Shown in pieces: positions 1-64,000 of a stretch of DNA of 64,000 nucleotides. The stretch covers positions 2,112,001-2,176,000 of the forward strand of contig OZ241867.1 in NCBI GenBank assembly GCA_965203175.1. Reading direction: 5' to 3'. A program made the translations under genes and the position numbers. Below the pieces are notes generated by a model. It saw nothing but the letters and a program-made list of their open reading frames with translations. It was not told the DNA's origin and searched no databases. Positions within the stretch are counted from its first letter, which is position 1. Each line of letters begins with the position of its first letter. The DNA comes from Candidatus Latescibacterota bacterium (GTDB taxonomy: Bacteria > Latescibacterota > UBA2968 > UBA8231).

Positions 1-1146
1 CTTGCGCGGGTGCGCGTGCGGGCTGATTCGTTCAGGGGGCACCTGTCGCCGGACAAGCAGGAGGAGCGCGCCCGCACTCCTGGGCCACGCGATACCATCC
101 GCCTGAGCGGCCCCGATATCCGCATAACGGATTGCGACGTATACGGGTCCGAGCGCTCCATCTACCTTCACTACGTGGTCGGGGCCTTAGTGGAGAACAA
201 CATCTTCTATAACGGGCGCTCGGGTTGGATGAATTTCAACGGCTGTGAGAACATCGTCTTCGAGCACAACCGCATCGTCGGTGCCGATTTGATGTCCACC
301 GGTGGGGGATACGCGTGCTTTACCCGAGGGGTTTCTCGCAATATCTACACCGCCCACAACAGCTATGAGAATATGAACGGCTGGGACCGGGAGGCGTTTA
401 CCTCCGATGCTGGCGGCGGGGCGTACTTTGGCCCTGTGGTTGCGGTCGAGGGAGACTGGATTTTGCTGGCGGACGACCCGAAGTGGCAGCATCGGCATTG
501 GACCAATACCCTCGTCGCCGTCATCGCCGGACGCGGGCGCGGCCAGTACCGGTTTGTGAAATCGTGGGATGGGAGGCGGGTGCAGCTCGACCGGTCGTTC
601 GACGTTCCGCTAGACGAGACCTCGCGGGTCACGGTCACTATGACGCACCGGCGCTACATCTTCTACGACAACGAAACCCGCGACGCTGGCATTGCCATCC
701 AGTTCTACGGCACGGCCACCGAACACATCGTGGCCAATAACCGCGTTTGGCGCGCCGACGGGTTCCGAGCTTATGGTTTCTCTTACACTGGAGGAGTCCA
801 GCCCAACCTCTATCTCCAGTTTCTCGGCAACGAGATCCGCGAGGGCAACTGCTACCGCTACGACGACCCTTTGGTATATCCGGCGCGCCTGAGCGTGGAA
901 GGCACTCTGCCGAGCCTGCACTTTGGCTCTGTTTTGCGCAATAATCACCTCCACAACAATGCGCAGATAGAGGTGGGCGTGGGTGCGGACAGCGATGGGG
1001 CGACGGAGAACGTGGTGGTCGAGGGCAACACGGTTGAGAACTCCGACCTCGGGATCCTCGTGGACGCAGGATGCCGGAACGTGTTGCTGCGGCGGAACCA
1101 GACCGAGCGCTGTCTCGTGCCGCTGCTGGACAACCGGGCGCGGTAG
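1..1146 (+). CDS. Right-handed parallel beta-helix (pectin-lyase-fold) protein, 5' end outside window
   Basis: Frame open from base 1; repeated beta-helix rungs (VENNIFY, IVFEHNRI, IVANNRV, VVVEGNTV, VLLRRN). Confidence 0.7.
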   Translation, partial: LARVRVRADSFRGHLSPDKQEERARTPGPRDTIRLSGPDIRITDCDVYGSERSIYLHYVVGALVENNIFYNGRSGWMNFNGCENIVFEHNRIVGADLMSTGGGYACFTRGVSRNIYTAHNSYENMNGWDREAFTSDAGGGAYFGPVVAVEGDWILLADDPKWQHRHWTNTLVAVIAGRGRGQYRFVKSWDGRRVQLDRSFDVPLDETSRVTVTMTHRRYIFYDNETRDAGIAIQFYGTATEHIVANNRVWRADGFRAYGFSYTGGVQPNLYLQFLGNEIREGNCYRYDDPLVYPARLSVEGTLPSLHFGSVLRNNHLHNNAQIEVGVGADSDGATENVVVEGNTVENSDLGILVDAGCRNVLLRRNQTERCLVPLLDNRAR

Positions 1147-1175
1147 CCGGGACTTTCGAGGTAATGAAATCTCAC

Positions 1176-1299
1176 TAGGACTTTTCTAGCCGCGTCGGTT
1201 TATTTTTTACGATCCTTGTAGCGGCGGCCCCGATCTTCGACGCGGCGCTCGCGCACTAATTCCATTACCGGGACGCTGTAGCCGCAACTAGTGCCGGTC
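1176..1299 (-). pseudogene. Remnant: 20-bp linker plus 3' end of the pyridoxamine-phosphate-oxidase-family gene
   Basis: 1188-1299 aligns to 17285-17396 with 7 mismatches in 112 bp; 1176-1195 matches 3211-3230 and 14310-14329. Confidence 0.9.
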
Positions 1300-2404
1300 C
1301 CCCTCCCAGAGCCCGCCGCAGGAAATCCACCCCGCGCGGGATGGCACCTCTCAGTGAGAAGATCTGGTGTCCGCCTCCCTCGTAGATGAACGCCTCGAAT
1401 TCGGGAGGCTCACGTCCCAGCGCTTCCATGGTCCGGATCAGGGAATGAGCTTGGCTGACGGCGACGGTTCCGTCAGCGTCGCCGTGGTGGAGCTGGACCG
1501 CGGGCAGGTCCTCGGCGAACAGAACCGAGGAGCGGCGCACCAGCTCGAGGCGAACTTTTGCGAGGTCAACTTTACCTCTCATGTAGGGCTGAATGAAGGT
1601 AGTATCGATGTGGGCGACCCCGGGCAGGTCACGCGGAGAGCCCATGGCCGCGTCCCGCGCAATCTCCCGCACCCAGTCGTCGAAGAAGTCGGTGGGCCCG
1701 AACAAGGCCACAATGTTCTCGATGCGCTCGTCGCGGATTCCGGCCAGCAGGGCAACGCCTGCTCCTCGGCTGCCACCGACGATACTCAGGCCTTCGATTC
1801 TCGCCTGCGGCGTTATCTCCAATGCAACGTTGAGGAGCGCTAAGGCGTCGTCCACGTCGTAGTCCCAGTGACCGCCGGTGCCGGTCGAAACCCACTCCTG
1901 GTTCTCGTACTCGAGCGGTTCGCTGCGAAAGGACGGGATCACATAGACAAAATTGTCGCGCAGTTCGCCGAGGGCGAAGATCACGAGGGCGATTTCATCC
2001 ACCTCAACGCCGCTGTCGCCTCCGTGCAGGTACATCAGGATGGGCAAGCTGCCCGGAGCCGCGGAGTCGGGGGCGAGGATCGCTCCGTAGTGGAGTGCCT
2101 CCCCCACTCTGTGGGACACGATGCGCAGGGTTGCCGGGGTCTCGCTTAGAGGATACGACTCGGTGAGTTCGATGGTCGCCTCGGCCGCGGAAATGTCGCG
2201 CCGGGCCCAATCGGCGCGGACGGCTTCCACCTCGGCTGCGGTCGGAGGCGCGAAGAGGTCGTCGAGTTTGGCCTCTAGGTCGATCGCGTCGGCAGCGGGC
2301 TCCACCGGATCGCCGGCCTGGTCGCATCCCGCCACCAGCCCAAGCAGCAGCACAGCCGGCAATAGCCCGCGCCCGCGTCGAATGTCCAGACCACCTGTCT
2401 TCAA
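1265..2404 (-). CDS. Lipoprotein alpha/beta hydrolase (S9 peptidase-like)
   Basis: Lipobox LVAGC; YLHGG, nucleophile GGSRG, HGDADGTV, GGGH; AGGAG upstream of TTG start. Confidence 0.8.
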   Translation of the reverse strand: MKTGGLDIRRGRGLLPAVLLLGLVAGCDQAGDPVEPAADAIDLEAKLDDLFAPPTAAEVEAVRADWARRDISAAEATIELTESYPLSETPATLRIVSHRVGEALHYGAILAPDSAAPGSLPILMYLHGGDSGVEVDEIALVIFALGELRDNFVYVIPSFRSEPLEYENQEWVSTGTGGHWDYDVDDALALLNVALEITPQARIEGLSIVGGSRGAGVALLAGIRDERIENIVALFGPTDFFDDWVREIARDAAMGSPRDLPGVAHIDTTFIQPYMRGKVDLAKVRLELVRRSSVLFAEDLPAVQLHHGDADGTVAVSQAHSLIRTMEALGREPPEFEAFIYEGGGHQIFSLRGAIPRGVDFLRRALGGGPALVAATASR

Positions 2405-2502
2405 GAGCGACTCCTAAGTTCTCTGATATCAATCTGCCCTAAGCATCCTAATATAAGCCTGTTGCACCCACGCACGGGGGAGTGAGCCGAGCGCGGATCC
2501 TA

Positions 2503-2537
2503 TTGCCAAGACTATTGGTATTATATACAATACCAAA
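2503..2537 (+). promoter_or_regulatory. Sigma70-like promoter with palindromic operator for the PIN TA pair (probably leaderless)
   Basis: TTGCCA-17 bp-TACAAT ending 7 nt before ATG 2538; inverted repeat TTGGTATT-N6-AATACCAA at 2515-2536. Confidence 0.7.
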
Positions 2538-2966
2538 ATGGAACTGGCTCAAGTTGTTTTGGATACCAACATCTTGGTCACAGCGCTTCGCTCTAAACGA
2601 GGCGCTTCCTTTAAGCTGATCTCTTTGATTGACAAGGGGCCATTTAAGGTCAATCTCTCGGTGTCGCTCGTCTTTCAATATGAAGAAATACTTCGACGCC
2701 AGAGACGCAGTTTACATGTTACCCAGGACGATATTGCAGATTTTCTTGATTATCTGTGTTCGGTGGCCAATTTGCATGAAATCTATTTCCTCTGGCGGCC
2801 GTACCTGCCGGATCCGCAGGATGATATGATTCTGGAATTGGCCGTCAATGCGGGCTGTAAGTATATCGTGACCTATAACAAACGGGACTTTCGAGGTGCG
2901 GAGACGTTTGGTATTGAGGTCGTAACGGCCAAAGAGTTTCTGGAAAGGATAGGAGCCTTATCATGA
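2538..2966 (+). CDS. PIN-domain toxin
   Basis: VVLDTNILV, EYEE-like QYEE, DPQDDMILELA, IVTYNKRDF. Confidence 0.9.
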   Translation: MELAQVVLDTNILVTALRSKRGASFKLISLIDKGPFKVNLSVSLVFQYEEILRRQRRSLHVTQDDIADFLDYLCSVANLHEIYFLWRPYLPDPQDDMILELAVNAGCKYIVTYNKRDFRGAETFGIEVVTAKEFLERIGALS

Positions 2967-3199
2967 GTACGCTGAGCGTTCGATTGCCCGACTCACTACA
3001 TAAGCGAGTCAAGCAGATGGCAGAAGGAGAAGGGGTTTCAATGAATCAGTTCATCACCTTGGCAGTGACGGAGAAGGTATCGGCGCTGATGACAGTTGAG
3101 TATCTCGAAGAGCGTGCTAAGCGAGGTAGTCGCCAGAAGTTTGAAGCTGTTTTGGCAAACGTGCCGGACGTAGAGCCGGAAGTACATGATCGGTTATAA
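2963..3199 (+). CDS. Ribbon-helix-helix antitoxin (HicB-like RHH)
   Basis: STLSVRLPDSLH...EGVSMNQFI; ATGA overlap with the toxin. Confidence 0.85.
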   Translation: MSTLSVRLPDSLHKRVKQMAEGEGVSMNQFITLAVTEKVSALMTVEYLEERAKRGSRQKFEAVLANVPDVEPEVHDRL

Positions 3200-3259
3200 T
3201 CAGCCCTAACTAGGACTTTCCCTGCCGCGTATCGCAAGCGCCAAAGCCAGGGAGCAGCT

Positions 3260-4723
3260 ATGGGAAGTGAAAAATTGTTTACAACGGCACCCTCACCTGA
3301 AAGCTCGGGAATACCTTCGCGGGCGATTCTGAATTTTCTGCAGCGGATCGACGCCGAGCGAATCTGCATGCACGGGTTCCTGCTGGTGCGTCACAACAGA
3401 ATTGCGGCTGAGGGATACTGGGCCCCGTGGACGGCGGAACGCATGCACCGGATCTATTCGGTCAGCAAGAGCTTGGTCGCGTTGGCGGTCGGGATGATGA
3501 TCGACGAAGGCCGGCTCACCCTCGACGATCAGGTCGCCGAATACTTCCCGGACAAACTGCCGCAAGAACTTCATCCGTGGCTTGCCGCCTCGACCGTCCG
3601 GGATCTCCTGACGATGACGACTCCCCATTCGACAACCTCTTATACGCGCGACGATCCGGACTGGGTTTGGACCTTTTTCAACCGGACCCCCTCGCATCCT
3701 CCCGGAACGATCTTTTCGTACGACACTGCGGCAACCGTGGTGCTCACGGCCACGGTCGAACGGCTTGCTGGCATGCCCTTTCTGGATTACATGCGACCGC
3801 GATTTCTGGAGCGGATCGGATTCTCCGCTGACGCATGGTGCATCCGCACGCCCGAGGGTGTGTCGTGGGGCGGATCGGGAGTCATCTGTAGGCTTCGCGA
3901 TATAGCCAGAGTCGCACTCGTCTGTATGAATGGCGGCATGTGGGGCGATGAACGGGTCCTCCCGGAGGCGTACGTGCGCGCCGCGACCTCCAGCCAGATC
4001 GACAACGCCATCCGGGGGAACTGCGGATATGGATATCAGATCTGGCGAGAAAAAGAGAACGGATTCTCCTTCCGCGGGATGGGCAGTCAGTACGCCGTCT
4101 GTTTTCCCGACAAAGAGTTTCTGTTCACATGCATCGCCGATACCCAGGGCGCTTCGGCCGGCAGCGACATTCCGGTCGTGATGCGCGAGGAACTCTACCC
4201 CCACCTAGCAGACGCGCCGCTTGCCGAAAACCGCGATGCCCACGCGGAGCTCTGCGATAAGATCGAGCGGCTGGCAGTCCTGCCGATCCCCGGGACCCCC
4301 GACGCAAGGGCGGCTTTGGCAGTCAACGGAGCCTGGTATGCTTTGGAAGACAACCCGATGGGGATCACGCGGATGCGCCTGTTATTCAAGGAGGATGAGG
4401 GCGTCTGGGAGTACACCAACGGTCAGGGCGACAATGTGCTGCGGTTCGGTATCGGGCGCGTGCTGTCCGGCAAGTTCCCTCAACGCAACTACTTCGGCGA
4501 ACAGATCGGCTCGGTCCCCGGCATTGAATATGATTGTCTGGCCTCGGCCGCGTGGATCGACGAGCAGACGCTCAACATGGAAGTCTATATCACGGATATT
4601 TACTTGGGTGGGCTCAGGGTATCTCTCGCCTTCAAGGGGGAGGAGATCGGCGTCTTTATGACGAAGCAAGCCGAGTGGTTCTTGGACGAATTCAATGGAT
4701 TCGCCGGAGGAAGGTGCCTCTAA
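3260..4723 (+). CDS. Serine hydrolase, beta-lactamase/NylB-like family
   Basis: SVSK (SxxK), PGTIFSYD, GYGYQIW. Confidence 0.85.
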   Translation: MGSEKLFTTAPSPESSGIPSRAILNFLQRIDAERICMHGFLLVRHNRIAAEGYWAPWTAERMHRIYSVSKSLVALAVGMMIDEGRLTLDDQVAEYFPDKLPQELHPWLAASTVRDLLTMTTPHSTTSYTRDDPDWVWTFFNRTPSHPPGTIFSYDTAATVVLTATVERLAGMPFLDYMRPRFLERIGFSADAWCIRTPEGVSWGGSGVICRLRDIARVALVCMNGGMWGDERVLPEAYVRAATSSQIDNAIRGNCGYGYQIWREKENGFSFRGMGSQYAVCFPDKEFLFTCIADTQGASAGSDIPVVMREELYPHLADAPLAENRDAHAELCDKIERLAVLPIPGTPDARAALAVNGAWYALEDNPMGITRMRLLFKEDEGVWEYTNGQGDNVLRFGIGRVLSGKFPQRNYFGEQIGSVPGIEYDCLASAAWIDEQTLNMEVYITDIYLGGLRVSLAFKGEEIGVFMTKQAEWFLDEFNGFAGGRCL

Positions 4724-4765
4724 CTTGGCGCGGCGACGTGGGCTAAGAGTTAAGGGATTCTTACT

Positions 4766-5713
4766 ATGGCAAGCCAATTTCTCATAGATGGTGACCTGTT
4801 CGTCGAAGTGGTGGACAACGACGACGGAGGAGGTTTCCCGCAGAAACGGGTTGATGAACTCTCTCAAGCGAACAGGAAAGGTCTTTTTGACGACATCGCT
4901 TTCCCTTTTGAACGGGCGAACGGTTACAATGGCGTGCGCCAACTCTACAGCCGCCGCGGCCCACAGGAGAACATTTTCCGGTCATCTTGGGCAAGCAGCC
5001 TCAATTTTGAGTTCATCTATGACCGGTCCGGCAAGTCCATGATTCCCCGTTGGCTTGGCGGCAAACTCGGAACTCCGCCAACGCCAAGCCAACTCACTCG
5101 GCTCGACGACAACTCGGTCCGATTGACGACCGCGATCCCCGAACCCCGTCGCATTGAGGTCAGCACGACCTTTACCCTCGTACCACCGCATTACATTGAT
5201 TTGGAAACCACCTGCGTTGCCCATCCCGACGCTTTTGCGGGGGATTGGCTAGGGCTATTTTGGGCGAGTTATATCCACAACCCCGAAGACAAGACCACCT
5301 ATTTCCTCGGCCGTCCAGACGAAAATAGCCCTGAACAATGGATTGCATCGCTAAGGGAACAGCCACTGAACGCGCGTGCCTTTGCCAGTGAAGCCGATGC
5401 GCTAGTCGAGGGTGAGCCCAATCCAGATGGCGGCTTGTTCCACAACATTCGCCCCAGCCGATATGTCTATCCGTTCTTTTACGGATGCTGGCGCAATATG
5501 ATGCTCGAACTGATGTTCAAAAGCACCGAATCCCTGCGATTCGCGATTCAGCCAACAGGCGGCGGACGGACAAATCCAGCGTGGGATTTTGCCATGCTCA
5601 TAAGGAATTGCCAACCGCTGACCCACTATACCTTCAGTGCCCGCGTGGTCTTCAAACCGTTTGTGAGCCGTGAAGACGCATGGGAAGAGTATCAGAACTG
5701 GGTGGATGATTAG
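4766..5713 (+). CDS. Hypothetical protein, possible galactose-mutarotase-like beta-sandwich
   Basis: 315-aa beta-rich ORF (GYNG, LNFEF, FWASYI, NPAWDF); fold is inference. Confidence 0.55.
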   Translation: MASQFLIDGDLFVEVVDNDDGGGFPQKRVDELSQANRKGLFDDIAFPFERANGYNGVRQLYSRRGPQENIFRSSWASSLNFEFIYDRSGKSMIPRWLGGKLGTPPTPSQLTRLDDNSVRLTTAIPEPRRIEVSTTFTLVPPHYIDLETTCVAHPDAFAGDWLGLFWASYIHNPEDKTTYFLGRPDENSPEQWIASLREQPLNARAFASEADALVEGEPNPDGGLFHNIRPSRYVYPFFYGCWRNMMLELMFKSTESLRFAIQPTGGGRTNPAWDFAMLIRNCQPLTHYTFSARVVFKPFVSREDAWEEYQNWVDD

Positions 5714-5724
5714 CCCCTAGCCTC

Positions 5725-6714
5725 CTACCGCATTTCCGCCAGCGAGACCGTCCTGTGTTCTTTGGCCGAAACTGAGACGGCTGCGGCGATTTCGACATCG
5801 AGCAGGGCATCTGTCGGGGGATTGCGGGCTTCGCTGCGGCCCTCTATGGCATCGAGAAAGGCGGCGGCCTGCCGGACGAATGGAGACGGCTCGTTTGCAA
5901 AAGTGAGCACCTCGGAATGGCCCCCGTGAAAAACGGTAATGGAATCCTCGCCGGGCAGGATTCCGCCTTCGGTGCAGACAAATCGCGGCTGTGGATCGGG
6001 CATGCCCTCCGGGCCGATATAACTGGCCGTGGCCGAGGCGAAGGTGCCGTTTTCAAATCCGATTAGGGCCCCGCATGTCTCCTCCACTACGCGACCGGGT
6101 GCCGTATTTCGCAGCCGATTGGCCATCGCGGACACGGTGGTCGGCTTGCCGAGGATCCAGCGGACGGCATTGAGATAGCAGTAACTCATGTGGGTCAGCG
6201 GCATCCCCCCACTCGCCTCTTGGTCGTAGTACCACCCGTCTGGGTCCGGGTTCCACAGAGCCATGGTCACGGCCATCACCGGTGCCCCCAGTTCTCCTCC
6301 CGCCACTAGGCGCTGGATCTTCTCCCAAGCAGGGTCGTAACGGCGCTGGAACCCGGCCTCGACAATCAGACTGTTTCGAGCCGCTATTTCTGCGATCTGG
6401 CGCCCATTCTCCACACTCGAAGCGAGACATCCGCCCACGAGGAGGTCGTAACCGGCATCCAATGCCCAAATGGAGACCTCATCTTGAACGCGATGCGGAA
6501 CCTCGATTAGGATCGCGTCTGGTCCGGCCTCCCCTAATCGGCGAAAATCATCGCAGAAAACGTCGCACCCCAACTCCGCCGCGCAGCTTTCAGCGCGCTG
6601 TGTGCGCCGCGCGGCGACGCCGCAGATTTCCGCGCGGCCGGTGTCCAGCAACGCCCTGCCCCGCGCCCGGGCCATGTTCCCGGCTCCCACAATCGCTATT
6701 CGCTGTTTCGGCAT
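5725..6714 (-). CDS. Gfo/Idh/MocA oxidoreductase
   Basis: IAIVGAGNMA, GFQRRYDP, SGG motif; start set at ATG 6714 after GGGAG. Confidence 0.85.
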   Translation of the reverse strand: MPKQRIAIVGAGNMARARGRALLDTGRAEICGVAARRTQRAESCAAELGCDVFCDDFRRLGEAGPDAILIEVPHRVQDEVSIWALDAGYDLLVGGCLASSVENGRQIAEIAARNSLIVEAGFQRRYDPAWEKIQRLVAGGELGAPVMAVTMALWNPDPDGWYYDQEASGGMPLTHMSYCYLNAVRWILGKPTTVSAMANRLRNTAPGRVVEETCGALIGFENGTFASATASYIGPEGMPDPQPRFVCTEGGILPGEDSITVFHGGHSEVLTFANEPSPFVRQAAAFLDAIEGRSEARNPPTDALLDVEIAAAVSVSAKEHRTVSLAEMR

Positions 6715-6889
6715 TGTGCTACTGCTCCCGTTTTTTGAGTTTAATGCCCGCTCTCGTAAAATATGAAACCCGCCGCAACTAGACCGTACTGGGAGTCTTG
6801 TCGACATGATCGGTTTCATGCAACATATGTAGTTGACAACTGATATAAAATCATTTAATTAATGATGTAAGATCGGTTGCAAACTGGTT

Positions 6890-8032
6890 ATGATCATGTT
6901 GTTCACGTATCGTACTTTAGACGATGAAGAGAAGCGGGTAGAAGAAGCTACGGCTCGCCTACGAGCCGATCTGCGTCGCTATGTCGCTACAGAGCCGCGC
7001 CGCTGGACGGGCTTGTTAGCCCGTATGACCCGGGCTCGCGCCCTTGCCGGATCCAATAGCATAGAAGGTATCAATGTGTCCGATGATGACGCCATCGCCG
7101 CGATTGATCGTGAAGATCCCGCCAACACGGACCGCGACACATGGCAGGCTGTCGTCGGCTACCGCGAAGCAATGGACTACATCCTCCAGCGCCGTCAGAG
7201 CCCGTCCTTCATGATCACCGAGGACGTGATCTTGGCCGTCCATTTCATGATCTGCCAGTCAGATTTGCAAGCAAATCCGGGTCAGTACCGCCCCGGATGG
7301 GTCGGTGTGCGAAACAGCAGGACCGGTGAATTGGTCCACGAGGGAGTGGATCGCGACCAATTAGAGCCCCTCATCCACGAGCTGCTAGACTACGTAAACA
7401 ACGATCAGGTCGATTCGGTCTTCCTACGCGCTGCCATGACACACCTGAACTTGGCGATGCTGCATCCATTTACGGATGGTAACGGGCGGACTGCCAGATG
7501 TATCCACACTGCGGTATTGGCCAGTGACGGGATCGTCGCGCCGACATTCTCTTCAATTGAAGAGTACATCGGCCACAATCAACAAAAATATTACGACGTA
7601 TTGGCCGAGGTCGGAGGGGGTGCATGGCAACCAGCGCGCGACGCTAAGCCGTGGATTCGCTTCTGCTTAACTGGTCACTATGTGCAAGCGCAAACACTGC
7701 TCCGTCGGATGCGAGAGTTGGAAAGGCTTTATGTAGAACTCTCGGATTTGGTAACTGCCAACGGATTACCCGACCGCATGGCCTTGGCCCTCATTCAGGC
7801 TGCCTTTGGCACTAGGGTGCGCAACTCGTCCTATCGGGTAAGCGCAGATGTGTCCAAGAATCTCGCTAGCCGTGATCTGAAGGTGCTCGTGGATACAGGA
7901 CTTCTAGTTTCCGAGGGCGAACGGCGTGGACGGTTCTACAGTGCGGCCCCCATTGTGGCGGAGATCCGTCAGAGGTTGCGGCTTCCCAAGAAGGTTGACG
8001 ATCCTTTTGCCGAGGGCGGGCCGGCTTCGTAG
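6890..8032 (+). CDS. Fic-family protein with C-terminal winged helix
   Basis: Canonical HPFTDGNGRTAR; SNSIEG inhibitory-like motif; ASRDLKVLV...GERRGRFY. Confidence 0.92.
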   Translation: MIMLFTYRTLDDEEKRVEEATARLRADLRRYVATEPRRWTGLLARMTRARALAGSNSIEGINVSDDDAIAAIDREDPANTDRDTWQAVVGYREAMDYILQRRQSPSFMITEDVILAVHFMICQSDLQANPGQYRPGWVGVRNSRTGELVHEGVDRDQLEPLIHELLDYVNNDQVDSVFLRAAMTHLNLAMLHPFTDGNGRTARCIHTAVLASDGIVAPTFSSIEEYIGHNQQKYYDVLAEVGGGAWQPARDAKPWIRFCLTGHYVQAQTLLRRMRELERLYVELSDLVTANGLPDRMALALIQAAFGTRVRNSSYRVSADVSKNLASRDLKVLVDTGLLVSEGERRGRFYSAAPIVAEIRQRLRLPKKVDDPFAEGGPAS

Positions 8033-8098
8033 AAGTAAAATAAGAGTAGGTGAATGCGTCAGGAAACCCGACTTCGGGGACAGTTCTAGGAGGAGAGC

Positions 8099-9079
8099 AT
8101 GGAATACGTCAAGTTCGGCCGTTCCGGCCTGAAGGTGTCGCGCCTGGCCTACGGCCTGGGCCTGCGCGGCCAAGAGGACGCTGGCGAGGCCGAGCGCGCC
8201 ATTGAGCGGGCCGTCGAGTTGGGGATCAACTTCATCGACTGCGCCAACATCTACGGCTTCGGGGATGTGTACGAGACCCGAGGCACATCGGAGCAGGTCC
8301 TGGCGCGCGTCCTCAAGCGGCATCGCGACGACCTCGTGGTCACCTCGAAGGTGGCCAGCCGCGTCGGCGACGGGCCCAACGATGCCGGTCTGTCGCGCTA
8401 TCACATCATGCGGGAGATCGACCGCACCTTGGCCCGCCTCGAGACGGATCACATCGATGTCTACATCTTGCACGTGTACGACGACGAGACCCCTCTCGAG
8501 GAGACGCTGCGCGCCATAGACGACGTGGTGCGCGCCGGCAAGACGCGCTACGTGGGCGTCTCCAACTTTCAGGCCTGGCAGGTGCTCAAGGCGCTGTGGA
8601 CGCAGGACCGCCTCGGGCTCGATCCCCTGCTCTGCATCCAGAATCCCTACAACCTCCTCAACCGGGAACTGGAGCGCGAGATGTGGCCGGCGCAGCGCGA
8701 CCAAGGCTTCGGGGTTATGACCTACAGCCCCTTGGGCGTGGGCCTGCTCTCTGGCGTGTATACTCCCGGAGAGTCGCCGCCGGATGGCACCCTTTACGCC
8801 ACCGGCCGCGTCGGCGACTTGGAGCAGGACCTCAACGAGGCGGGGCGTCGGACCTTGGAGATCCTGCGGCAGATCGCCGACGCCCACGGTCGCACCGTGG
8901 CGCAGACGGCGATCAACTGGGTGCTCTCCCACCCCGAGGTGACGGCGGCTATCACCGGCGGCGATACGGTGGCTCACATGGAGGAGAACGTCGGCGCTGT
9001 GGGCTGGTCGATCACGCCGGAGGACCGGACTCGTCTCGACGAGGCCTCGGCCGGCCAGGATCGCGTCTTGGATGACTGA
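8099..9079 (+). CDS. Aldo/keto reductase
   Basis: GRSGLKVS, GINFIDCANIYG, IDVYILH, YVGVSNF, YSPLG. Confidence 0.92.
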   Translation: MEYVKFGRSGLKVSRLAYGLGLRGQEDAGEAERAIERAVELGINFIDCANIYGFGDVYETRGTSEQVLARVLKRHRDDLVVTSKVASRVGDGPNDAGLSRYHIMREIDRTLARLETDHIDVYILHVYDDETPLEETLRAIDDVVRAGKTRYVGVSNFQAWQVLKALWTQDRLGLDPLLCIQNPYNLLNRELEREMWPAQRDQGFGVMTYSPLGVGLLSGVYTPGESPPDGTLYATGRVGDLEQDLNEAGRRTLEILRQIADAHGRTVAQTAINWVLSHPEVTAAITGGDTVAHMEENVGAVGWSITPEDRTRLDEASAGQDRVLDD

Positions 9080-9104
9080 CCGCCGTCCTCAGTAGGGTAC
9101 ATCA
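9076..9104 (+). repeat. 29-bp diverged direct repeat, copy 1 (copy 2 at 12084-12112)
   Basis: CTGACCGCCGTCCTCAGTAGGGTACATCA vs CTGACTGTCGCCCTCAGTAGGATACATCA, 25/29 identical. Confidence 0.8.
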
Positions 9105-9187
9105 TTGACAGAGGACCCTTTATTTTTTCTATATGTTCCTTTCAGCTAACAGTACGTTCTCCGTTAGTCGGAGAGAAAGGGTTTTAA

Positions 9188-9952
9188 GTGATAGCGCGTT
9201 CCATATTTCAATATTATTGGTTCGGCACCTGTCTTCGTTTTCTTCAGGATGCGCCTCTTGGTGTCCACATGCGTACCACCCCGGATCGTGGTGGAATTCG
9301 CGACAATATTGAGGCCTTTTTCTCCTACCTGGACGATCTTGGTCTCATAGTTACTCGTCGCGCATCCCGTGAGCTTGCTGATTTCGCCGAATCGTTGTCA
9401 GATGAGGAAGGAGTTTCCTTAACTCAGGGACAGAGTGAGCAACTCTCAGCAATCATGAGGCAGATTCGGAAGACTCTGGATGCTGAGCTTGAGGGCTTCG
9501 AGGCGTATATCGTAACTCCAAAACGGATTGATATTGAGAAGCTTTTAAAAGATACTCCGTCCCTTCTGGCCCCTGGGGTCTATAGTAAGCTTCCAGAAAT
9601 TGCACAGTTCGACCTAGCGGAGGCTGGAAAATGTATCGCCTTTGAACGATCAACAGCAGCAGCATTTCACATATTGCGTGGTACAGAGTCCGTACTCGAC
9701 TCCTTCTACGAAACGATTGTTCGCCAGAAGCGTATCCCCCTCCCTCGAACGTGGGGGCCAATGGTGAGCGATCTAAGAAAACGAAGAAAAGCGAATCAGT
9801 ATGAGGTTCTTCTAAACAATCTTGATAATATACGGAGGTCATTCCGAAACCCTACCCAGCACCCTGAGCTTACATACGATATCCACGAGGTTCAGGATCT
9901 CTGGGCATTGTGTGTCGATGCTATAAATCGGATGGCGGAGGCTCTTTCTTGA
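9188..9952 (+). CDS. Hypothetical all-helical protein with a HEPN-like RxxxxH motif
   Basis: C-terminal RNPTQH; upstream helix TAAAFHILRGTE. Confidence 0.6.
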   Translation: MIARSIFQYYWFGTCLRFLQDAPLGVHMRTTPDRGGIRDNIEAFFSYLDDLGLIVTRRASRELADFAESLSDEEGVSLTQGQSEQLSAIMRQIRKTLDAELEGFEAYIVTPKRIDIEKLLKDTPSLLAPGVYSKLPEIAQFDLAEAGKCIAFERSTAAAFHILRGTESVLDSFYETIVRQKRIPLPRTWGPMVSDLRKRRKANQYEVLLNNLDNIRRSFRNPTQHPELTYDIHEVQDLWALCVDAINRMAEALS

Positions 9953-10002
9953 GTAAAGTAGGGTAGACCCTCTATATCTACCTGTATACGCGATAGCCAC
10001 AC

Positions 10003-10297
10003 ATAGTCATTAGCCAAGAAGGATACCGGTGCCCGGACAGGTCAAGATACGCCTCTGTCCGCCGCTTCGGCCGACCAGGCCGTGGAACTGGCGCATTGCT
10101 TTCTCCTTTATACGGTTGAATGGGTATCCCGGCTCGAAGAGATGCAGGTCTGGGTCGCCTTTACCCCGACTGATAGCGAGCCACGCTTTCGTGCGCTGCT
10201 GCCAGCCTCCGTCCTCTACCTGCCCCAACGGGGTAATAATCTTGGTGAGCGCGAGCTGAATATCTTCGTTGTAGAGAGGTCAGTAAGAATAGCTTGA
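10003..10297 (+). pseudogene. Frameshifted, truncated DUF2064/TIGR04282-like glycosyltransferase fragment
   Basis: PVPGQVKIRLCPPL in one frame continues as AVELAHCFLL...YLPQRGNNLGER in another; no start codon and no C-terminal half. Confidence 0.7.
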
Positions 10298-10318
10298 TAT
10301 TAGGGGGAGAAGAGAAGA

Positions 10319-10933
10319 GTGCTCAATTGGCTTGAGAATATCACACCACCGGCCGTAATAATCTTCGTCGGTGTACTGATTAGTGCGTTTGGTGCGCTTT
10401 GGGCATCCCAGCGGCAGGCTAGCTTTGAACGAAATCTGCGAGAGAAGAGTGAGGAGATTGCCCGGCTGAATCGAGAGCTTGCGAACTCGGTGATCGGAGG
10501 AGACAGCTTCTGCTACTTGGTAGTTTCAAGTCCCGACCCAGTCACAAATACTGGCCTGCTCGTTGTAGTACACCAAGGAGAGCACAACCTCTACGATGTG
10601 CACGCTAGGATTGTCGACTTGGAGAAGTTTGATCAACTCAAGGGGAATCTATCGTTTGCCACGCTGAAGCAGACGGATACGAACATCTCAATCGGCAACC
10701 TCATCCCTTCTGCCCAGGTGTTACATCCATCATTCACGCTCGGCAATGGCAACACGCGGAGGTTCAACATCTTCTTTTCCGCCCGCAATGGGTTTTTCAC
10801 TCAACTCCTACGGTTCAAGAAGATCCATGGTAAATGGGTATATGCTACGAAGGTCGAGAGAGAAGATAAGGTGATCTACGAGAAGGTCGACGACGAGTTC
10901 CCTCGAACTGCTGAGGGCAACGTCGATTGGTAG
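10319..10933 (+). CDS. Hypothetical protein with N-terminal TM helix, coiled coil and beta domain
   Basis: AVIIFVGVLISAFGALW hydrophobic segment; purine-rich RBS. Confidence 0.7.
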   Translation: MLNWLENITPPAVIIFVGVLISAFGALWASQRQASFERNLREKSEEIARLNRELANSVIGGDSFCYLVVSSPDPVTNTGLLVVVHQGEHNLYDVHARIVDLEKFDQLKGNLSFATLKQTDTNISIGNLIPSAQVLHPSFTLGNGNTRRFNIFFSARNGFFTQLLRFKKIHGKWVYATKVEREDKVIYEKVDDEFPRTAEGNVDW

Positions 10934-11175
10934 GAAGATGCTCCACGTCCTCCTTCCTGAGAGATCGATGCATTGAGCCCATTCGCTACCGGGAGTCCTG
11001 TCGAAGGACCCGCAAGCGCTCAACCCTGGTCTGGGCTAAGCGCCTTGACAGAGAATCCCCCAAAGTCTCTTTATTTTTTATACGTTAAATTGCGCGCCGT
11101 CAGCAATAGGCGATTTGGCTAAAATGCTGCGGGACTGGGGTCAAGCGAACACAACGAAAGCACAGGTATAGCAAC

Positions 11176-12030
11176 ATGCCTCAATTCGACACACACGCGT
11201 ACATCAAAAGCCTCGGCGAGGCGCTGGTACTCACATATAGCAGCGCAGGACAGGCAACCACTCCTGGGCTAATAGGGCAGGCGAGGGAAAGGGCCATCAG
11301 GGCAAAACTTGAATCGATTCTGCCAGGTGGTGTCGGAGTAGGAACCGGATGCGTCATTGATAACGAAGGTAACGCATCAGGACAAATCGACGTGATTCTT
11401 TATGAACAACAATTCTGTCCAGTCTTCAATATATCGGATGACGTGAGTTACTATCCGTGTGAGGCGGTAATTGCTATTGGTTCGATAAAAAGCACGATTG
11501 GGAAAAAGGAATTAAGAGACATATACAGTAATGTGGCCTCTGCAAGGAGGTTGAAGAGATTCGCAAGACCAGCAAGGGACAATGAACCGCCACAAGGAAG
11601 AGTCCAAGTTCGCACGTATCTTGACAAGAACACGCGTCTCATAGATGGCAATTGGGAAACAATACAAAATTCATCCTCTTCTGCGCAGATCTATGCGTTT
11701 GGGCTTGGTCAGTCATTCGGTGCCAAGCCTGAGACTATGATGAAGCATACTATGGATCTATACGATCAGTTTCCGGCAGAGTTGAGGCCAAACGTGGTAT
11801 TGACTGTCGACCAGGAAATGCTGGCACCGGCAGCGGAGAGGCAAATGTTCTATAGCGCGCTGGGTTGTCCGGGGGTTACTTTCGTGAAACCCGAAAATAG
11901 CCTCGAATATCTGCTCGTATCGCTGTTTAGCATCATACAAAACGGAATAACGGCACCAGGATACGCATTCGAGAGGTACGTAGTGCCGCCTCCGATGACA
12001 AGGATTCACACGCGGATGCCATCAAACTGA
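11176..12030 (+). CDS. DUF6602-like PD-(D/E)XK-fold protein
   Basis: GQARE...VGTGCVID...SGQIDVILY...PCEAVIAIGSIKS. Confidence 0.7.
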   Translation: MPQFDTHAYIKSLGEALVLTYSSAGQATTPGLIGQARERAIRAKLESILPGGVGVGTGCVIDNEGNASGQIDVILYEQQFCPVFNISDDVSYYPCEAVIAIGSIKSTIGKKELRDIYSNVASARRLKRFARPARDNEPPQGRVQVRTYLDKNTRLIDGNWETIQNSSSSAQIYAFGLGQSFGAKPETMMKHTMDLYDQFPAELRPNVVLTVDQEMLAPAAERQMFYSALGCPGVTFVKPENSLEYLLVSLFSIIQNGITAPGYAFERYVVPPPMTRIHTRMPSN

Positions 12031-12083
12031 AGTCCTGGAGTAATGGAGAGAGGGCGGTCAAATCGGATGTGGCGCAATTACGT

Positions 12084-12112
12084 CTGACTGTCGCCCTCAG
12101 TAGGATACATCA
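12084..12112 (+). repeat. 29-bp diverged direct repeat, copy 2
   Basis: Matches 9076-9104 at 25/29. Confidence 0.8.
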
Positions 12113-12217
12113 ACTCTCAGGCGCGCACGCCGTAACCTCCGAGGGTCGGGGTACACGGCGCGGAGATCTTCATTCCACCTTTATTTTATGTTCCAAAAAA
12201 ACCCAAGGGAGACCAGC

Positions 12218-13018
12218 ATGCGACTCAAAGACAGGACAGCTATCGTCACCGGAGCCGGGGGCGGCATGGGCCTCGGCATATCGAAATGCCTGACGCGCGA
12301 AGGGGCGGCCATCGTGGCGACCGACATCGACGGCGACAGGGCGCAGGCCACCGCCGACCAGCTCGCGAGCGAAGGGGCCACCGCGGTCGCCATCACCGCG
12401 GACATAACGGATGAATCCGCCTGCCAGGACCTCGTCGCGCAGGCGATCGAGCGCTTCGGTGCCATCGATATCCTCGTCAACAACGCCGGCCACTTCGGCA
12501 CCATCGTCGGTGCCCCGTTCACCAACTTCACCGGCGAGGAGTGGGATAGCAACTACGACATACACGTCAAGGGCCCCTTTTTCCTCTGCAAGGCGATCGC
12601 CCCGCACATGATCGAGCGCCGCTACGGCAAGATCATCAACATCTCTTCTGCGGCCGCCAAACGCGACCCGACCTTCCTGCCGACCTACGCGGCCGCCAAG
12701 AACGCGATGCTCAGCCTGACGCGGCTGACCGCCAAGGACTTGGGGCCGCACAACATCACCGTAAACGCCGTATGCCCCGGGTTCGTGTGGACCAACTTCT
12801 GGCACACGCTGGCACCGAAGATCGCCGAGGTAGATCCCACCTATGCCGGCAAAAGCGCCCGCGAGGTGTTCGACCTGTTCATCGCCAACTCGACGCCGAT
12901 GCAGCGGGAACAGTCGCCTGAGGACATCGGCAACATGGTCGCCTTCCTCGCTTCCGAGGAGGCGCGCAACGTCACCGGCCAGACGATAAACGTCAGCGGC
13001 GGCATGGTCTTGGATTGA
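12218..13018 (+). CDS. Short-chain dehydrogenase/reductase
   Basis: TGAGGGMG, LVNNAG, YAAAK, NVTGQ; start ATG 12218 after GGGAG. Confidence 0.92.
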   Translation: MRLKDRTAIVTGAGGGMGLGISKCLTREGAAIVATDIDGDRAQATADQLASEGATAVAITADITDESACQDLVAQAIERFGAIDILVNNAGHFGTIVGAPFTNFTGEEWDSNYDIHVKGPFFLCKAIAPHMIERRYGKIINISSAAAKRDPTFLPTYAAAKNAMLSLTRLTAKDLGPHNITVNAVCPGFVWTNFWHTLAPKIAEVDPTYAGKSAREVFDLFIANSTPMQREQSPEDIGNMVAFLASEEARNVTGQTINVSGGMVLD

Positions 13019-13134
13019 ACGATAGTGTAGATGCAAATGCAGCTAGTGTGGATGAACTGACACAGAGGTGTCTGTCATTGCTGGGCTTAGAGCACGCTGG
13101 GCTGCGTCCTGAACGAGATCACGACGGTTACATA

Positions 13135-13176
13135 CCGGACATTTTTTTATTTATGCATAATTGATTAATTGTCCGG
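13135..13176. promoter_or_regulatory. Probable operator of the DUF4160/DUF2442 module
   Basis: CCGGACA...TGTCCGG inverted repeat flanking an AT-rich core upstream of 13220. Confidence 0.45.
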
Positions 13177-13219
13177 TTTTGGATATGTTCTTTGGTAGAA
13201 AGAAGCGAGGAGCCATCTT

Positions 13220-13489
13220 TTGGGAAAGTTGGAATGCTTTCAATTGGCAGGCCTAGAATTATGGTTCAACTCCTCAGATCACGAACCTCCTCATTTTCAC
13301 GCTCGCAAACCGGACAAATGGGAGATACGCGTCTTTTTTGGTGCGTGTGAAGGCAGGAATCTAGTTTTTAATGTGAAGTTTCCTCCTTCGAAATCAGGCC
13401 CTTCGAGCAGAGAGCAGCGAAAACTGTTACGTCTAGTGCTTCAGCATAGAGACGCACTTTATGCCGAGTGGGAAGCCAAAGTGATATAA
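13220..13489 (+). CDS. DUF4160 protein (TA module partner)
   Basis: FNSSDHEPPHFH motif; ends LYAEWE. Confidence 0.85.
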   Translation: MGKLECFQLAGLELWFNSSDHEPPHFHARKPDKWEIRVFFGACEGRNLVFNVKFPPSKSGPSSREQRKLLRLVLQHRDALYAEWEAKVI

Positions 13490-13499
13490 GGAGATAAAA

Positions 13500-14312
13500 A
13501 TGGCAAAGACGGCTGAAATGATTGTCTGGGCTCAAGACTTATTTAGCTATAACATTATTCCGCCCTCTTTCTCCGTTTTTAGAGAACCAGATGTGAACAA
13601 GATGAAAGCTCGGAATATTTTCGTATTAACTTCTGTTGCCGACCTTCCTACTGTAAGTGAGTTTGTCCGCGATCCCAATCATCGAAACCATCTTCGAACC
13701 CTTTTCGTCCGCGAAGACAACAACGCTCAGTTTTTGCCACAGATGCTTTACGAGGCAGACCTCAAAAGCCGCCGACATATTCTTGTGTATTCAACTGAGG
13801 ATGTGCCAAAGCGCGTTCTAACAGCTTGGAGTCTTGGATGTCCCGATCAACTCATTGCCACGGCACGGGTCGTAGATGAGGAACTCTTTATCATGGCGTG
13901 TGATAACACCCTATTCAGAGTGGGTTTTGCAGAAATGCCCGCACTGGAGCGCATTCCAATCCAACAGCGTTCTTTATTTTCTATCTCCAGTGAAGGCAGT
14001 TATATACACTGGCCTGAGGTTGATGTACATATTGACCTAGATGCTGTTCGCTATCTAAAAGACGAAACATGGCGTGAGAAAAAGGATCGGGAAAAACTAA
14101 TGTACGACCTCCGATTCGGAGAGGCCGTTGCCGCATTGCGCAAGCAGTATGGGCTTAAGCAAGCCGAGATACGAGGGCTTTCTGAACGCCATGTGCGAAG
14201 GATCGAAAAGGGGGAACGGACAAAGATTGATACGCTAGCGATTTTGGCAAGAAGCCACGGATTGTCTCTTAAAGAGTATCTCGATGAAATTGCCGAAATG
14301 TTCTCCTCTTAG
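13500..14312 (+). CDS. DUF2442 plus XRE-HTH protein with N-terminal extension
   Basis: GSYIHWPEVDVHID (DUF2442); LRKQYGLKQAEI..LSERHVRRIEKG (HTH). Confidence 0.8.
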   Translation: MAKTAEMIVWAQDLFSYNIIPPSFSVFREPDVNKMKARNIFVLTSVADLPTVSEFVRDPNHRNHLRTLFVREDNNAQFLPQMLYEADLKSRRHILVYSTEDVPKRVLTAWSLGCPDQLIATARVVDEELFIMACDNTLFRVGFAEMPALERIPIQQRSLFSISSEGSYIHWPEVDVHIDLDAVRYLKDETWREKKDREKLMYDLRFGEAVAALRKQYGLKQAEIRGLSERHVRRIEKGERTKIDTLAILARSHGLSLKEYLDEIAEMFSS

Positions 14313-14457
14313 GACTTTTCTTGCCGCGTCGGTTTAATGTAGCGGCGGCCTCGATCTTCGACGCGGCGCTCGCGCATTAATTCCATTGCTGGGACGCCAT
14401 AGCCACAACTAGTGCCGGTTAGTTCGACGGCAACTTCGATTATTTAGCGTTTGGTAC

Positions 14458-15617
14458 GGCGTTGTTGCATGAAAGCTGTGTTCGGGTCTTGAAATGAGTC
14501 AGGCTCTTCGGTTAGATTGGTTCGTGGTTTCCAGCAAGAAACACGTTCCTTTCTTCCCAAAGAGCCTGTGATGAGCAAAGTATCTGGCAGTTCGCCCTCG
14601 GTCAAGTCGCAACCGGTGTATCGGGTTAAGAATTGGTCGTCGTATAATCGGGCGTTGGTGGCTCGTGGTAGCCTGACGGTGTGGCTGGACGATGGTCTGT
14701 GGAAGCAATGGTATGCTCAGGGGCCATCGCAACGGGGTGCTCAGTTTGTCTATTCGGATCCAGCGATTGAATGGATGTTGACGATGCGGGTGTTGCTTGG
14801 GTTGCCGTTGCGCCAGACGCAGGGGTTTATCCAATCGCTGTTGGACTTGATGGGGTTGGCCTTGGCCGTGCCGGACTACTCGACCTTGTCGCGTCGCCAA
14901 GGGGCCTTGGCGGTGGAGTTGCCGAAAAAGCAGCCCGATAGCCCGGCTAGCCCGATGCACTTGGTAGTGGATTCGACGGGTTTGAAAGTCTATGGCGAGG
15001 GCGAGAGGAAAGTCCGTCAACACGGCTGGACCAAACGGCGCACGTGGCGCAAACTGCATGTGGGGGTCAACGAGGCCACCGGCGAGGTGGTCGCGCAGAC
15101 GTTGACGTCCCATCGGATCGATGATGCCTCGCAGGTGGCCCCTCTGTTGACCCAAGTCGACGAGGCGGTGGAGGCGGTAGGCGGCGATGGGGCCTATGAC
15201 AAACAGAAGGTGTTCGACGCCTTGGCCACGCGGAGTGATCCCTCGATTCGGCCGATCATCGCACTGCGCAAAGACGCTACAATCCATCAGCATGGTAATT
15301 GTAAGGTCCCCCCGTTGGCGCGCGATGAAATCCTGCGGGCCATACGACGAAAGGGACGCAAGGAGTGGAAACAGGCCAGTGGCTATCATCGACGCTCGTT
15401 GGCCGAAACGCAAATCTATCGCTATAAGCACCTCATCGGCGACAAGCTGAAGGCGCGTAGCTGGATCAACCAACAGGTCGAAAGTCGCCTCGGCTGTGCC
15501 CTCCTCAATCGAATGATCCATGTGGGCAAACCCCAGTCGTATCGAGTAGAAAAAATCAACTGAACAAAAAACAACATTCGACAATGATGCCCCAGATATG
15601 ATTCATGCAACAACGCC
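14458..15617 (+). mobile_element. Complete IS5-family (IS903-group) insertion sequence, 1160 bp
   Basis: Perfect 16-bp TIRs GGCGTTGTTGCATGAA (14458-14473, 15602-15617); 9-bp TSD GTTTGGTAC (14449-14457, 15618-15626). Confidence 0.95.
14571..15563 (+). CDS. IS5/IS903-group DDE transposase
   Basis: YRVKNWSSYNRALVARGSLTVW, VDSTGLK, GDGAYD, YHRRSLAET. Confidence 0.95.
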   Translation: MSKVSGSSPSVKSQPVYRVKNWSSYNRALVARGSLTVWLDDGLWKQWYAQGPSQRGAQFVYSDPAIEWMLTMRVLLGLPLRQTQGFIQSLLDLMGLALAVPDYSTLSRRQGALAVELPKKQPDSPASPMHLVVDSTGLKVYGEGERKVRQHGWTKRRTWRKLHVGVNEATGEVVAQTLTSHRIDDASQVAPLLTQVDEAVEAVGGDGAYDKQKVFDALATRSDPSIRPIIALRKDATIHQHGNCKVPPLARDEILRAIRRKGRKEWKQASGYHRRSLAETQIYRYKHLIGDKLKARSWINQQVESRLGCALLNRMIHVGKPQSYRVEKIN

Positions 15618-15751
15618 GTTTGGTACACAGGTATTCGGACTCCGTTTGCAGGAGTAATGCGGCGTGGGGCGATTCTTCAAGCGGGGTGGCTGTGGCTTTG
15701 CCCTAGAGGCGGATGATACCGGCGTCCGCCTCCTTTCTCATCAGTTGAGGA

Positions 15752-16339
15752 TTGACCCCAATGACGATTCATCTAGCTGGTGACGGTATAAATTCACACT
15801 GGAATGTCCATCGTTCTTTGGAGATGCTCCAGGGTCTTCAGAACTCGGCCATGCTTCTCATTCGAGAACTGGATAATCATGTCAAACAGCGAGATACCGG
15901 TGGCGGAAAGCACCCAAATATGATGGGAAATGCTGTGGCTGCAATTGTCTTGACTTCCTATGCAGCAGAAATCGCCTTAAAGACATTGCATGCACAAACC
16001 AAGCCGAACGAGCCGCCACCCCGAGGTCACTATTTGCTAGACCTGTACGATGAGCTTGACCCCGCAACAAAATCAGAAGCGCAAGAGTTAATTTGCAAGT
16101 TGACGCCGATGGGTTCTCCAGAGTGGATAGGCAAGAATCCGGATATTCGAGCTTTGGTTAAACAAGGAAATTCCAATTTCTCGGACTGGAGATACCTTCC
16201 AGAAAAAGCCCATATGACCAGCGGTGTACCAAAGGTTCTCGTGAATGTAGTCCAAGTGCTGCAACACATCTGTCTCCAACAAGTGTTGCTCTCGCTGCCT
16301 AATTTGACTGATAGCTCAGGCAATCAAAAGCCGCAGTAG
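15752..16339 (+). CDS. HEPN-like domain protein
   Basis: YAAEIALKTL...PRGHYLLDLYDEL...FSDWRY pattern. Confidence 0.6.
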   Translation: MTPMTIHLAGDGINSHWNVHRSLEMLQGLQNSAMLLIRELDNHVKQRDTGGGKHPNMMGNAVAAIVLTSYAAEIALKTLHAQTKPNEPPPRGHYLLDLYDELDPATKSEAQELICKLTPMGSPEWIGKNPDIRALVKQGNSNFSDWRYLPEKAHMTSGVPKVLVNVVQVLQHICLQQVLLSLPNLTDSSGNQKPQ

Positions 16340-16502
16340 GTCGCCCGCGCACGCATCGACGCCAGCGGGGCACGCACGCTCTCACCCTTCGTAATAATGC
16401 ACCATCCTCTGCGGAACAGGCGTTCTGATCGCCTTGACAGAGAATTCCCGACCTTATACGTATACGTATAGTTTCCTGACGTTGCTGATAGATGAGGGCT
16501 TC

Positions 16503-17264
16503 ATGCTCCGATTGTCACCCCTAACCCAATACAAGGACAAGATGGGACGCGAGTTTAGCATGATCTTCGACCGCCTGAATAACGACTGGGCCTCTGCTCT
16601 CATTAGATACAAGGAGTTCCTAGAACTGTTCGGCAACACCGAGCGTGTAAAGCTCTTGAACGCGATCGGCGGCGGGTTGTTCTGGGATGTTCAGCAGATG
16701 TCCCGGAATGACTTGATATTGCGCTTGACGAGATTGACGGACCCTCCGCAGAGTGCCAGCAAGGACAACCTGACGGTCCAAAGACTGCCGGCCCTCTGCG
16801 ACGATCTGGAGCTACGGCAGGAAGTATGCCGTCTCGTTCAGAGAGCCGTCGACGCCGCGGGGTTTGCCCGCGACTGGCGAAATCGGTACATCAGTCATTC
16901 GGATCTCACTCGGGCAATAGACCCAAGCGCGGAGCCACTGGCCGAGGCTGATCTACAGAAGGTAAAAGCGGTACTGGATGCGGTACACGCCGTCCTGAAC
17001 ACGATTAGCGTGCGTATGCTCGGCAACGGGGGTATTCGAAACGACGTTATCATCACGCCCCGTGCGCGCGCCTTCCTAGCCTATGCTCGCCAGCTTGTTG
17101 ATGCTGTGCAGTACGTCGACTCCCTCATTGATCCGAGCGGCACCGTGTCCTTCTCCGACACAACAGCCGCAGCAACTTTCCTGCATAAGCTCGATCGCAG
17201 GCCAGAGCGGGAGGAGACGAAACAGGTCATCGAGTTACGGGAAGCAGCCCGAATGTTCAGATAG
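16503..17264 (+). CDS. HEPN AbiU2-like domain protein
   Basis: LRLTRLTDP..S..KDNLT and ARDWRNRYISHSD (RxxxxxH); start uncertain. Confidence 0.65.
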   Translation: MLRLSPLTQYKDKMGREFSMIFDRLNNDWASALIRYKEFLELFGNTERVKLLNAIGGGLFWDVQQMSRNDLILRLTRLTDPPQSASKDNLTVQRLPALCDDLELRQEVCRLVQRAVDAAGFARDWRNRYISHSDLTRAIDPSAEPLAEADLQKVKAVLDAVHAVLNTISVRMLGNGGIRNDVIITPRARAFLAYARQLVDAVQYVDSLIDPSGTVSFSDTTAAATFLHKLDRRPEREETKQVIELREAARMFR

Positions 17265-17296
17265 AGTGTATGGGCCGTGGCTCCAGCCGCGTCAAT

Positions 17297-17806
17297 TTAT
17301 CTTTTTCGATCCTTGTAGCGGCGGCCTCGGTCTTCGACGCGGCGCTCGCGCACTAATTCCATTACCGGGACGCCGTAGCCGCAACTAGTGCCGGTCAGTT
17401 CGACTTCCACTTCGATTACTTGGCGTTTGGTGCGCAGGTGTTCGGACTCCGTTTGCAGGAGCAAGGCGGCGTGAGGCGATTCTTCGAGCGGGGTGGCCGT
17501 GGCTTTGCCGTAGAGGCGGATGATGCCGGCGTCTTCTCCTTCAAAAGAACAGACCATAACGGTGATCGGGCCACCGGCTATCGCATGACGCGCTGTTTCG
17601 TTGCCGCTGCCCAAGTAGTCGAGGAAGGCCACGCGGTTGGGGTCAATCACATGTAGGGGTACGCCGCCCTTGGGCGAAAGGTTGATTGGGCCAATGCCTT
17701 CGGGACCGGGGGCGAGCGCGGGACCGGCGGAAGCGACGAAGAACAACGGCGCGTTGTGGATCAGCGCAGCTTGGTCGTCGGTGATGTAGGGATAGTAGGT
17801 GGCCAT
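17297..17806 (-). CDS. Pyridoxamine 5'-phosphate oxidase-family FMN-binding protein
   Basis: LFFVASA, NLSPKG, LDYLGSGNET, IIRLYG, TSCGYGVP; start ATG 17806. Confidence 0.88.
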   Translation of the reverse strand: MATYYPYITDDQAALIHNAPLFFVASAGPALAPGPEGIGPINLSPKGGVPLHVIDPNRVAFLDYLGSGNETARHAIAGGPITVMVCSFEGEDAGIIRLYGKATATPLEESPHAALLLQTESEHLRTKRQVIEVEVELTGTSCGYGVPVMELVRERRVEDRGRRYKDRKR

Positions 17807-17895
17807 AGGTTTTTTCCTCGTTGGGAGGCAGGTTTTGCGTTTGCAGCATGTCATGTGTTGGGCTGCATTGAAAATCCGTGGGAACTGATTTTCGC

Positions 17896-18156
17896 TCAAG
17901 CGGCTGCGTTCTGTTTGATCTCCCAACCGGGGAAGACCAAAACAGCCGGATGGCACTGCAAGGCTTGCGCTAGTACTTTGGCGCGTTCAACTCCAAGCTG
18001 TACGCGGTTATTTTCGATGGCTGAAATAGTAGATTGGGGAATGCCAGTACGTCGGGCCAGTTCATTCTGGCTAAACTCCTGAAGCTCGCGGATAATACGG
18101 ACGGACTCACCTACAGACACCTCAACCTGCTTCTTGGCACGGCGGTAATTTTTCAT
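17896..18156 (-). CDS. XRE-HTH antitoxin (HigA-like)
   Basis: SQNELARRTGIPQSTISAIEN; directly downstream of a RelE-like toxin. Confidence 0.85.
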   Translation of the reverse strand: MKNYRRAKKQVEVSVGESVRIIRELQEFSQNELARRTGIPQSTISAIENNRVQLGVERAKVLAQALQCHPAVLVFPGWEIKQNAAA

Positions 18157-18157
18157 T

Positions 18158-18439
18158 TCATGGTCTCCGATAGTCGTGTGGCGTCAGACTGACAACCTGT
18201 ACGAGGATTTCGCTGGCTTCAATTTTGTATATGACGCGATAGTGAAGGCCGAGCCGGGACGATCTGTATCCTTTCCATTGACCTCGCAGTGCTTCGTCGT
18301 GAAATCCTTTGATAAGCCTCAAGCCTTCGGGACCAGAGATCATAACGAGATCCTTCCACTTTTCGTAACGCTTGAGGATTTCTTGGGGCATGGATTGTAG
18401 CTGCTTATCCACCCTCCGGTGTTCGAAAATACTCCACAT
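18158..18439 (-). CDS. RelE/HigB/YoeB-like mRNA interferase toxin
   Basis: FHDEALRGQWKGYRSSRL..YRVIY...HDYR. Confidence 0.88.
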   Translation of the reverse strand: MWSIFEHRRVDKQLQSMPQEILKRYEKWKDLVMISGPEGLRLIKGFHDEALRGQWKGYRSSRLGLHYRVIYKIEASEILVQVVSLTPHDYRRP

Positions 18440-18474
18440 ACCATATAAAGTATAGATTGATTATGGTATGTCAA
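18437..18474 (-). promoter_or_regulatory. TA promoter/operator, probably leaderless
   Basis: Minus strand TTGACA-16 bp-TACTTT-7 nt-ATG; inverted repeat CATACCATA...TATGGTATG. Confidence 0.65.
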
Positions 18475-18500
18475 ATTCATGGGGACCGCCACTTTTATTC

Positions 18501-18564
18501 GGCAAACGCGCCGGACGTAGAGTTGGACAGTATATAATCGGTTACAGCCGTAAACAGGACGCGT
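18501..18564 (+). pseudogene. Remnant of the 3' end and flank of the RHH antitoxin gene (2963-3199)
   Basis: GGCAAACGCGCCGGACGTAGAG...ATCGGTTA..CAGCC..AGGAC aligns to 3154-3216. Confidence 0.8.
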
Positions 18565-18584
18565 TTGGGCAGGCTAGTTGTGTC

Positions 18585-20363
18585 TTAAGTAAGCGCTTCG
18601 TTGTATTGCAATTGATGTAGGCGGGCGTAGATGCCATCTTGGGCTAGGAGTTCTTCGTGGCGTCCCTCTTCGCGCAACTGACCCCGGTGCAGCACTAAAA
18701 TTTTGTCGGCGCTGCGGATGGTGGATAGGCGATGGGCAATGACGATGGAGGTGCGGTCGCGCATGAGTTTTTCCACCGCGTCTTGGATCCAGCCTTCGGT
18801 CTCGGTGTCGATGTGGGCGGTAGCTTCGTCCAGTACCAGAATGTCCGGGTCGGCAGCTAGGGCGCGGGCAAAGGACAATAGTTGGCGTTGGCCGGCAGAC
18901 AGGGCCCCGCCGCGCTCTTGCACGTCGTGGCGGTAAGTGTCGGGTAGGCGGTCGATAAAGCGGTCGGCGTTGACATAGCGGGCTACCTGCGCGATGGCTT
19001 CGTCCGACAGCTCGGGAGCACCGAGGCGGATGTTGCTGGCAATGTCGCCGGCGAAGAGAAAGACGTCTTGCTGCACCAGACCGAAGCGCCGCCGCAGTGC
19101 TTCCACATTCCACTCGCGGATGTCGATGCCATCGACCAAGATTTGCCCGCGTTGAATCTCGTAAAAGCGGCACAGCAAGCTGATGATGGTAGTCTTGCCC
19201 GAGCCGGTGGCTCCGACTAAGGCCAAGCTCTGGCCCGGCTCGGCGCAGAAAGAGACGTCACGCAGGACCCACTCTTCGCCTTCATAAGCAAACCACACGT
19301 GGCGGAATTCAATGGCGCCGGCGATGCGCTCTTGGCACACGGGACCGCCGATCGGCTCTGGCTTGGCGTCCATCAGTTCAAAGATGCGCTCGGAAGAGGC
19401 CATAGCCATCTGCACGGTGGCGTATTCCTCGGCGAGGTTGCGGATGGGCATGAAGAAGCGGGGCACGTATTGCAGCATGGCCACCAAAACGCCCCAGGCG
19501 ATTTCCTCGCGCAGCACTTGGCCGACGCCGTACCACAGCACCAGCGCCATCAGGGCAGCACCGCACAATTCCATAAAGGGGAAGTAAGCCGAGTGGTACA
19601 GGGTGCGCACCAAGCGGGCGTCGAGGTATTCGTCGGTGCCGTGGTTGAAGCGGCGGGCACTGCGCGGCTCGCAGTTGAATAGTTTTACGACTTCTATACC
19701 CGACAAGGTTTCCTGCAAATCGGCACTGAAGCGGGCAAAGCGAGTGCGGGCTTGGCGAAAAGCCTGGAAGGTGCGGTTTTGCAGCCACAGGGTAGCGGCG
19801 AAGGCCACGGGCAAAAAGGCGCAGGTGAGCAGACCCAATTCGACATCGAGATAGTAGAAAATGTAAAACAGGATGGAGGCGATGGTGATGGTTTCGGTCA
19901 CTAGGGAAACCGCGCCGTAGGTGAAAAATTCGTTGAGCGCATCGACATCGCTGGTATTGCGCGCCATCAGCCGACCGATGGGTGTGCGATCGAAGAATTT
20001 GAGCGGCAGGCGCTGTAGGCAGGTAAAAATGTTCAAGCGCACGTCGCGCATGGTCCACTGCCCGACCATGCTGGTGATCCAGCTCTGGGCGTAGCCAATG
20101 GCGAATTGGGCCACCAACAGTGCGGCGAAGAGCAGGACGAGGGTGCCTAAGCCATCCAAGTCACTGGGTACGATGTGCTCGTCAACGGCTATTTTGGTCA
20201 GGACGGGACCGGCTTGGCGGGCTAGCGAGGCGGCGAGGATGAGTACCAACGTCGAGACCGCCCAAGGCCAGTAGGGACGCAAGAAACCCAACAGCCTAGC
20301 CATCAGGCGGAGATCGATGGATTTTTTGTCGATTTCCTGCTCGTCGCGGATGGTTGGCGGCAT
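18585..20363 (-). CDS. ABC exporter ATP-binding/permease subunit (MdlB/YheH-like)
   Basis: GATGSGKT, LSAGQRQ, LDEAT, IAHRLST. Confidence 0.92.
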   Translation of the reverse strand: MPPTIRDEQEIDKKSIDLRLMARLLGFLRPYWPWAVSTLVLILAASLARQAGPVLTKIAVDEHIVPSDLDGLGTLVLLFAALLVAQFAIGYAQSWITSMVGQWTMRDVRLNIFTCLQRLPLKFFDRTPIGRLMARNTSDVDALNEFFTYGAVSLVTETITIASILFYIFYYLDVELGLLTCAFLPVAFAATLWLQNRTFQAFRQARTRFARFSADLQETLSGIEVVKLFNCEPRSARRFNHGTDEYLDARLVRTLYHSAYFPFMELCGAALMALVLWYGVGQVLREEIAWGVLVAMLQYVPRFFMPIRNLAEEYATVQMAMASSERIFELMDAKPEPIGGPVCQERIAGAIEFRHVWFAYEGEEWVLRDVSFCAEPGQSLALVGATGSGKTTIISLLCRFYEIQRGQILVDGIDIREWNVEALRRRFGLVQQDVFLFAGDIASNIRLGAPELSDEAIAQVARYVNADRFIDRLPDTYRHDVQERGGALSAGQRQLLSFARALAADPDILVLDEATAHIDTETEGWIQDAVEKLMRDRTSIVIAHRLSTIRSADKILVLHRGQLREEGRHEELLAQDGIYARLHQLQYNEALT

Positions 20364-22108
20364 TAGAGGTCGCTCAATTCCTCGGTGAGGTGTTGGCGGC
20401 GGTACATGTCGGCGTATAGGCCATCGTGCGCGAGCAATTGGTCGTGGGTGCCCTCTTCGATAATGCGCCCTTCATCGAGCACAATGATGTGATCCGCGGC
20501 CATGACGGTGGAGATGCGATGGGCGATGAGGATGGTGGTGCGCTCGGCCATGATGTCGCGCAGGCGCGTGAGGATTTGCTCTTCGGTGCGGGTATCGACG
20601 CTGGCCAAGGCGTCGTCTAGGATGAGGATTTTCGGTTGTCGCACAACTGAACGGGCTAGGGCCGTGCGCTGCTTTTGTCCGCCCGACAGGGTGACGCCGC
20701 GCTCGCCGACGATGGTGTCCAGCCCCTGGGGAAAGGTCTTGAGGTCTGTGGCTAGTTGGGCTACCTCGATGGCGCGTTCGACGTCGTCCGAGGAGGCCGA
20801 GTCAAGGGCGATGTTGTCGCGGATGCTCTCGGAGAACAGGAAAGTGTCCTGCGGCACGTAGCCGATGGCGCTTCGGAAGGCGCGCATTGACATTTGTTCG
20901 ATGGGTTTGCCGTCGATGAGGATCTGGCCCTCGCCGGCTTGGATGAGGCGGGGGATGAGCCGGGCTAGCGTGCTCTTGCCCGACCCGACCCGACCGACGA
21001 TGGCCAGGGTGCTGCCGGCCGGAATGTGGACATCTATATCGCGCAGCACGGCTTGGCCATTGTACGCAAAGGAGGCGCGGCGGAATTCGATTTCGCCTTT
21101 GATCGCTAAGTCGTCGTCTCGGTACTGGTCGGGCTGGGGCTGTTCTTTGAATACGGACTCGATGCGCAGCATGGAAGCCATGGCGCGCTGGTATTCATCG
21201 ACGATGCGGCCCATCATCATCATCGGGCGGCTCATGCGGATCAAGTAGGCGTTGAAGGCGACAAAGGCCCCCAAGGTGAGCGTCCCTTCGACGACACGGG
21301 TGCCGCCCAGCCACAGGATGAACAACATGGATAGGCCGCTGATGAGGAAGGTGAAGGGGAAAAACGTGCTGTAGAGGTAGATCAGGCTGCGACTGCGCTC
21401 GACGTACTCATCATTGAGCTGGGTGAAGTGGTCGATCTCGCCGCGGCGGCGGGCAAATGCCTTGACCACGCGCATGCCCGAGAGGTTTTCCTGCAAGCAG
21501 GTGCTAATGGCGGCAAATTGCTCTTGGACCATGCGATAGCGCTGGCGCACTCTACTGCCTACGAAGCGCAGGATCACAGTCATAATGGGCATGGGCAACA
21601 GCGCGTAGAGGGTCAGTTCCCAGTCGTACAGGCACATGGCTACCATGCTGAAGCTGAAGCCGAGGATGGCGCTCAGGAACATGCGGAAGCCGTGGCTGAG
21701 GTAGCGCTGCACGGCCTCGACGTCGTTGGTCGCTCGCGCCATCAAATCGCCGGTGCGGGCCTGTTGGAAATAGCCGAGGGGCAAGGTGAGCAGGTGGGCG
21801 AAATAGCGCTGGCGGATGTCGCGCTCGACGCGGTACGAGGTGGAGGCCAAGTGCCAGCGCATGCCAAAGGCCATGCTCCACTGCGCTAGACCCAAGCCGA
21901 CGATGAGGGCGGCGTAGCGCGTTAGGAAAGTCAGATCCGGTGCGGTTTGATCTAAGCTGGCCCGGGCTTGGTCAATGGCGCGTTCGAGAATGAGGGGTAT
22001 GGAGACGGAAATGAGCTGTTCGCCCAGCAAGAAGGTTAGGCCGATGACTAAGGCCCAGCGGTAGGGGCGGAGGTACGAGGCGAACGGTTTGAAGGGATTG
22101 AGACTCAT
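20363..22108 (-). CDS. ABC exporter ATP-binding/permease subunit (MdlA/YheI-like)
   Basis: GRVGSGKS, LSGGQKQR, degenerate LDDAL; heterodimer partner of the adjacent gene. Confidence 0.92.
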   Translation of the reverse strand: MSLNPFKPFASYLRPYRWALVIGLTFLLGEQLISVSIPLILERAIDQARASLDQTAPDLTFLTRYAALIVGLGLAQWSMAFGMRWHLASTSYRVERDIRQRYFAHLLTLPLGYFQQARTGDLMARATNDVEAVQRYLSHGFRMFLSAILGFSFSMVAMCLYDWELTLYALLPMPIMTVILRFVGSRVRQRYRMVQEQFAAISTCLQENLSGMRVVKAFARRRGEIDHFTQLNDEYVERSRSLIYLYSTFFPFTFLISGLSMLFILWLGGTRVVEGTLTLGAFVAFNAYLIRMSRPMMMMGRIVDEYQRAMASMLRIESVFKEQPQPDQYRDDDLAIKGEIEFRRASFAYNGQAVLRDIDVHIPAGSTLAIVGRVGSGKSTLARLIPRLIQAGEGQILIDGKPIEQMSMRAFRSAIGYVPQDTFLFSESIRDNIALDSASSDDVERAIEVAQLATDLKTFPQGLDTIVGERGVTLSGGQKQRTALARSVVRQPKILILDDALASVDTRTEEQILTRLRDIMAERTTILIAHRISTVMAADHIIVLDEGRIIEEGTHDQLLAHDGLYADMYRRQHLTEELSDL

Positions 22109-22139
22109 GCGCTGTTTGGTGGGCCGCTAAGGCCCTACT

Positions 22140-22186
22140 TAGACTATATATGTTTATAAACCGTGTCAAAGCAGGACGATTAGGAG
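22140..22186. repeat. About 47-bp promoter/RBS segment, copy 1 (copy 2 at 25360-25406)
   Basis: TAGACTATATATGTTTATAAACCGTGTCAAAGCAGGACGATTAGGAG; minus-strand TTGACA; 4 mismatches to copy 2. Confidence 0.88.
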
Positions 22187-22196
22187 ACCCATCCAA

Positions 22197-23024
22197 GTGA
22201 ATGCCTTCCGAATGACTCCTGACGAGATTCAGCGTTGGGAGCGCGATGGATATTTTGTGCGCGAGAACGTCTTTTCGTACGAGGAAAACGACCACTTGCG
22301 GCAAGTGGCCGAAGACATTGTAGCGGGGAAGCGCAGAATACCAATGGCCCACATCGACCACAATGCCTTGATCCGAGACGGCAAAGACGCGCGATCTGGG
22401 ATCTATGGTATGCACAAGATCCATCACCCCAGTTGCTACATCCCGGAGTTCCTCGCCCGCGTGCGGGATTCGCGTCTGACCGATCCGCTCGTCGATATTC
22501 TTGGCCCCGACCTTCTGGGCATCAACAACCTCTTCATTTGGAAAGCTCCCGAAATCGGCTTGGGCTTCCCTTGGCACCAAGACAAGTTTTACTTTGGCAA
22601 ACGGTTCAAAACAGCAACGACCGTCGGCACTTGGACGGCCATTGACCCAGCAGATCGCGAAAATGGGTGCCTATACGTGATTCCGGGTAGCCACAAACAG
22701 GCCATTGCCGAACACGACGACATTGAGGGGGCGCAGCAGACGGAATTCAAACTGGCCCGCAATGCCCGCGACGAGGACGGCATTGCCGTGGAAGTTCCTC
22801 CCGGTGCGGTCATCTGGTTTCACTCTCACCTGTTGCACAAAAGCACCAATAACCACAGCCAGCGATTTAGACGCAGCTATGTGTCGCATTACTTAAGCGC
22901 ACAGGCAGAATGGTATAGTCCAGAAAAAGCTGGCAAAGGTCAGCCGGTTATGTGGGTAAGGGGACGAACGTTTCCCGGTAAAGTTCGGGAGGTTACACGA
23001 GACGTTCTTCCCGTTCCCGACTAA
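22197..23024 (+). CDS. Phytanoyl-CoA dioxygenase (PhyH) family Fe/2OG oxygenase
   Basis: PWHQD, ENGCLYVIPGSH, LLHKS..N..RR. Confidence 0.9.
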   Translation: MNAFRMTPDEIQRWERDGYFVRENVFSYEENDHLRQVAEDIVAGKRRIPMAHIDHNALIRDGKDARSGIYGMHKIHHPSCYIPEFLARVRDSRLTDPLVDILGPDLLGINNLFIWKAPEIGLGFPWHQDKFYFGKRFKTATTVGTWTAIDPADRENGCLYVIPGSHKQAIAEHDDIEGAQQTEFKLARNARDEDGIAVEVPPGAVIWFHSHLLHKSTNNHSQRFRRSYVSHYLSAQAEWYSPEKAGKGQPVMWVRGRTFPGKVREVTRDVLPVPD

Positions 23025-23044
23025 GGTTAAGAGAGAGCACATCC

Positions 23045-23566
23045 ATGAAAACGGTCACTCTTGTCGTCGTTCTGCTCTTTTTCGGTGCTCTTCACATACA
23101 AGCTCAGTCAGGGCGTACCGATCAGCATCGCATGCGGGCGGAGCAGCTTAGTTACGAAGAATTCGCCAAGTCTGTGGAGTGGACCAGAAGTCGCTTGATG
23201 GAGTTTCGGGAATTCACCCGTTTGCTGTTTGAACACTGCAATTTGGAAAAGGTGCGCGAGCAGGGTTTGTTCGATACGTACGGACTGCCGAAGGACACGA
23301 CAGTAATTTTCGAGGTTCCTTTAGAGAAACTCGATGAGTACTCCATCCTAGACTGGGCTGTGCAATACATAGGCTTCGAGAACTTAATGCTGAGTATTAC
23401 TGGCTATGGATTGGTCAGTCGAGCGGAGATATTGAGGCTGAAGGTTGAAAACATGAAGCTGTCGAATGCGCCGGCCGACACGACTAGGAAATTGGAGTTG
23501 CGGTACTTGGAAGCGCAGAAGGAGCTTGACGAGTATGAGCGGCCCCCAAAGCTTGGATCACTTTAG
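23045..23566 (+). CDS. Secreted hypothetical protein; C-terminus altered by IS3 insertion
   Basis: Signal peptide ending AQS; the original tail YLATQRWVD* lies at about 24768-24798. Confidence 0.7.
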   Translation: MKTVTLVVVLLFFGALHIQAQSGRTDQHRMRAEQLSYEEFAKSVEWTRSRLMEFREFTRLLFEHCNLEKVREQGLFDTYGLPKDTTVIFEVPLEKLDEYSILDWAVQYIGFENLMLSITGYGLVSRAEILRLKVENMKLSNAPADTTRKLELRYLEAQKELDEYERPPKLGSL

Positions 23567-24426
23567 ATGTGAGTTGGCCGGGTCTCGGCGGGCTGATAGT
23601 TTAGGGCTTGGGCAAATTCATCGGGTGTTTTATATCCGAGGCTACTATGGGGTCGTTGCTGGTTGTACAGGCACCGATAGTCCTCCACGACGACGCGGGC
23701 TTCGGCGATCGAAAAGAAGATTTCTGGCGTAAGACACTCGGCTCGAAAACGGCTATGAAAACTTTCGATGAGGCCATTTTGCCACGGGCTACCCGGCTCG
23801 ATATACAGCGTCTGGATGTCGGCGGCAGCGCACCAATCCTGAATGAGTCGGGCGATAAATTCCGAGCCATTATCCGAGCGCATAAACGCCGGTGCGCCCC
23901 ACGCTTCGACCAGCGCTTGAAGCGTATCCAACACGTGGTCACTGGGGATCGAACGCGCCGGGTGAATGACCAAACACTGCCGGGTATATTCATCTACGAC
24001 CGTCAGCATCTTCACCGGCCGACCGTCGGTGGTTCGATCCAAAATGAAATCCCATGACCAGACATGGCCGGGATAGGCCGCCTGCACCGGAGTGCGCCGC
24101 GCCGACCGGGGGCACCGTTTCCGGCGCTCCACCGGTGGTACGCCTAACCCGGCTTGCCGCCGCACCCGCTGGACGCGTTTGCGATTGACCGTCCAACCCT
24201 CGCGGCATAAGAGCTGATGAATAAGCCGATAGCCCCAGCGCGGATGCTGTTTCGACAAGGTGATAATGCGCTGCTCCAGCCGCTGCCGCCGGTCGGTGGG
24301 GCCTTGCGGCCGATGATAATAACTCGAGGGCGCCAGCCCGACCACAAGGCAGGCCCGCCGCGTCGAGCACATCCCCTGTTCGGCGACATAGTGGACGGCT
24401 CGTTTTTTATGCGACGGGCTTACCAT
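23563..24426 (-). CDS. IS3 transposase OrfB (rve DDE)
   Basis: WSWDF, RSDNGSEF, PWQNGLIESF, RPHSSLGY. Confidence 0.95.
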   Translation of the reverse strand: MVSPSHKKRAVHYVAEQGMCSTRRACLVVGLAPSSYYHRPQGPTDRRQRLEQRIITLSKQHPRWGYRLIHQLLCREGWTVNRKRVQRVRRQAGLGVPPVERRKRCPRSARRTPVQAAYPGHVWSWDFILDRTTDGRPVKMLTVVDEYTRQCLVIHPARSIPSDHVLDTLQALVEAWGAPAFMRSDNGSEFIARLIQDWCAAADIQTLYIEPGSPWQNGLIESFHSRFRAECLTPEIFFSIAEARVVVEDYRCLYNQQRPHSSLGYKTPDEFAQALNYQPAETRPTHI

Positions 24427-24695
24427 TTTTTTGCGTTGATCGCTTGCAACACCCGATTATCCAGCATCGCTTCGGCCAGCATCTTTTTCAACTCGGCGTT
24501 TTCTTTTTCTAACGCTTTCAAGCGCTTGGCATCGGCTACATCCATACCGCCGTATTGCTTTTTCCAGCGATAGAAGGTGCCTTCGGCGATGTTATGCACG
24601 CGACAGAGTTCGGCCACCGTTTGGCCGCCATCCGCCTGCCGCAAAATGCGGATAATTTGCTCGACAGTACGAGATTTGCTCCCTTTGCGCTTCAT
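24420..24695 (-). CDS. IS3 transposase OrfA; A7 -1 frameshift site at its end
   Basis: HTH TFYRWKKQYGG, leucine zipper; GCA AAA AAA TGG TAA overlap with orfB. Confidence 0.93.
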   Translation of the reverse strand: MKRKGSKSRTVEQIIRILRQADGGQTVAELCRVHNIAEGTFYRWKKQYGGMDVADAKRLKALEKENAELKKMLAEAMLDNRVLQAINAKKW

Positions 24696-24804
24696 GAGTA
24701 TGCTCCTCGTTAAGAAACAAGAAAATACTCACATCCAAACCTGTCCAGGTTTAAGGGGGCAGGCCAAGTACTTGGCGACACAACGTTGGGTGGATTGACT
24801 GCTC

Positions 24805-25074
24805 CTATATTCGCTTGAGAAGCCGGTCGTACTCGTGATGTGGACCAATCCAGAACCACACGATATCGCCTTCGTCTAGGACGCCGAGGGCACGATAGTC
24901 AATGCTCACGCGTACCGAGTACACCGGACGCCGCTGACTCACGCGCTTGAAGTCCAAGCTGGGATGACGAGGATCCGACACGAAAAACCGATAGGATTCG
25001 CGTGCTTGCCGTTGTACGTGTTCAGGAAGGTGATGATAGGCATCCCAGAAACTCGTCAGTGTAAACGAACGCAC
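24805..25074 (-). CDS. ParE/RelE-like toxin
   Basis: HPSLDFKRV, YSVRVSIDYRALG, WFWIGPHHEYD. Confidence 0.85.
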   Translation of the reverse strand: MRSFTLTSFWDAYHHLPEHVQRQARESYRFFVSDPRHPSLDFKRVSQRRPVYSVRVSIDYRALGVLDEGDIVWFWIGPHHEYDRLLKRI

Positions 25075-25076
25075 GC

Positions 25077-25301
25077 CTATAATTCTTCTATATCGAGAGG
25101 CTGAGTTCGTCCTGTTCGGTGCGCTGCTAGGGCCTCATCGGCCAGCCCCTCCAGCAAATCCTCTGATTCGGAACGGCTAAATAGCTCAGTCCATTGCCGC
25201 TCCGATTCAAGTTCTGCTAGGAGGAAACGCGCAAATTTGTCCTGTTCCTCTTGTGGAAGTTTGGCGGCTCTCTCGAAAGCCTTTTGCAGAAGTTGGGTCA
25301 T
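25077..25301 (-). CDS. Cognate antitoxin
   Basis: Acidic 74-aa protein MTQLLQKAF..LP.EEQD..A directly upstream of the toxin. Confidence 0.8.
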   Translation of the reverse strand: MTQLLQKAFERAAKLPQEEQDKFARFLLAELESERQWTELFSRSESEDLLEGLADEALAAHRTGRTQPLDIEEL

Positions 25302-25359
25302 CTGTTTTTGCTCCTCGCTTTTAATTGTCCGATTTGCGCTCTACGGACTGTGCTCAAAC

Positions 25360-25406
25360 TAGATTATACATGTTCATAAACCGTGTCAAAGCAAGACGAT
25401 TAGGAG
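25360..25406. repeat. About 47-bp promoter/RBS segment, copy 2
   Basis: TAGATTATACATGTTCATAAACCGTGTCAAAGCAAGACGATTAGGAG. Confidence 0.88.
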
Positions 25407-25409
25407 CCT

Positions 25410-25655
25410 ATGGAAATCCCTCATAAACAAGTCGAGACACTTCTTCGCGAAGCGTCCGAGCAAAAAATCATGCCTCTCTGGCAAAATCTCAGACAGGGTG
25501 ATGTCGCAGAAAAGACTCCCGATGAAATCGTCACTATAGCGGATAGAAGCTGCGAGTCATTCTTAATGGATCATCTGCCCAAGTTGATGGAGGGGTCGTT
25601 AGTCTTAGGTGAAATTAGTGAAATGCTGTCGGAGGATGACGCAGATGAGAAGTAG
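25410..25655 (+). pseudogene. N-terminal fragment of an inositol-monophosphatase-family gene
   Basis: EKTPDEIVTIADRSCE..L...L....VLGE; truncated before the DPIDGT motif. Confidence 0.7.
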
Positions 25656-26304
25656 CTACGTAGATCTGTACAATCACGACGAGGATGCGGCTACCTATGA
25701 TCGGGATGTGCTTAGATCTGAAGATCCTATTCGGGAGGGCTATACTGAGGTCCTCGACTGGATCGCACAGAACGCTGGCATCACCCAAGACTCGGTCGTT
25801 ATAGAGCTTGGTTCTGGGACTGGAAATTTGACCGCTCGCTTACCGCCGTGCCAGTCTCTTGTTTGCGTCGATGTCTCTGCTGAAATGAGTAAGATCGCCC
25901 AACAAAAGCTCGATGGCGCATCCCATATCTCGTATGTGCAAGAGGATATACTGGAGTACTTCGACGCCGATCCTCCTCCATTCGATGTCGCGCTTAGTAC
26001 ATACGTCGTACATCATCTCACTCAGCAGGAGAAAGAATTTCTATTTGACCAGCTCGTAAGGCGGCTATTGCCTGGGGGACGTGCGCTATTTGGGGATCTA
26101 ATGTTGGGGAGCTCACAGGAAGAACGGGTTTTGATTGATCGCTATCGTTCCATTGGCGACGACGCTACAGCGGACGCCATTGAAGAAGAGTTTTTTTGGC
26201 ACGTCGATGCGTCTGTCGGATACCTGCGTAGTCTGGGTCTCTCCGTGGAGACGATCAGATTCTCCACTCTGTCGTGGGGAATCAAGATTCAGGTGCCAAG
26301 GTGA
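25645..26304 (+). CDS. Class I SAM-dependent methyltransferase
   Basis: IELGSGTG, VDVSAEM, YVVHHL, LLPGG; GGAGG upstream of ATG 25645. Confidence 0.88.
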   Translation: MRSSYVDLYNHDEDAATYDRDVLRSEDPIREGYTEVLDWIAQNAGITQDSVVIELGSGTGNLTARLPPCQSLVCVDVSAEMSKIAQQKLDGASHISYVQEDILEYFDADPPPFDVALSTYVVHHLTQQEKEFLFDQLVRRLLPGGRALFGDLMLGSSQEERVLIDRYRSIGDDATADAIEEEFFWHVDASVGYLRSLGLSVETIRFSTLSWGIKIQVPR

Positions 26305-26311
26305 ACTGGCT

Positions 26312-27118
26312 ATGAACAGCATGCACGATTCCAACCGACGTCACTGGAACGAAGCCGCTAAGCAGTGGGAGTGGCTTCGCGACAAGGACGGATTGTGGCA
26401 GCGTTGCCCCAACGAGCCTGATCTCGGCTTTGCCGGCGGCGCGCTTCAACTGATTCGCGAGGCTGCCGGCAATATAGCGGGCAAGGATGTGTGCGTCATT
26501 GGCAGCGGCGATAACTACGCGGCGTTTGCCCTTGCTGGAATGGGGGCAAACGTCACGTCGATAGATATCTCTGAGCAGCAGCTAGAAGTGGCCGCTAGAC
26601 GAGCGGAGCAGCTAGGGTTATCTATCGCCTTCGTGCAAGCCGATGCTGCCGAGCTAAAGTCTATAGGAGATGAGGGGTTCGACCTAGTCTGTTCTTCTAA
26701 CGGGTTTTTCGTTTGGATTGCAGATTTGCACTCGGTTTTCAATGAGATCTTTCGCATCCTGCGTCTAGGGGGCCACTACGTCTTCTATGATATTCATCCG
26801 TTCCAGCGGCCTTGGAAAGATCAGGTTAGACCGATTGAGGTTGAGAAGCCCTATTGGGAAACTGGGTCCATTGAGAGCGAGAAGAATGGCACATTTGAGT
26901 TCAACTGGACACTGGCGGACATTCTCAATCCCGTGGCGACCTCGGGATTCATCTTGCGGCAAATTTTGGAGCGTCCTGCTGAGGATTCGAGATACTGGCA
27001 GGACTCTTCATATCTGTCGGGGACTGATGAGCGTCTGTTGGACTGGAACGAGAACCCCCGGGCCGCACTGCCAGTCTGGCTCACAGTAGCTTTGCAGAGG
27101 CCAGCGCAATACAAGTAG
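26312..27118 (+). CDS. Class I SAM-dependent methyltransferase
   Basis: VCVIGSG, SIDISEQQL, FDLV, RILRLGG. Confidence 0.85.
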   Translation: MNSMHDSNRRHWNEAAKQWEWLRDKDGLWQRCPNEPDLGFAGGALQLIREAAGNIAGKDVCVIGSGDNYAAFALAGMGANVTSIDISEQQLEVAARRAEQLGLSIAFVQADAAELKSIGDEGFDLVCSSNGFFVWIADLHSVFNEIFRILRLGGHYVFYDIHPFQRPWKDQVRPIEVEKPYWETGSIESEKNGTFEFNWTLADILNPVATSGFILRQILERPAEDSRYWQDSSYLSGTDERLLDWNENPRAALPVWLTVALQRPAQYK

Positions 27119-27141
27119 CGACAAAGGCCGCTTCGTTGCTC

Positions 27142-28968
27142 CTATCCAGCGGCCCGTTGACTATCCAGCAAAAAGCCTTCGGCCTGCATGTTGAACAGTT
27201 CGGCGTAGAGTCCGTCTTGGGCCATTAGCTCTCGGTGACTGCCGCGCTCGGCAATGCGTCCCTGCTGAAACACGTAGATCGTATCTGCCATGCGGACGGT
27301 CGAAAAGCGGTGCGAGATGAGGATGGTGGTCTTGCCGGCGGTCAGTTCGAGGAAGCGTTGGAAAATGTCGTATTCGGCGCGGGCATCGAGGACGCTGGTC
27401 GGCTCGTCCAAAACGAGGATGTCGGAGTGGCGAAAAAAAGCGCGCGCTAAGGCGATCTTCTGCCACTGTCCGCCCGATAGGTCGGTGCCGCGCTCGAACC
27501 AAGAGCCGATGCGGGTCTGATAGCCCTCGTCCAGCGTCTCGATGAATTCGCGCAAGCCAGCTTTCTCGGCCGCGGCCGCGATGCCGTCCAAATCGTCGAG
27601 TCGCTCGTATTGCGCGTAGCCGATGTTCTCGGCGACCGTCCCGTGATAGCGCATATAGTCCTGAAAGATGACGCCAAAGCGCTGGCGATACGTTTCCACG
27701 TTGTATTCGCGCAGGTCGCGGCCGCCGAGGTGAATGCATCCCTCGGTTGGATCGTAGAGCCGGGTCAGCAGCTTTACAAAGGTCGTCTTGCCAGATCCGT
27801 TCTCGCCTACCAACGCAATGCGCTCGCCGGGTCGAATGGTCAGCGACACCCCTTCGATTGCGGGTTGGTCGCTCGTCGGATAGGTCAGGGAGACGTCTTC
27901 GAACACAATGCCCGAGCCGAGATCGGTCGGCACCGCGGGAAGGTTCGGTTCAGGTCTGATTTGCGGCTGTATGTCGAGAAAGGCTTGGTAGCCTTGGATG
28001 CCTTCCAGTGAGCGTTCCCAAGCCCACGTCATCCTGGAAATGCCCGATACGGCCTGATGGGCAATGAAGACGACGACAAGAGCCATGCAGGCCAGCCCTA
28101 GGGAAATTTCTTTTGCCATCACCTGCTCGACGAGCCAGTAGCCGAAACAAAGGGCGATTGCTAGAAAAGGCAGGTAGAAAACCAAATTTCTGGCTGCATT
28201 TCCTATGGTGAATAATCCCCTACTGTAGAACCGTTCGGCCGCCTCCTCGGCCATGCCTTTGAAATAGGGGATGAGACCAAACAGACGGATCTCTTTGGCC
28301 GGATGCTGGCCCGAGAGCAGATGCTCAAGGTTGGCTTTGAGCGTAAATTCCTCATCTTGTGAATCCTTCTGTGGCCGAGTCAGCCACTGGACGAGGCTCA
28401 CGACCAACAGGGCCGTCCCGGCCATGAGGATCGGCCAGCCAATCAAGGCACAGAGAACCACTAGCCCCATCGCTTCGACGCCGAGGAAAATGAAGCTATA
28501 AATCGAATCCATTACCCCGCAGGCGGTGTAATCGAGTGCGTGCCGGTTCTTCAGCAGATCCCGTTCGCCGGCGGCTTCGATTTCTGCTAGGTCGAGTTCG
28601 GCTGATTTGGCGATGAATTCACGCTGCAAAAGCATCTCAAGGTGAAATCCCGCCCGCGAACCTAGCCAATAGGCAATCTGTCGCCCGACAGCCTCCGTCG
28701 CCAGCAGCCCCCCGGCCAACAGTGCCAGCCGAGTCAGCATTGATTCGCTTTGCTGCGGATCCTCAAGCGCCACCATGAGCCAGTCCACCCCCCACCAGAT
28801 GGCAATGCAGCGCAAGATGACAAACAGTCCTTGGACCACTGAGAAAACGGCGCGGGCTACAAATAGGGCAGGAGAGGCTTCCCGCGACTTGTTGGTCGTC
28901 CACCGCATCACGTACAGCCATTCGTCTATTTGGTCCCTGAACGACTGCGGCAGTTTTATCGTTGTCAT
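27142..28968 (-). CDS. ABC exporter ATP-binding/permease
   Basis: GENGSGKT, LSGGQWQK, LDEPT, ISHRFST. Confidence 0.9.
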   Translation of the reverse strand: MTTIKLPQSFRDQIDEWLYVMRWTTNKSREASPALFVARAVFSVVQGLFVILRCIAIWWGVDWLMVALEDPQQSESMLTRLALLAGGLLATEAVGRQIAYWLGSRAGFHLEMLLQREFIAKSAELDLAEIEAAGERDLLKNRHALDYTACGVMDSIYSFIFLGVEAMGLVVLCALIGWPILMAGTALLVVSLVQWLTRPQKDSQDEEFTLKANLEHLLSGQHPAKEIRLFGLIPYFKGMAEEAAERFYSRGLFTIGNAARNLVFYLPFLAIALCFGYWLVEQVMAKEISLGLACMALVVVFIAHQAVSGISRMTWAWERSLEGIQGYQAFLDIQPQIRPEPNLPAVPTDLGSGIVFEDVSLTYPTSDQPAIEGVSLTIRPGERIALVGENGSGKTTFVKLLTRLYDPTEGCIHLGGRDLREYNVETYRQRFGVIFQDYMRYHGTVAENIGYAQYERLDDLDGIAAAAEKAGLREFIETLDEGYQTRIGSWFERGTDLSGGQWQKIALARAFFRHSDILVLDEPTSVLDARAEYDIFQRFLELTAGKTTILISHRFSTVRMADTIYVFQQGRIAERGSHRELMAQDGLYAELFNMQAEGFLLDSQRAAG

Positions 28969-29037
28969 GAGTCGGTCTCCTGTTGACAGCAGATCCGGGC
29001 AAAGGCCGAGATACAGCTTCCGGGGGAATATCGAATT

Positions 29038-29397
29038 TCAGCGCGTGGTGTCGTTTTCCAAATCGTCGAGCATCTGTTGTATCGTCGCCTGTAGAGTAGG
29101 TAACTGCTCGTGCACGGCATTCCAGAGAATTTCGTGTTTAATAGAGTCATAGCCGTGGATGAGCCGATCCCGCATTCCGGCGATGGCCCGCCACTCCACT
29201 TGGGTATAGCGATTGCGTAGGTCGTTGGGCAGGCGTTTTACTGCTTCGCCGAGAATTTCCAGTGCTCGTTCTAGGGCCAGAGTCGCTTGCCAGTCGCTCA
29301 CCAAGTCATCCAGAGTTTTGCCCGCACAAATCTCCTGTGCCCGACCGGCATATTCCTCTATTTGCCGCAGCGTAACCCGATAGTCATGCTTGCTCAT
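29038..29397 (-). CDS. hepT: DUF86/HepT HEPN RNase toxin
   Basis: IAGMRDRLIHGY (RxxxxHxY). Confidence 0.88.
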   Translation of the reverse strand: MSKHDYRVTLRQIEEYAGRAQEICAGKTLDDLVSDWQATLALERALEILGEAVKRLPNDLRNRYTQVEWRAIAGMRDRLIHGYDSIKHEILWNAVHEQLPTLQATIQQMLDDLENDTTR

Positions 29398-29692
29398 AGA
29401 GCGGCAGCATTTCCTGACGAACGAGGGGTTCTATCCACCTATTCAGCCCTGAAAACAAATCGACCTTGTGTCCAAAAATGGCCTCTAACTCTTCATGCCA
29501 GATAAAAAATTCCCAACCCGGGGTCCGGTCAGGTAGAAACTCCACTAGCACATCTACGTCGCTGCGAACCGGATCAAAATCATCCCGCAGGACCGAGCCA
29601 AATAGACTCAGCCGGCCTATCCCGTGCGTACGGCAGAAGACGGCGATTTTTTCTCGATCAATTTTGATGGGTAAATGTTTAGCTGAGGCCAT
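29384..29692 (-). CDS. mntA: Minimal nucleotidyltransferase antitoxin
   Basis: LFGSVLRDDF..SDVDVLV. Confidence 0.88.
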   Translation of the reverse strand: MASAKHLPIKIDREKIAVFCRTHGIGRLSLFGSVLRDDFDPVRSDVDVLVEFLPDRTPGWEFFIWHEELEAIFGHKVDLFSGLNRWIEPLVRQEMLPLYEQA

Positions 29693-29741
29693 AATGGAAA
29701 TTATAGAGCTTGCAGCCTGTTCAGGACCTATTTTAGGCAGA

Positions 29742-30050
29742 TTAGCCAGCGGCTGATTGCAGTCCCTTCCACGGCTTGATCTTCGCCAGATCGGCGGCGA
29801 GCGTTTCTTCCGCCACTTCGGTGTCGTACGCTATCTGGGCCCTCAGCCAGTAGCCCTTGGAGAGGTTGAAAAAGCGACACAAGCGCAGGTCCGTATCCGC
29901 TGTAATGGTCCGCTTTCCAGCTACAATCTCACTGATTCGCTGGGCGGGAACACCGATTTCTTTGGCGAGGCGATACTGCGAGAGTTCCATGGGGACCAAG
30001 AACTCCTCTCGCAGCAATTCTCCGGGCGTCACAGGGTTGAGCTTGGACAT
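29742..30050 (-). CDS. higA: HigA addiction-module antitoxin (orphan)
   Basis: PGELLREEFL, ITADTDLRL, YWLRAQ. Confidence 0.9.
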   Translation of the reverse strand: MSKLNPVTPGELLREEFLVPMELSQYRLAKEIGVPAQRISEIVAGKRTITADTDLRLCRFFNLSKGYWLRAQIAYDTEVAEETLAADLAKIKPWKGLQSAAG

Positions 30051-30063
30051 ACTCTTTGTGTTC

Positions 30064-30150
30064 CTAATGGTAATCGACGATCTCGACATCTTCCGCACCG
30101 GCAGCCGACCAGCGGAAGCACACCCGAAACTGGTCGTTCACGCGAATGTA
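30064..30150 (-). pseudogene. higB: C-terminal stub of HigB toxin
   Basis: Minus strand reads IRVNDQFRVCFRWSAAGAEDVEIVDYH*; no start codon, 5' two thirds missing. Confidence 0.85.
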
Positions 30151-30151
30151 A

Positions 30152-30180
30152 ATAGTAACGTGATACGTGATTAATATCAA
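30152..30180 (-). promoter_or_regulatory. higBA promoter
   Basis: Minus strand TTGATA-17 bp-TACTAT; spacer holds tandem ATCACGT. Confidence 0.6.
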
Positions 30181-30214
30181 ACGGGACAATCTAGCTGCTG
30201 TGTGGCTACCGCTG

Positions 30215-31117
30215 TTATCCCTTCACCGCCCCTAGCTGAATCCCGCTGATAAACCACCGCTGAAAAAAGACGAAAACCGCGATCATCGGCACGAGCATCA
30301 ATACCGACCCCGCGCAAATCAGCCCGTAGTCGTTGACATACAGGTCCGACAGCTTGGCCAATCCCACCGGCAGCACCATCATCGAATCCGAATCCGTCAT
30401 AATCAGCGGCCAGAGAAAAGCCCGCCAACGTCCGAGGAAGGTAAAAATTGCCAAGGCCCCTAGCGCTGGCTTGGCCAGCGGCACCACCACGTGCCAAAAC
30501 ACGCCCCACGCCGAGCATCCGTCGATGAGCGCCGCCTCCTCGATCTCGCGCGAAATGCCTAGCAAAAACTGCCGCAGCATAAATGTTCCGTACGCGCTGA
30601 AACACCCCGGCGCGATGAGGGCGAAGAAACTATCTAGTCCCACTGGATGGCCGATGTAGTGACTCTTTAAGTAGAGGAAACCGCTGAAAAAATCCGTTGC
30701 TAATACCGCGTTCAGCCATTCGGGGATCTTCTTCATCAGTACGAATTGCGGGATCATCAACACGTCGGCCGGAATCATCATCGTCGATAGATAGCCGAGG
30801 AAGAGCACGTCGCGGCCCCGGAACTGCAAGCGGGCAAAGGCGTACGCCGCCAGTGCGCTAGTGGCGACTTGGACTACAGTGACGGCGGTGGCGATGAACA
30901 GCGAATTGGCGTAGTAGCGGAGGAAGGAGAAGGCGCGGAACACGCCGGCGTAATTGTCCGTTGTCCAGCGCGGCGGAATCCACCCGAGCGTCACATCGAC
31001 GTTGTACTTGAAGGAGGTGAGCAGGGTCCACACCAGCGGCACCACCATGCCGCTGAGCACGAGGAGCAAGATCGCATAGATCAGGACCGTTGATTGGTGC
31101 TGACGCCAGCGCGCCAT
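30215..31117 (-). CDS. Carbohydrate ABC transporter permease (MalG type)
   Basis: EIEEAALIDG, ends GAVKG. Confidence 0.92.
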   Translation of the reverse strand: MARWRQHQSTVLIYAILLLVLSGMVVPLVWTLLTSFKYNVDVTLGWIPPRWTTDNYAGVFRAFSFLRYYANSLFIATAVTVVQVATSALAAYAFARLQFRGRDVLFLGYLSTMMIPADVLMIPQFVLMKKIPEWLNAVLATDFFSGFLYLKSHYIGHPVGLDSFFALIAPGCFSAYGTFMLRQFLLGISREIEEAALIDGCSAWGVFWHVVVPLAKPALGALAIFTFLGRWRAFLWPLIMTDSDSMMVLPVGLAKLSDLYVNDYGLICAGSVLMLVPMIAVFVFFQRWFISGIQLGAVKG

Positions 31118-32061
31118 TAGACGGCCTCCAACCGCTTGCCGCCGTAGCGCCAGTTGAGCAAGGTCGCCGCGAAAATCAGCGCGAAGAGCACCATTGAAAT
31201 CGCCGCAGCGTACCCTACTTCTAGCTGCTCGTACGCCTGGGTGTAGATGTAGTAGCTCATGGTGGTCGTCGATCCCTCGGGGCCGCCTCCGGTCATTACA
31301 TAAGCAGCTTCAAAGCCACCTTGCAGGCCGCCGATTATACTGGTGACGAGGATGAAAAAAGTCGTGGGCGCTAGCTGGGGCACGGTGATATGGACGAGCT
31401 GGGACCACCAGCCAGCGCCGTCCATTTCAGCGGCCTCGTAGAGTTCGAGCGGGATGTTTTGCAGGCCGGCCAAGTAGAGAACCATGTTGTAGCCGCCGAC
31501 GCTGGCCCAGATGAACATGATGATCAGCGCGGGCTTGGCCCAAGATGCGTCGATTAGCCACCCCGGCAGGAGCGCGGCGGCTCGCTCGGGCGCGATGCCC
31601 AATACCCCAAAAATCTGCCACAAAAGCCCATTGATGATGCCGACGTTTGGCTCGTAGGTCAGGAGCATCTTCCAGACCATATAGATGGCGATGCCCGTAC
31701 ACAGGTGGGGAATAAAGAACAGGGTGCGGAAGAAGATGCGGCCGGGCAGTTCTTTGTTTAACAGCACGGCCAAGAGCAGGGAACCGGCCATGGCGAGCGG
31801 GATGTTGAGCATCAAAAAGAGCGTGTTGCCGAGGTACTTCCAGAAGTACGGGTCGCGCGCCACCCACTCGCCATCGACTTTTTTGAAGAGCACTAGATCC
31901 GCAAAATTGTCTAGCCCGATGAAGGCGGGTGCGCCCGAGGCGAGTTGATAGCGGTAGAAGCCCATGCCCGCAGCCACTACGACCGGACCAAGCGCGAAGA
32001 TGAGAAAGCCGACGAAATTGGGCAGCAAAAAGAAGAACGCGGCTTTGTTTTGACTCTTCAT
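31117..32061 (-). CDS. Carbohydrate ABC transporter permease (MalF type)
   Basis: LYEAAEMDGA, FIGLDNF; start ATG 32061 coupled to the upstream stop. Confidence 0.9.
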   Translation of the reverse strand: MKSQNKAAFFFLLPNFVGFLIFALGPVVVAAGMGFYRYQLASGAPAFIGLDNFADLVLFKKVDGEWVARDPYFWKYLGNTLFLMLNIPLAMAGSLLLAVLLNKELPGRIFFRTLFFIPHLCTGIAIYMVWKMLLTYEPNVGIINGLLWQIFGVLGIAPERAAALLPGWLIDASWAKPALIIMFIWASVGGYNMVLYLAGLQNIPLELYEAAEMDGAGWWSQLVHITVPQLAPTTFFILVTSIIGGLQGGFEAAYVMTGGGPEGSTTTMSYYIYTQAYEQLEVGYAAAISMVLFALIFAATLLNWRYGGKRLEAV

Positions 32062-33350
32062 CAGGGGGTTTCTTCGGAGTAGATGCGCTGCAGATAGGTG
32101 TTGGTCACTTGGTGGGCTTCGGCGAGGGCTTCGGCCACGCTCTCGCGGCCGGTGAGGGCTGCGTCGAGTTCGTCGAGCATCCGGCGGTAGAGATCTTCCC
32201 ACCACAGTTCTTGGGGGAAGAGCCGGACATTGTAGTCCATCGAGCGCACGAAGACCTCCTCCTCGTAGGGCGTCGCCGCCCGCGGATAGGTGTTGCGGGC
32301 CACCGAGCGCTGCGGTGGCAGGTCGCTGCCCAACTTGGCCATCTTGGTCGTCGCCTCGGCCGAGATCATGTGCTTGAGCACATCCCAGGCGACTTCTGGC
32401 TCGCGCGTGCCCTTCCAGATGGTAAAACCGACGCTGGCATAGCGCGTCTGTCGGCCAGCCGGTCCCTGGGGAAAGAGCGCCGCGTCCCACTCGAAGCGGT
32501 CCAAGAGCTGAAAAGTCGGCAGCATCCACGGCCCCATGATGCCGATGGCGATGCGCCCGGCCTCAAACGTGAAGGTGCTCATGGCGTTGTCGCTGCGCAC
32601 GCCAGGGCGGGGTGGGCTGACCTTGTGCTTGAAATAGAGATCGACGTAGAACTGTACTGCTTGGGCCACCCGCGGATCGTCGAGGTTGGAGACGTAGCGC
32701 CCGTTTTCCTGCCGGAGGAAGTCTCCACCCATGCTCCACACGTAGCTGGCGATGTCGTACGGGGTGCAGCCGTAGACATCTGGCAGGCCGTCTTGGTCTT
32801 CGTCGATGGTCAGGGCCTTGGCCTTGACTAGGAGATCGTCGAGCGTCCAGTCGTCGGTGGGATAGCTGATACCGTAGCGGTCGAAGAGGTTTTTGTTGTA
32901 AAAGCAGGTGATGGTGCTGCCTTTGACCGGAATGCCGTAGAGGGTGCCGTGGTAGGTGTACGCTTGCAGACCCACTGGATAGTAATCGCCGATGTCGAGC
33001 TGGTCGCGCCGCATTAAGTCGTCGAGCGGCAGGAGTTGCCCGGTGCTAGCGACTTGGGGCATCTGCCGCCAGTGCAATACGCAGATATCGGGGGCGTGCC
33101 CGGCGTCCATGCCCGTCAGGAGCTTCTGCACGACGCTGCGACCGGGTACTACCTCTAAACGCAGGCGAACTTCCGGGTGCTGTTGGCGATATTCGGCGGC
33201 GACATTGCGGTACAGCTCGGCTTCTTGCGGCGACCCCCATACCCACATGGTCAGCACCTCTTCGGCCGGGTACCAGTGAATGGAGAGGAAGCTCCAGAGT
33301 GCCCCGGCAGCTAGTGCTGCGACGATCCCCAAGCGAACAAAAGGCGGCAA
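32061..33350 (-). CDS. Sugar ABC transporter substrate-binding protein
   Basis: LYGIP, FYNKNLFD, GRIAIGIMGPW; N-terminal anchor without a lipobox. Confidence 0.9.
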   Translation of the reverse strand: MPPFVRLGIVAALAAGALWSFLSIHWYPAEEVLTMWVWGSPQEAELYRNVAAEYRQQHPEVRLRLEVVPGRSVVQKLLTGMDAGHAPDICVLHWRQMPQVASTGQLLPLDDLMRRDQLDIGDYYPVGLQAYTYHGTLYGIPVKGSTITCFYNKNLFDRYGISYPTDDWTLDDLLVKAKALTIDEDQDGLPDVYGCTPYDIASYVWSMGGDFLRQENGRYVSNLDDPRVAQAVQFYVDLYFKHKVSPPRPGVRSDNAMSTFTFEAGRIAIGIMGPWMLPTFQLLDRFEWDAALFPQGPAGRQTRYASVGFTIWKGTREPEVAWDVLKHMISAEATTKMAKLGSDLPPQRSVARNTYPRAATPYEEEVFVRSMDYNVRLFPQELWWEDLYRRMLDELDAALTGRESVAEALAEAHQVTNTYLQRIYSEETP

Positions 33351-33359
33351 GGCGAGAAT

Positions 33360-34232
33360 CTAGCCGGTGGCGAATACTTTTTCTTGTTCTTGCAGCGGCT
33401 TTTGCAGCTCGTAGATGCCGCCGCCGCTGCGCGCTCCGGCTGGCATGCGCGTGCGAGCCGTCATCGACACGAGGCGAAAATCGTAGGTGGGTTCGCCGCG
33501 CAGGATGTTGGCGTTAAAGGAATCCCAATTGCCCACTCCGCCGAGCGGCCAGGCGTCGACGGCTGCGTACTGATACAGCAAGAGCCGCCGGGATATACCC
33601 GAGCGGTTGAGCGCCGAGCCGTGCAAGGTGCGGGCGTGGTGGATGGAAAGCGAGCCGGCTTTCATTTCTAGGGGCACGGCCGACGTGAGGTCGATATGGT
33701 CGCGGCTGGGACTGATAGCCCCGATGAAGTAGCCGTCTTGGTGGTGATCGAGGATCGGGCCCCGGTGAGAGCCGGGTACTACCATCATGCAGCCGTTTTC
33801 TCGCGTGGCATCGTCTAGCGCAATGCCCACGGCGCACAAATCGTCGTTGGAGTGCGGATAGTGGGCAAAGTCTTGGTGCCACTCGACTGGGCTGCCGCCG
33901 TCGGCCGGCTTCATGTTGAGCTTGTCGCCTTGGGCGCGGATGGCCGGACCGATCAGGGGTGTCAAAAGGTCTAGGATGCGGCTGTCGCGCATTAAGCCAT
34001 CGAAGAAGGGGTGATAACTCGCTGGCGAGCTCAGGCGGCGCACCTTGGGGTTTTCGGGGGTGTGATCCGGCTCTAGGTCGAAGTGCCCGCTCTGCTCGGA
34101 GACGTGCCGCGACTGCTCGACGAAGTCATCGACAATGGCGTGTGCCTCCTCCAACTCGTCTGGGCGCAACACATCCTCGAAGACGAGATAGCCATGTTCG
34201 CGGTAGAAATCGACCTGTTCCTGGGTGAGCAT
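33360..34232 (-). CDS. PhyH-family dioxygenase
   Basis: EWHQD, ENGCMMVVPGSH, TLHGSALN..SRR. Confidence 0.9.
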   Translation of the reverse strand: MLTQEQVDFYREHGYLVFEDVLRPDELEEAHAIVDDFVEQSRHVSEQSGHFDLEPDHTPENPKVRRLSSPASYHPFFDGLMRDSRILDLLTPLIGPAIRAQGDKLNMKPADGGSPVEWHQDFAHYPHSNDDLCAVGIALDDATRENGCMMVVPGSHRGPILDHHQDGYFIGAISPSRDHIDLTSAVPLEMKAGSLSIHHARTLHGSALNRSGISRRLLLYQYAAVDAWPLGGVGNWDSFNANILRGEPTYDFRLVSMTARTRMPAGARSGGGIYELQKPLQEQEKVFATG

Positions 34233-34249
34233 ATAACCTCCTGAAAGTA

Positions 34250-34288
34250 TTCGGGCAGGCCCCGCACCTAGGTGGGACCTGCCCGGAA
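34250..34288 (-). terminator. GC-rich hairpin downstream of 34314-35210
   Basis: TTCGGGCAGG...CCTGCCCGGAA inverted repeat; weak U tract. Confidence 0.55.
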
Positions 34289-34313
34289 TGGTACTGCGAT
34301 TGAGATGAACGGC

Positions 34314-35210
34314 CTAGAACTGGGACTTGATCCGGCCCCAACTGCTCGACTCGACGGCCGTGTCCACGGCACCCCAGTCGATGCCGGGATCGGCCGGAGT
34401 TAGCAGCAAGTCTTGGGCGGCGTGGCAGCACGAAATGGGATTGGTGCTCCACATGCCGATGCGGTTGTCGCCATCGCCTGCACCACCATCGACGTCGTTA
34501 ACCGTCAGGGTGATGTGAATGACCCCGCCCTCGGTCAGGTCGTGGATCTCGACCTGTTCCTCAGTGGCCTCAGCCGAGCGCGGCATCTTCTCGATCGGCA
34601 GGATGCGGAGCTCGTAGGTGTACGTGCTCTCGCCGAACTCTTCGCCCTCGTGACTGGAGGCGATCTCGATCCACTGCGAGCCGCTGGTCAGCCACGGCAG
34701 GTTGTAGATCGGGCGATACCACTCAAAGGTTTCCTGATAGACCGGGAAGGCGAACTTGTAGCTGAAGTTGGTCGCATCGTCGCCGGGATTCAGGTCGTCG
34801 CGGCCTTGGTGTGCAGCGTTGAGCTCGTACTCGACGCTGTCATCCCAGAAGAATTTGCCTGGGTCTTGACGCTGAGTGATGTGAATGTCGTCGAAGACGC
34901 GGCTGGTGATGTACACGTTGTTGGTGCCGTCATTCCAGCCGACGAGGTGGCGGATCTGCATCGAGCTGGCGTCCAGCCCGCCGCGGTCGACGTTCTCGCC
35001 GGCAAAGCCGTGGATCGAGAACAAGGACTCGCTGAAAATCCCGTACGAGTCGAGGGGCACAGGAGCCCACTCGCCAGCGTTGCCGTCGATGACGGGCACG
35101 TTGGCATCGGGAAAGTTCACGGCGACCAACAGTTCGCCAGGCGGCTCGTGGGCTTGGGCGGCAACCACAAGGCCCAACGAGGCTAAGGCGGTGGTGAGGA
35201 GCTTTTTCAT
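34314..35210 (-). CDS. Secreted CBM9/DOMON-like protein with C-terminal TAVESSSWGRIK motif
   Basis: Signal peptide AQA/HEPPG; PVIDG..EW, VFDD, DSVE, YELRI, VNDVD. Confidence 0.65.
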   Translation of the reverse strand: MKKLLTTALASLGLVVAAQAHEPPGELLVAVNFPDANVPVIDGNAGEWAPVPLDSYGIFSESLFSIHGFAGENVDRGGLDASSMQIRHLVGWNDGTNNVYITSRVFDDIHITQRQDPGKFFWDDSVEYELNAAHQGRDDLNPGDDATNFSYKFAFPVYQETFEWYRPIYNLPWLTSGSQWIEIASSHEGEEFGESTYTYELRILPIEKMPRSAEATEEQVEIHDLTEGGVIHITLTVNDVDGGAGDGDNRIGMWSTNPISCCHAAQDLLLTPADPGIDWGAVDTAVESSSWGRIKSQF

Positions 35211-35301
35211 GGTGAAACTACCTCCACGAGATAGGGTTTAAAGAAGAGAGAAGGTGCGGCGACTCGGCCGCCTTCTCGTTCCACAACGAGATAAAGGGTT
35301 C

Positions 35302-35331
35302 AATATACACGCCTACAAAAGCGTACGTCAA
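35302..35331 (-). promoter_or_regulatory. Sigma70-like promoter for 34314-35210
   Basis: Minus strand TTGACG-18 bp-TATATT. Confidence 0.55.
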
Positions 35332-35334
35332 GGC

Positions 35335-37920
35335 TTAAATCCCCGCGTAAATGGCGATGAATGATTGGGTTTCGGTGCGCGATGGGGCGTCCTTGAAATT
35401 CTTGCGCTCTAGCACCAGCCCAATCACGGTCTGTAGCTTGTAGCCTTGGTAGGCCGATTCGTTTTTGAACTGAACGCCCCAAGTCAGCGCCGTGAAGTCG
35501 TTGGCATCCACGTCAAAATCGTCGAAGATCAGGTACTCTAGGCCCGCTTGTAGCTTGGTGATCTCTAGGACATCGGTGCCCGCCAATAGCGAGAAGAGTT
35601 CCGCTAAGGTCGTTCGGCGCTCGTCCGTGAACAGGTCGCGGCTCTGTTTGATAAACTCGCTCTTCCAGCGCGGTGCTAAATAGAGGGGGCCGAGCGCGTG
35701 GCGGTAGTGGACCTTGTTGATCATCCCTAAGAAGAAATCCGTCTCGGCTAGGCCCCAGCGCTGCCGCTGCTCGGCGTCCACGAGTTGGTGAAAGACCACC
35801 CAGTTGACCTTGCTCTGTAGGTTCAGCGAAAAGGCGCGCGCATTGTGGCCGAGGAAGAGTTGGTTGATCCAAGTGTCGCGGGCCAGCAGCGGATCGTCGA
35901 TTTCGGTCAGCGTGCCGAGGCGCAGCGCGTTGTCGGGTGCCCACTGCAAGAGCGGGTCAGCGATGTCGTCCTCCACGCGCTTGGTCATGCCGAAGAAGCG
36001 CAAATCGCCGTAGCGCGCCCAACTCCGGTCGAACCGCAGAAGTGCGTACGCACTGTGGTTTTTCTGGTTGGAAGAGATGAGTTCTTCGCGCAGGAGGCCG
36101 GCGATGACCTTTAGCTGCGGAGCCAAGTAGGTGCCGACGTACGCGTTGTAGCCCTGGTGGTCGCGCTTGTAGGGGTAATCCGGCTCTTGGTCGTTTTCGT
36201 ATTGGTCAGTCCAGAAGTTGTTGTTCATGTCAACGCCGAAGAGGAATTCGGGCCGATCTACCGCAAAGCGCAGAAAAGGCTCTTCGTAATCCGGGATCGA
36301 GTTGGTGCGCACTCGGCTGTCGTTTTGGTTGATGTCGGGTACGAAGTCGTTGTTCTGGTCCCAACCCGGAAAGACTTGGCGGTCGGGAAAGGCCCAGTCG
36401 GCGCGGAAGGTGTCTGGCACCCGGTCTTGGTCGTCGTTGTCTTCCACGAGGTCCATGAGACTGCGGTCGTTTTGGTAGTCGATGCTGCCGTCGTCTTGGG
36501 TGACGAAAGTTTGGGTGTTGTAGCGCGGGTGCATGTGATAGGCTTCGCCGTAGATGAAGAAGCGGGACCACTGACGAGACAGATTGAGCATATAGGCTGG
36601 TGCGTTGCGCGCACCGACAATGCCGGATGAGGTCTGGTGTTCTTCGACGAGGATGTTGGGATATTTGCGGTAGTTCCAATTGATATCATACTCGCCGTAC
36701 AGGTCGAAGCCCATCACGTCGGTGGCCGTCACGGTACCGCCGAGGATGTGGGTTGCCGTCGGCAGCCCGGCTTCAAAGCTGATGACGCGCAGGTTAGACA
36801 AGTCTTTGATGTTGCCCGGTGCTTGCGTCACCAGCAGAGACGCGTCCGAGGTCATCCAGACTTGATAGTCGTTGGCTACGACCAGCCGGAATTCTACCTT
36901 GACGATCTCGGTCTTGTCGGCCGCGGCTCGGTTGATGAAACTCGCGCTGTCGAAGTCGTAGAGTAGGCGGATTTCGTCGTTGCCGTTGGCCTCGATATAG
37001 CCCGGTCTGGGCGCGCCGCCTTCCACTACGGGTTCAAAGCGGATCTCGCGGCCCGAATCCACGCGGCCATCCCGATAGGTGATGAAGATGTCCGAGCCCG
37101 CTGGAAAATACGCTGCGCCGCCCACGCCGTCGTCTGGCGAGTCGTCGCGCAGCGCGATTTCGATGCGGGAGATGGTGCGGTTCTGGCCTTGGGTCAGCGA
37201 CCCGGTTACCCAATTGCTCAACAGGGCCTCTTCCGAGAGGGAATTGGCTTGGTGGGCGTTGGCAGTGTGGACGCCGAGCTCGACGAAGTCGCCGATTTGC
37301 ACCTCAAAGCGCCCCCCGATCAGAGTGGTGGAATTAGTGCGGAGCAGTTCTCGATTGGTAATGCCGCGCGGGGCACTGGCCTGCGCGTAGAGGAACGTGC
37401 CCCGGTACTTGTCCATGGCAAAGTCGAACTGCACGCCGTCGAGGCGCGGTTTGGACAGCACCATGGGCGTCAGGGTGGTGCGCAGGTCGCTGCTGATGGT
37501 CAGCGCGTAGGCGTATTGTCCTTTTTGCTCGGAGGCCACCGCGACTTCGGAAAACCAGTTGCGGAAGCGCTGGGCCTCAAACAGTACGGTGCCGAATTCC
37601 TCGGGGTTGGCCTGAGATACGTTGTATATCAGCCAGCCCTGATTGAGGAAGTTGCCAAAGGTGTCGTAGAAGAAATTCCCCTCGATGTCGGTACTGACAT
37701 ACCGCTGATAGGGCACGCGTGCGTAGTTGGTAGTGCTCCACTGCCGCCAGTGGTGTTCGGCGACCAGCTCTTGGGGCACGTACCAGCGGCGCACCGCCGG
37801 GTCGAGGGCCTCCGCGCCTGGGGAGGCCAGCGATTGCAGCCCAATTTGGGCTGTGGCCGAGCCGCTTGCGGCCCACAAAAGTAGGGCTATCTTGCAGATG
37901 TGTTTCGCAGTTTCTGCCAT
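35335..37920 (-). CDS. Large exported protein, predicted outer-membrane beta-barrel with Asp-rich loops (paralog of 43974-46643)
   Basis: Signal peptide; DPAVRRWYVPQEL; EDNDDQDR.PD; amphipathic strands ending FIAIYAGI. Confidence 0.6.
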   Translation of the reverse strand: MAETAKHICKIALLLWAASGSATAQIGLQSLASPGAEALDPAVRRWYVPQELVAEHHWRQWSTTNYARVPYQRYVSTDIEGNFFYDTFGNFLNQGWLIYNVSQANPEEFGTVLFEAQRFRNWFSEVAVASEQKGQYAYALTISSDLRTTLTPMVLSKPRLDGVQFDFAMDKYRGTFLYAQASAPRGITNRELLRTNSTTLIGGRFEVQIGDFVELGVHTANAHQANSLSEEALLSNWVTGSLTQGQNRTISRIEIALRDDSPDDGVGGAAYFPAGSDIFITYRDGRVDSGREIRFEPVVEGGAPRPGYIEANGNDEIRLLYDFDSASFINRAAADKTEIVKVEFRLVVANDYQVWMTSDASLLVTQAPGNIKDLSNLRVISFEAGLPTATHILGGTVTATDVMGFDLYGEYDINWNYRKYPNILVEEHQTSSGIVGARNAPAYMLNLSRQWSRFFIYGEAYHMHPRYNTQTFVTQDDGSIDYQNDRSLMDLVEDNDDQDRVPDTFRADWAFPDRQVFPGWDQNNDFVPDINQNDSRVRTNSIPDYEEPFLRFAVDRPEFLFGVDMNNNFWTDQYENDQEPDYPYKRDHQGYNAYVGTYLAPQLKVIAGLLREELISSNQKNHSAYALLRFDRSWARYGDLRFFGMTKRVEDDIADPLLQWAPDNALRLGTLTEIDDPLLARDTWINQLFLGHNARAFSLNLQSKVNWVVFHQLVDAEQRQRWGLAETDFFLGMINKVHYRHALGPLYLAPRWKSEFIKQSRDLFTDERRTTLAELFSLLAGTDVLEITKLQAGLEYLIFDDFDVDANDFTALTWGVQFKNESAYQGYKLQTVIGLVLERKNFKDAPSRTETQSFIAIYAGI

Positions 37921-37928
37921 TTGCTCGC

Positions 37929-39950
37929 TCAGTAGGCCACAGCTACGATACCCGCGGCTGCTGAGAGGCCCTTGTCAGTAGTTAGATCGACTTGATAGAG
38001 GTACACGCCTGGGGCGACTAGGTCTCCCTCGGTATGGCGGCCATCCCAAACCGCCGCAAAACTGCCGCTGACGGCTGGCGTGGAGATCACCTCGCGCACC
38101 AGTCGGCCGGACAGGTCGAAAATTCGCAGAGCGATCTGGCGCGGTTCGCCGATGTTGCGCAGGTCGTACGAAATCATGGTCTGATCGTTGATCCCGTCGC
38201 CATTGGGCGTCAGCGTCGCGGGATGCGCGGTGACTTTCCGCACGAGTTCGCCGCCGACGGGCGTGCGCACTGATAGGGCGTCACCGGCAAAGCGGAAGGT
38301 CGCATTGCCGGGCCGGACTTGCTGTTTGAGTTCGGGCTCGGTGCTGTCGTACACCCAACCGGTGAATTCCGCGCCAAAGCGCAGTACCTTGGCGTCGAAG
38401 ACAACCTCAATGCGGCGCTCGTTGTCGCGCGGCGCAACAAACGGCTCAAAGCTAATGACGATCCGGTCTTCCTCTAATTGAGGTGGAAAGTCGTCGATGA
38501 TTTCTCGGCCATCGACCGCGACCGAATGGACGGCTTCGGCCGGGACTTGGGTGAAGATCTCCAGCCGATCAAAACCCCGATCGCCGTCTTCGAGTACGGG
38601 CCGCACCACATAGGTGAAGGTCTGCGGCTCGAAGTTTTCGGTCTCAACCGGCCAAATCTCGGCGATCACGTTTTGAGCCGCGGGATCTTCGGCAAACAGC
38701 AGGGACATCTCGTCGATGCGCGGCGCTTTGTCCCCGTCGGAAAACATGACCACTTCTAGCTGCAAGTACTGGCTGGGTCCGGGCGATAGGAGGGGCGTTC
38801 CGTCCTCCCAGCCTGTTGCCTCTGGGTTGCTCAGCCCGGCCGCAAAGTCGTAGGGCGTTGACCAGAAGCTCCAGTTGTCCACATCGTAGGTCACCTGGAT
38901 CTGGCCGAACCGACCCACTTGGTAGGTCGTGGTGTACTCGTCTTTGGACACCTGCTCAAAGCTGCCGGTGCTGCCGATTTTCCAGAACAGATTGGGCTGT
39001 GGCGTGGCTCCGGTGCGCGTGCGCAATACGAGGCGAGTACCCTCGGGCACCTCGCCCTGCCAGCGAATCTTGCTCCACGCCACTGGGCGACCAAAGTCCA
39101 ACACACCCGTGCGATAGGAGGTTTTGGTGACGAAGCCCTCGCCGTACACCTCCATTTCGGCGATCTCCCAGGTGCGCTCGGGGTTGATCGGGCGAATGCC
39201 AACCCAGCGCAAGTCGCGCGTGGGAAAGCGCAAATCCACGATTTGGTCGAGGTTTTCAACATTGCGCTCTAGGATGTCGAATTCCGGGTCGTTGGTCGAG
39301 GTGAGCGAGCGGCTGATGTCTTGGTACCAGCGCTTGCCCGGTGCTTCCTCTTGGGGTGCGGACCTAAAAGGCGCGGTGTTATCGGCTACGCCGATTTCGT
39401 ACCAAGCCAAGTAGTTTTCCTCAAAGCCTGGTCGCGGATAGAAGCGGATGCGGTTGACTGGCATCTCGGCACCCAAGTTGAGGACTGTGTTTTTCACGTA
39501 GCCGATATTGAGGCCAGCTAGGCGCGGTGAGATATCGACCTGCCGCAAGGTCGCCGTTTCTGGGTCGCCGTCAATCATGACCTGGACCTCTCTGGCGGCC
39601 TCGCGGGTATAGCCGACGGAGACGCTCGTGAAGAGGTTGCCGCCGCGCTCGGCCAAGTTCACGTCTAACGCGAGGTTGACCGACGGATCGACCCATATTG
39701 GCCGGATGGCATTGTCGTCGTAGGTAATCATGGTATCGACGCCTGCTTCCTCCGCGCCGATGGCGATGGGAAGCGTACCCAAGACTGCGCCTTGGTTATC
39801 GACGATGGTGTACTCGGTCTGTTCGTCGGTGATCAGCCCCTGCCAAGAAGTGCCCATTGGGCCGCCGATGTGAAGCTCGGCCCGCCCCCACACCGCGCTG
39901 GTGCACCAAGCCGCGAGTACTACGTTCAACAACAGCATTTGCTTTAACAC
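37929..39950 (-). CDS. Secreted protein with discoidin-like domain and FlgD-Ig/T9SS-CTD-like tail
   Basis: Signal peptide; LTPNGDGIND, IFDLSGRLVR, WDG...VAPGVYLY, ends AVAY; start GTG 39950. Confidence 0.75.
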   Translation of the reverse strand: MLKQMLLLNVVLAAWCTSAVWGRAELHIGGPMGTSWQGLITDEQTEYTIVDNQGAVLGTLPIAIGAEEAGVDTMITYDDNAIRPIWVDPSVNLALDVNLAERGGNLFTSVSVGYTREAAREVQVMIDGDPETATLRQVDISPRLAGLNIGYVKNTVLNLGAEMPVNRIRFYPRPGFEENYLAWYEIGVADNTAPFRSAPQEEAPGKRWYQDISRSLTSTNDPEFDILERNVENLDQIVDLRFPTRDLRWVGIRPINPERTWEIAEMEVYGEGFVTKTSYRTGVLDFGRPVAWSKIRWQGEVPEGTRLVLRTRTGATPQPNLFWKIGSTGSFEQVSKDEYTTTYQVGRFGQIQVTYDVDNWSFWSTPYDFAAGLSNPEATGWEDGTPLLSPGPSQYLQLEVVMFSDGDKAPRIDEMSLLFAEDPAAQNVIAEIWPVETENFEPQTFTYVVRPVLEDGDRGFDRLEIFTQVPAEAVHSVAVDGREIIDDFPPQLEEDRIVISFEPFVAPRDNERRIEVVFDAKVLRFGAEFTGWVYDSTEPELKQQVRPGNATFRFAGDALSVRTPVGGELVRKVTAHPATLTPNGDGINDQTMISYDLRNIGEPRQIALRIFDLSGRLVREVISTPAVSGSFAAVWDGRHTEGDLVAPGVYLYQVDLTTDKGLSAAAGIVAVAY

Positions 39951-39963
39951 GATCTTTTCTCCC

Positions 39964-42030
39964 TCAATAGGCCACGCCGACGGTGCGCGTGCTGGCGCTA
40001 GCGCGCGCATCGCCCTCGATGTTGAGTTGGATTAGATAGAGGCCAGGAGCCACGTTCTCACCCTGATCGTCGGTCCCGTCCCACTGCAGTTGGGTCAGGC
40101 TTTCCGAGCTGTACACGCCGCTCTGTCCTTTGATGTTAAAAAGGCGACGCACCCGGCGGCCCCCTAAGTCGTATATATTGACCGCAATCTGCCCGCCATC
40201 GACCGCGAGGACCTCGCATTCCATATCCAAGACGTCGTTGATTCCGTCGCCATTAGGTGTGATAACGGACGCGGCGAGGTCAAAGCTGCCGACTAGGCTG
40301 CCGCTGTTGACGGCCGGGCTCAAGACGGTAGTGTCCGACTTAAACGAGATGTCGCCTTCGTCCAGCGCAGTGGCGTCTCCGGCTTGGACGCTTTGGAAGG
40401 CGTCTTCTTCCAACAGCAATCCCCGGCCCTCAAAGGCCGTGCTGTACGAGAGGATGCGGCTGACGAAGTGGATCTTTAGTACGGCATTGTGCGCTGTCAC
40501 CCTCGGGAAGCGCACCACAAAGCTGCGCTCTGCGATGGCGGTGATGGCCACATCGCCCTCGTCGGTGACCGCGTCTTGTACCGCAAAGTCGTGCGCTAGA
40601 AGGAGCTCACCTTGCGCGTCGATAATTTCAATGCGCTCGATGCGGTCTATCCGGCTGCCGGTGATTAGTTCAAAGCTGTCGAAGCCCTGCAAATCCTCAC
40701 TCTCTATCTCGGCGCGCACGGCATAGACGAAGGGAATGTCTGCGGCTGCGGGCACCTCGCGTGGAAAGATCTCGCCGACGAGAACATCGGCCAACGCCGG
40801 CGTTGTGAAGTCAAAGGAAAACTGCCGCAGGATTTTGGCCGATTCTAGGTCGTCGGACTGAAAGTCAACCCGGAACTGGAAGTAGCGGCGCGGCCCGGGC
40901 GAGAGGACCAACGCGCCTTCGCTACTAGTGCCGGCGACCGGATCGTAGGGCGAAGTCCATGGACTCCAATTGGCCAAGTCGTCGCGTACGGGACCGCGTT
41001 CCCACACATCGGCGGGGCCTCCCTTGGCCGGTAGGTCGAGATACTCGTCGCGCAAGAGCGGCTGGTCGGGGTCATCGACTGAGGATGCGATCTCCTCGGC
41101 GTCTTGCCTCCCCACTCGCTTGCGCGTATAGGCGAAGGGCGACAAGTCGCTGCCGCTGCGGGTGCGGATGTGCATCTGCACGGCGCTCGCCTGCCCAACG
41201 GTCTCCTCCAGCCAGCGCAAGCGTCCCCAATTGGCCGGAGTGCCCATGTCGATGAGCGGCGAAATGTACTGCACGGTGGGGAAGAAGCCCTCGCCGAAGA
41301 CTTGGAATTTTTCCACCTCAAAGGGGATGGATGAGGTGGCGCGCAGGCGAATGAAGCGCAAAAAGCGCGGTGGGTCGATCTCAATGGTGGCGACCGGATC
41401 GGTGTTGTTGGTGTGCACCGCAAAGGTCTCCCATATTGGGTTACCTGCCTCGGTCAACACTTGGCCGTCGTTGACTTGCACCTCGAAGTTTTTGAGAAAA
41501 TCCTCTTGAAAGGGCGTCGATGGAGACGGAAAGACCGTATTGCGCGGGAAGAAGCGAATTTGGTTGACGCCAAAGCGAGCGCCCAAATCGAGCACGAGCA
41601 AGGTGCCCAACACGTCCCGTCCCTTGCGCTCGAAGGCCCCACCGCTGGGGTCGGGCGATACGATCTGCTCGAGAATGTTTTGCAGCTGGGACTCGGCGAG
41701 ATCGAAAACGGTCGGAGCGCGGATACTGCCGCCGCGCTCGGCGATTTCAGCGGCGAGGTTTTGCCCCTCCTGCACGCGGCGGGGCAGGATGCTAGCGGGA
41801 AAATCCGCGCTGGAAAAATCGACGAGATTGACTGGTGCGACGCCGATTTCGGTGATGTTGGGATCTAGGGTGGAGCGGTACTCCGGCTCGATGGTTTGCA
41901 CCACAGCCCCAGCCTCCACTTCCCCCTCCCAGCTAATCTGGCCGTCTTGGCCGACGAGCAGTACTTGACGCCCTTGCGCATCGCTGCCGTACAAAAGCAT
42001 CATCACACCTATGAGCAATAAGCGCTTCAT
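39964..42030 (-). CDS. Secreted protein with discoidin-like domain and FlgD-Ig/T9SS-CTD-like tail
   Basis: Signal peptide; ITPNGDGIND, IYDLGGRRVR, WDGTDDQG..VAPGLY, ends GVAY. Confidence 0.75.
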   Translation of the reverse strand: MKRLLLIGVMMLLYGSDAQGRQVLLVGQDGQISWEGEVEAGAVVQTIEPEYRSTLDPNITEIGVAPVNLVDFSSADFPASILPRRVQEGQNLAAEIAERGGSIRAPTVFDLAESQLQNILEQIVSPDPSGGAFERKGRDVLGTLLVLDLGARFGVNQIRFFPRNTVFPSPSTPFQEDFLKNFEVQVNDGQVLTEAGNPIWETFAVHTNNTDPVATIEIDPPRFLRFIRLRATSSIPFEVEKFQVFGEGFFPTVQYISPLIDMGTPANWGRLRWLEETVGQASAVQMHIRTRSGSDLSPFAYTRKRVGRQDAEEIASSVDDPDQPLLRDEYLDLPAKGGPADVWERGPVRDDLANWSPWTSPYDPVAGTSSEGALVLSPGPRRYFQFRVDFQSDDLESAKILRQFSFDFTTPALADVLVGEIFPREVPAAADIPFVYAVRAEIESEDLQGFDSFELITGSRIDRIERIEIIDAQGELLLAHDFAVQDAVTDEGDVAITAIAERSFVVRFPRVTAHNAVLKIHFVSRILSYSTAFEGRGLLLEEDAFQSVQAGDATALDEGDISFKSDTTVLSPAVNSGSLVGSFDLAASVITPNGDGINDVLDMECEVLAVDGGQIAVNIYDLGGRRVRRLFNIKGQSGVYSSESLTQLQWDGTDDQGENVAPGLYLIQLNIEGDARASASTRTVGVAY

Positions 42031-43970
42031 AAGTTTTCCCCGAGAATTTTTTCTGCCAATACTTTCTGCTCAGCTTCGACTCGCTGCTGAAGCTGAGCGC
42101 GGCGCTTTTCCCGCTGATAGCGCGCTTCTGCCTCCTGCGCCTCTGCGTCCCGTCCCAACTGGCTGTACGCCCTGCTCAAGTGCCCTTGGACCCGCCAGTT
42201 GCGAGGCTCTAGTTCGGCGAGACGCAACCAATGAGTCAGAGCGTCGCTGGGACGCTCTTGCTCTAACAGTACCTCGCCCAGTAGAAGCAATCCCGCGCGG
42301 TGATCTGGCGCTAGCGCTAGGGCTTGCGAGAGCAGCAGCTCGGCCGCTGCTAGCTGGCCGTTGTGCCGCAAGAGTGCAGCCGCTTCCACCCGCGCTGGCA
42401 CGCCATAGGCCGGACTGTCTAGAAGTTGGCGATAGGCTCGTTCGGCGTCTGCGACCCGCCCACTCGCAGCGTAGGCGCGCGCCAGTTGGTAGCGCACCCG
42501 GCTGCTGTCCGGGCTCAAAGTTAGCAGCCGCACGTAGGATTGCACGGCCTCGTCGAGCGCGCCGCTCGTCAGTTGCGCGTCCCCCAAGCGCCCGAGTAGG
42601 GCCTCCTGTCCGCTGCCTGTGACGAGCTGTTGGTAGATTGTGCGCGCTTCTTGGGAACGGCCCACCGCCATGTAGCGGTCGCCGAGTGCCCGCTGCCCGC
42701 GCTCGTCGGCGGGCCAGCGCGCGACGAATGCCCGGCTGATGCCGAGTGCTCGCTCGGGTTTGCCGCTGGTTTCGTAGAGCGCCGCCAAGGTCCAATACAC
42801 GTCCTTGTCGGAACTACCCGCCGCCAAGGCCTGTTCGTATGCGGCGACCGCCGTGGCCGTCATGCCCAACTCCGCATAGGCGCGACCTAAATAGCGGTGT
42901 TGCGAGGCTTGCGCCGCTTGGTCCATGGCGGGCGTACTGGCGTTGACCAATCCCGCGACTAGCACCAATCCCGCCGCGGCTATCCCCCTCCATACCCAAG
43001 ACAACTGCGCTAGTTGCCCGACCCCACTCACCGCAAAGAGCAAGAGCATGGGAACCAGCACCATGCGCGTCTCGGCATGGGCACCGTAGAGCGCGGTTCC
43101 GACCGCACCGGTTGCGACAAACAGCAGTGCGAGCAAAGCGCCCCGCTCCCGCGCCGCCAAGGCAAAACCCACGCCCAATAGCGCGAGCGGCACGACCAAG
43201 CCGAAGGGAAACGCCAGACCCCATTTCCACAGTAGGGCCGCTAGGACTGTTGAATCGCCGCGCGCGTGGTACATATCCAGCGCGGGCAAGTGCTCCCCGC
43301 CGCGCACGAGGAGGTCGGGCGAGCCGCCCGCATTTGTGACCATCCCTAAAAAATACCACAGCACGAGCGCACAAGCCGTCCCCAGCGCACAGGCCCAACA
43401 CGCCCGCTGCCGTTCTCCTATCCACAGCCACCACAGCACGGCTGGTGCGAAAAGCGCGACTTGCGGCGCGGCTAGCAAGCAAAGTGCTAGCAAAAGCCCG
43501 ATTCCTAAAAACGCCCACCCATTGCTCCGCTGGTCGGTCCACAAAAGCGCCGCTAATAGCGAGAGCACTAGGAATACCGCAAGGACCGGCGGCAGCAAGG
43601 AACCGGTGAAATAGACGGCTGGTCCGTACAGGGCTGCACACAAAGCAGCGATGAGTCCCGTTCCCGGTCCCCAGAGCGCGCGGCCGATTAGGGCCAACAG
43701 CGCGCAACTGACTGCGCCTAGCAGGACTTGGACGTAGCGAGGTGCCAGCCCGGTGGCGACGAGACCGCGCAGAAAGAGTGGGTACAAGGGGCTAGCGACC
43801 GCGGCGTTCCCCTCTCCCCTAGCGGCTTCAATATAAGGCATACTCGCCGCTGTTGGCACCTCCAAGAAGGGGTCTTGCGCGACCTCATCCAGATAGGTCA
43901 GGCGCGGCCAAAGGGCCATGAGCGCAATGCCGATGACGGCTGCGCCGAAGTTGTCGTTGCGCCAAATCAC
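42027..43970 (-). CDS. Polytopic membrane protein (GT-C/ArnT-PMT-like) with C-terminal TPR repeats
   Basis: About 10 hydrophobic segments, SPLYPLFL; TPR consensus (LGRAY..A..AYEQAL). Confidence 0.65.
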   Translation of the reverse strand: MIWRNDNFGAAVIGIALMALWPRLTYLDEVAQDPFLEVPTAASMPYIEAARGEGNAAVASPLYPLFLRGLVATGLAPRYVQVLLGAVSCALLALIGRALWGPGTGLIAALCAALYGPAVYFTGSLLPPVLAVFLVLSLLAALLWTDQRSNGWAFLGIGLLLALCLLAAPQVALFAPAVLWWLWIGERQRACWACALGTACALVLWYFLGMVTNAGGSPDLLVRGGEHLPALDMYHARGDSTVLAALLWKWGLAFPFGLVVPLALLGVGFALAARERGALLALLFVATGAVGTALYGAHAETRMVLVPMLLLFAVSGVGQLAQLSWVWRGIAAAGLVLVAGLVNASTPAMDQAAQASQHRYLGRAYAELGMTATAVAAYEQALAAGSSDKDVYWTLAALYETSGKPERALGISRAFVARWPADERGQRALGDRYMAVGRSQEARTIYQQLVTGSGQEALLGRLGDAQLTSGALDEAVQSYVRLLTLSPDSSRVRYQLARAYAASGRVADAERAYRQLLDSPAYGVPARVEAAALLRHNGQLAAAELLLSQALALAPDHRAGLLLLGEVLLEQERPSDALTHWLRLAELEPRNWRVQGHLSRAYSQLGRDAEAQEAEARYQREKRRAQLQQRVEAEQKVLAEKILGENL

Positions 43971-43973
43971 GCG

Positions 43974-46643
43974 CTATTCCAATCCCGCATAGATCGTTAT
44001 AAAGGTCTGACTCGTGTACCGCGCCTCTTTCTCTTTGAAGTCCTGGCGCTCGATGCGCAGCCCGGCTAGGGCGTGGAGGCTGTAACCCAAGTACTGAGAC
44101 TGATTAGTAAACTGAACCGCGCCGGTAATGGAGTTGAAGTCATTGGCATCGACGTCGAAGTCGTTAAAAATCAGGTACTCGATGCCTGCTTGGAGCTGGG
44201 TGGCTCTCAGGAGGCGAGTTTCGACGACGGCCGAAAACAGTTCGTAGAGGCTGGTGGAATGCTCTAGGGCAAAGAGGCTGCGCGACTGCTTGCGGAACTC
44301 GCTTTTCCAGCGCGGCTCCAAACTCAACTGGCCCAAGGCATAGCGGTAGCTGGCCTTGTTAATCACCCCAAAGAAGAAATCTTGTTCGTCTAGCTCTAGG
44401 GCCTGCCGGCGGGCTTCGCTCATTAGCTGGCGGAAGCGCACGTAGTTGACTTTGGTCTGTACGCGATAGGAGGTCGATTGCAAGTTGTGCCCTACAAAGA
44501 GCTGGTTGATCCAAGTGTCGCGGGCCAACAAGGGGTCTTCGACCTTGGTCAACTCGCCGCCGCGCAAGGTATTGTCCGGTGCCCACTGCAAGAGGGGATT
44601 GGGAATGTCGTCTTCTACCAATTTGCTCATTTCAAAGAAGCGCAAGCGCCCAAAGCGCGGGGAGTTGTTGTCGTACGTCACGAGGGCGTAGGTGCTCTTG
44701 TTTTGCTGGTTCGACGAGATGAGTTCCTCGCGCAGCGCGCCGACCATCACCTTGAACTGCGGCGTCAAGTCGGCACCCCCGTACACATTGTACCCGCGGT
44801 GGTCGCGGCGATAGGGGTAATCTGGCTCTTCGTCGTTTTCGTACTGGTCGATCCAGAAGTTGTTGTTCATGTCCATCCCGAAGAGAAATTCCGGACGGTC
44901 GGAATGGAAGCGGAGGAAAGGCTCTTCGTAGTCGGGCACGGCGTTGGAGCGCACGAAGTTGTCGTTTTGGTTGATGTCGGGCACGAAGTCGTTGTTTTGG
45001 TCCCAGCCCGGGAAGACTTGGGAATCGCCTTGGAGCCAGTCGAAGCGCACTGTGTCGGGGTAGCGGTCTTGGTCGTCGTTGTCTTCGACGAGTTCGACGA
45101 TACCCTCGCGCTCGCTGTCGTATTCGATCTCGCCCGTGCCCGTGGTGACAAAGGTCCGCGTATTGTAGAGCGGATCCATGCTGTACGCCTCGCCGAAGAC
45201 AAAGAAGGGGTCAGCCTTTTTGGACGCGTTCACCATCCAAGCCGGTGCCCGGCGGCGACCGCCGATGCCGGACGTAGTGTGGTGCTCGTCGCGCAGGACG
45301 TTGGGGTACTTGCGGTAGCTCACGCTCAAGTCGTATTCGGCGTACAGGTCAAAGCCCTTGTAGTCGCGTATTTCGATGTTGCCGCCGAAGATGTGGGTCG
45401 CTGTCGGCAGGCCGTATTCGAAGCGGATGGTCTGCAAATTGGTGATGTCTTGCACGTTGCCGTCGGCTTGGGCCACGAGCAGTAGCACGGCCTCCCCGTC
45501 GCGGTTGACTTGGCGGTCAGAGGTTATCCAGACCTGGTAGTCGTTGCCCAGCACGAGGCGGAACTCGACTTTGACGATGTCCTCTTTGGGAAACGAGGCC
45601 CGATCGACAAAGGCCGGGCTGTCGAAGTCGTAGCTGAGGCGTATCTCCTCGGGGCCGTTGGCGGCGATGTAGCCCTGCTGGACAAAACCACCCTCGATGA
45701 CCGGCTCGAACTGGATGTCTTTGCCGGCATCGACGGTGCCGTCCTCGTAGGTGATCAGCACGTCTGAACCGGCTTGGAAGAAGGCGGCCCCGCCCGTTCC
45801 GTCGCCCGGAGAATCGTCGCGCAGGACGATCTGAATCAGCGACACGGTCTTGTTTTGAGCCACGGTCAAAGCACCGGAAAACGGGTTGCCCACTAGGCGG
45901 TCCGAAAGCGTGTTCGACTGGTGGGCGTTGACCGCGTGCAGGCCCAATAGCAAGGCGTCGCTGAGTTGGTAGGCGAAGCGCCCGCCGAAGAGCGTGGTGT
46001 TGTTAGTGCGAAGCACTTCTTGGTTTTCGGTCGTCGAGCCGCCTGGATTGCTCAAGCGCGAATAGATGAGCGTCCCTTCGTAGCGGTCGGTGGCGAGGTC
46101 GAACTGCACGCCGTCCATGCGCGGTTTGGAAAAGACCATCGGCGAGATCACCGAGCGCATCTGCGCGCTGGTCGTCAAGGTGTAGAAGTATTGGCCCTTG
46201 GCGTCTGAGGCGATGACCACGTCGGAAAACCACTGTTGGAAGCGGTCGGACTTGAGCAGCGAGTTGCCGAACTGCTGGGGCTTGCTCTGGGAGTTGTTGA
46301 AGATCAACCAGCCACGGGTGAGAAAATTGCCGTACAAGTCGTAAAAGTAGTCGCCTTCGAGGCTGATATCGACGTAGCGCTGGTAGGGGTTGCGGGCGTA
46401 GTTGGTGTACTGCCACTGGCGCCAGTGGTACTCTTTGTAGAGCTCCTGCGGCACGTACCAGCGGCGCACTGCCGGGTCGAGAACGCCGAGCATGACGTCT
46501 GGCCCTTGAGGTGCAAAGGAGGTTTCGTCGCCCTGTTGCAGCCCTAGGCGCGAGCTGTAATCGACTTGGCCGGCCGCCTCTTGAGCTGCGCCGGCGGCGA
46601 CGAGTAGCAAAACGATGCTTATTCTAATGGTAACAGTGTGCAT
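43974..46643 (-). CDS. Large exported protein, predicted outer-membrane beta-barrel with Asp-rich loops
   Basis: Signal peptide; same motifs as 35335-37920; ends FITIYAGLE. Confidence 0.6.
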   Translation of the reverse strand: MHTVTIRISIVLLLVAAGAAQEAAGQVDYSSRLGLQQGDETSFAPQGPDVMLGVLDPAVRRWYVPQELYKEYHWRQWQYTNYARNPYQRYVDISLEGDYFYDLYGNFLTRGWLIFNNSQSKPQQFGNSLLKSDRFQQWFSDVVIASDAKGQYFYTLTTSAQMRSVISPMVFSKPRMDGVQFDLATDRYEGTLIYSRLSNPGGSTTENQEVLRTNNTTLFGGRFAYQLSDALLLGLHAVNAHQSNTLSDRLVGNPFSGALTVAQNKTVSLIQIVLRDDSPGDGTGGAAFFQAGSDVLITYEDGTVDAGKDIQFEPVIEGGFVQQGYIAANGPEEIRLSYDFDSPAFVDRASFPKEDIVKVEFRLVLGNDYQVWITSDRQVNRDGEAVLLLVAQADGNVQDITNLQTIRFEYGLPTATHIFGGNIEIRDYKGFDLYAEYDLSVSYRKYPNVLRDEHHTTSGIGGRRRAPAWMVNASKKADPFFVFGEAYSMDPLYNTRTFVTTGTGEIEYDSEREGIVELVEDNDDQDRYPDTVRFDWLQGDSQVFPGWDQNNDFVPDINQNDNFVRSNAVPDYEEPFLRFHSDRPEFLFGMDMNNNFWIDQYENDEEPDYPYRRDHRGYNVYGGADLTPQFKVMVGALREELISSNQQNKSTYALVTYDNNSPRFGRLRFFEMSKLVEDDIPNPLLQWAPDNTLRGGELTKVEDPLLARDTWINQLFVGHNLQSTSYRVQTKVNYVRFRQLMSEARRQALELDEQDFFFGVINKASYRYALGQLSLEPRWKSEFRKQSRSLFALEHSTSLYELFSAVVETRLLRATQLQAGIEYLIFNDFDVDANDFNSITGAVQFTNQSQYLGYSLHALAGLRIERQDFKEKEARYTSQTFITIYAGLE

Positions 46644-46661
46644 GGCGTTCTCTTTTCGCCC

Positions 46662-49600
46662 CTAATAGGCTACCGCGATGAGTTGGGATCGCCGTTGTCC
46701 GGCGCTGTCTTCGGCGTCGGTGTCCACGTCGATCTGGCAGATGTAGAGTCCAGGTGGCACGACGCGGCCATGGTCGTCCTTGCCGTCCCAGATAAAGCGC
46801 TGGTGACCGCCTTGGGCCGTGCCCTCTAAAAGGCGCATGGGCCGCCCGTCGAGGGCCCAAATGCGGACGGCTGCCGGCCGCTCGGCATAGACTTTGAACA
46901 GCGAGAACTCGATTTGGGCGACGTCGTTTACGAGGTCGCCGTTGGGCGTGAAGGGATTGGGCGCGACCGAGAGGTCGCCGACGATCTGCTCGGCACCAAG
47001 CGCGGCGATCGACAGAGTTTGCGACGGCCGCAGCGCAGTGGCGTCGGCAGCGTCAGCGGGCTGATAGGGCGTACCAGCCGCTTGGTTGCGCACCGCCACC
47101 TTTAGCTTGGTGCCGTGGAGGAAGACCTTGGACGCAAAGCGCAGGCGCACGAGTCGGCCGTGGCCGACGACCCACCCTCTGGCGCGGCCTAGCCGGTTGT
47201 ACTGGGCTGCGCTGAGCGTGTCACCGGTCTCGTCGAAAAGCGTCTGGTTGCCCAGACCGACGACCTTGCGGAAGTAGCGCACGGGTCCTTGGGACTCGGG
47301 CGGTAGCTCGTCGTAGGCCGCGCGATCGACTTCCGCTAGCTCTTCTCCGGCAATGCGGAAGTAGCGCACTGCACCGCGCACGGCGTCTGGGAGCAGGGCG
47401 TGCGAGGTCGCTGTCAAGAGCTGGCCGTCGATGCTGGTGGGCACTTCCTCGCCATCGGCAGCCGTGCGAAAATATAGCTGGGGTAGCGCATCGGTGTCGC
47501 TGAGGGCGACCTCTGGGAGGCGCACTAGGAGCGAGTCGCCTTGCAGCATTTGGCCGTCGGTACTTGCCAAGCCCAAGAGCGATTGCGGCGCTCCAGATGC
47601 GAACTGCTCCTCGGTGCCTATTGCCACATCGATAAGCTGCATGTCGAGTCCCGGATCAGCGCTGATGAGCATCTCGTCGAACCCGAGGCTGCGGACCGAG
47701 GTGGGCCGCTCCAAGAACTGGGGTTGGACGAAGATCTCAAAGGTGTCCAGAACCCCCACTTGGGCCTCGGGCGGCCAGACTTCGGCTCGCAGCCCGAGGG
47801 CGACGGGAGTGTGCAACTCTACGGAGAGATTCTCTAGCGCTGGTGCGATCTGGCGGTCCTCGCTGAGCAGGCGGGCCTGAATTTGCATGAATTTGCGCAG
47901 GCTGGGTGACGTTACCGGGTCGCCGGGTTGCTGGTACTGCTGGCTCCAAGCACTCCAGCCCGGGCCTATGGCAAAGGACGTGTCGATTGGCCCTTTGAGG
48001 AAGGCGAGGAGCTTCTTGTGCTCGGCCGCGGTCTTTTCAATGCCATTGCTGTCGTAGAAGCGTATCCGCTGGATAAGTTGGTCGCCAGTGCGGGTGCGAA
48101 TCTCGACTTTAGTGCCCGGCGGCGTGTCGGCCTCCCAGTGGATACTGCCCAAGGTCACCAGCCCAGGCAGCTCAATCAGAGCGGACTCTATCTCGACTTC
48201 CGCGGGCACGCCCTCGGCAAATAGCATCAGTTCGTTGAAGCTAGACCAGAAGCGGTCGGTGCGGTTTTGGGTATCGCCGATGAAGTTGGCGAAAGTCAAT
48301 AAATCGAGGAAGCGCACCTTGCGCACGGGGTCCTGCACATCGTTGAGGTAGCCAAAGAATCCGTGATCGACGTTGGTTACTCGCTCCGGCGGGGTGATTG
48401 CGCGCCAGCGCAGCTTGCCTTGGGCGTCGCGTTCTCCGGTTGATGACCGCATCTGATAGCCTCGGATGTTGCCGCCGACGACGCGGATTTGGTCCAACCA
48501 TACCGTGCCGCCGATGTCGATGGTTAGCACGTTGCCACCCGGGTTGAGGGGGTCTTGGGTGGGTTGCTGATAACGGCTGCTGATATCCCCGTCGAAAGCC
48601 GGTGCCGGCGTCTTGCCAGCCGAGGTCAGGTCCAAAGTGCCGCCACCTTCGACTAGGCCGAGGCTGATGTTGTCTCCCCAGCCCCACGCCTCGACCTCGG
48701 CTAGGCGCGGCAATTCCCGGCGGTAGAATTCCCTGCGCCCGCGGCGCTCTTCCTCTAGGGACTCGTAGGTTTCAGCGTCCACCGGCTCTTCGCGGCCGGC
48801 GAAGTCGCGCACGAAGTGGACGATGTCGCCGCGTTCGTGCGCCGGCAGCGCCTCCCACGCGGCTTGGTCGATTTGCTCGGCCCGCCCGCCGCGCGTGTCG
48901 GTGATTACGATGCGGATGGTTTCGATGACCTTGCCGGTCCAGGCCGGATCGGCGCCGCCTTGGTGCAGTCTCTTGACGCTGCCGGTCCCGCCGGAGGCAT
49001 CTACGAGGCCGAGGTTGACTAGTGCCCCCTCGGTTGCGGCTGCACTTTCAAAGAAGAAGTCGCGCTGCTGGGTATTGGGCCCTTCGTGGGGGACGAACAG
49101 CTCAAAGCTAACCTTGCGATCATCGGTAAGCGATAGTGTCTGGTTCCGTGCCAAGAGGAGGAGGTACTTGAAGAACGGATCGCCCAGTCCCTCTTCGACG
49201 AAGCGCACGGAAATGCCCTCCACGGGCACGGCGCGGCCCAGATCGACCTCGACCCACCACTGCTCGATGGGATCGTCTGGGTCGGGTTCCCAGAAGGTGG
49301 TCGGATCGCCGTCGACGATGTTGGCCGCCATCTCGATGTTGGAGCCAGCGCGGCTGACCCCAGGTCGCACCAGATAGTCGTATACGAAATTTTTCTGGGT
49401 GTCTTGAACGGGTCGGCCGAGCACATCTACTTTCAGGGTGCTATCCACATTGAGGATGCGCGGGTCTTTGTTGGTGATCTCGACCGGACGGGCGATACTG
49501 GGATCGGAAAGGACGTTGTAGATGGAGCGCAGGTGCCGTGGACGCACCGCGCCCGAGTTGTCGATGGTGGTCAGGTGTGCGGGTTTTTTCCAGTGCTCCC

Positions 49601-49721
49601 AGTGGCTGCGCCCGGATACGACGATGCGGTCATCGACGATGTCGTACCCTTGCTGGGCGCTGGCTGGTAGCCATGCCCACAACAGGCAGTACGCGATGGC
49701 ACCCCATTTTATTCTTATCAC
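46662..49721 (-). CDS. Large secreted protein with discoidin-like domains and FlgD-Ig/T9SS-CTD-like tail
   Basis: Signal peptide; DGDPTTFW..WVEVDLG; PNPFTPNGDLVND, WDGKDDHG..VPPGLY, ends AVAY. Confidence 0.75.
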   Translation of the reverse strand: MIRIKWGAIAYCLLWAWLPASAQQGYDIVDDRIVVSGRSHWEHWKKPAHLTTIDNSGAVRPRHLRSIYNVLSDPSIARPVEITNKDPRILNVDSTLKVDVLGRPVQDTQKNFVYDYLVRPGVSRAGSNIEMAANIVDGDPTTFWEPDPDDPIEQWWVEVDLGRAVPVEGISVRFVEEGLGDPFFKYLLLLARNQTLSLTDDRKVSFELFVPHEGPNTQQRDFFFESAAATEGALVNLGLVDASGGTGSVKRLHQGGADPAWTGKVIETIRIVITDTRGGRAEQIDQAAWEALPAHERGDIVHFVRDFAGREEPVDAETYESLEEERRGRREFYRRELPRLAEVEAWGWGDNISLGLVEGGGTLDLTSAGKTPAPAFDGDISSRYQQPTQDPLNPGGNVLTIDIGGTVWLDQIRVVGGNIRGYQMRSSTGERDAQGKLRWRAITPPERVTNVDHGFFGYLNDVQDPVRKVRFLDLLTFANFIGDTQNRTDRFWSSFNELMLFAEGVPAEVEIESALIELPGLVTLGSIHWEADTPPGTKVEIRTRTGDQLIQRIRFYDSNGIEKTAAEHKKLLAFLKGPIDTSFAIGPGWSAWSQQYQQPGDPVTSPSLRKFMQIQARLLSEDRQIAPALENLSVELHTPVALGLRAEVWPPEAQVGVLDTFEIFVQPQFLERPTSVRSLGFDEMLISADPGLDMQLIDVAIGTEEQFASGAPQSLLGLASTDGQMLQGDSLLVRLPEVALSDTDALPQLYFRTAADGEEVPTSIDGQLLTATSHALLPDAVRGAVRYFRIAGEELAEVDRAAYDELPPESQGPVRYFRKVVGLGNQTLFDETGDTLSAAQYNRLGRARGWVVGHGRLVRLRFASKVFLHGTKLKVAVRNQAAGTPYQPADAADATALRPSQTLSIAALGAEQIVGDLSVAPNPFTPNGDLVNDVAQIEFSLFKVYAERPAAVRIWALDGRPMRLLEGTAQGGHQRFIWDGKDDHGRVVPPGLYICQIDVDTDAEDSAGQRRSQLIAVAY

Positions 49722-49733
49722 GATGGCACCTCC

Positions 49734-51338
49734 TTACAGGCGCTCGGCGAATAAGGCGACTTGGCTTTCGCGCTCGGCGCGCAGGCGTTGGATGAGCTCA
49801 TCCATGAGTTCGTTTCTGCGCCTTGCTTCCAAGATACCCCGCGCTTGCGCTCGCGCTTGGGCGAAGGGTTTAATGTCGCCGCCTTCCTTTTGGCGCACTC
49901 GGAATACGGCAAATTGGTCTAGCACCTCTACTGGTCCACCCCATTCGCCGATCTCTGCGGCAAAGGTCGCGTCCACGAGCTGGGGATAGCGCGCCCGCAC
50001 CACCTTGCGCAGGCGCAGCGCCCCGTCGTCGTGCGGATCGCCATGGGTTTCGACGCCTGGACGGGCCAACAGCTCGGCTATGGTGCTGCCGTTTGCGAGG
50101 GCTTCGCGCAACTCCTGGGCCTGCTCGCGGGTGGGCGCGAGGAGCTGGTTGATGTGGACGGATTCGGCCGTGCGGAAGCGCGTTTTGTTCGCCTCGTAGT
50201 ACGCGGCGACTGCCTCCTCGCTGGGGATGGCCTTTGTCGCTGTTTCTACTTTGGTGAGCTGCTGCAAAACGAGGGCCTTCCGCTTGCGCTCGCGCCACTC
50301 GGCGAAGTCGGCCTCTCGATCCCATCCGCGCCGCTGGGCTGCCGCGGTCATCAGATAGGCTGGCAAGAGCGCGGCGCGGGCCAACGAGACGACTTGGGCG
50401 CTGTCTTGCAACGCGCCCCGGAAGCCGACCGAGCGCAGGTCGTGGAGGTATTCGCCCAAGGGAATCGCTCCGCCGTCAAAGCGGTAGAGGGGAAGTGCGG
50501 CGAGCGAGTCGGCGAGCTCCGGCTCGGCCAGCAAGGCTTGCAGGCCCTCGTGGTCCAACTGGAGGCCCAAGGAGCGGCTCAGAGTTTCCACTTCGATTTG
50601 CAGGCGACTCTGCCACTTTTCGCGGTGCGCCGCGCTGGCGGCTTCTGCTGCGTAGTCGGCCTTGTCGGCAGTTCGGTCTTCGACAAAGCGGTAGATCTGC
50701 CAGCCGCCCGCCAGCGGTAGCGGTTCGGCGACTTGGCCGACCGGCAGGGAGAGGAAGGTCTGCGGCGGAATGGCAAAGCGCTGCGCTTGGGTGCGCCCAA
50801 TCCAACCGACGACGCCGTCGCCCTGTGGGGCAAAAAGGTCGTTGGCCGCAAAGTGCTGCGCTAATTCGGCGAAAGGTTCGCCCTCGTGCAGGGCCTGCAA
50901 TACGCGGTGCACATCTTGTTGCTGCCGCACTAGAATCCGCGCAAAGAGCCGCTCGCGGTCAAAGCCCATATCGACGAAGGTGCGCTCGACTTCCTCGGGC
51001 GTCACCTCGACTTGGGGTGCGAGCACTTCGGCTTGGTAGCGCTGGGAGAGCCGCTTGCGGACGAGGGCGTTTAGTTGGTAGCGGACCTCGTCGCTTTGCT
51101 CGATTCCCCTAGCGCGGGCCTCTTGCAGCAGCAGTTCCTGATCGACGAGGGACTGTAGGTGGTCGCGTGCGTCCTCGCTCTGCAAGCCGGGCGGCAAGCG
51201 CTCGACAAAGCGCAGGTACTCGGCCTTGGTGAGGGCCACGTCGCCGATTTGGGCCACGACGGGGTCGTCTGGCGCGCAGCCAAACAGGGCCAAGAGGGCG
51301 ATGGCGCGCCACAGGGAGCGGGGAGTAGCGATAAACAT
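49734..51338 (-). CDS. Lipoprotein foldase with two PpiC/parvulin domains (SurA/PrsA-like)
   Basis: Lipobox LFGC; FAELAQHFA..GVVGWI; second parvulin-like domain; start ATG 51338. Confidence 0.8.
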   Translation of the reverse strand: MFIATPRSLWRAIALLALFGCAPDDPVVAQIGDVALTKAEYLRFVERLPPGLQSEDARDHLQSLVDQELLLQEARARGIEQSDEVRYQLNALVRKRLSQRYQAEVLAPQVEVTPEEVERTFVDMGFDRERLFARILVRQQQDVHRVLQALHEGEPFAELAQHFAANDLFAPQGDGVVGWIGRTQAQRFAIPPQTFLSLPVGQVAEPLPLAGGWQIYRFVEDRTADKADYAAEAASAAHREKWQSRLQIEVETLSRSLGLQLDHEGLQALLAEPELADSLAALPLYRFDGGAIPLGEYLHDLRSVGFRGALQDSAQVVSLARAALLPAYLMTAAAQRRGWDREADFAEWRERKRKALVLQQLTKVETATKAIPSEEAVAAYYEANKTRFRTAESVHINQLLAPTREQAQELREALANGSTIAELLARPGVETHGDPHDDGALRLRKVVRARYPQLVDATFAAEIGEWGGPVEVLDQFAVFRVRQKEGGDIKPFAQARAQARGILEARRRNELMDELIQRLRAERESQVALFAERL

Positions 51339-51374
51339 GCTGTTTGATTTAATCAACAGCTAGGCGGGTGTCAA
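51339..51374 (-). promoter_or_regulatory. Promoter of the envelope operon, probably leaderless
   Basis: Minus strand TTGACA-17 bp-TAAATC-7 nt-ATG; no Shine-Dalgarno. Confidence 0.6.
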
Positions 51375-51431
51375 GTTTTTTGCCAAGATGACTAACTGTA
51401 ACTGTATGTAATTCTTGGCTTTATTTGTCTT

Positions 51432-53378
51432 TCAGTACATGCGGATCACGTTGCCCGTCATTCCGGTGAAGCCATCCACGACTAGCCACGCCCCGCCCGA
51501 AGCGAATTGCCCGAGTATCACTCCTAAAAAGAACCAACGCGTCGAGCGGTAGCCGTTCGGTCCCATGTATTTCAAGACGACGGATTTAATCAGCCAAGCG
51601 AGAAAGATGCTGAACCAGATGTTGCCGAGGATCCAGGTGCCGCTGGCCACGTAGCCTATGGGGTGCAGGGGCCACCACAACAAATGATGGCGCGCCCACA
51701 GCAAGAGCGCCATGACCGCGGCCCCCACCCCGTTCCAGAGCCACCCCAGCCAATAGGGCCCGGTCGGCGTCTCGATGAAGCGGGCGGCAAAGCGAAACGG
51801 CTCCCAGGCGAAAAGTCCGGAGAAATACTGGCGGTGCAGGTTGAGCGCCCCGTACTGGTAGCCCAAGTTCAAGGTCGCATAGATGGAGCCCAAAAGGCCA
51901 ATGACTAGCGCCGCTGTTAGCATCGCTAGGACGCGCCGCCGACCGATCTTGAGGCCGTGCAACATGCGGATGCTGTTGGCGCAGGGGGCCATCATAAAGA
52001 CCAGCAGGTCGCCCGCCCAAGCGAGGGTAAAGCCCAGCGCCATCATCCCCGTCGCCCCCAGCGCCGACGAGCCGACGCCCGAGACCACAAAGCCCGCGCC
52101 CGACAGCCCCTCCACGGCCGACGAGAGACCCGCTTCGACGATCACGCGGGTGAGGGCAAAGAAGATGGCAAACGCCGCGCCGAGAAACAGCACCACTGCC
52201 CACCAAGGCAACCCCGTCTGCCACAGCCACAAGCCCATGACGAGCATGCCCACGGCCAAGCCAACCACGGCCGTCCGATAGGACAGCAACTCCCCAGCTG
52301 CACTGCCGCCGGCTTTGGCCTGTTGCCACGCGGCCTTTAGATGCCCGCGCGCCGTCCACAGCCCCAAGACGACCAGCGCAATCATCGCGCCCATGCTCTG
52401 ATGGCTCAACATGCCCGTGGTGGGGCCGGCGTGGCTGTAAGCGTCGAGCTGTTCGGTGGTGAAGATGCCCAGGGTCGAGCAGGCCCATTCTTGGGCTTTG
52501 GCCAACACATAGAAAAACCACAAGCTGCCGGAGATTCCGGTGTTGATAAAATAGGCCAAGCCCATCATCAGGTAGTTGAGCCGGATGCGCAGGACAACTG
52601 CGTCGTGCCCCAAGGCTAGCGGCAGGTTGAGATCGACGCGCGGCGCGAATTCGTAGTAGTGGCTAAAGGAATTGATCGTATTGAGGATCGCCGGCACCGC
52701 AAAGCCAGCCCACATTATTGGATTGCGCAAAAAGGGCTTTATGCGCGCGGGCCGCGGGCCGTCTTCGATCATTCCCAACGGCACTTGGACTAGGGGGTAG
52801 AGCAGCCGCTCGTGGTCCATCCACTGTCGCCGCATAATTACCATTGCGCAGATGAGCACGAGGTAGAAGGCAGCCATAAAGAGCAACCACCAAAAAAGCG
52901 GCTCGGCCCAAGCTCCCCAAGGAATGGATTCGCCTCGGGGGAGTCCCTCGTAAAACTGCTTGATCGCCACCTCGTCTTGGACGATCATCCAAGTGGGGAT
53001 GTGGGGCACCAGTAACTCGGCCCAGTTGTTTTCTGGGGTCGCGTAGTAGAGCACGCTGGAAATGGCGGGGAGCGTGGCACCGGTAAAGCCCCGCGATGGG
53101 ATCGCCGTTGCCAGCATCATCATTGAGGTAATCAGCAGCAGTTCGGCGCGGTTGAACGCCCAGTGCCGCCGCACTAGCCCCAGCAGCGGTTGCACTAGCG
53201 CGAGCAAACAGAAGAGCAGGAAAAAGGCCGCTGGCGTCGATGAGCTCAGGCCCAACCGGGTGCCTTTGATCACGAATTCCCCATAGGGCAGGCCGACGGC
53301 GATCAGGGCGCAGAGTCCGAGGCCAGTCAGCATCGCCGGCAGGCGAATTGCGGGGGAGGGTTGGGGATCTGGGGACAT
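51432..53378 (-). CDS. DUF6785/DUF6784 polytopic membrane protein (putative transporter)
   Basis: RRQWMDHERLLYPL, SLWFFY, WWPLHPIGY, K...LKYMG. Confidence 0.8.
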   Translation of the reverse strand: MSPDPQPSPAIRLPAMLTGLGLCALIAVGLPYGEFVIKGTRLGLSSSTPAAFFLLFCLLALVQPLLGLVRRHWAFNRAELLLITSMMMLATAIPSRGFTGATLPAISSVLYYATPENNWAELLVPHIPTWMIVQDEVAIKQFYEGLPRGESIPWGAWAEPLFWWLLFMAAFYLVLICAMVIMRRQWMDHERLLYPLVQVPLGMIEDGPRPARIKPFLRNPIMWAGFAVPAILNTINSFSHYYEFAPRVDLNLPLALGHDAVVLRIRLNYLMMGLAYFINTGISGSLWFFYVLAKAQEWACSTLGIFTTEQLDAYSHAGPTTGMLSHQSMGAMIALVVLGLWTARGHLKAAWQQAKAGGSAAGELLSYRTAVVGLAVGMLVMGLWLWQTGLPWWAVVLFLGAAFAIFFALTRVIVEAGLSSAVEGLSGAGFVVSGVGSSALGATGMMALGFTLAWAGDLLVFMMAPCANSIRMLHGLKIGRRRVLAMLTAALVIGLLGSIYATLNLGYQYGALNLHRQYFSGLFAWEPFRFAARFIETPTGPYWLGWLWNGVGAAVMALLLWARHHLLWWPLHPIGYVASGTWILGNIWFSIFLAWLIKSVVLKYMGPNGYRSTRWFFLGVILGQFASGGAWLVVDGFTGMTGNVIRMY

Positions 53379-53560
53379 GAAGAAGTCTAAAAGGATGAAG
53401 TAGCGGGTACGCGGCGAAGTGGGAAACGTAGCCAAATCCGCGGATAGCCGTCAATAAATGGCTGTTCCCGCGACAAGAGATGGCGGCGGTCTGGTTGCTG
53501 TCTGTGGGAAAATGCCGCTAACTATCTGGACATCTGAGACCTTTTGCTAGACGAGGAGAT

Positions 53561-55516
53561 ATGGAGCGCAAAATTTACGCCTTTGGCATGGACGGTTTTA
53601 TCGTCCCGATGATGAAGCGATTCGCCGCGGAAGGGGCCTTGCCCCACTTCGAGCGCTTGCTGCGGGAGGGGACGGTCAACCAGACCCTGCCCTCCTTTCC
53701 GGTGTGGACCCCGACTAACTGGGCCACGCTTTCGACGGGGGCGCACACGGGCACGCACGGGGTGACGCGTTGGCGGGTGGAAGTCGCGCCGGGCCAGCGG
53801 ATCGACAGTTTCGATGGGCGGGCCAACAATGCCGAGCGCATCTGGAACGCCTTGGAGCGGGCGGGCATGCAGAGCGTGGCTGTACACTATCCGGCGGCCC
53901 ATCCTTCTGGGGTGGAGACGGGCTTTGTGGTCGATGGTTTTGGCCATCCCGGGCATCGCAGCACGGATTTTGAAGTGGCTATCTGCCAGGCCTATACCAC
54001 GGAGGCCGCGCTAGAGGAAGCCATTGAGATGGACCACGACGGCACGGCCGTGCGGCAGGAACAACGCAGCGTCGAGCCGATTCCGCCGCTAACACCGGCG
54101 CAGGAGTGGCGGAACCTGCCCGCGAGTGAGGCCCCGCCGCTGGAGAGCTGCATTGAGGTGGTGGCTCGGTTGGGTGGGGATGTCACTGCGTTCTACTTGC
54201 TGGCGGTGGACAGTGCGGGAAGAGGTTGCGACCAGGTGTTGGTGTGCCGGGATCGGGATGGGGCCAGTTGCATAGCTGTTGCTAGGGTAGGGGAATGGAG
54301 CGAGTGGGCGGTGGAGGACTTTGCTATTGATGGAAGCAAACGCTCGGCATCGGTGCGCTTCAAGCTGATGGAACTGGCCGCGGATGGCAGCCGGCTCAAG
54401 CTCTACCGCACTCAGGTTACTTATACCGACGGCTTCACGCTGCCCGACGAGTTGGCCGGGGAACTGGTGGAGCGCTTTGGGCCGTATCAGGAACACGCTT
54501 CTATGTTGCCCTATACCGCTGGGATGGCCGATTTTGATACGGCCTTGGAAGAATGCGAGTACCAGGGGATGTGGTTTGCCGAGGTCGCCCGCTACATGCT
54601 GCGCGAGCGGGGCTGTTCCTTTTTTATCTGTCACTGGCATCTGTACGACTATCTCAACCACATCCACCTCGGAGACGTGGATCCTGTGTGTCCGGGGTAC
54701 GAAGCTGAGCGCGCCGAACAGTACGTGGACTATTTCCGACGGGCCTATCAGGTGGGGGACCGCATTCTGGGCCGGCTGTGGGAAGACGCGGATGAGCATA
54801 CGTACGTGGGCGTGGTGTCCGACCACGGGTGCTCGCCCGATGTGCGGGTGGCCAATATCCGGCAGTTTTTGCACGAGCAGGGGTTTCTGGCGCTCAAGGG
54901 CGAAGGGGAAGAGGCTCTGGTGCGCGATCAGGTGCGCGAGGAGGATATCGACTGGGAACACACCCGGGCCTATATGAAGGACGACAAGGGGTTCGACATT
55001 TTCATCAACGCCGAGCCGGGGCCGGAATTCGACCGCATTGAGGCCGAGCTGCTGCTGGCCTTGCGCACGTGGGTTGACGAGGAAGTGGGGCGCAATCCAG
55101 TGGCCATAGCCCTGCCTCGGCGGGACGCGTACATCCTCGGGCAGTGGGGAGACCAGTGCGGCGATGTGGTCTTTGCTTGGGACCACGGGTACGTGAGTGG
55201 GTACTACGGCCAGTGGCGCGGCATTGCCGGCGAGGGCAGCGTTGGAGCGCCCAATGTGTTCGGGGCGCACCACGGGGGATTTCTGCCGACCCAAAGTGAG
55301 GATTCGTCCAGCTTTGGCTCGTGGTTGCTGGCTGGGCCGGGTGTTAAGCAGGGCTACGAGCGGTCGGTGGACAAATTGGGGTACATCCACGCTGCCGATG
55401 TAGTGCCCACCTTCTGCCAGATACTGGGAGCCGAGCCGCCGCACCAAGCGCAGGGGACGGTGGCGCGGGATTTGTTTGAGGGGCACGAGATGGTCAGGGA
55501 GCGGGATCCAGTCTGA
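53561..55516 (+). CDS. Alkaline phosphatase superfamily, type I phosphodiesterase-like
   Basis: FGMDG, TPTNWATLSTG..HG, VVSDHG, ADVVPT. Confidence 0.85.
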   Translation: MERKIYAFGMDGFIVPMMKRFAAEGALPHFERLLREGTVNQTLPSFPVWTPTNWATLSTGAHTGTHGVTRWRVEVAPGQRIDSFDGRANNAERIWNALERAGMQSVAVHYPAAHPSGVETGFVVDGFGHPGHRSTDFEVAICQAYTTEAALEEAIEMDHDGTAVRQEQRSVEPIPPLTPAQEWRNLPASEAPPLESCIEVVARLGGDVTAFYLLAVDSAGRGCDQVLVCRDRDGASCIAVARVGEWSEWAVEDFAIDGSKRSASVRFKLMELAADGSRLKLYRTQVTYTDGFTLPDELAGELVERFGPYQEHASMLPYTAGMADFDTALEECEYQGMWFAEVARYMLRERGCSFFICHWHLYDYLNHIHLGDVDPVCPGYEAERAEQYVDYFRRAYQVGDRILGRLWEDADEHTYVGVVSDHGCSPDVRVANIRQFLHEQGFLALKGEGEEALVRDQVREEDIDWEHTRAYMKDDKGFDIFINAEPGPEFDRIEAELLLALRTWVDEEVGRNPVAIALPRRDAYILGQWGDQCGDVVFAWDHGYVSGYYGQWRGIAGEGSVGAPNVFGAHHGGFLPTQSEDSSSFGSWLLAGPGVKQGYERSVDKLGYIHAADVVPTFCQILGAEPPHQAQGTVARDLFEGHEMVRERDPV

Positions 55517-55518
55517 GA

Positions 55519-57261
55519 TCAACCCTCCTCCTCGTAGACAGCTTCCCCTCGGTGCAGCCGCTGGGCGATCTGGAGCGTTTGGAGCAGCTCGCGCTGAGTT
55601 GGTGCCTTGGCCGCCAGAAAACGGGCTGCGGCCACCATCAGAATCCGTTGCTCGCCGACGTCGGTGCGCTCACCATACTGACGGATGGCTGCCTCGAGCA
55701 TCTGGAAGCTGTGGAACTCGGCGTCCTCTCTCACTAGGGATTCCGCCAGCGTGCGGAACAGAGGTCCCGGTTCACCGCCCGATGTCAGAAAACTATTGAC
55801 GAGTCGCCCAGCTTCATCGACCTGCTGCTGCTGGTTGAGTAGCAGTAGGTATTTCTCCATCTGGCCATCGCCCGCCTCTGCCGAGCTGGGGTCAGGTAAG
55901 CGGGCAGCCGGAACATTGAGAAAACGGTCGAGGTAGACGCGCATCGCCCCATGGTATACGCCGCGCAGCATCTCGGTCGACTCGGCTCTCTTCAGCATCT
56001 GATGCAGTGCGTTGGCGTAAGAAAAGGTGTGCAGCACCGAGATCCAGTCGGAGAACTCGTTGCGCACGTGAAATCTGACGATGCGCAGCGCCGCTGCTAG
56101 CGCTACCGCCTCTGCCAGCTGCACTGGGCGCGCGCCCTGCCTCAGCGCTTCGTTCAGGGCCGCTACGATCGCATGAGGATCGTCCCGTAGAAGTTCCTCG
56201 GCGAATCCACTGTCTCGTTTCCACTCTCCTCCCTGGCCTTCTTTTAGCAGTTGATTTAGCGAGCCAAAGGTCTCGCTCAGCAGCGTCATGAGGTCGACAG
56301 GGGAGCGCCAGCTATTCTGCTCTTCGCTGCGCTGTGCCCCGCTCAGCTGGCGAATCAGGGAGGGCAGGACGTCTGCCGCGTGCTCCCAGCCAATGCGGTC
56401 GAGTAGCTCGAATGCCTTGTTGATGAAGTCGATGACGTGGCCACCGTCGAGGTAGAAGTGGTCGGTTGCCGCTGTCGCCATCATTTCGGCCAGGTCGGCT
56501 TGGCTCGAAGGGTGCTCGATGGCTGCCAGCAAGGTGCGTTCGGCTCCGTCGGCATTGCGCACTTCGATCAGGTAGCGGAACCACCGTCTCAGCGCGGCGT
56601 GCGGGATATCCTTGCTCTCGAGAGGCCGCAACGGGATGCGCGGCGGCTGACCACTGGTGTTCGACGCCACGTGTAAGACCCCTTGGTACAAAGGGGCGAT
56701 GCGCTCGTCGCCTTCGAGATGGTCGCTGACGTTGGCCATTGCCGAGAGGATCGTCATGCCATCTGCCCAACCCGAACGCCGCCGCCGCACTCCGTACAGG
56801 CCGCTTACCCGCACGATGTCGTTCGGATTCGCCCCAGCGCGTATGAGCGCGACGACGGCTTTGGCGACCACCAGTCTGATGTTCTGGTCCATACCCTCTT
56901 CGAGTCGGCGCAGGCCGCGCTCGACCGGGTCGTGAGGGGTTGCGGACACAGCGACGTATACGCGACCGTCCACGACTTCGACCGGGTAGACCGTGGCGTC
57001 GTCGGCAAACAGATCAAAGGTGCAACCGCTCTTGAGATCGAATCGGGCGTGATGCCAGTGACAGGTCAGAATGCCGTCCTCGACGGTTCCACGATGCAAG
57101 GGAAACCCCATGTGTGGACATCTGTTGTCCACGGCGTGTAGGTCGCCCTCCGAGTAGAAGACGACAATCGGCACAGGTCCGCCCGAGACCAGAGCCCTCC
57201 CCTTGAGCTTGATCTCATCCAGAGATCCCGCGTCCAGCAGTTTTGTCGCTGAGTTTTCCAT
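55519..57261 (-). CDS. Rieske [2Fe-2S] protein with long helical C-terminal region
   Basis: NRCPHMGFPL...TCHWHHARFD; His motifs GHVIDF, LHTFSYANA, FHSFQ. Confidence 0.85.
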   Translation of the reverse strand: MENSATKLLDAGSLDEIKLKGRALVSGGPVPIVVFYSEGDLHAVDNRCPHMGFPLHRGTVEDGILTCHWHHARFDLKSGCTFDLFADDATVYPVEVVDGRVYVAVSATPHDPVERGLRRLEEGMDQNIRLVVAKAVVALIRAGANPNDIVRVSGLYGVRRRRSGWADGMTILSAMANVSDHLEGDERIAPLYQGVLHVASNTSGQPPRIPLRPLESKDIPHAALRRWFRYLIEVRNADGAERTLLAAIEHPSSQADLAEMMATAATDHFYLDGGHVIDFINKAFELLDRIGWEHAADVLPSLIRQLSGAQRSEEQNSWRSPVDLMTLLSETFGSLNQLLKEGQGGEWKRDSGFAEELLRDDPHAIVAALNEALRQGARPVQLAEAVALAAALRIVRFHVRNEFSDWISVLHTFSYANALHQMLKRAESTEMLRGVYHGAMRVYLDRFLNVPAARLPDPSSAEAGDGQMEKYLLLLNQQQQVDEAGRLVNSFLTSGGEPGPLFRTLAESLVREDAEFHSFQMLEAAIRQYGERTDVGEQRILMVAAARFLAAKAPTQRELLQTLQIAQRLHRGEAVYEEEG

Positions 57262-57351
57262 GACTTTTCCTTTCGCTTGGCATTCGTCTCGCAGGTCATT
57301 CCCGGTCGCGAAAGCCGATGAGATAGAGGCTCTCCGATGAGCTATGGACTG

Positions 57352-57382
57352 AACCTACAACTTCAAGTATACTTGAAGTCAA
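57352..57382 (-). promoter_or_regulatory. SoxR-activated promoter with sox box
   Basis: Perfect 20-bp palindrome ACTTCAAGTATACTTGAAGT (57360-57379); minus strand TTGACT-19 bp-TAGGTT. Confidence 0.9.
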
Positions 57383-57392
57383 GGAGAATCTT

Positions 57393-57863
57393 ATGACGGA
57401 ACTTTCACACTTTCTGACCATCGGTGAGGTAGCGGCGCGAAGCGGAGTCGCGACCTCTGCGCTGCGCTTCTATGAAGAGCAGGGACTGATCTCATCCGAG
57501 CGGAGCAGGGGCAACCAGCGACGGTATCGACGGGCCGTATTGCGTCGCGTCGCCGTCATTCGGGCAGCCCAAGCGATCGGCGTATCTCTGCGGGAAATCC
57601 GCTCAGCACTGGATGCGCTTCCCGACGGACGCACGCCGAACAAAGCGGACTGGGCCAGCCTGTCGCGGAGCTGGAGAGATCAGCTCGAAGAGCGGATTGA
57701 GGTGCTGGAGAAGTTGAAAGAGGGCCTGACCGGCTGCATAGGCTGTGGCTGCCTGTCCCTGCGGACGTGCTGGCTGTTCAACCGGGATGACGAGGTGGCA
57801 TCTCGCGTCGACGGCAGCTTTCTGATGGGAAGACCTGAGGCGCGGCACCCATCCTCTAGGTGA
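57393..57863 (+). CDS. soxR: Redox-sensitive transcriptional activator SoxR
   Basis: MerR HTH, GNQRRY, [2Fe-2S] motif CIGCGCLSLRTC. Confidence 0.95.
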   Translation: MTELSHFLTIGEVAARSGVATSALRFYEEQGLISSERSRGNQRRYRRAVLRRVAVIRAAQAIGVSLREIRSALDALPDGRTPNKADWASLSRSWRDQLEERIEVLEKLKEGLTGCIGCGCLSLRTCWLFNRDDEVASRVDGSFLMGRPEARHPSSR

Positions 57864-57902
57864 GGTGCCAATACCACAACTGAGAAAGGCGGGAGAACGG
57901 AG

Positions 57903-58880
57903 ATGAGTGAGACAATGCCAATGGAGAAGCACGTGCTGGTGTGCGACTGGGTGTCCGAAGATCTCGATCCGGAAAGGGAACGGCTCGGGCGAGCGGGGAT
58001 TGCGCTTTCCTCGTCGGGAATCGCGGTCACCGATTCAGTGGATGAGAAGCGGTGCAAACTGAAGCAGGCGATCGCCTCGGTGCCTCGCATCGACGCGCTA
58101 ATGTTCTGCATCGCCCCCATAGATGCGGAGATCATCGGCCTGCTTCCGGGCAGTTGTAAACTGCTGCAGCGATATGGTACGGGTCTCGACAACGTCGACC
58201 TAAAAGCGGCTGCCGAACGCGGCATGAGCGTCCGCAATACGCCGCAGTACTGCGTCGAGGAAGTGGCGGTCCACGCCATGGGCATGTTGCTGGCCCTGCA
58301 CCGCCAGATTGGATCGACGCAGGAGCGGCTGCTCTGCGGGGAGTGGTCGCTGAAACCACCGGCTCCCATCCGGCGGTTGAGCAGGCTGAGGCTGGGAGTG
58401 CTGGGATTCGGCCGCATCGGCCGCAAGTTGGGTGAACTGATGCGGTCCTTGGTGCGAGACGTGGTCTATTTCGACGAAGTGGAGGCCGCTGGGATCGACT
58501 GGGCTGCGCGGATTGGGCGGGAAGAGCTGCTGAGAACGGCGGATCTGGTTTCGCTGCACCTGCCGCTGACGCCTCAGACGCGCTGTATCATCAACGCCGA
58601 GACCCTAGCGATGATGAAGAAGTCCGCCTTGTTGGTCAACGCGGCGCGCGGTGCCCTGGTCGACTCTGAGGCGTTGGCTGCGGCCCTGAACGAGGGACGG
58701 CTCGGCGGTGCCGGCCTAGACGTTTTCGAACCGGAGATCCTTCCCAGCGACTCCCCGCTGCGGACGGCGGCGAATATCCTGCTGACGAGCCATACGGCTT
58801 GGTATAGCGAGGATTCGGTTCAGGACGCGCGGGTCGAGGCCGTGGAGAGTGTGATAGAAGTGCTCGGCGAAGGGGAGTAG
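57903..58880 (+). CDS. D-2-hydroxyacid dehydrogenase (CtBP/SerA-like)
   Basis: GFGRIG, LVNAARG, LDVFEPE, TSHTAWYS. Confidence 0.9.
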   Translation: MSETMPMEKHVLVCDWVSEDLDPERERLGRAGIALSSSGIAVTDSVDEKRCKLKQAIASVPRIDALMFCIAPIDAEIIGLLPGSCKLLQRYGTGLDNVDLKAAAERGMSVRNTPQYCVEEVAVHAMGMLLALHRQIGSTQERLLCGEWSLKPPAPIRRLSRLRLGVLGFGRIGRKLGELMRSLVRDVVYFDEVEAAGIDWAARIGREELLRTADLVSLHLPLTPQTRCIINAETLAMMKKSALLVNAARGALVDSEALAAALNEGRLGGAGLDVFEPEILPSDSPLRTAANILLTSHTAWYSEDSVQDARVEAVESVIEVLGEGE

Positions 58881-58897
58881 GTACCAGGCTCACCCGA

Positions 58898-60379
58898 CTA
58901 CACCTCCGGCAGCGGCGCTGTGTCTCCGACCTCCTGCTGCCACAGCCGCAAGCGCGCCGCCATCCAGCGCACGCGGTCGCGGTGCTCGGGCCGGTCGAAG
59001 AGGTTGGTGATCTCCGCCGGGTCTTTGTTCAGGTCGAACAGTTCCCCCTGATCTGCGGCGCACAGGGTCAGCTTCCAGCGGTCCGCGGTGACGACGCTGC
59101 GCCACGGCGCGGTCTTGAGCAGGTTGAGTTGGCGCACTCGTTCGGCCGGCATGGTGTGCGACTCGGAGGCCGATGTCAGGTCGCGGTCGCCGACGCCGTT
59201 GTGCTGGATGAACACGTCGTTGTCGCTCAGATCGGCCTCACCCCTGAGCACGGCCGCGCGACTGACCCCGGTCAGGCAGTCGGGCACTTTCTGCCCCATC
59301 AGCTCGAGCAGCGTGGGCACGAAGTCGATCTGGCTGAAGTTGCCGGCGATGCGGCGCTGGCCCTCGTGTAGCCACGGTGCCCGCACCAGCAAGGGCACCC
59401 GGGACGCCTCCTCGTAAGGAGAGCGCATCTCCACGTGACCGTGGGTGCCGACCATCTCGCCGTGGTCGCTGGTGAACACGACGATCGTGTTGTCCCGCAG
59501 TCCCATCTCGTCGATGGCGTCTAGGATGCTGCCCACCATGCCGTCGACCAGCGACACGCAGCCGTAGTAGTTGGCCAGCATGCGCCGGCATCCCGCATCA
59601 GTGGTCAGATCAAAGCCGCCGTTGTGCACGGCCTGCATCCAGAACTCCGCCCGGATCCGATTGAACAGCGAGTGTCCCTCCGGGTAGGTGCGGAAGGTCT
59701 CGTCGACCGGCATGGTCTCGGGGTCGTAGAGGTCGTTGTAGGGACTGGTAAAGGGCGGGTGCGGCTCCTTGGAGCTGACGTAGAGGACAAAGGGCCGCTC
59801 GGCGTTACGCTCGATGAACGCCGCCGCCTGCTGACCGAGCCAAGTGGCCATGTGATACTCCGCGGGCAACTCGGCGCGGAAGTCGTCGGAGAACATCCCG
59901 CCCGCGGGGTGCTTGGCGTCGGGCGCAAAGCCCTTGTCGACGAGCCAGTGGTGGTAGGGAGACAACTGTTGCTCGAGCCCGTCGCTGGTGTACTGGCGCC
60001 ACCAGCTATCGAAACAGGCGATCCACTCGTCAAAGCCGTGCTGCCTTTGGATCTCATTGCCGAGGTGCCACTTGCCGATATACCCGGTGTGGTAGTCGTC
60101 GGTGAGCATCTCGGCGATGGTCGGCACGTCGTCGGGTAGGATGTGCAGGTTCACTGGCATGCCGGCGTCGACTGGGTAGAGCCCGCACATGATGGAGGCG
60201 CGAGACGGACAGCAGACCGCTTGGGTGACGTAGCAGTTGTCAAAGACGAGGCTCTCTTCGGCCAGCCGGTTCAGGCGCGGGACTTGGATCCAGTCGTTGC
60301 CGTAGCAGGCCAGCGTGTCGCGGCGTTGCCGATCCGGGAGCATAAAGACGAGGTTCGGGCGCTTGGGTGCCTGTGCCAT
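58898..60379 (-). CDS. Formylglycine-type sulfatase
   Basis: RPNLVF, CCPSRAS (CxPxR), GKWHLG, FTSDHGE. Confidence 0.92.
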   Translation of the reverse strand: MAQAPKRPNLVFMLPDRQRRDTLACYGNDWIQVPRLNRLAEESLVFDNCYVTQAVCCPSRASIMCGLYPVDAGMPVNLHILPDDVPTIAEMLTDDYHTGYIGKWHLGNEIQRQHGFDEWIACFDSWWRQYTSDGLEQQLSPYHHWLVDKGFAPDAKHPAGGMFSDDFRAELPAEYHMATWLGQQAAAFIERNAERPFVLYVSSKEPHPPFTSPYNDLYDPETMPVDETFRTYPEGHSLFNRIRAEFWMQAVHNGGFDLTTDAGCRRMLANYYGCVSLVDGMVGSILDAIDEMGLRDNTIVVFTSDHGEMVGTHGHVEMRSPYEEASRVPLLVRAPWLHEGQRRIAGNFSQIDFVPTLLELMGQKVPDCLTGVSRAAVLRGEADLSDNDVFIQHNGVGDRDLTSASESHTMPAERVRQLNLLKTAPWRSVVTADRWKLTLCAADQGELFDLNKDPAEITNLFDRPEHRDRVRWMAARLRLWQQEVGDTAPLPEV

Positions 60380-60502
60380 GCAAGTCTCCCTTTAGCGAGG
60401 CTCAATGCCCGTGCCGACCCCGCCGGAGGTTTTCAGACGCAGACGGCTTCTCAGGCCGATTGCATTGAAGTAGGCGCGATGATTTGGCATACTTACTGCG
60501 GA

Positions 60503-60739
60503 TCAAAGTAAATGCCCTACTGGAATTACCTCATTGCGTTCAGCTGCTTTCTTGCCCGTGGCTATTTCGTGCACTGCATGAAGGATATCGGCGGAATAAT
60601 ACCGATTGCCGCACGAATCGCAGACGCCTATGGCGACATCTTCCAGAATCACAAATCTATTTTTGTGCTTGAACGCCTCATGCGCGACAAGACGTGGTTT
60701 AACCGTTCCGTCGCAGTATTCGCAATTGTATCCGTACAT
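60503..60739 (-). CDS. YgiT-type zinc-finger protein (orphan antitoxin-like)
   Basis: CEYC...CDSCG..YY. Confidence 0.8.
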   Translation of the reverse strand: MYGYNCEYCDGTVKPRLVAHEAFKHKNRFVILEDVAIGVCDSCGNRYYSADILHAVHEIATGKKAAERNEVIPVGHLL

Positions 60740-60855
60740 GGCCCTTATTCCTCGAGTTCATAACTTAGATTATTCTTGGCCTGTCTCCAAGCAGATCTCC
60801 TTGAGATGGCCATCGCCAAGAGGTGAAGTGTAAGAGCGCCACCGATCGCTCCTAC

Positions 60856-60894
60856 TTGACCTGATAGAAATTATAGACTAAGCTTAGCTAAGTC
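60856..60894 (+). promoter_or_regulatory. vapBC promoter/operator
   Basis: TTGACC-17 bp-TAAGCT; imperfect palindrome GACTAAGCTTAGCTAAGTC. Confidence 0.6.
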
Positions 60895-60912
60895 ATAAAA
60901 GGAGCCGGAGCT

Positions 60913-61152
60913 ATGCAGATCACCAATATACACCAGGCCAAAAGTCAGCTTTCGCGCTTGATCGAACGCGTGTTGCAGGGGGAAGAGATCGTCATCGGAC
61001 GGGCGGGTAAGCCAGTGGCTAAACTGGTTCCCTACGTCCAGCCTTACCGTCCCCGCAAGGGCGGACAGTGGCGTGGCCGGATCGAAATGGCCGAGGACTT
61101 CGACGCGTTGCCCGAGGAATTGGAAGCGGCTTTCAAGGGTGAAAAGCCGTGA
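60913..61152 (+). CDS. vapB: Phd/YefM-family antitoxin
   Basis: NIHQAKSQLSRLI...GEEIVI.RAGKPVAKL. Confidence 0.9.
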   Translation: MQITNIHQAKSQLSRLIERVLQGEEIVIGRAGKPVAKLVPYVQPYRPRKGGQWRGRIEMAEDFDALPEELEAAFKGEKP

Positions 61153-61526
61153 AATTGCTGCTCGATACCCACGTGCTGCTGTGGTGGCTGGACGATCCCG
61201 ATCTGCTCACCCCTCCGGCTCGGGCGGCCATTGCCCGGGATAGCAATGCGGTCTTCGTCAGTGCGGCGGTGGTCTGGGAAATAGCCATCAAAAAGGCCCT
61301 AGGCAAACTCCGGGCTCCCGATGATCTGGAAGCAGTCATGGAAGAAGAGCGCTTTCAACCTCTGTCCATCGCCGTGCCGCACGCCTTGGCCTTGGCTTCC
61401 CTGCCGTCCGTCCACCAGGATCCCTTCGACCGCATCCAGGTGGCGCAAGCGCAATTGGAGAGCTTGACTCTGGTGACGCGGGATACTCGCCTCCAACAGT
61501 ACGGCGTCCCCTATATCGACGCCTGA
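61149..61526 (+). CDS. vapC: VapC PIN toxin
   Basis: LLLDTHVLLW, VWEIAIK, HQDPFDR, LVTRD. Confidence 0.92.
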   Translation: MKLLLDTHVLLWWLDDPDLLTPPARAAIARDSNAVFVSAAVVWEIAIKKALGKLRAPDDLEAVMEEERFQPLSIAVPHALALASLPSVHQDPFDRIQVAQAQLESLTLVTRDTRLQQYGVPYIDA

Positions 61527-61553
61527 ACTTCAATGCCTTATTGAGGAGGAACC

Positions 61554-62438
61554 ATGGACAATTTGACTAAACGCACCTTGGGTCGCACGGGGCTCGAGGT
61601 CACCCAACTCGGCTTTGGAGCGGCTGAGCGCGGCTTGCCGGATGAGGCGGAGTACGACGGTCAGGCCGGCAGCGTCTTGAATGCGGCCCTCGATGCGGGG
61701 ATCAACCTCGTTGACACGGCCCCGGATTACGGCGCGAGCGAGGGGCGGGTCGGCAAGTACCTCGGCCATCGCCGCGACGAGTTTTTCCTTGCTACCAAGT
61801 GTGGCTGCAACATCGACGAGGATGGCAACAGGCTGGACCCAAACCACCTGTGGACGGCCGAGCGCCTGCGCACCAACATCAACCAGAGCCTGCGCCGCCT
61901 AAAGACCGACTGCGTGGATCTGCTACAGATGCACAATCCCACCGTGGAAGATGTTGAGTTGGGAGGACTGATCGAAGTGCTTGAGGATATTCGACAGGCG
62001 GGAAAGACTCGTTTCATCGGCGTGTCTTCCACGCTGCCGCACTTGGCCGCGTTCGTGGAGTCGGGTGCGTTTGATGTGTTTCAGATTCCCTACTCCGCCC
62101 TTGAGCGCCAGCACGAAAGGATGATTCAGCAAGCGGCCGACGTCGGCGCTGGCATTCTCATTCGCGGCGGCATTAGCTTGGGCCACCGAGCCAATGAGGA
62201 ACGCGAATCGAAGTGGGAGCAGTCCGGTCTCGACGAACTCATCGGCGGGATGAGTCGCCACGAGTTTATCCTGCGCTTCACCCTTGCGCATCCAGCGTGC
62301 CACACAACGATTGTCGGCACGACGAACCTCGAACACATGAAGTCCAATGTTGCTGCGGCCTTGGCAGGTCCATTGCCCGCGGATCTCTACGCAGAGGCAA
62401 AGGCTCGGCTGGCGAGTATTGGCGAGGAGCCGGAATAG
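61554..62438 (+). CDS. Aldo/keto reductase
   Basis: LGRTGLEV, DTAPDYG, LATKCG, DLLQMH. Confidence 0.9.
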   Translation: MDNLTKRTLGRTGLEVTQLGFGAAERGLPDEAEYDGQAGSVLNAALDAGINLVDTAPDYGASEGRVGKYLGHRRDEFFLATKCGCNIDEDGNRLDPNHLWTAERLRTNINQSLRRLKTDCVDLLQMHNPTVEDVELGGLIEVLEDIRQAGKTRFIGVSSTLPHLAAFVESGAFDVFQIPYSALERQHERMIQQAADVGAGILIRGGISLGHRANEERESKWEQSGLDELIGGMSRHEFILRFTLAHPACHTTIVGTTNLEHMKSNVAAALAGPLPADLYAEAKARLASIGEEPE

Positions 62439-62473
62439 CTCTATCTGGCCTGGGAGCAGAGTCTCGTAAGCCT

Positions 62474-63493
62474 ATGCACTGGAATTCCCTAGACAAGCTC
62501 GTCGAGGAGTGCGCTTTCTCCGGCGTCGTCCGTGTTCGGCGACATGGCCAGACAATGTACGAGAGAGCTGCAGGGTTTGCCGATCGCGCCAACTCCATCG
62601 CCAACACCGCCGAGACGCGCTTTGGCATCGCTTCTGGAACGAAGCTGCTGACGGCATTGACCGTGGGTCGTCTCATCGACGCGGGTCGGCTGGCATTGAC
62701 TACGCAAGTGCGCGACTGCGTCTCAGTGGAGTTGCCGGATTACTCAGCGGCCATCACCATCCAGCATCTGCTTACCCACACCTCTGGGATTCCCGATTAT
62801 TACGACGAAGAGCTCATCGAGGATTTCGACAATTTCACCGTCGGCATACCCTGGTACGAGCTAAGAGGTCCGAAGGACTATCTGCCGGTGTTCCCACAAC
62901 GGGAGATGAAGTTTGCACCGGGGGAAGGGTTCTCGTACTGCAACAGCGGTTACATCCTGCTAGGTATAGTGGTAGAAGAGATAACGGGAAAGCGCTTTCA
63001 GGACGTCGTCGCCGAGGAGATCCTCGGACCAGCGAGAATGGATCGCTCTGGATTCTTCGCCATGAACCAACTGCCAGAATGCACGGCTCTTGGCTACATC
63101 GAAGACGGAGATAGCTGGCGGACGAACATCTACAACCTGCCCATTGTTGGGGCTTCGGACGGCGGTTTGGTCTCGACGCTGGCAGACATCGCGGCTCTCT
63201 GGGACGGGTTCTGGAACGGCGAGATCGTCTCCGAGGAATTGGTGCGCACCTTCAGTGCGCCTTTCGCCAATGCCAACGGCGATTCCGGTCTCCACTACGG
63301 ACATGGAATGTGGATTCGCAGACGCGCAGACGGAACTCTCCAGCACTATATCATGGGAGCGGATCCCGGTATTTCCTGCAAGTCTGCCATTGACTGTCAG
63401 CGGCAGTTGGACTACGCGGTTCTTGCGAACACTTCCGAAGGCGCGTGGCCGATTGCAAGGGCTATCGACGACGTTCTCGGAAAAGAGAAATAA
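62474..63493 (+). CDS. Serine hydrolase, beta-lactamase family
   Basis: ASGTK, LLTHTSG, YCNSGY; start ATG 62474. Confidence 0.88.
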   Translation: MHWNSLDKLVEECAFSGVVRVRRHGQTMYERAAGFADRANSIANTAETRFGIASGTKLLTALTVGRLIDAGRLALTTQVRDCVSVELPDYSAAITIQHLLTHTSGIPDYYDEELIEDFDNFTVGIPWYELRGPKDYLPVFPQREMKFAPGEGFSYCNSGYILLGIVVEEITGKRFQDVVAEEILGPARMDRSGFFAMNQLPECTALGYIEDGDSWRTNIYNLPIVGASDGGLVSTLADIAALWDGFWNGEIVSEELVRTFSAPFANANGDSGLHYGHGMWIRRRADGTLQHYIMGADPGISCKSAIDCQRQLDYAVLANTSEGAWPIARAIDDVLGKEK

Positions 63494-63507
63494 AGCGATT
63501 GGGGGCC

Positions 63508-64000: not shown

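Follow-up and report, generated by a model that had tools for sequence, protein, structure and literature searches.

Leftover gene-end stubs at a variable toxin-antitoxin and defence hotspot in one Latescibacterota genus

Arrays of T6SS effector-immunity genes in Vibrio cholerae are described, in extracts of PMC5361080, in terms of homology-facilitated illegitimate recombination (HFIR), or sequential displacement, with the orphan 3' ends of Rhs and CDI genes cited as kindred. To judge from extracts of two papers (PMC5361080, PMC3240628), demonstrations of HFIR are limited to E. coli conjugation and a small number of species that can be cultivated and transformed, and do not extend to the phylum Latescibacterota. 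Excerpts of other work describe core defence hotspots in Pseudomonas aeruginosa (PMC10250203) and spots of toxin-antitoxin (TA) acquisition and erosion in Photorhabdus, where acquisition is proposed to be mobile-element-mediated (PMC13617665). The locus reported here shares with the T6SS arrays, as the extracts of PMC5361080 present them, one conserved anchor, a displaced end left as an orphan stub, an ordered array and the lack of a dedicated recombinase; it differs in that its anchor is an ordinary housekeeping-type gene rather than a toxin gene, its cargo consists of TA and defence genes, and its host is an uncultivated Latescibacterota bacterium. It also shows relocation of modules with flank sequence dragged along, which simple HFIR does not explain. 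Like the P. aeruginosa and Photorhabdus hotspots, as far as the excerpts describe them, it is a small chromosomal spot with high TA and defence turnover, gene remnants and patchy occurrence among relatives; unlike the proposal for Photorhabdus, no mobile element is seen here other than single IS copies, and flank duplications provide a direct footprint of joining. Chromosomal integron arrays resemble it in having small, promoter-poor modules, often TA, in one orientation with a recurring short separator; here, however, there is no IntI, attI, folded attC or fixed crossover, and what recurs is a resident gene's flank.

The window, a stretch of 64,000 nucleotides from a Candidatus Latescibacterota genome (G000), contains a variable hotspot of one Latescibacterota genus that lies between a large permease-like gene, to the left of the window start, and PNPOx-family and ABC-transporter genes (Table 1). 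The repeated junction at this locus is real and consists of leftover gene-end stubs; recombination scars of this kind are known, and the junction is no new integron-like system of gene capture. The locus probably turns over by homology-anchored illegitimate recombination (sequential displacement) combined with local duplication and deletion.

Table 1. Features of the locus, in window coordinates.
Feature	Position	Strand	Evidence or description
Copy A	1162-1299	.	RHH antitoxin 3'-flank remnant of 14 nt (1162-1175), linker (1176-1195), dead PNPOx 3'-end stub to 1299
S9-peptidase-like gene (backbone family F8)	1265-2404	-	Peptidase_S9 E 2.9e-4, under curated cut-off
PIN toxin + RHH antitoxin, intact	2538-3199 (2538-2966 + 2963-3199)	+	PIN_3 7.5e-21; HicB/RHH 4.7e-09; TIGR00305
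Copy B	3211-3230	+	Linker beside PIN-RHH, joined to upstream region of beta-lactamase-like gene; exact pattern match
Backbone block	3260-9079	.	Pfam; PADLOC SoFic 4.8e-52
Beta-lactamase-like gene	3260-4723		Backbone block
Variable 315-aa gene	4766-5713		Interrupts backbone block
GFO/IDH/MocA gene	5725-6819	-	Backbone block
Fic/SoFic gene	6890-8032		PADLOC SoFic 4.8e-52
Aldo-keto reductase (AKR) gene	8099-9079		Backbone block
3-kb insert: two uncharacterised genes + DUF6602 NucC/PD-DExK-like nuclease (11176-12030)	9076-12112	+	PADLOC PD_DExK 1.7e-30, NucC 4.4e-15
SDR gene (backbone)	12188-13018	+	adh_short 3.8e-56
AAA_33 kinase-like dead 3' stub	13024-13107	+	84.7% over 72 nt to G001 gene 3' end
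DUF4160 + DUF2442-HTH pair	13220-14312 (13220-13489 + 13500-14312)	+	Pfam
Copy C	14310-15735	.	Linker (14310-14329) and decayed PNPOx-end stub of ~237 nt (14330-14457, 15627-15735)
IS5-family insertion sequence in stub C	14458-15617	+	DDE_Tnp_1_5 3.6e-37; 16-nt inverted ends
C/D event cargo: uncharacterised 195-aa gene (15752-16339) + AbiU2 HEPN gene (16434-17264)	15752-17264	+	HEPN_AbiU2 8.5e-17
Copy D	17282-17815	-	Partial linker (17282-17292), then intact 172-aa PNPOx-family gene (17297-17815)
HTH antitoxin + RelE/ParE-type toxin	17896-18439 (17896-18156 + 18158-18439)	-	HTH_3 1.5e-14; RelE_StbE 1.8e-07
Copy E	18498-18564	+	RHH antitoxin 3'-end stub and shortened linker (CAGGAC+GCGT, 18555-18564), joined to 3' flank of ABC transporter gene

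Pattern matching places the exact 20-nt linker at 1176, 3211 and 14310, and reading of the sequence adds partial copies at 17282-17292 (TCCAGCCGCGT) and in copy E, where the 10 inner bases are gone, in agreement with a first-pass annotation that had listed the three full copies and partial ones near 17281 and 18556. With up to three mismatches allowed, the window holds three matches against 0.02 expected from shuffles. The whole genome (6,579,469 bases) holds four matches with up to three substitutions, these three and one with two mismatches, 3.7 Mb away within an 884-aa ORF and apparently fortuitous; this search found no repeat of the linker elsewhere in the 6.58-Mb genome, bearing out the view that it is not a genome-wide dispersed repeat. 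Attached to the copies are diverged stubs of the PNPOx-family gene end or of the RHH antitoxin end. Their single orientation and unequal divergence, also remarked on in that annotation, were reproduced by blastn at word size 7 (79-93% identity): copy A at 1185-1299 is 93.0% identical to 17282-17396 over 115 nt, the two parts of copy C are 87.6% (14338-14466 versus 17314-17442) and 90.9% (15617-15726 versus 17424-17533) identical to the intact gene, and copy E at 18498-18560 is 79.1% identical to 3151-3216 over 67 nt. In relatives the linker is the ordinary 3' flank of the genus-conserved PNPOx-family gene and adjoins its stop regardless of the left-hand neighbour, so it is not the boundary of captured cargo for which it had been taken. 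It is limited to the genus, with 13 exact matches in the genome_contigs collection (185,579 species' genomes), eight of them with locus context.

Pfam lends the name PNPOx little support (PNPOx_N, E 6e-4, 20.6 bits, under the 28.1 cut-off), and searches of NCBIfam and PDB sequences gave no match for the protein, but the ESM Atlas backs the name (first match 0.96; 30 of 30 matches in PF01243-bearing clusters); the PIN and RHH names, proposed together with it, stand on firm matches (Table 1). Of 24 other genomes of the genus that were searched, 18 encode the copy D protein at 89-96% identity. The gene end is present in 24 of 31 genus genomes searched, and seven of these 24 carry extra partial copies (stubs) of it, which on the gene's own contig all lie on the same strand as the gene and at most 17 kb away. 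Stub lengths across the genus are about 22, 35, 53, 80, 96, 112 and 250 nt, or full length. The full-length case is G013, whose tandem pair of complete copies is 90.7% identical over the last 279 nt, a divergence about as large as that between different species.

Individual copies in the window have counterparts in these relatives. The copy A stub, with its coding sense on the minus strand, is 97.4% identical to the working gene end of G001 and thus closer to it than to its own genome's gene (93.0%), these being short segments of freely decaying stubs and too short for donor assignment. Its right junction (1299|1300) is common to G002, G003, G011 and G041; G001 and G023 retain the native peptidase-gene flank at this site, and in G000 that native 3' end is replaced, with the last ~11 codons and stop of the S9-peptidase-like gene read from the stub. 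At the joint of copy B (3230|3231), the sequence shares a 6-nt microhomology, CCGCGT, with the empty site of G012 and G011. The stub of copy C, 84-88% identical to each working copy, bears a 13-nt deletion close to the stop and is split by the IS, and its left flank runs continuously into the intact gene in G002, G012, G019 and G022. The relic in copy E is longer in G019 (163 nt), with variants in G002, G005 and G011.

The five copies had been read as delimiting five captured cargoes, a reading that the interval between B and C contradicts: these ~11 kb are mostly backbone (beta-lactamase-like, GFO/IDH/MocA, Fic, AKR and SDR genes) and not captured cargo. The backbone block is syntenic in relatives at 90-95% identity, and 11 of the 13 genomes compared carry F4, AKR and SDR; the order is conserved throughout these 11 save in G023, which has a rearranged block. 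Contigs of two other sequencing runs, X21 and X22, jump from 4737 to 5724 across the position of the 315-aa gene. The SDR gene lies directly tail-to-tail with the PNPOx-family gene in G009, G010 and G021, and the PNPOx-family gene with its two ABC genes is 90-95% identical in all 12-13 genomes compared.

The real cargo consists of small modules: PIN-RHH, RelE-HTH, DUF4160/DUF2442, AbiU2 and a NucC-like nuclease. Third-position G+C is 0.43-0.61 in cargo versus 0.68-0.88 in most backbone genes, the exceptions being backbone Fic (0.63) and cargo AbiU2 (0.68). PIN_3 with RHH and RelE_StbE with HTH_3 each pair a small predicted toxin with an adjoining DNA-binding antitoxin gene, and both are putative type II TA modules by sequence. 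The PIN-RHH slot of the window is filled in G000, G003 and G022 and empty in G012, G011, G010 and G002. By blastn, PIN-RHH DNA in G000 is confined to the locus, and all matches in relatives but one lie in the locus or on its contig, the exception being G007, a genome without a PNPOx-family gene. Copies A, B and E are what remains of a single travelling PIN-RHH module that has used at least six slots of the locus. RelE-HTH occupies this slot (17896-18439) in G000, G002 and G011 and different slots in G005 and G019, and contigs of runs X19, X20 and X21 jump from 17814 to 18598, over this module.

Other inserts are similarly patchy. The 3-kb insert lies between direct repeats of 29 nt that derive from the AKR 3' flank (9076-9104 and 12084-12112, 86% identical) and is missing from relatives, and contigs of runs X21 and X22 jump from 9104 to 12196. 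The kinase-like gene represented by a dead stub in the window is the PNPOx neighbour in G001, where its protein matches AAA_33 at 2.7e-07. The stop codon of the DUF4160/DUF2442-HTH pair is the TAG of the linker, and the junction between AbiU2 and the PNPOx-family gene is common to G003 only among the genomes compared. The IS5-family element has a 9-bp target duplication, GTTTGGTAC (14449-14457 and 15618-15626), and contigs of X21 and X22 join 14447 to 15617 without it; its insertion into stub C is a later event. A composite transposon was rejected on the single IS5-family copy, its own 9-bp target duplication and its absence from otherwise identical contigs.

Across the 24 genomes, the left neighbour of the intact gene is DUF2442-HTH in 10, SDR directly in three, RHH, AbiU2 or a kinase-like gene in two each, the promoter side of RelE in one, an HTH antitoxin in one and other genes in three. 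The most ordered array, in G023, runs DUF2442-HTH, linker, 53-nt stub, PIN-RHH, linker, 80-nt stub, two genes, HTH antitoxin and intact gene. On a tree of the flanks, G000 is sister to G003 (support 98/99), yet the clades that carry RelE-HTH, PIN-RHH or stubs are dispersed; G011 and G023, from different clades, have identical insert edges. These patchy junction states fit exchange between lineages, and single modules of the locus are present in some public contigs from other samples and missing from others.

Both parents are readable at four joints, with microhomologies of 6 nt (CCGCGT), 3 nt (CGT), 2 nt (TC) and 0 nt, the last where the HTH start codon meets the PNPOx end in G013 and G023. 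Four unrelated left neighbours meet the linker at the identical base (TAGGAC), and three right-hand joints fall directly after GCGT, edge coincidences that are tidier than random illegitimate joining predicts. Breakpoints elsewhere in the genus fall at TTCCAGCC, CGTCGG, and CGGTTTA or TTTAC inside the same 30 nt; there are at least five distinct break positions within 30 nt below the PNPOx stop, and the stubs of 22-250 nt represent joints inside the gene. The stub of G011 derives from the G023 type via a deletion between GCGGCGGCC repeats.

HFIR, one of the routes named in the first-pass annotation, fits these observations best. A conserved homologous anchor stands on one side (the PNPOx-family gene and two ABC genes), the four readable joints with short or no microhomology stand on the other, and a resident end persists as a stub beside a restored gene in G000 (copies C and D), G003, G011 and G023 (two stubs and the gene), with two full copies in G013. 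Small TA and defence modules would thus be gained, moved and eroded at the hotspot, new ones entering beside the PNPOx-family gene by homologous recombination on the conserved side (PNPOx and ABC genes) and by illegitimate recombination with 0-6 nt of microhomology on the other. Where the illegitimate joint fell inside the resident 3' end, the old end would remain as a dead stub and the incoming allele would restore the gene; an ordered array would arise by sequential displacement over repeated rounds. One such event probably produced copies C and D, with the IS arriving later, and copies A, B and E are probably older PIN-RHH relics: PIN-RHH would have brought 14-130 nt of the sequence once on its right (the linker, in some cases with the PNPOx end) into every new slot, its orientation unchanged, moving via illegitimate joins or by local duplication and then deletion. 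Where copies A and B now sit, no homologous anchor is obvious, and their placement takes two illegitimate joints or else a duplication and a deletion. Growth by insertions that each leave a partial flank duplicate, as previously suggested, holds for the slot directly below the PNPOx gene. Because the compared genomes are all species representatives, 90-95% identical, the events are old, and we infer their order as well as the recombination route; no donor-recipient pair was caught in the act among these genomes.

A purely internal origin, in which segments of the locus were duplicated in tandem and partially deleted so that modules moved with orientation kept and left junction relics, all without DNA from foreign lineages, is unlikely as the sole explanation. 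It would account for copies in one orientation within 17 kb, for the locus-confined PIN-RHH DNA (G007 aside), for the tandem pair of full genes in G013 and for copy A, which takes a single joint of PNPOx end to peptidase end and one deletion. However, the cargo between stubs (AbiU2, two uncharacterised genes and the PDC-S54 protein of G023) duplicates nothing nearby, the G013 copies are 9% apart, and the identical insert edges of G011 and G023 cross flank-tree clades. Chimeric assembly or collapsed strain variants could create false duplicates, and the samples do contain several related strains with differing arrangements, but this has next to no probability here: the copies are 79-93% identical and hence not identical, the genome was assembled as a single contig, contigs from four runs back the junctions, and separately assembled relatives have individual junctions in common. 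Contigs of runs X19 and X20 show no differences to the window over 15591-17339, these runs being possibly the source sample, and in contigs of X21 and X22 copy C is linked to copy D with the IS absent. An assembly artefact can be dismissed as the source of the repeat.

Two further explanations invoke a dedicated site, and their evidence overlaps. The 20-nt unit below the PNPOx-family gene, TAGGACTTTTCCWGCCGCGT, might be a preferred joining site with defined ends, the target of an enzyme that is unlinked or not yet known, or of a sequence-specific break, integron-like without IntI or attC; Latescibacterota would then stack TA and defence cassettes at a minimal att-like site lacking an integron integrase or folded attC. 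The sharp edges at TAGGAC and GCGT speak for this, as do the arrangement of a module followed by its own linker copy in G013 and G000 and the confinement of the linker to the genus, yet we consider it improbable. Breaks also occur at the other motifs within the same 30 nt and deep in the gene, the linker has no copies at other loci, and GC-rich microhomology explains the right-edge coincidences. Fold tests of 81-nt stretches at three linker copies, on both strands as DNA, found no attC-like hairpin (z -0.85 to +1.24; 34-185 of 200 shuffles fold at least equally well). The tyrosine recombinase family PF00589 has matches at four genomic positions, all of them over 1.2 Mb distant from the window, and there is no serine recombinase in the genome. 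An integron proper was rejected for lack of IntI near the array, an attC fold and a fixed recombination point; the variable breakpoints and missing folded site likewise speak against the integron-like array of the first-pass annotation. Tyrosine-integrase elements classically leave directly oriented partial copies of a gene's 3' end next to the intact target, a pattern also seen at the locus. Decayed islands that repeatedly entered the PNPOx-family 3' end, carrying a replacement gene end and losing their integrases later, are nevertheless very doubtful: as had been noticed from the window, no integrase lies at the site, either among the window ORFs or among 12 variable ORFs scanned from G001, G002, G010, G011 and G023, the repeats vary in length between 22 nt and the complete gene, some inserts measure no more than 0.7-1.5 kb, and no tRNA was found at the locus. 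A tyrosine-integrase island at a gene 3' end was rejected on the same absence of an integrase and variable repeat length.

Turnover by homology-anchored illegitimate recombination with local duplication and deletion would make the locus a natural record of small TA and defence genes coming into a chromosome, shifting and eroding there with no mobile-element machinery, in an uncultivated phylum without genetics. The process can be traced across the genus because five copies occur in one genome and the pattern recurs in seven of 24 relatives, and the order of events can be read as layers because stubs of different length survive in several related species; models of hotspot turnover could therefore be tried out on it. 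The locus gives no pointer to a new recombination system, and it cautions that a recurring "linker" may be merely the flank of a conserved gene. Homologues of ComEC and DprA are present in the genome, as they are in most of the control genomes.

Three exact copies of the 20-nt linker (left edge TAGGAC, right edge GCGT) lie at 1176, 3211 and 14310, where shuffles predict 0.02 matches, and we compared the attached gene ends by blastn with short words. Between copy A (1185-1299) and the 3' end of the intact 172-aa PNPOx-family gene (17282-17396) identity is 93.0%. Copy B is the linker behind an intact PIN-RHH pair, copy C (14338-14466 and 15617-15726) matches the PNPOx-family gene at 87.6% and 90.9%, copy D is that gene itself, and copy E (18498-18560) agrees at 79.1% with the terminal part of the RHH antitoxin gene (3151-3216). 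Partial linkers lie at 17282-17292 and 18555-18564. Pattern matching, blastn and the partial linkers thus bore out the first-pass annotation of these copies in every detail. The stub (dead 3' gene-end fragment) of copy C is 84-88% identical to all working copies and carries a 13-nt deletion, as would be expected for an old, unconstrained relic.

Genes of the window around the repeat copies
Feature	Position	Strand	Remark
Beta-helix protein	1-1146		
S9-peptidase-like	1265-2404	minus	
PIN	2538-2966		
RHH	2963-3199		
Beta-lactamase-like	3260-4723		
Gene without assigned family	4766-5713		315 aa
GFO/IDH/MocA	5725-6819	minus	
Fic	6890-8032		PADLOC SoFic
Aldo-keto reductase (AKR)	8099-9079		
Two genes without assigned family and DUF6602 NucC/PD-DExK-like nuclease	9188-12030		
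SDR	12188-13018		
DUF4160	13220-13489		
DUF2442-HTH	13500-14312		
IS5-family transposase	14517-15563		
Gene without assigned family	15752-16339		
AbiU2	16434-17264		
PNPOx-family gene	17297-17815	minus	172 aa
HTH antitoxin	17896-18156	minus	
RelE-type toxin	18158-18439	minus	
Two ABC transporter genes	18585-22108	minus	

Ten complete genomes then supplied 40 kb around the 172-aa gene for comparison, and thirteen others supplied shorter pieces. The protein is 89-96% identical in 18 of the 24 other genomes of the genus and 65-68% identical in an outgroup genus, and in the relatives its stop codon is followed by the linker irrespective of the left neighbour. Across 24 genomes that neighbour is DUF2442-HTH (10), SDR directly (3), RHH (2), AbiU2 (2, the window's genome G000 and its relative G003), a kinase-like gene (2), the promoter side of RelE (1), an HTH antitoxin (1) or something else (3). 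Break positions vary (TAGGAC, TTCCAGCC, CGTCGG, CGGTTTA, TTTAC), and the ancestral sequence below the stop codon may have been TAGGAC, or TTCCAGCCGCGT alone. Two independent short deletions fall inside the linker, one of 13 nt in G046 and one of 10 nt in the linker copy that separates the PNPOx-family gene from the ABC genes (window 18555-18564; G000, G002, G005, G011 and G019), so the linker interior is dispensable.

The neighbourhood is syntenic among relatives at 90-95% identity, in the order permease-like gene, S9 peptidase, beta-lactamase-like, GFO/IDH/MocA, Fic, AKR, SDR, variable slot, PNPOx-family gene, second variable slot and ABC genes. Of the 13 genomes compared at this length, 11 have at least the GFO/AKR/SDR part, and G005 and G019 lack the whole backbone block; the 11 kb from copy B to copy C are therefore mostly backbone and not captured cargo. 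Third-position G+C is 0.43-0.61 in cargo genes versus 0.68-0.88 in most backbone genes, the exceptions being Fic (backbone, 0.63) and AbiU2 (cargo, 0.68). Of the initial proposal, the serial insertions, the duplicated flank and the lack of an integrase stand, while the reading of five copies as five captures fails on the backbone between B and C, and that of the linker as a cassette boundary on its being the native PNPOx flank with differing break positions.

A 156-nt gene-end probe matched 24 of 31 genomes of the genus, with extra partial copies in seven of these (G000, G002, G003, G011, G013, G023 and G041). Those on the gene's own contig all lie on its strand and at most 17 kb away, and stubs measure about 22, 35, 53, 80, 96, 112 and 250 nt. 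G023 carries an array of DUF2442-HTH, linker, 53-nt stub, PIN-RHH, linker, 80-nt stub, two genes, HTH antitoxin and intact gene; the 35-nt stub of G011 derives from the 53-nt G023 type through a deletion that ran between two GCGGCGGCC repeats. G013 has two full gene copies whose final 279 nt agree at 90.7%, approximately the between-species distance; they stand in tandem about 0.85 kb apart (locus L027) with an HTH antitoxin gene alone between them, whose start codon abuts the 3' end of the second copy. The AbiU2/gene junction of copy D recurs in G003, with a 96-nt stub and different left cargo. We rejected assignment of donors from stub identities because the segments are too short.

Microhomology is short at joints where both parents are readable: at their right ends, copy B has CCGCGT in common with the empty site of G012 and G011, copy E has CGT in common with the native PNPOx/ABC spacer, and copy A has TC in common with the native flank of the peptidase gene that G001 and G023 retain, while the G013/G023 joint from HTH start to gene end has no shared bases. 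Further scars of the same sort are a 29-nt direct repeat of the AKR flank on both sides of the 3-kb nuclease insert, an 84-nt stub of a kinase-like gene behind the SDR gene, and the S9-peptidase-like gene, which ends within the copy A stub (1265-1299) and takes its last ~11 codons from dead PNPOx sequence on the same strand.

The slot below the PNPOx-family gene fits homology-facilitated illegitimate recombination (HFIR). The conserved PNPOx-family and ABC genes would serve as the homologous anchor while the opposite end is joined illegitimately; if the illegitimate joint lands within the end of the resident gene, a stub would stay behind and the incoming allele would restore the gene, and repeated rounds would build an ordered array. 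Where copies A, B and E now lie there is no such anchor, and these copies would need two illegitimate joints, or duplication then deletion. The mechanism at the PNPOx slot corresponds to the 'sequential displacement' model that PMC5361080 puts forward for T6SS immunity arrays and Rhs orphans, and PMC13617665 describes toxin-antitoxin (TA) spots with high turnover and remnants in Photorhabdus. A literature search on HFIR combined with microhomology and duplication returned nothing relevant. This type of scar is already known; what makes the locus valuable is how many layers it has and that they recur throughout a genus. ComEC and DprA homologues are present in the genome, which carries little weight since most control genomes have both too.

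The PIN-RHH pair behaves as a travelling module. Its DNA is confined to this locus in G000, and in relatives to this locus or its contig except for one unplaced match in G007. The slots in which it is seen number at least six. Two hold a relic, namely the one to the left of the peptidase gene (G000, G023) and the one separating the PNPOx-family gene from the ABC genes (G000, G002, G005, G011, G019). The others are the interval from the peptidase gene to the beta-lactamase-like gene (G000, G003, G022), the site behind the latter (G010), a place next to the GFO gene (one contig of public run X21) and the slot below the PNPOx-family gene (G011, G013, G023). Orientation is identical in every slot. 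Window copies A, B and E are PIN-RHH relics with 14-130 nt of the sequence that formerly flanked the module on the right.

We considered whether an integrase, a transposon or the linker itself could account for the array. An integron-like array with attC sites is contradicted by the four tyrosine-recombinase genes of the genome, all more than 1.2 Mb from the window, and by the linker regions, which fold no better than shuffles on both strands; no serine recombinase was found in the whole genome. A tRNA as integration target was rejected, as no tRNA lies within the window. Among the remaining window ORFs, IS3 and IS5-family elements were the only recombination genes. The IS5-family element (14458-15617; 1160 bp, 16-nt inverted ends with matches at five or more other genomic sites) sits within copy C and could suggest IS-mediated capture, but it has its own 9-bp target duplication (GTTTGGTAC), and contigs of runs X21 and X22 join C to D without it; the IS is therefore a later event. 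Relatives carry other mobile elements in the same slots. In G010 (L014:2691-3836) a TnpB/IS605-type gene that has a terminal hairpin lies next to the peptidase gene, and in G002 (L019:4560-5567) a DDE transposase, with inverted ends, separates the peptidase gene from the beta-lactamase-like gene.

The linker as a dispersed repeat was likewise rejected: the 6.58-Mb single-contig genome holds four matches, the fourth having two mismatches and lying 3.7 Mb away within an 884-aa ORF, which looks like chance. The exact 20-mer has 13 matches in genome_contigs (185,579 species' genomes), eight with the locus context and five with the 20-mer alone. In favour of a real sequence preference or site-specific process at the linker, four unrelated left neighbours abut it at the identical base and three right joints lie directly past GCGT. 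Microhomology accounts for two of these three, the left edge staying unexplained, and we regard such a process as very improbable.

Assembled contigs of four public runs (X19-X22) bore out the arrangement of the locus. Those of X19 and X20 show 0 differences from the window across 15591-17339, and these runs may be its source sample; window parts uncovered in X21 and X22 (e.g. 9511-12046) were excluded as evidence except for contig joints bridging them. Contig variants were found without RelE-HTH, without the 315-aa gene and without the 3-kb insert, plus a G013-like joint, and the IS5-family element has several times the depth of its flanks. In the right-flank tree G000 and G003 are sisters (support 98/99), and module states are scattered over its clades; G011 and G023 fall in different clades yet have one common insert edge. 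In the left-flank tree, one of eight inner branches is well supported.

The name PNPOx has two sources, a sub-threshold Pfam match (6e-4) and Atlas look-alikes of the 172-aa protein, the first scoring 0.96 and 30/30 falling in PF01243-bearing clusters; NCBIfam and PDB sequence searches gave zero matches. The G000 genome is rich in TA modules, and the window holds further pairs: a ParE-like toxin beside the IS3 element, HepT/MNT and Phd/PIN (23563-25074, 29038-29692 and 60913-61526). A promoter-like motif, TTGACAGAGRA followed after 10-14 nt by CTTTATTT, precedes three cargo genes (window 9105, 11045 and 16434), recurs at genome positions 2186295 and 6042809, and in relatives also precedes the beta-lactamase-like gene; CTTGACAGAGAA occurs six times genome-wide versus 0.45 expected. 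Some 90 nt upstream of AbiU2 (16340-16432) match the peptidase upstream region of G001 and G023, and promoters therefore seem to travel with modules. At 10-14 kb upstream of the window start (genome ~2098000-2106000), and in relatives, ~800-aa paralogues stand in 2-4 tandem copies of varying number, with C-terminal motifs that are permease-like by eye only; G011 and G012 carry long ankyrin-repeat genes in the same region.
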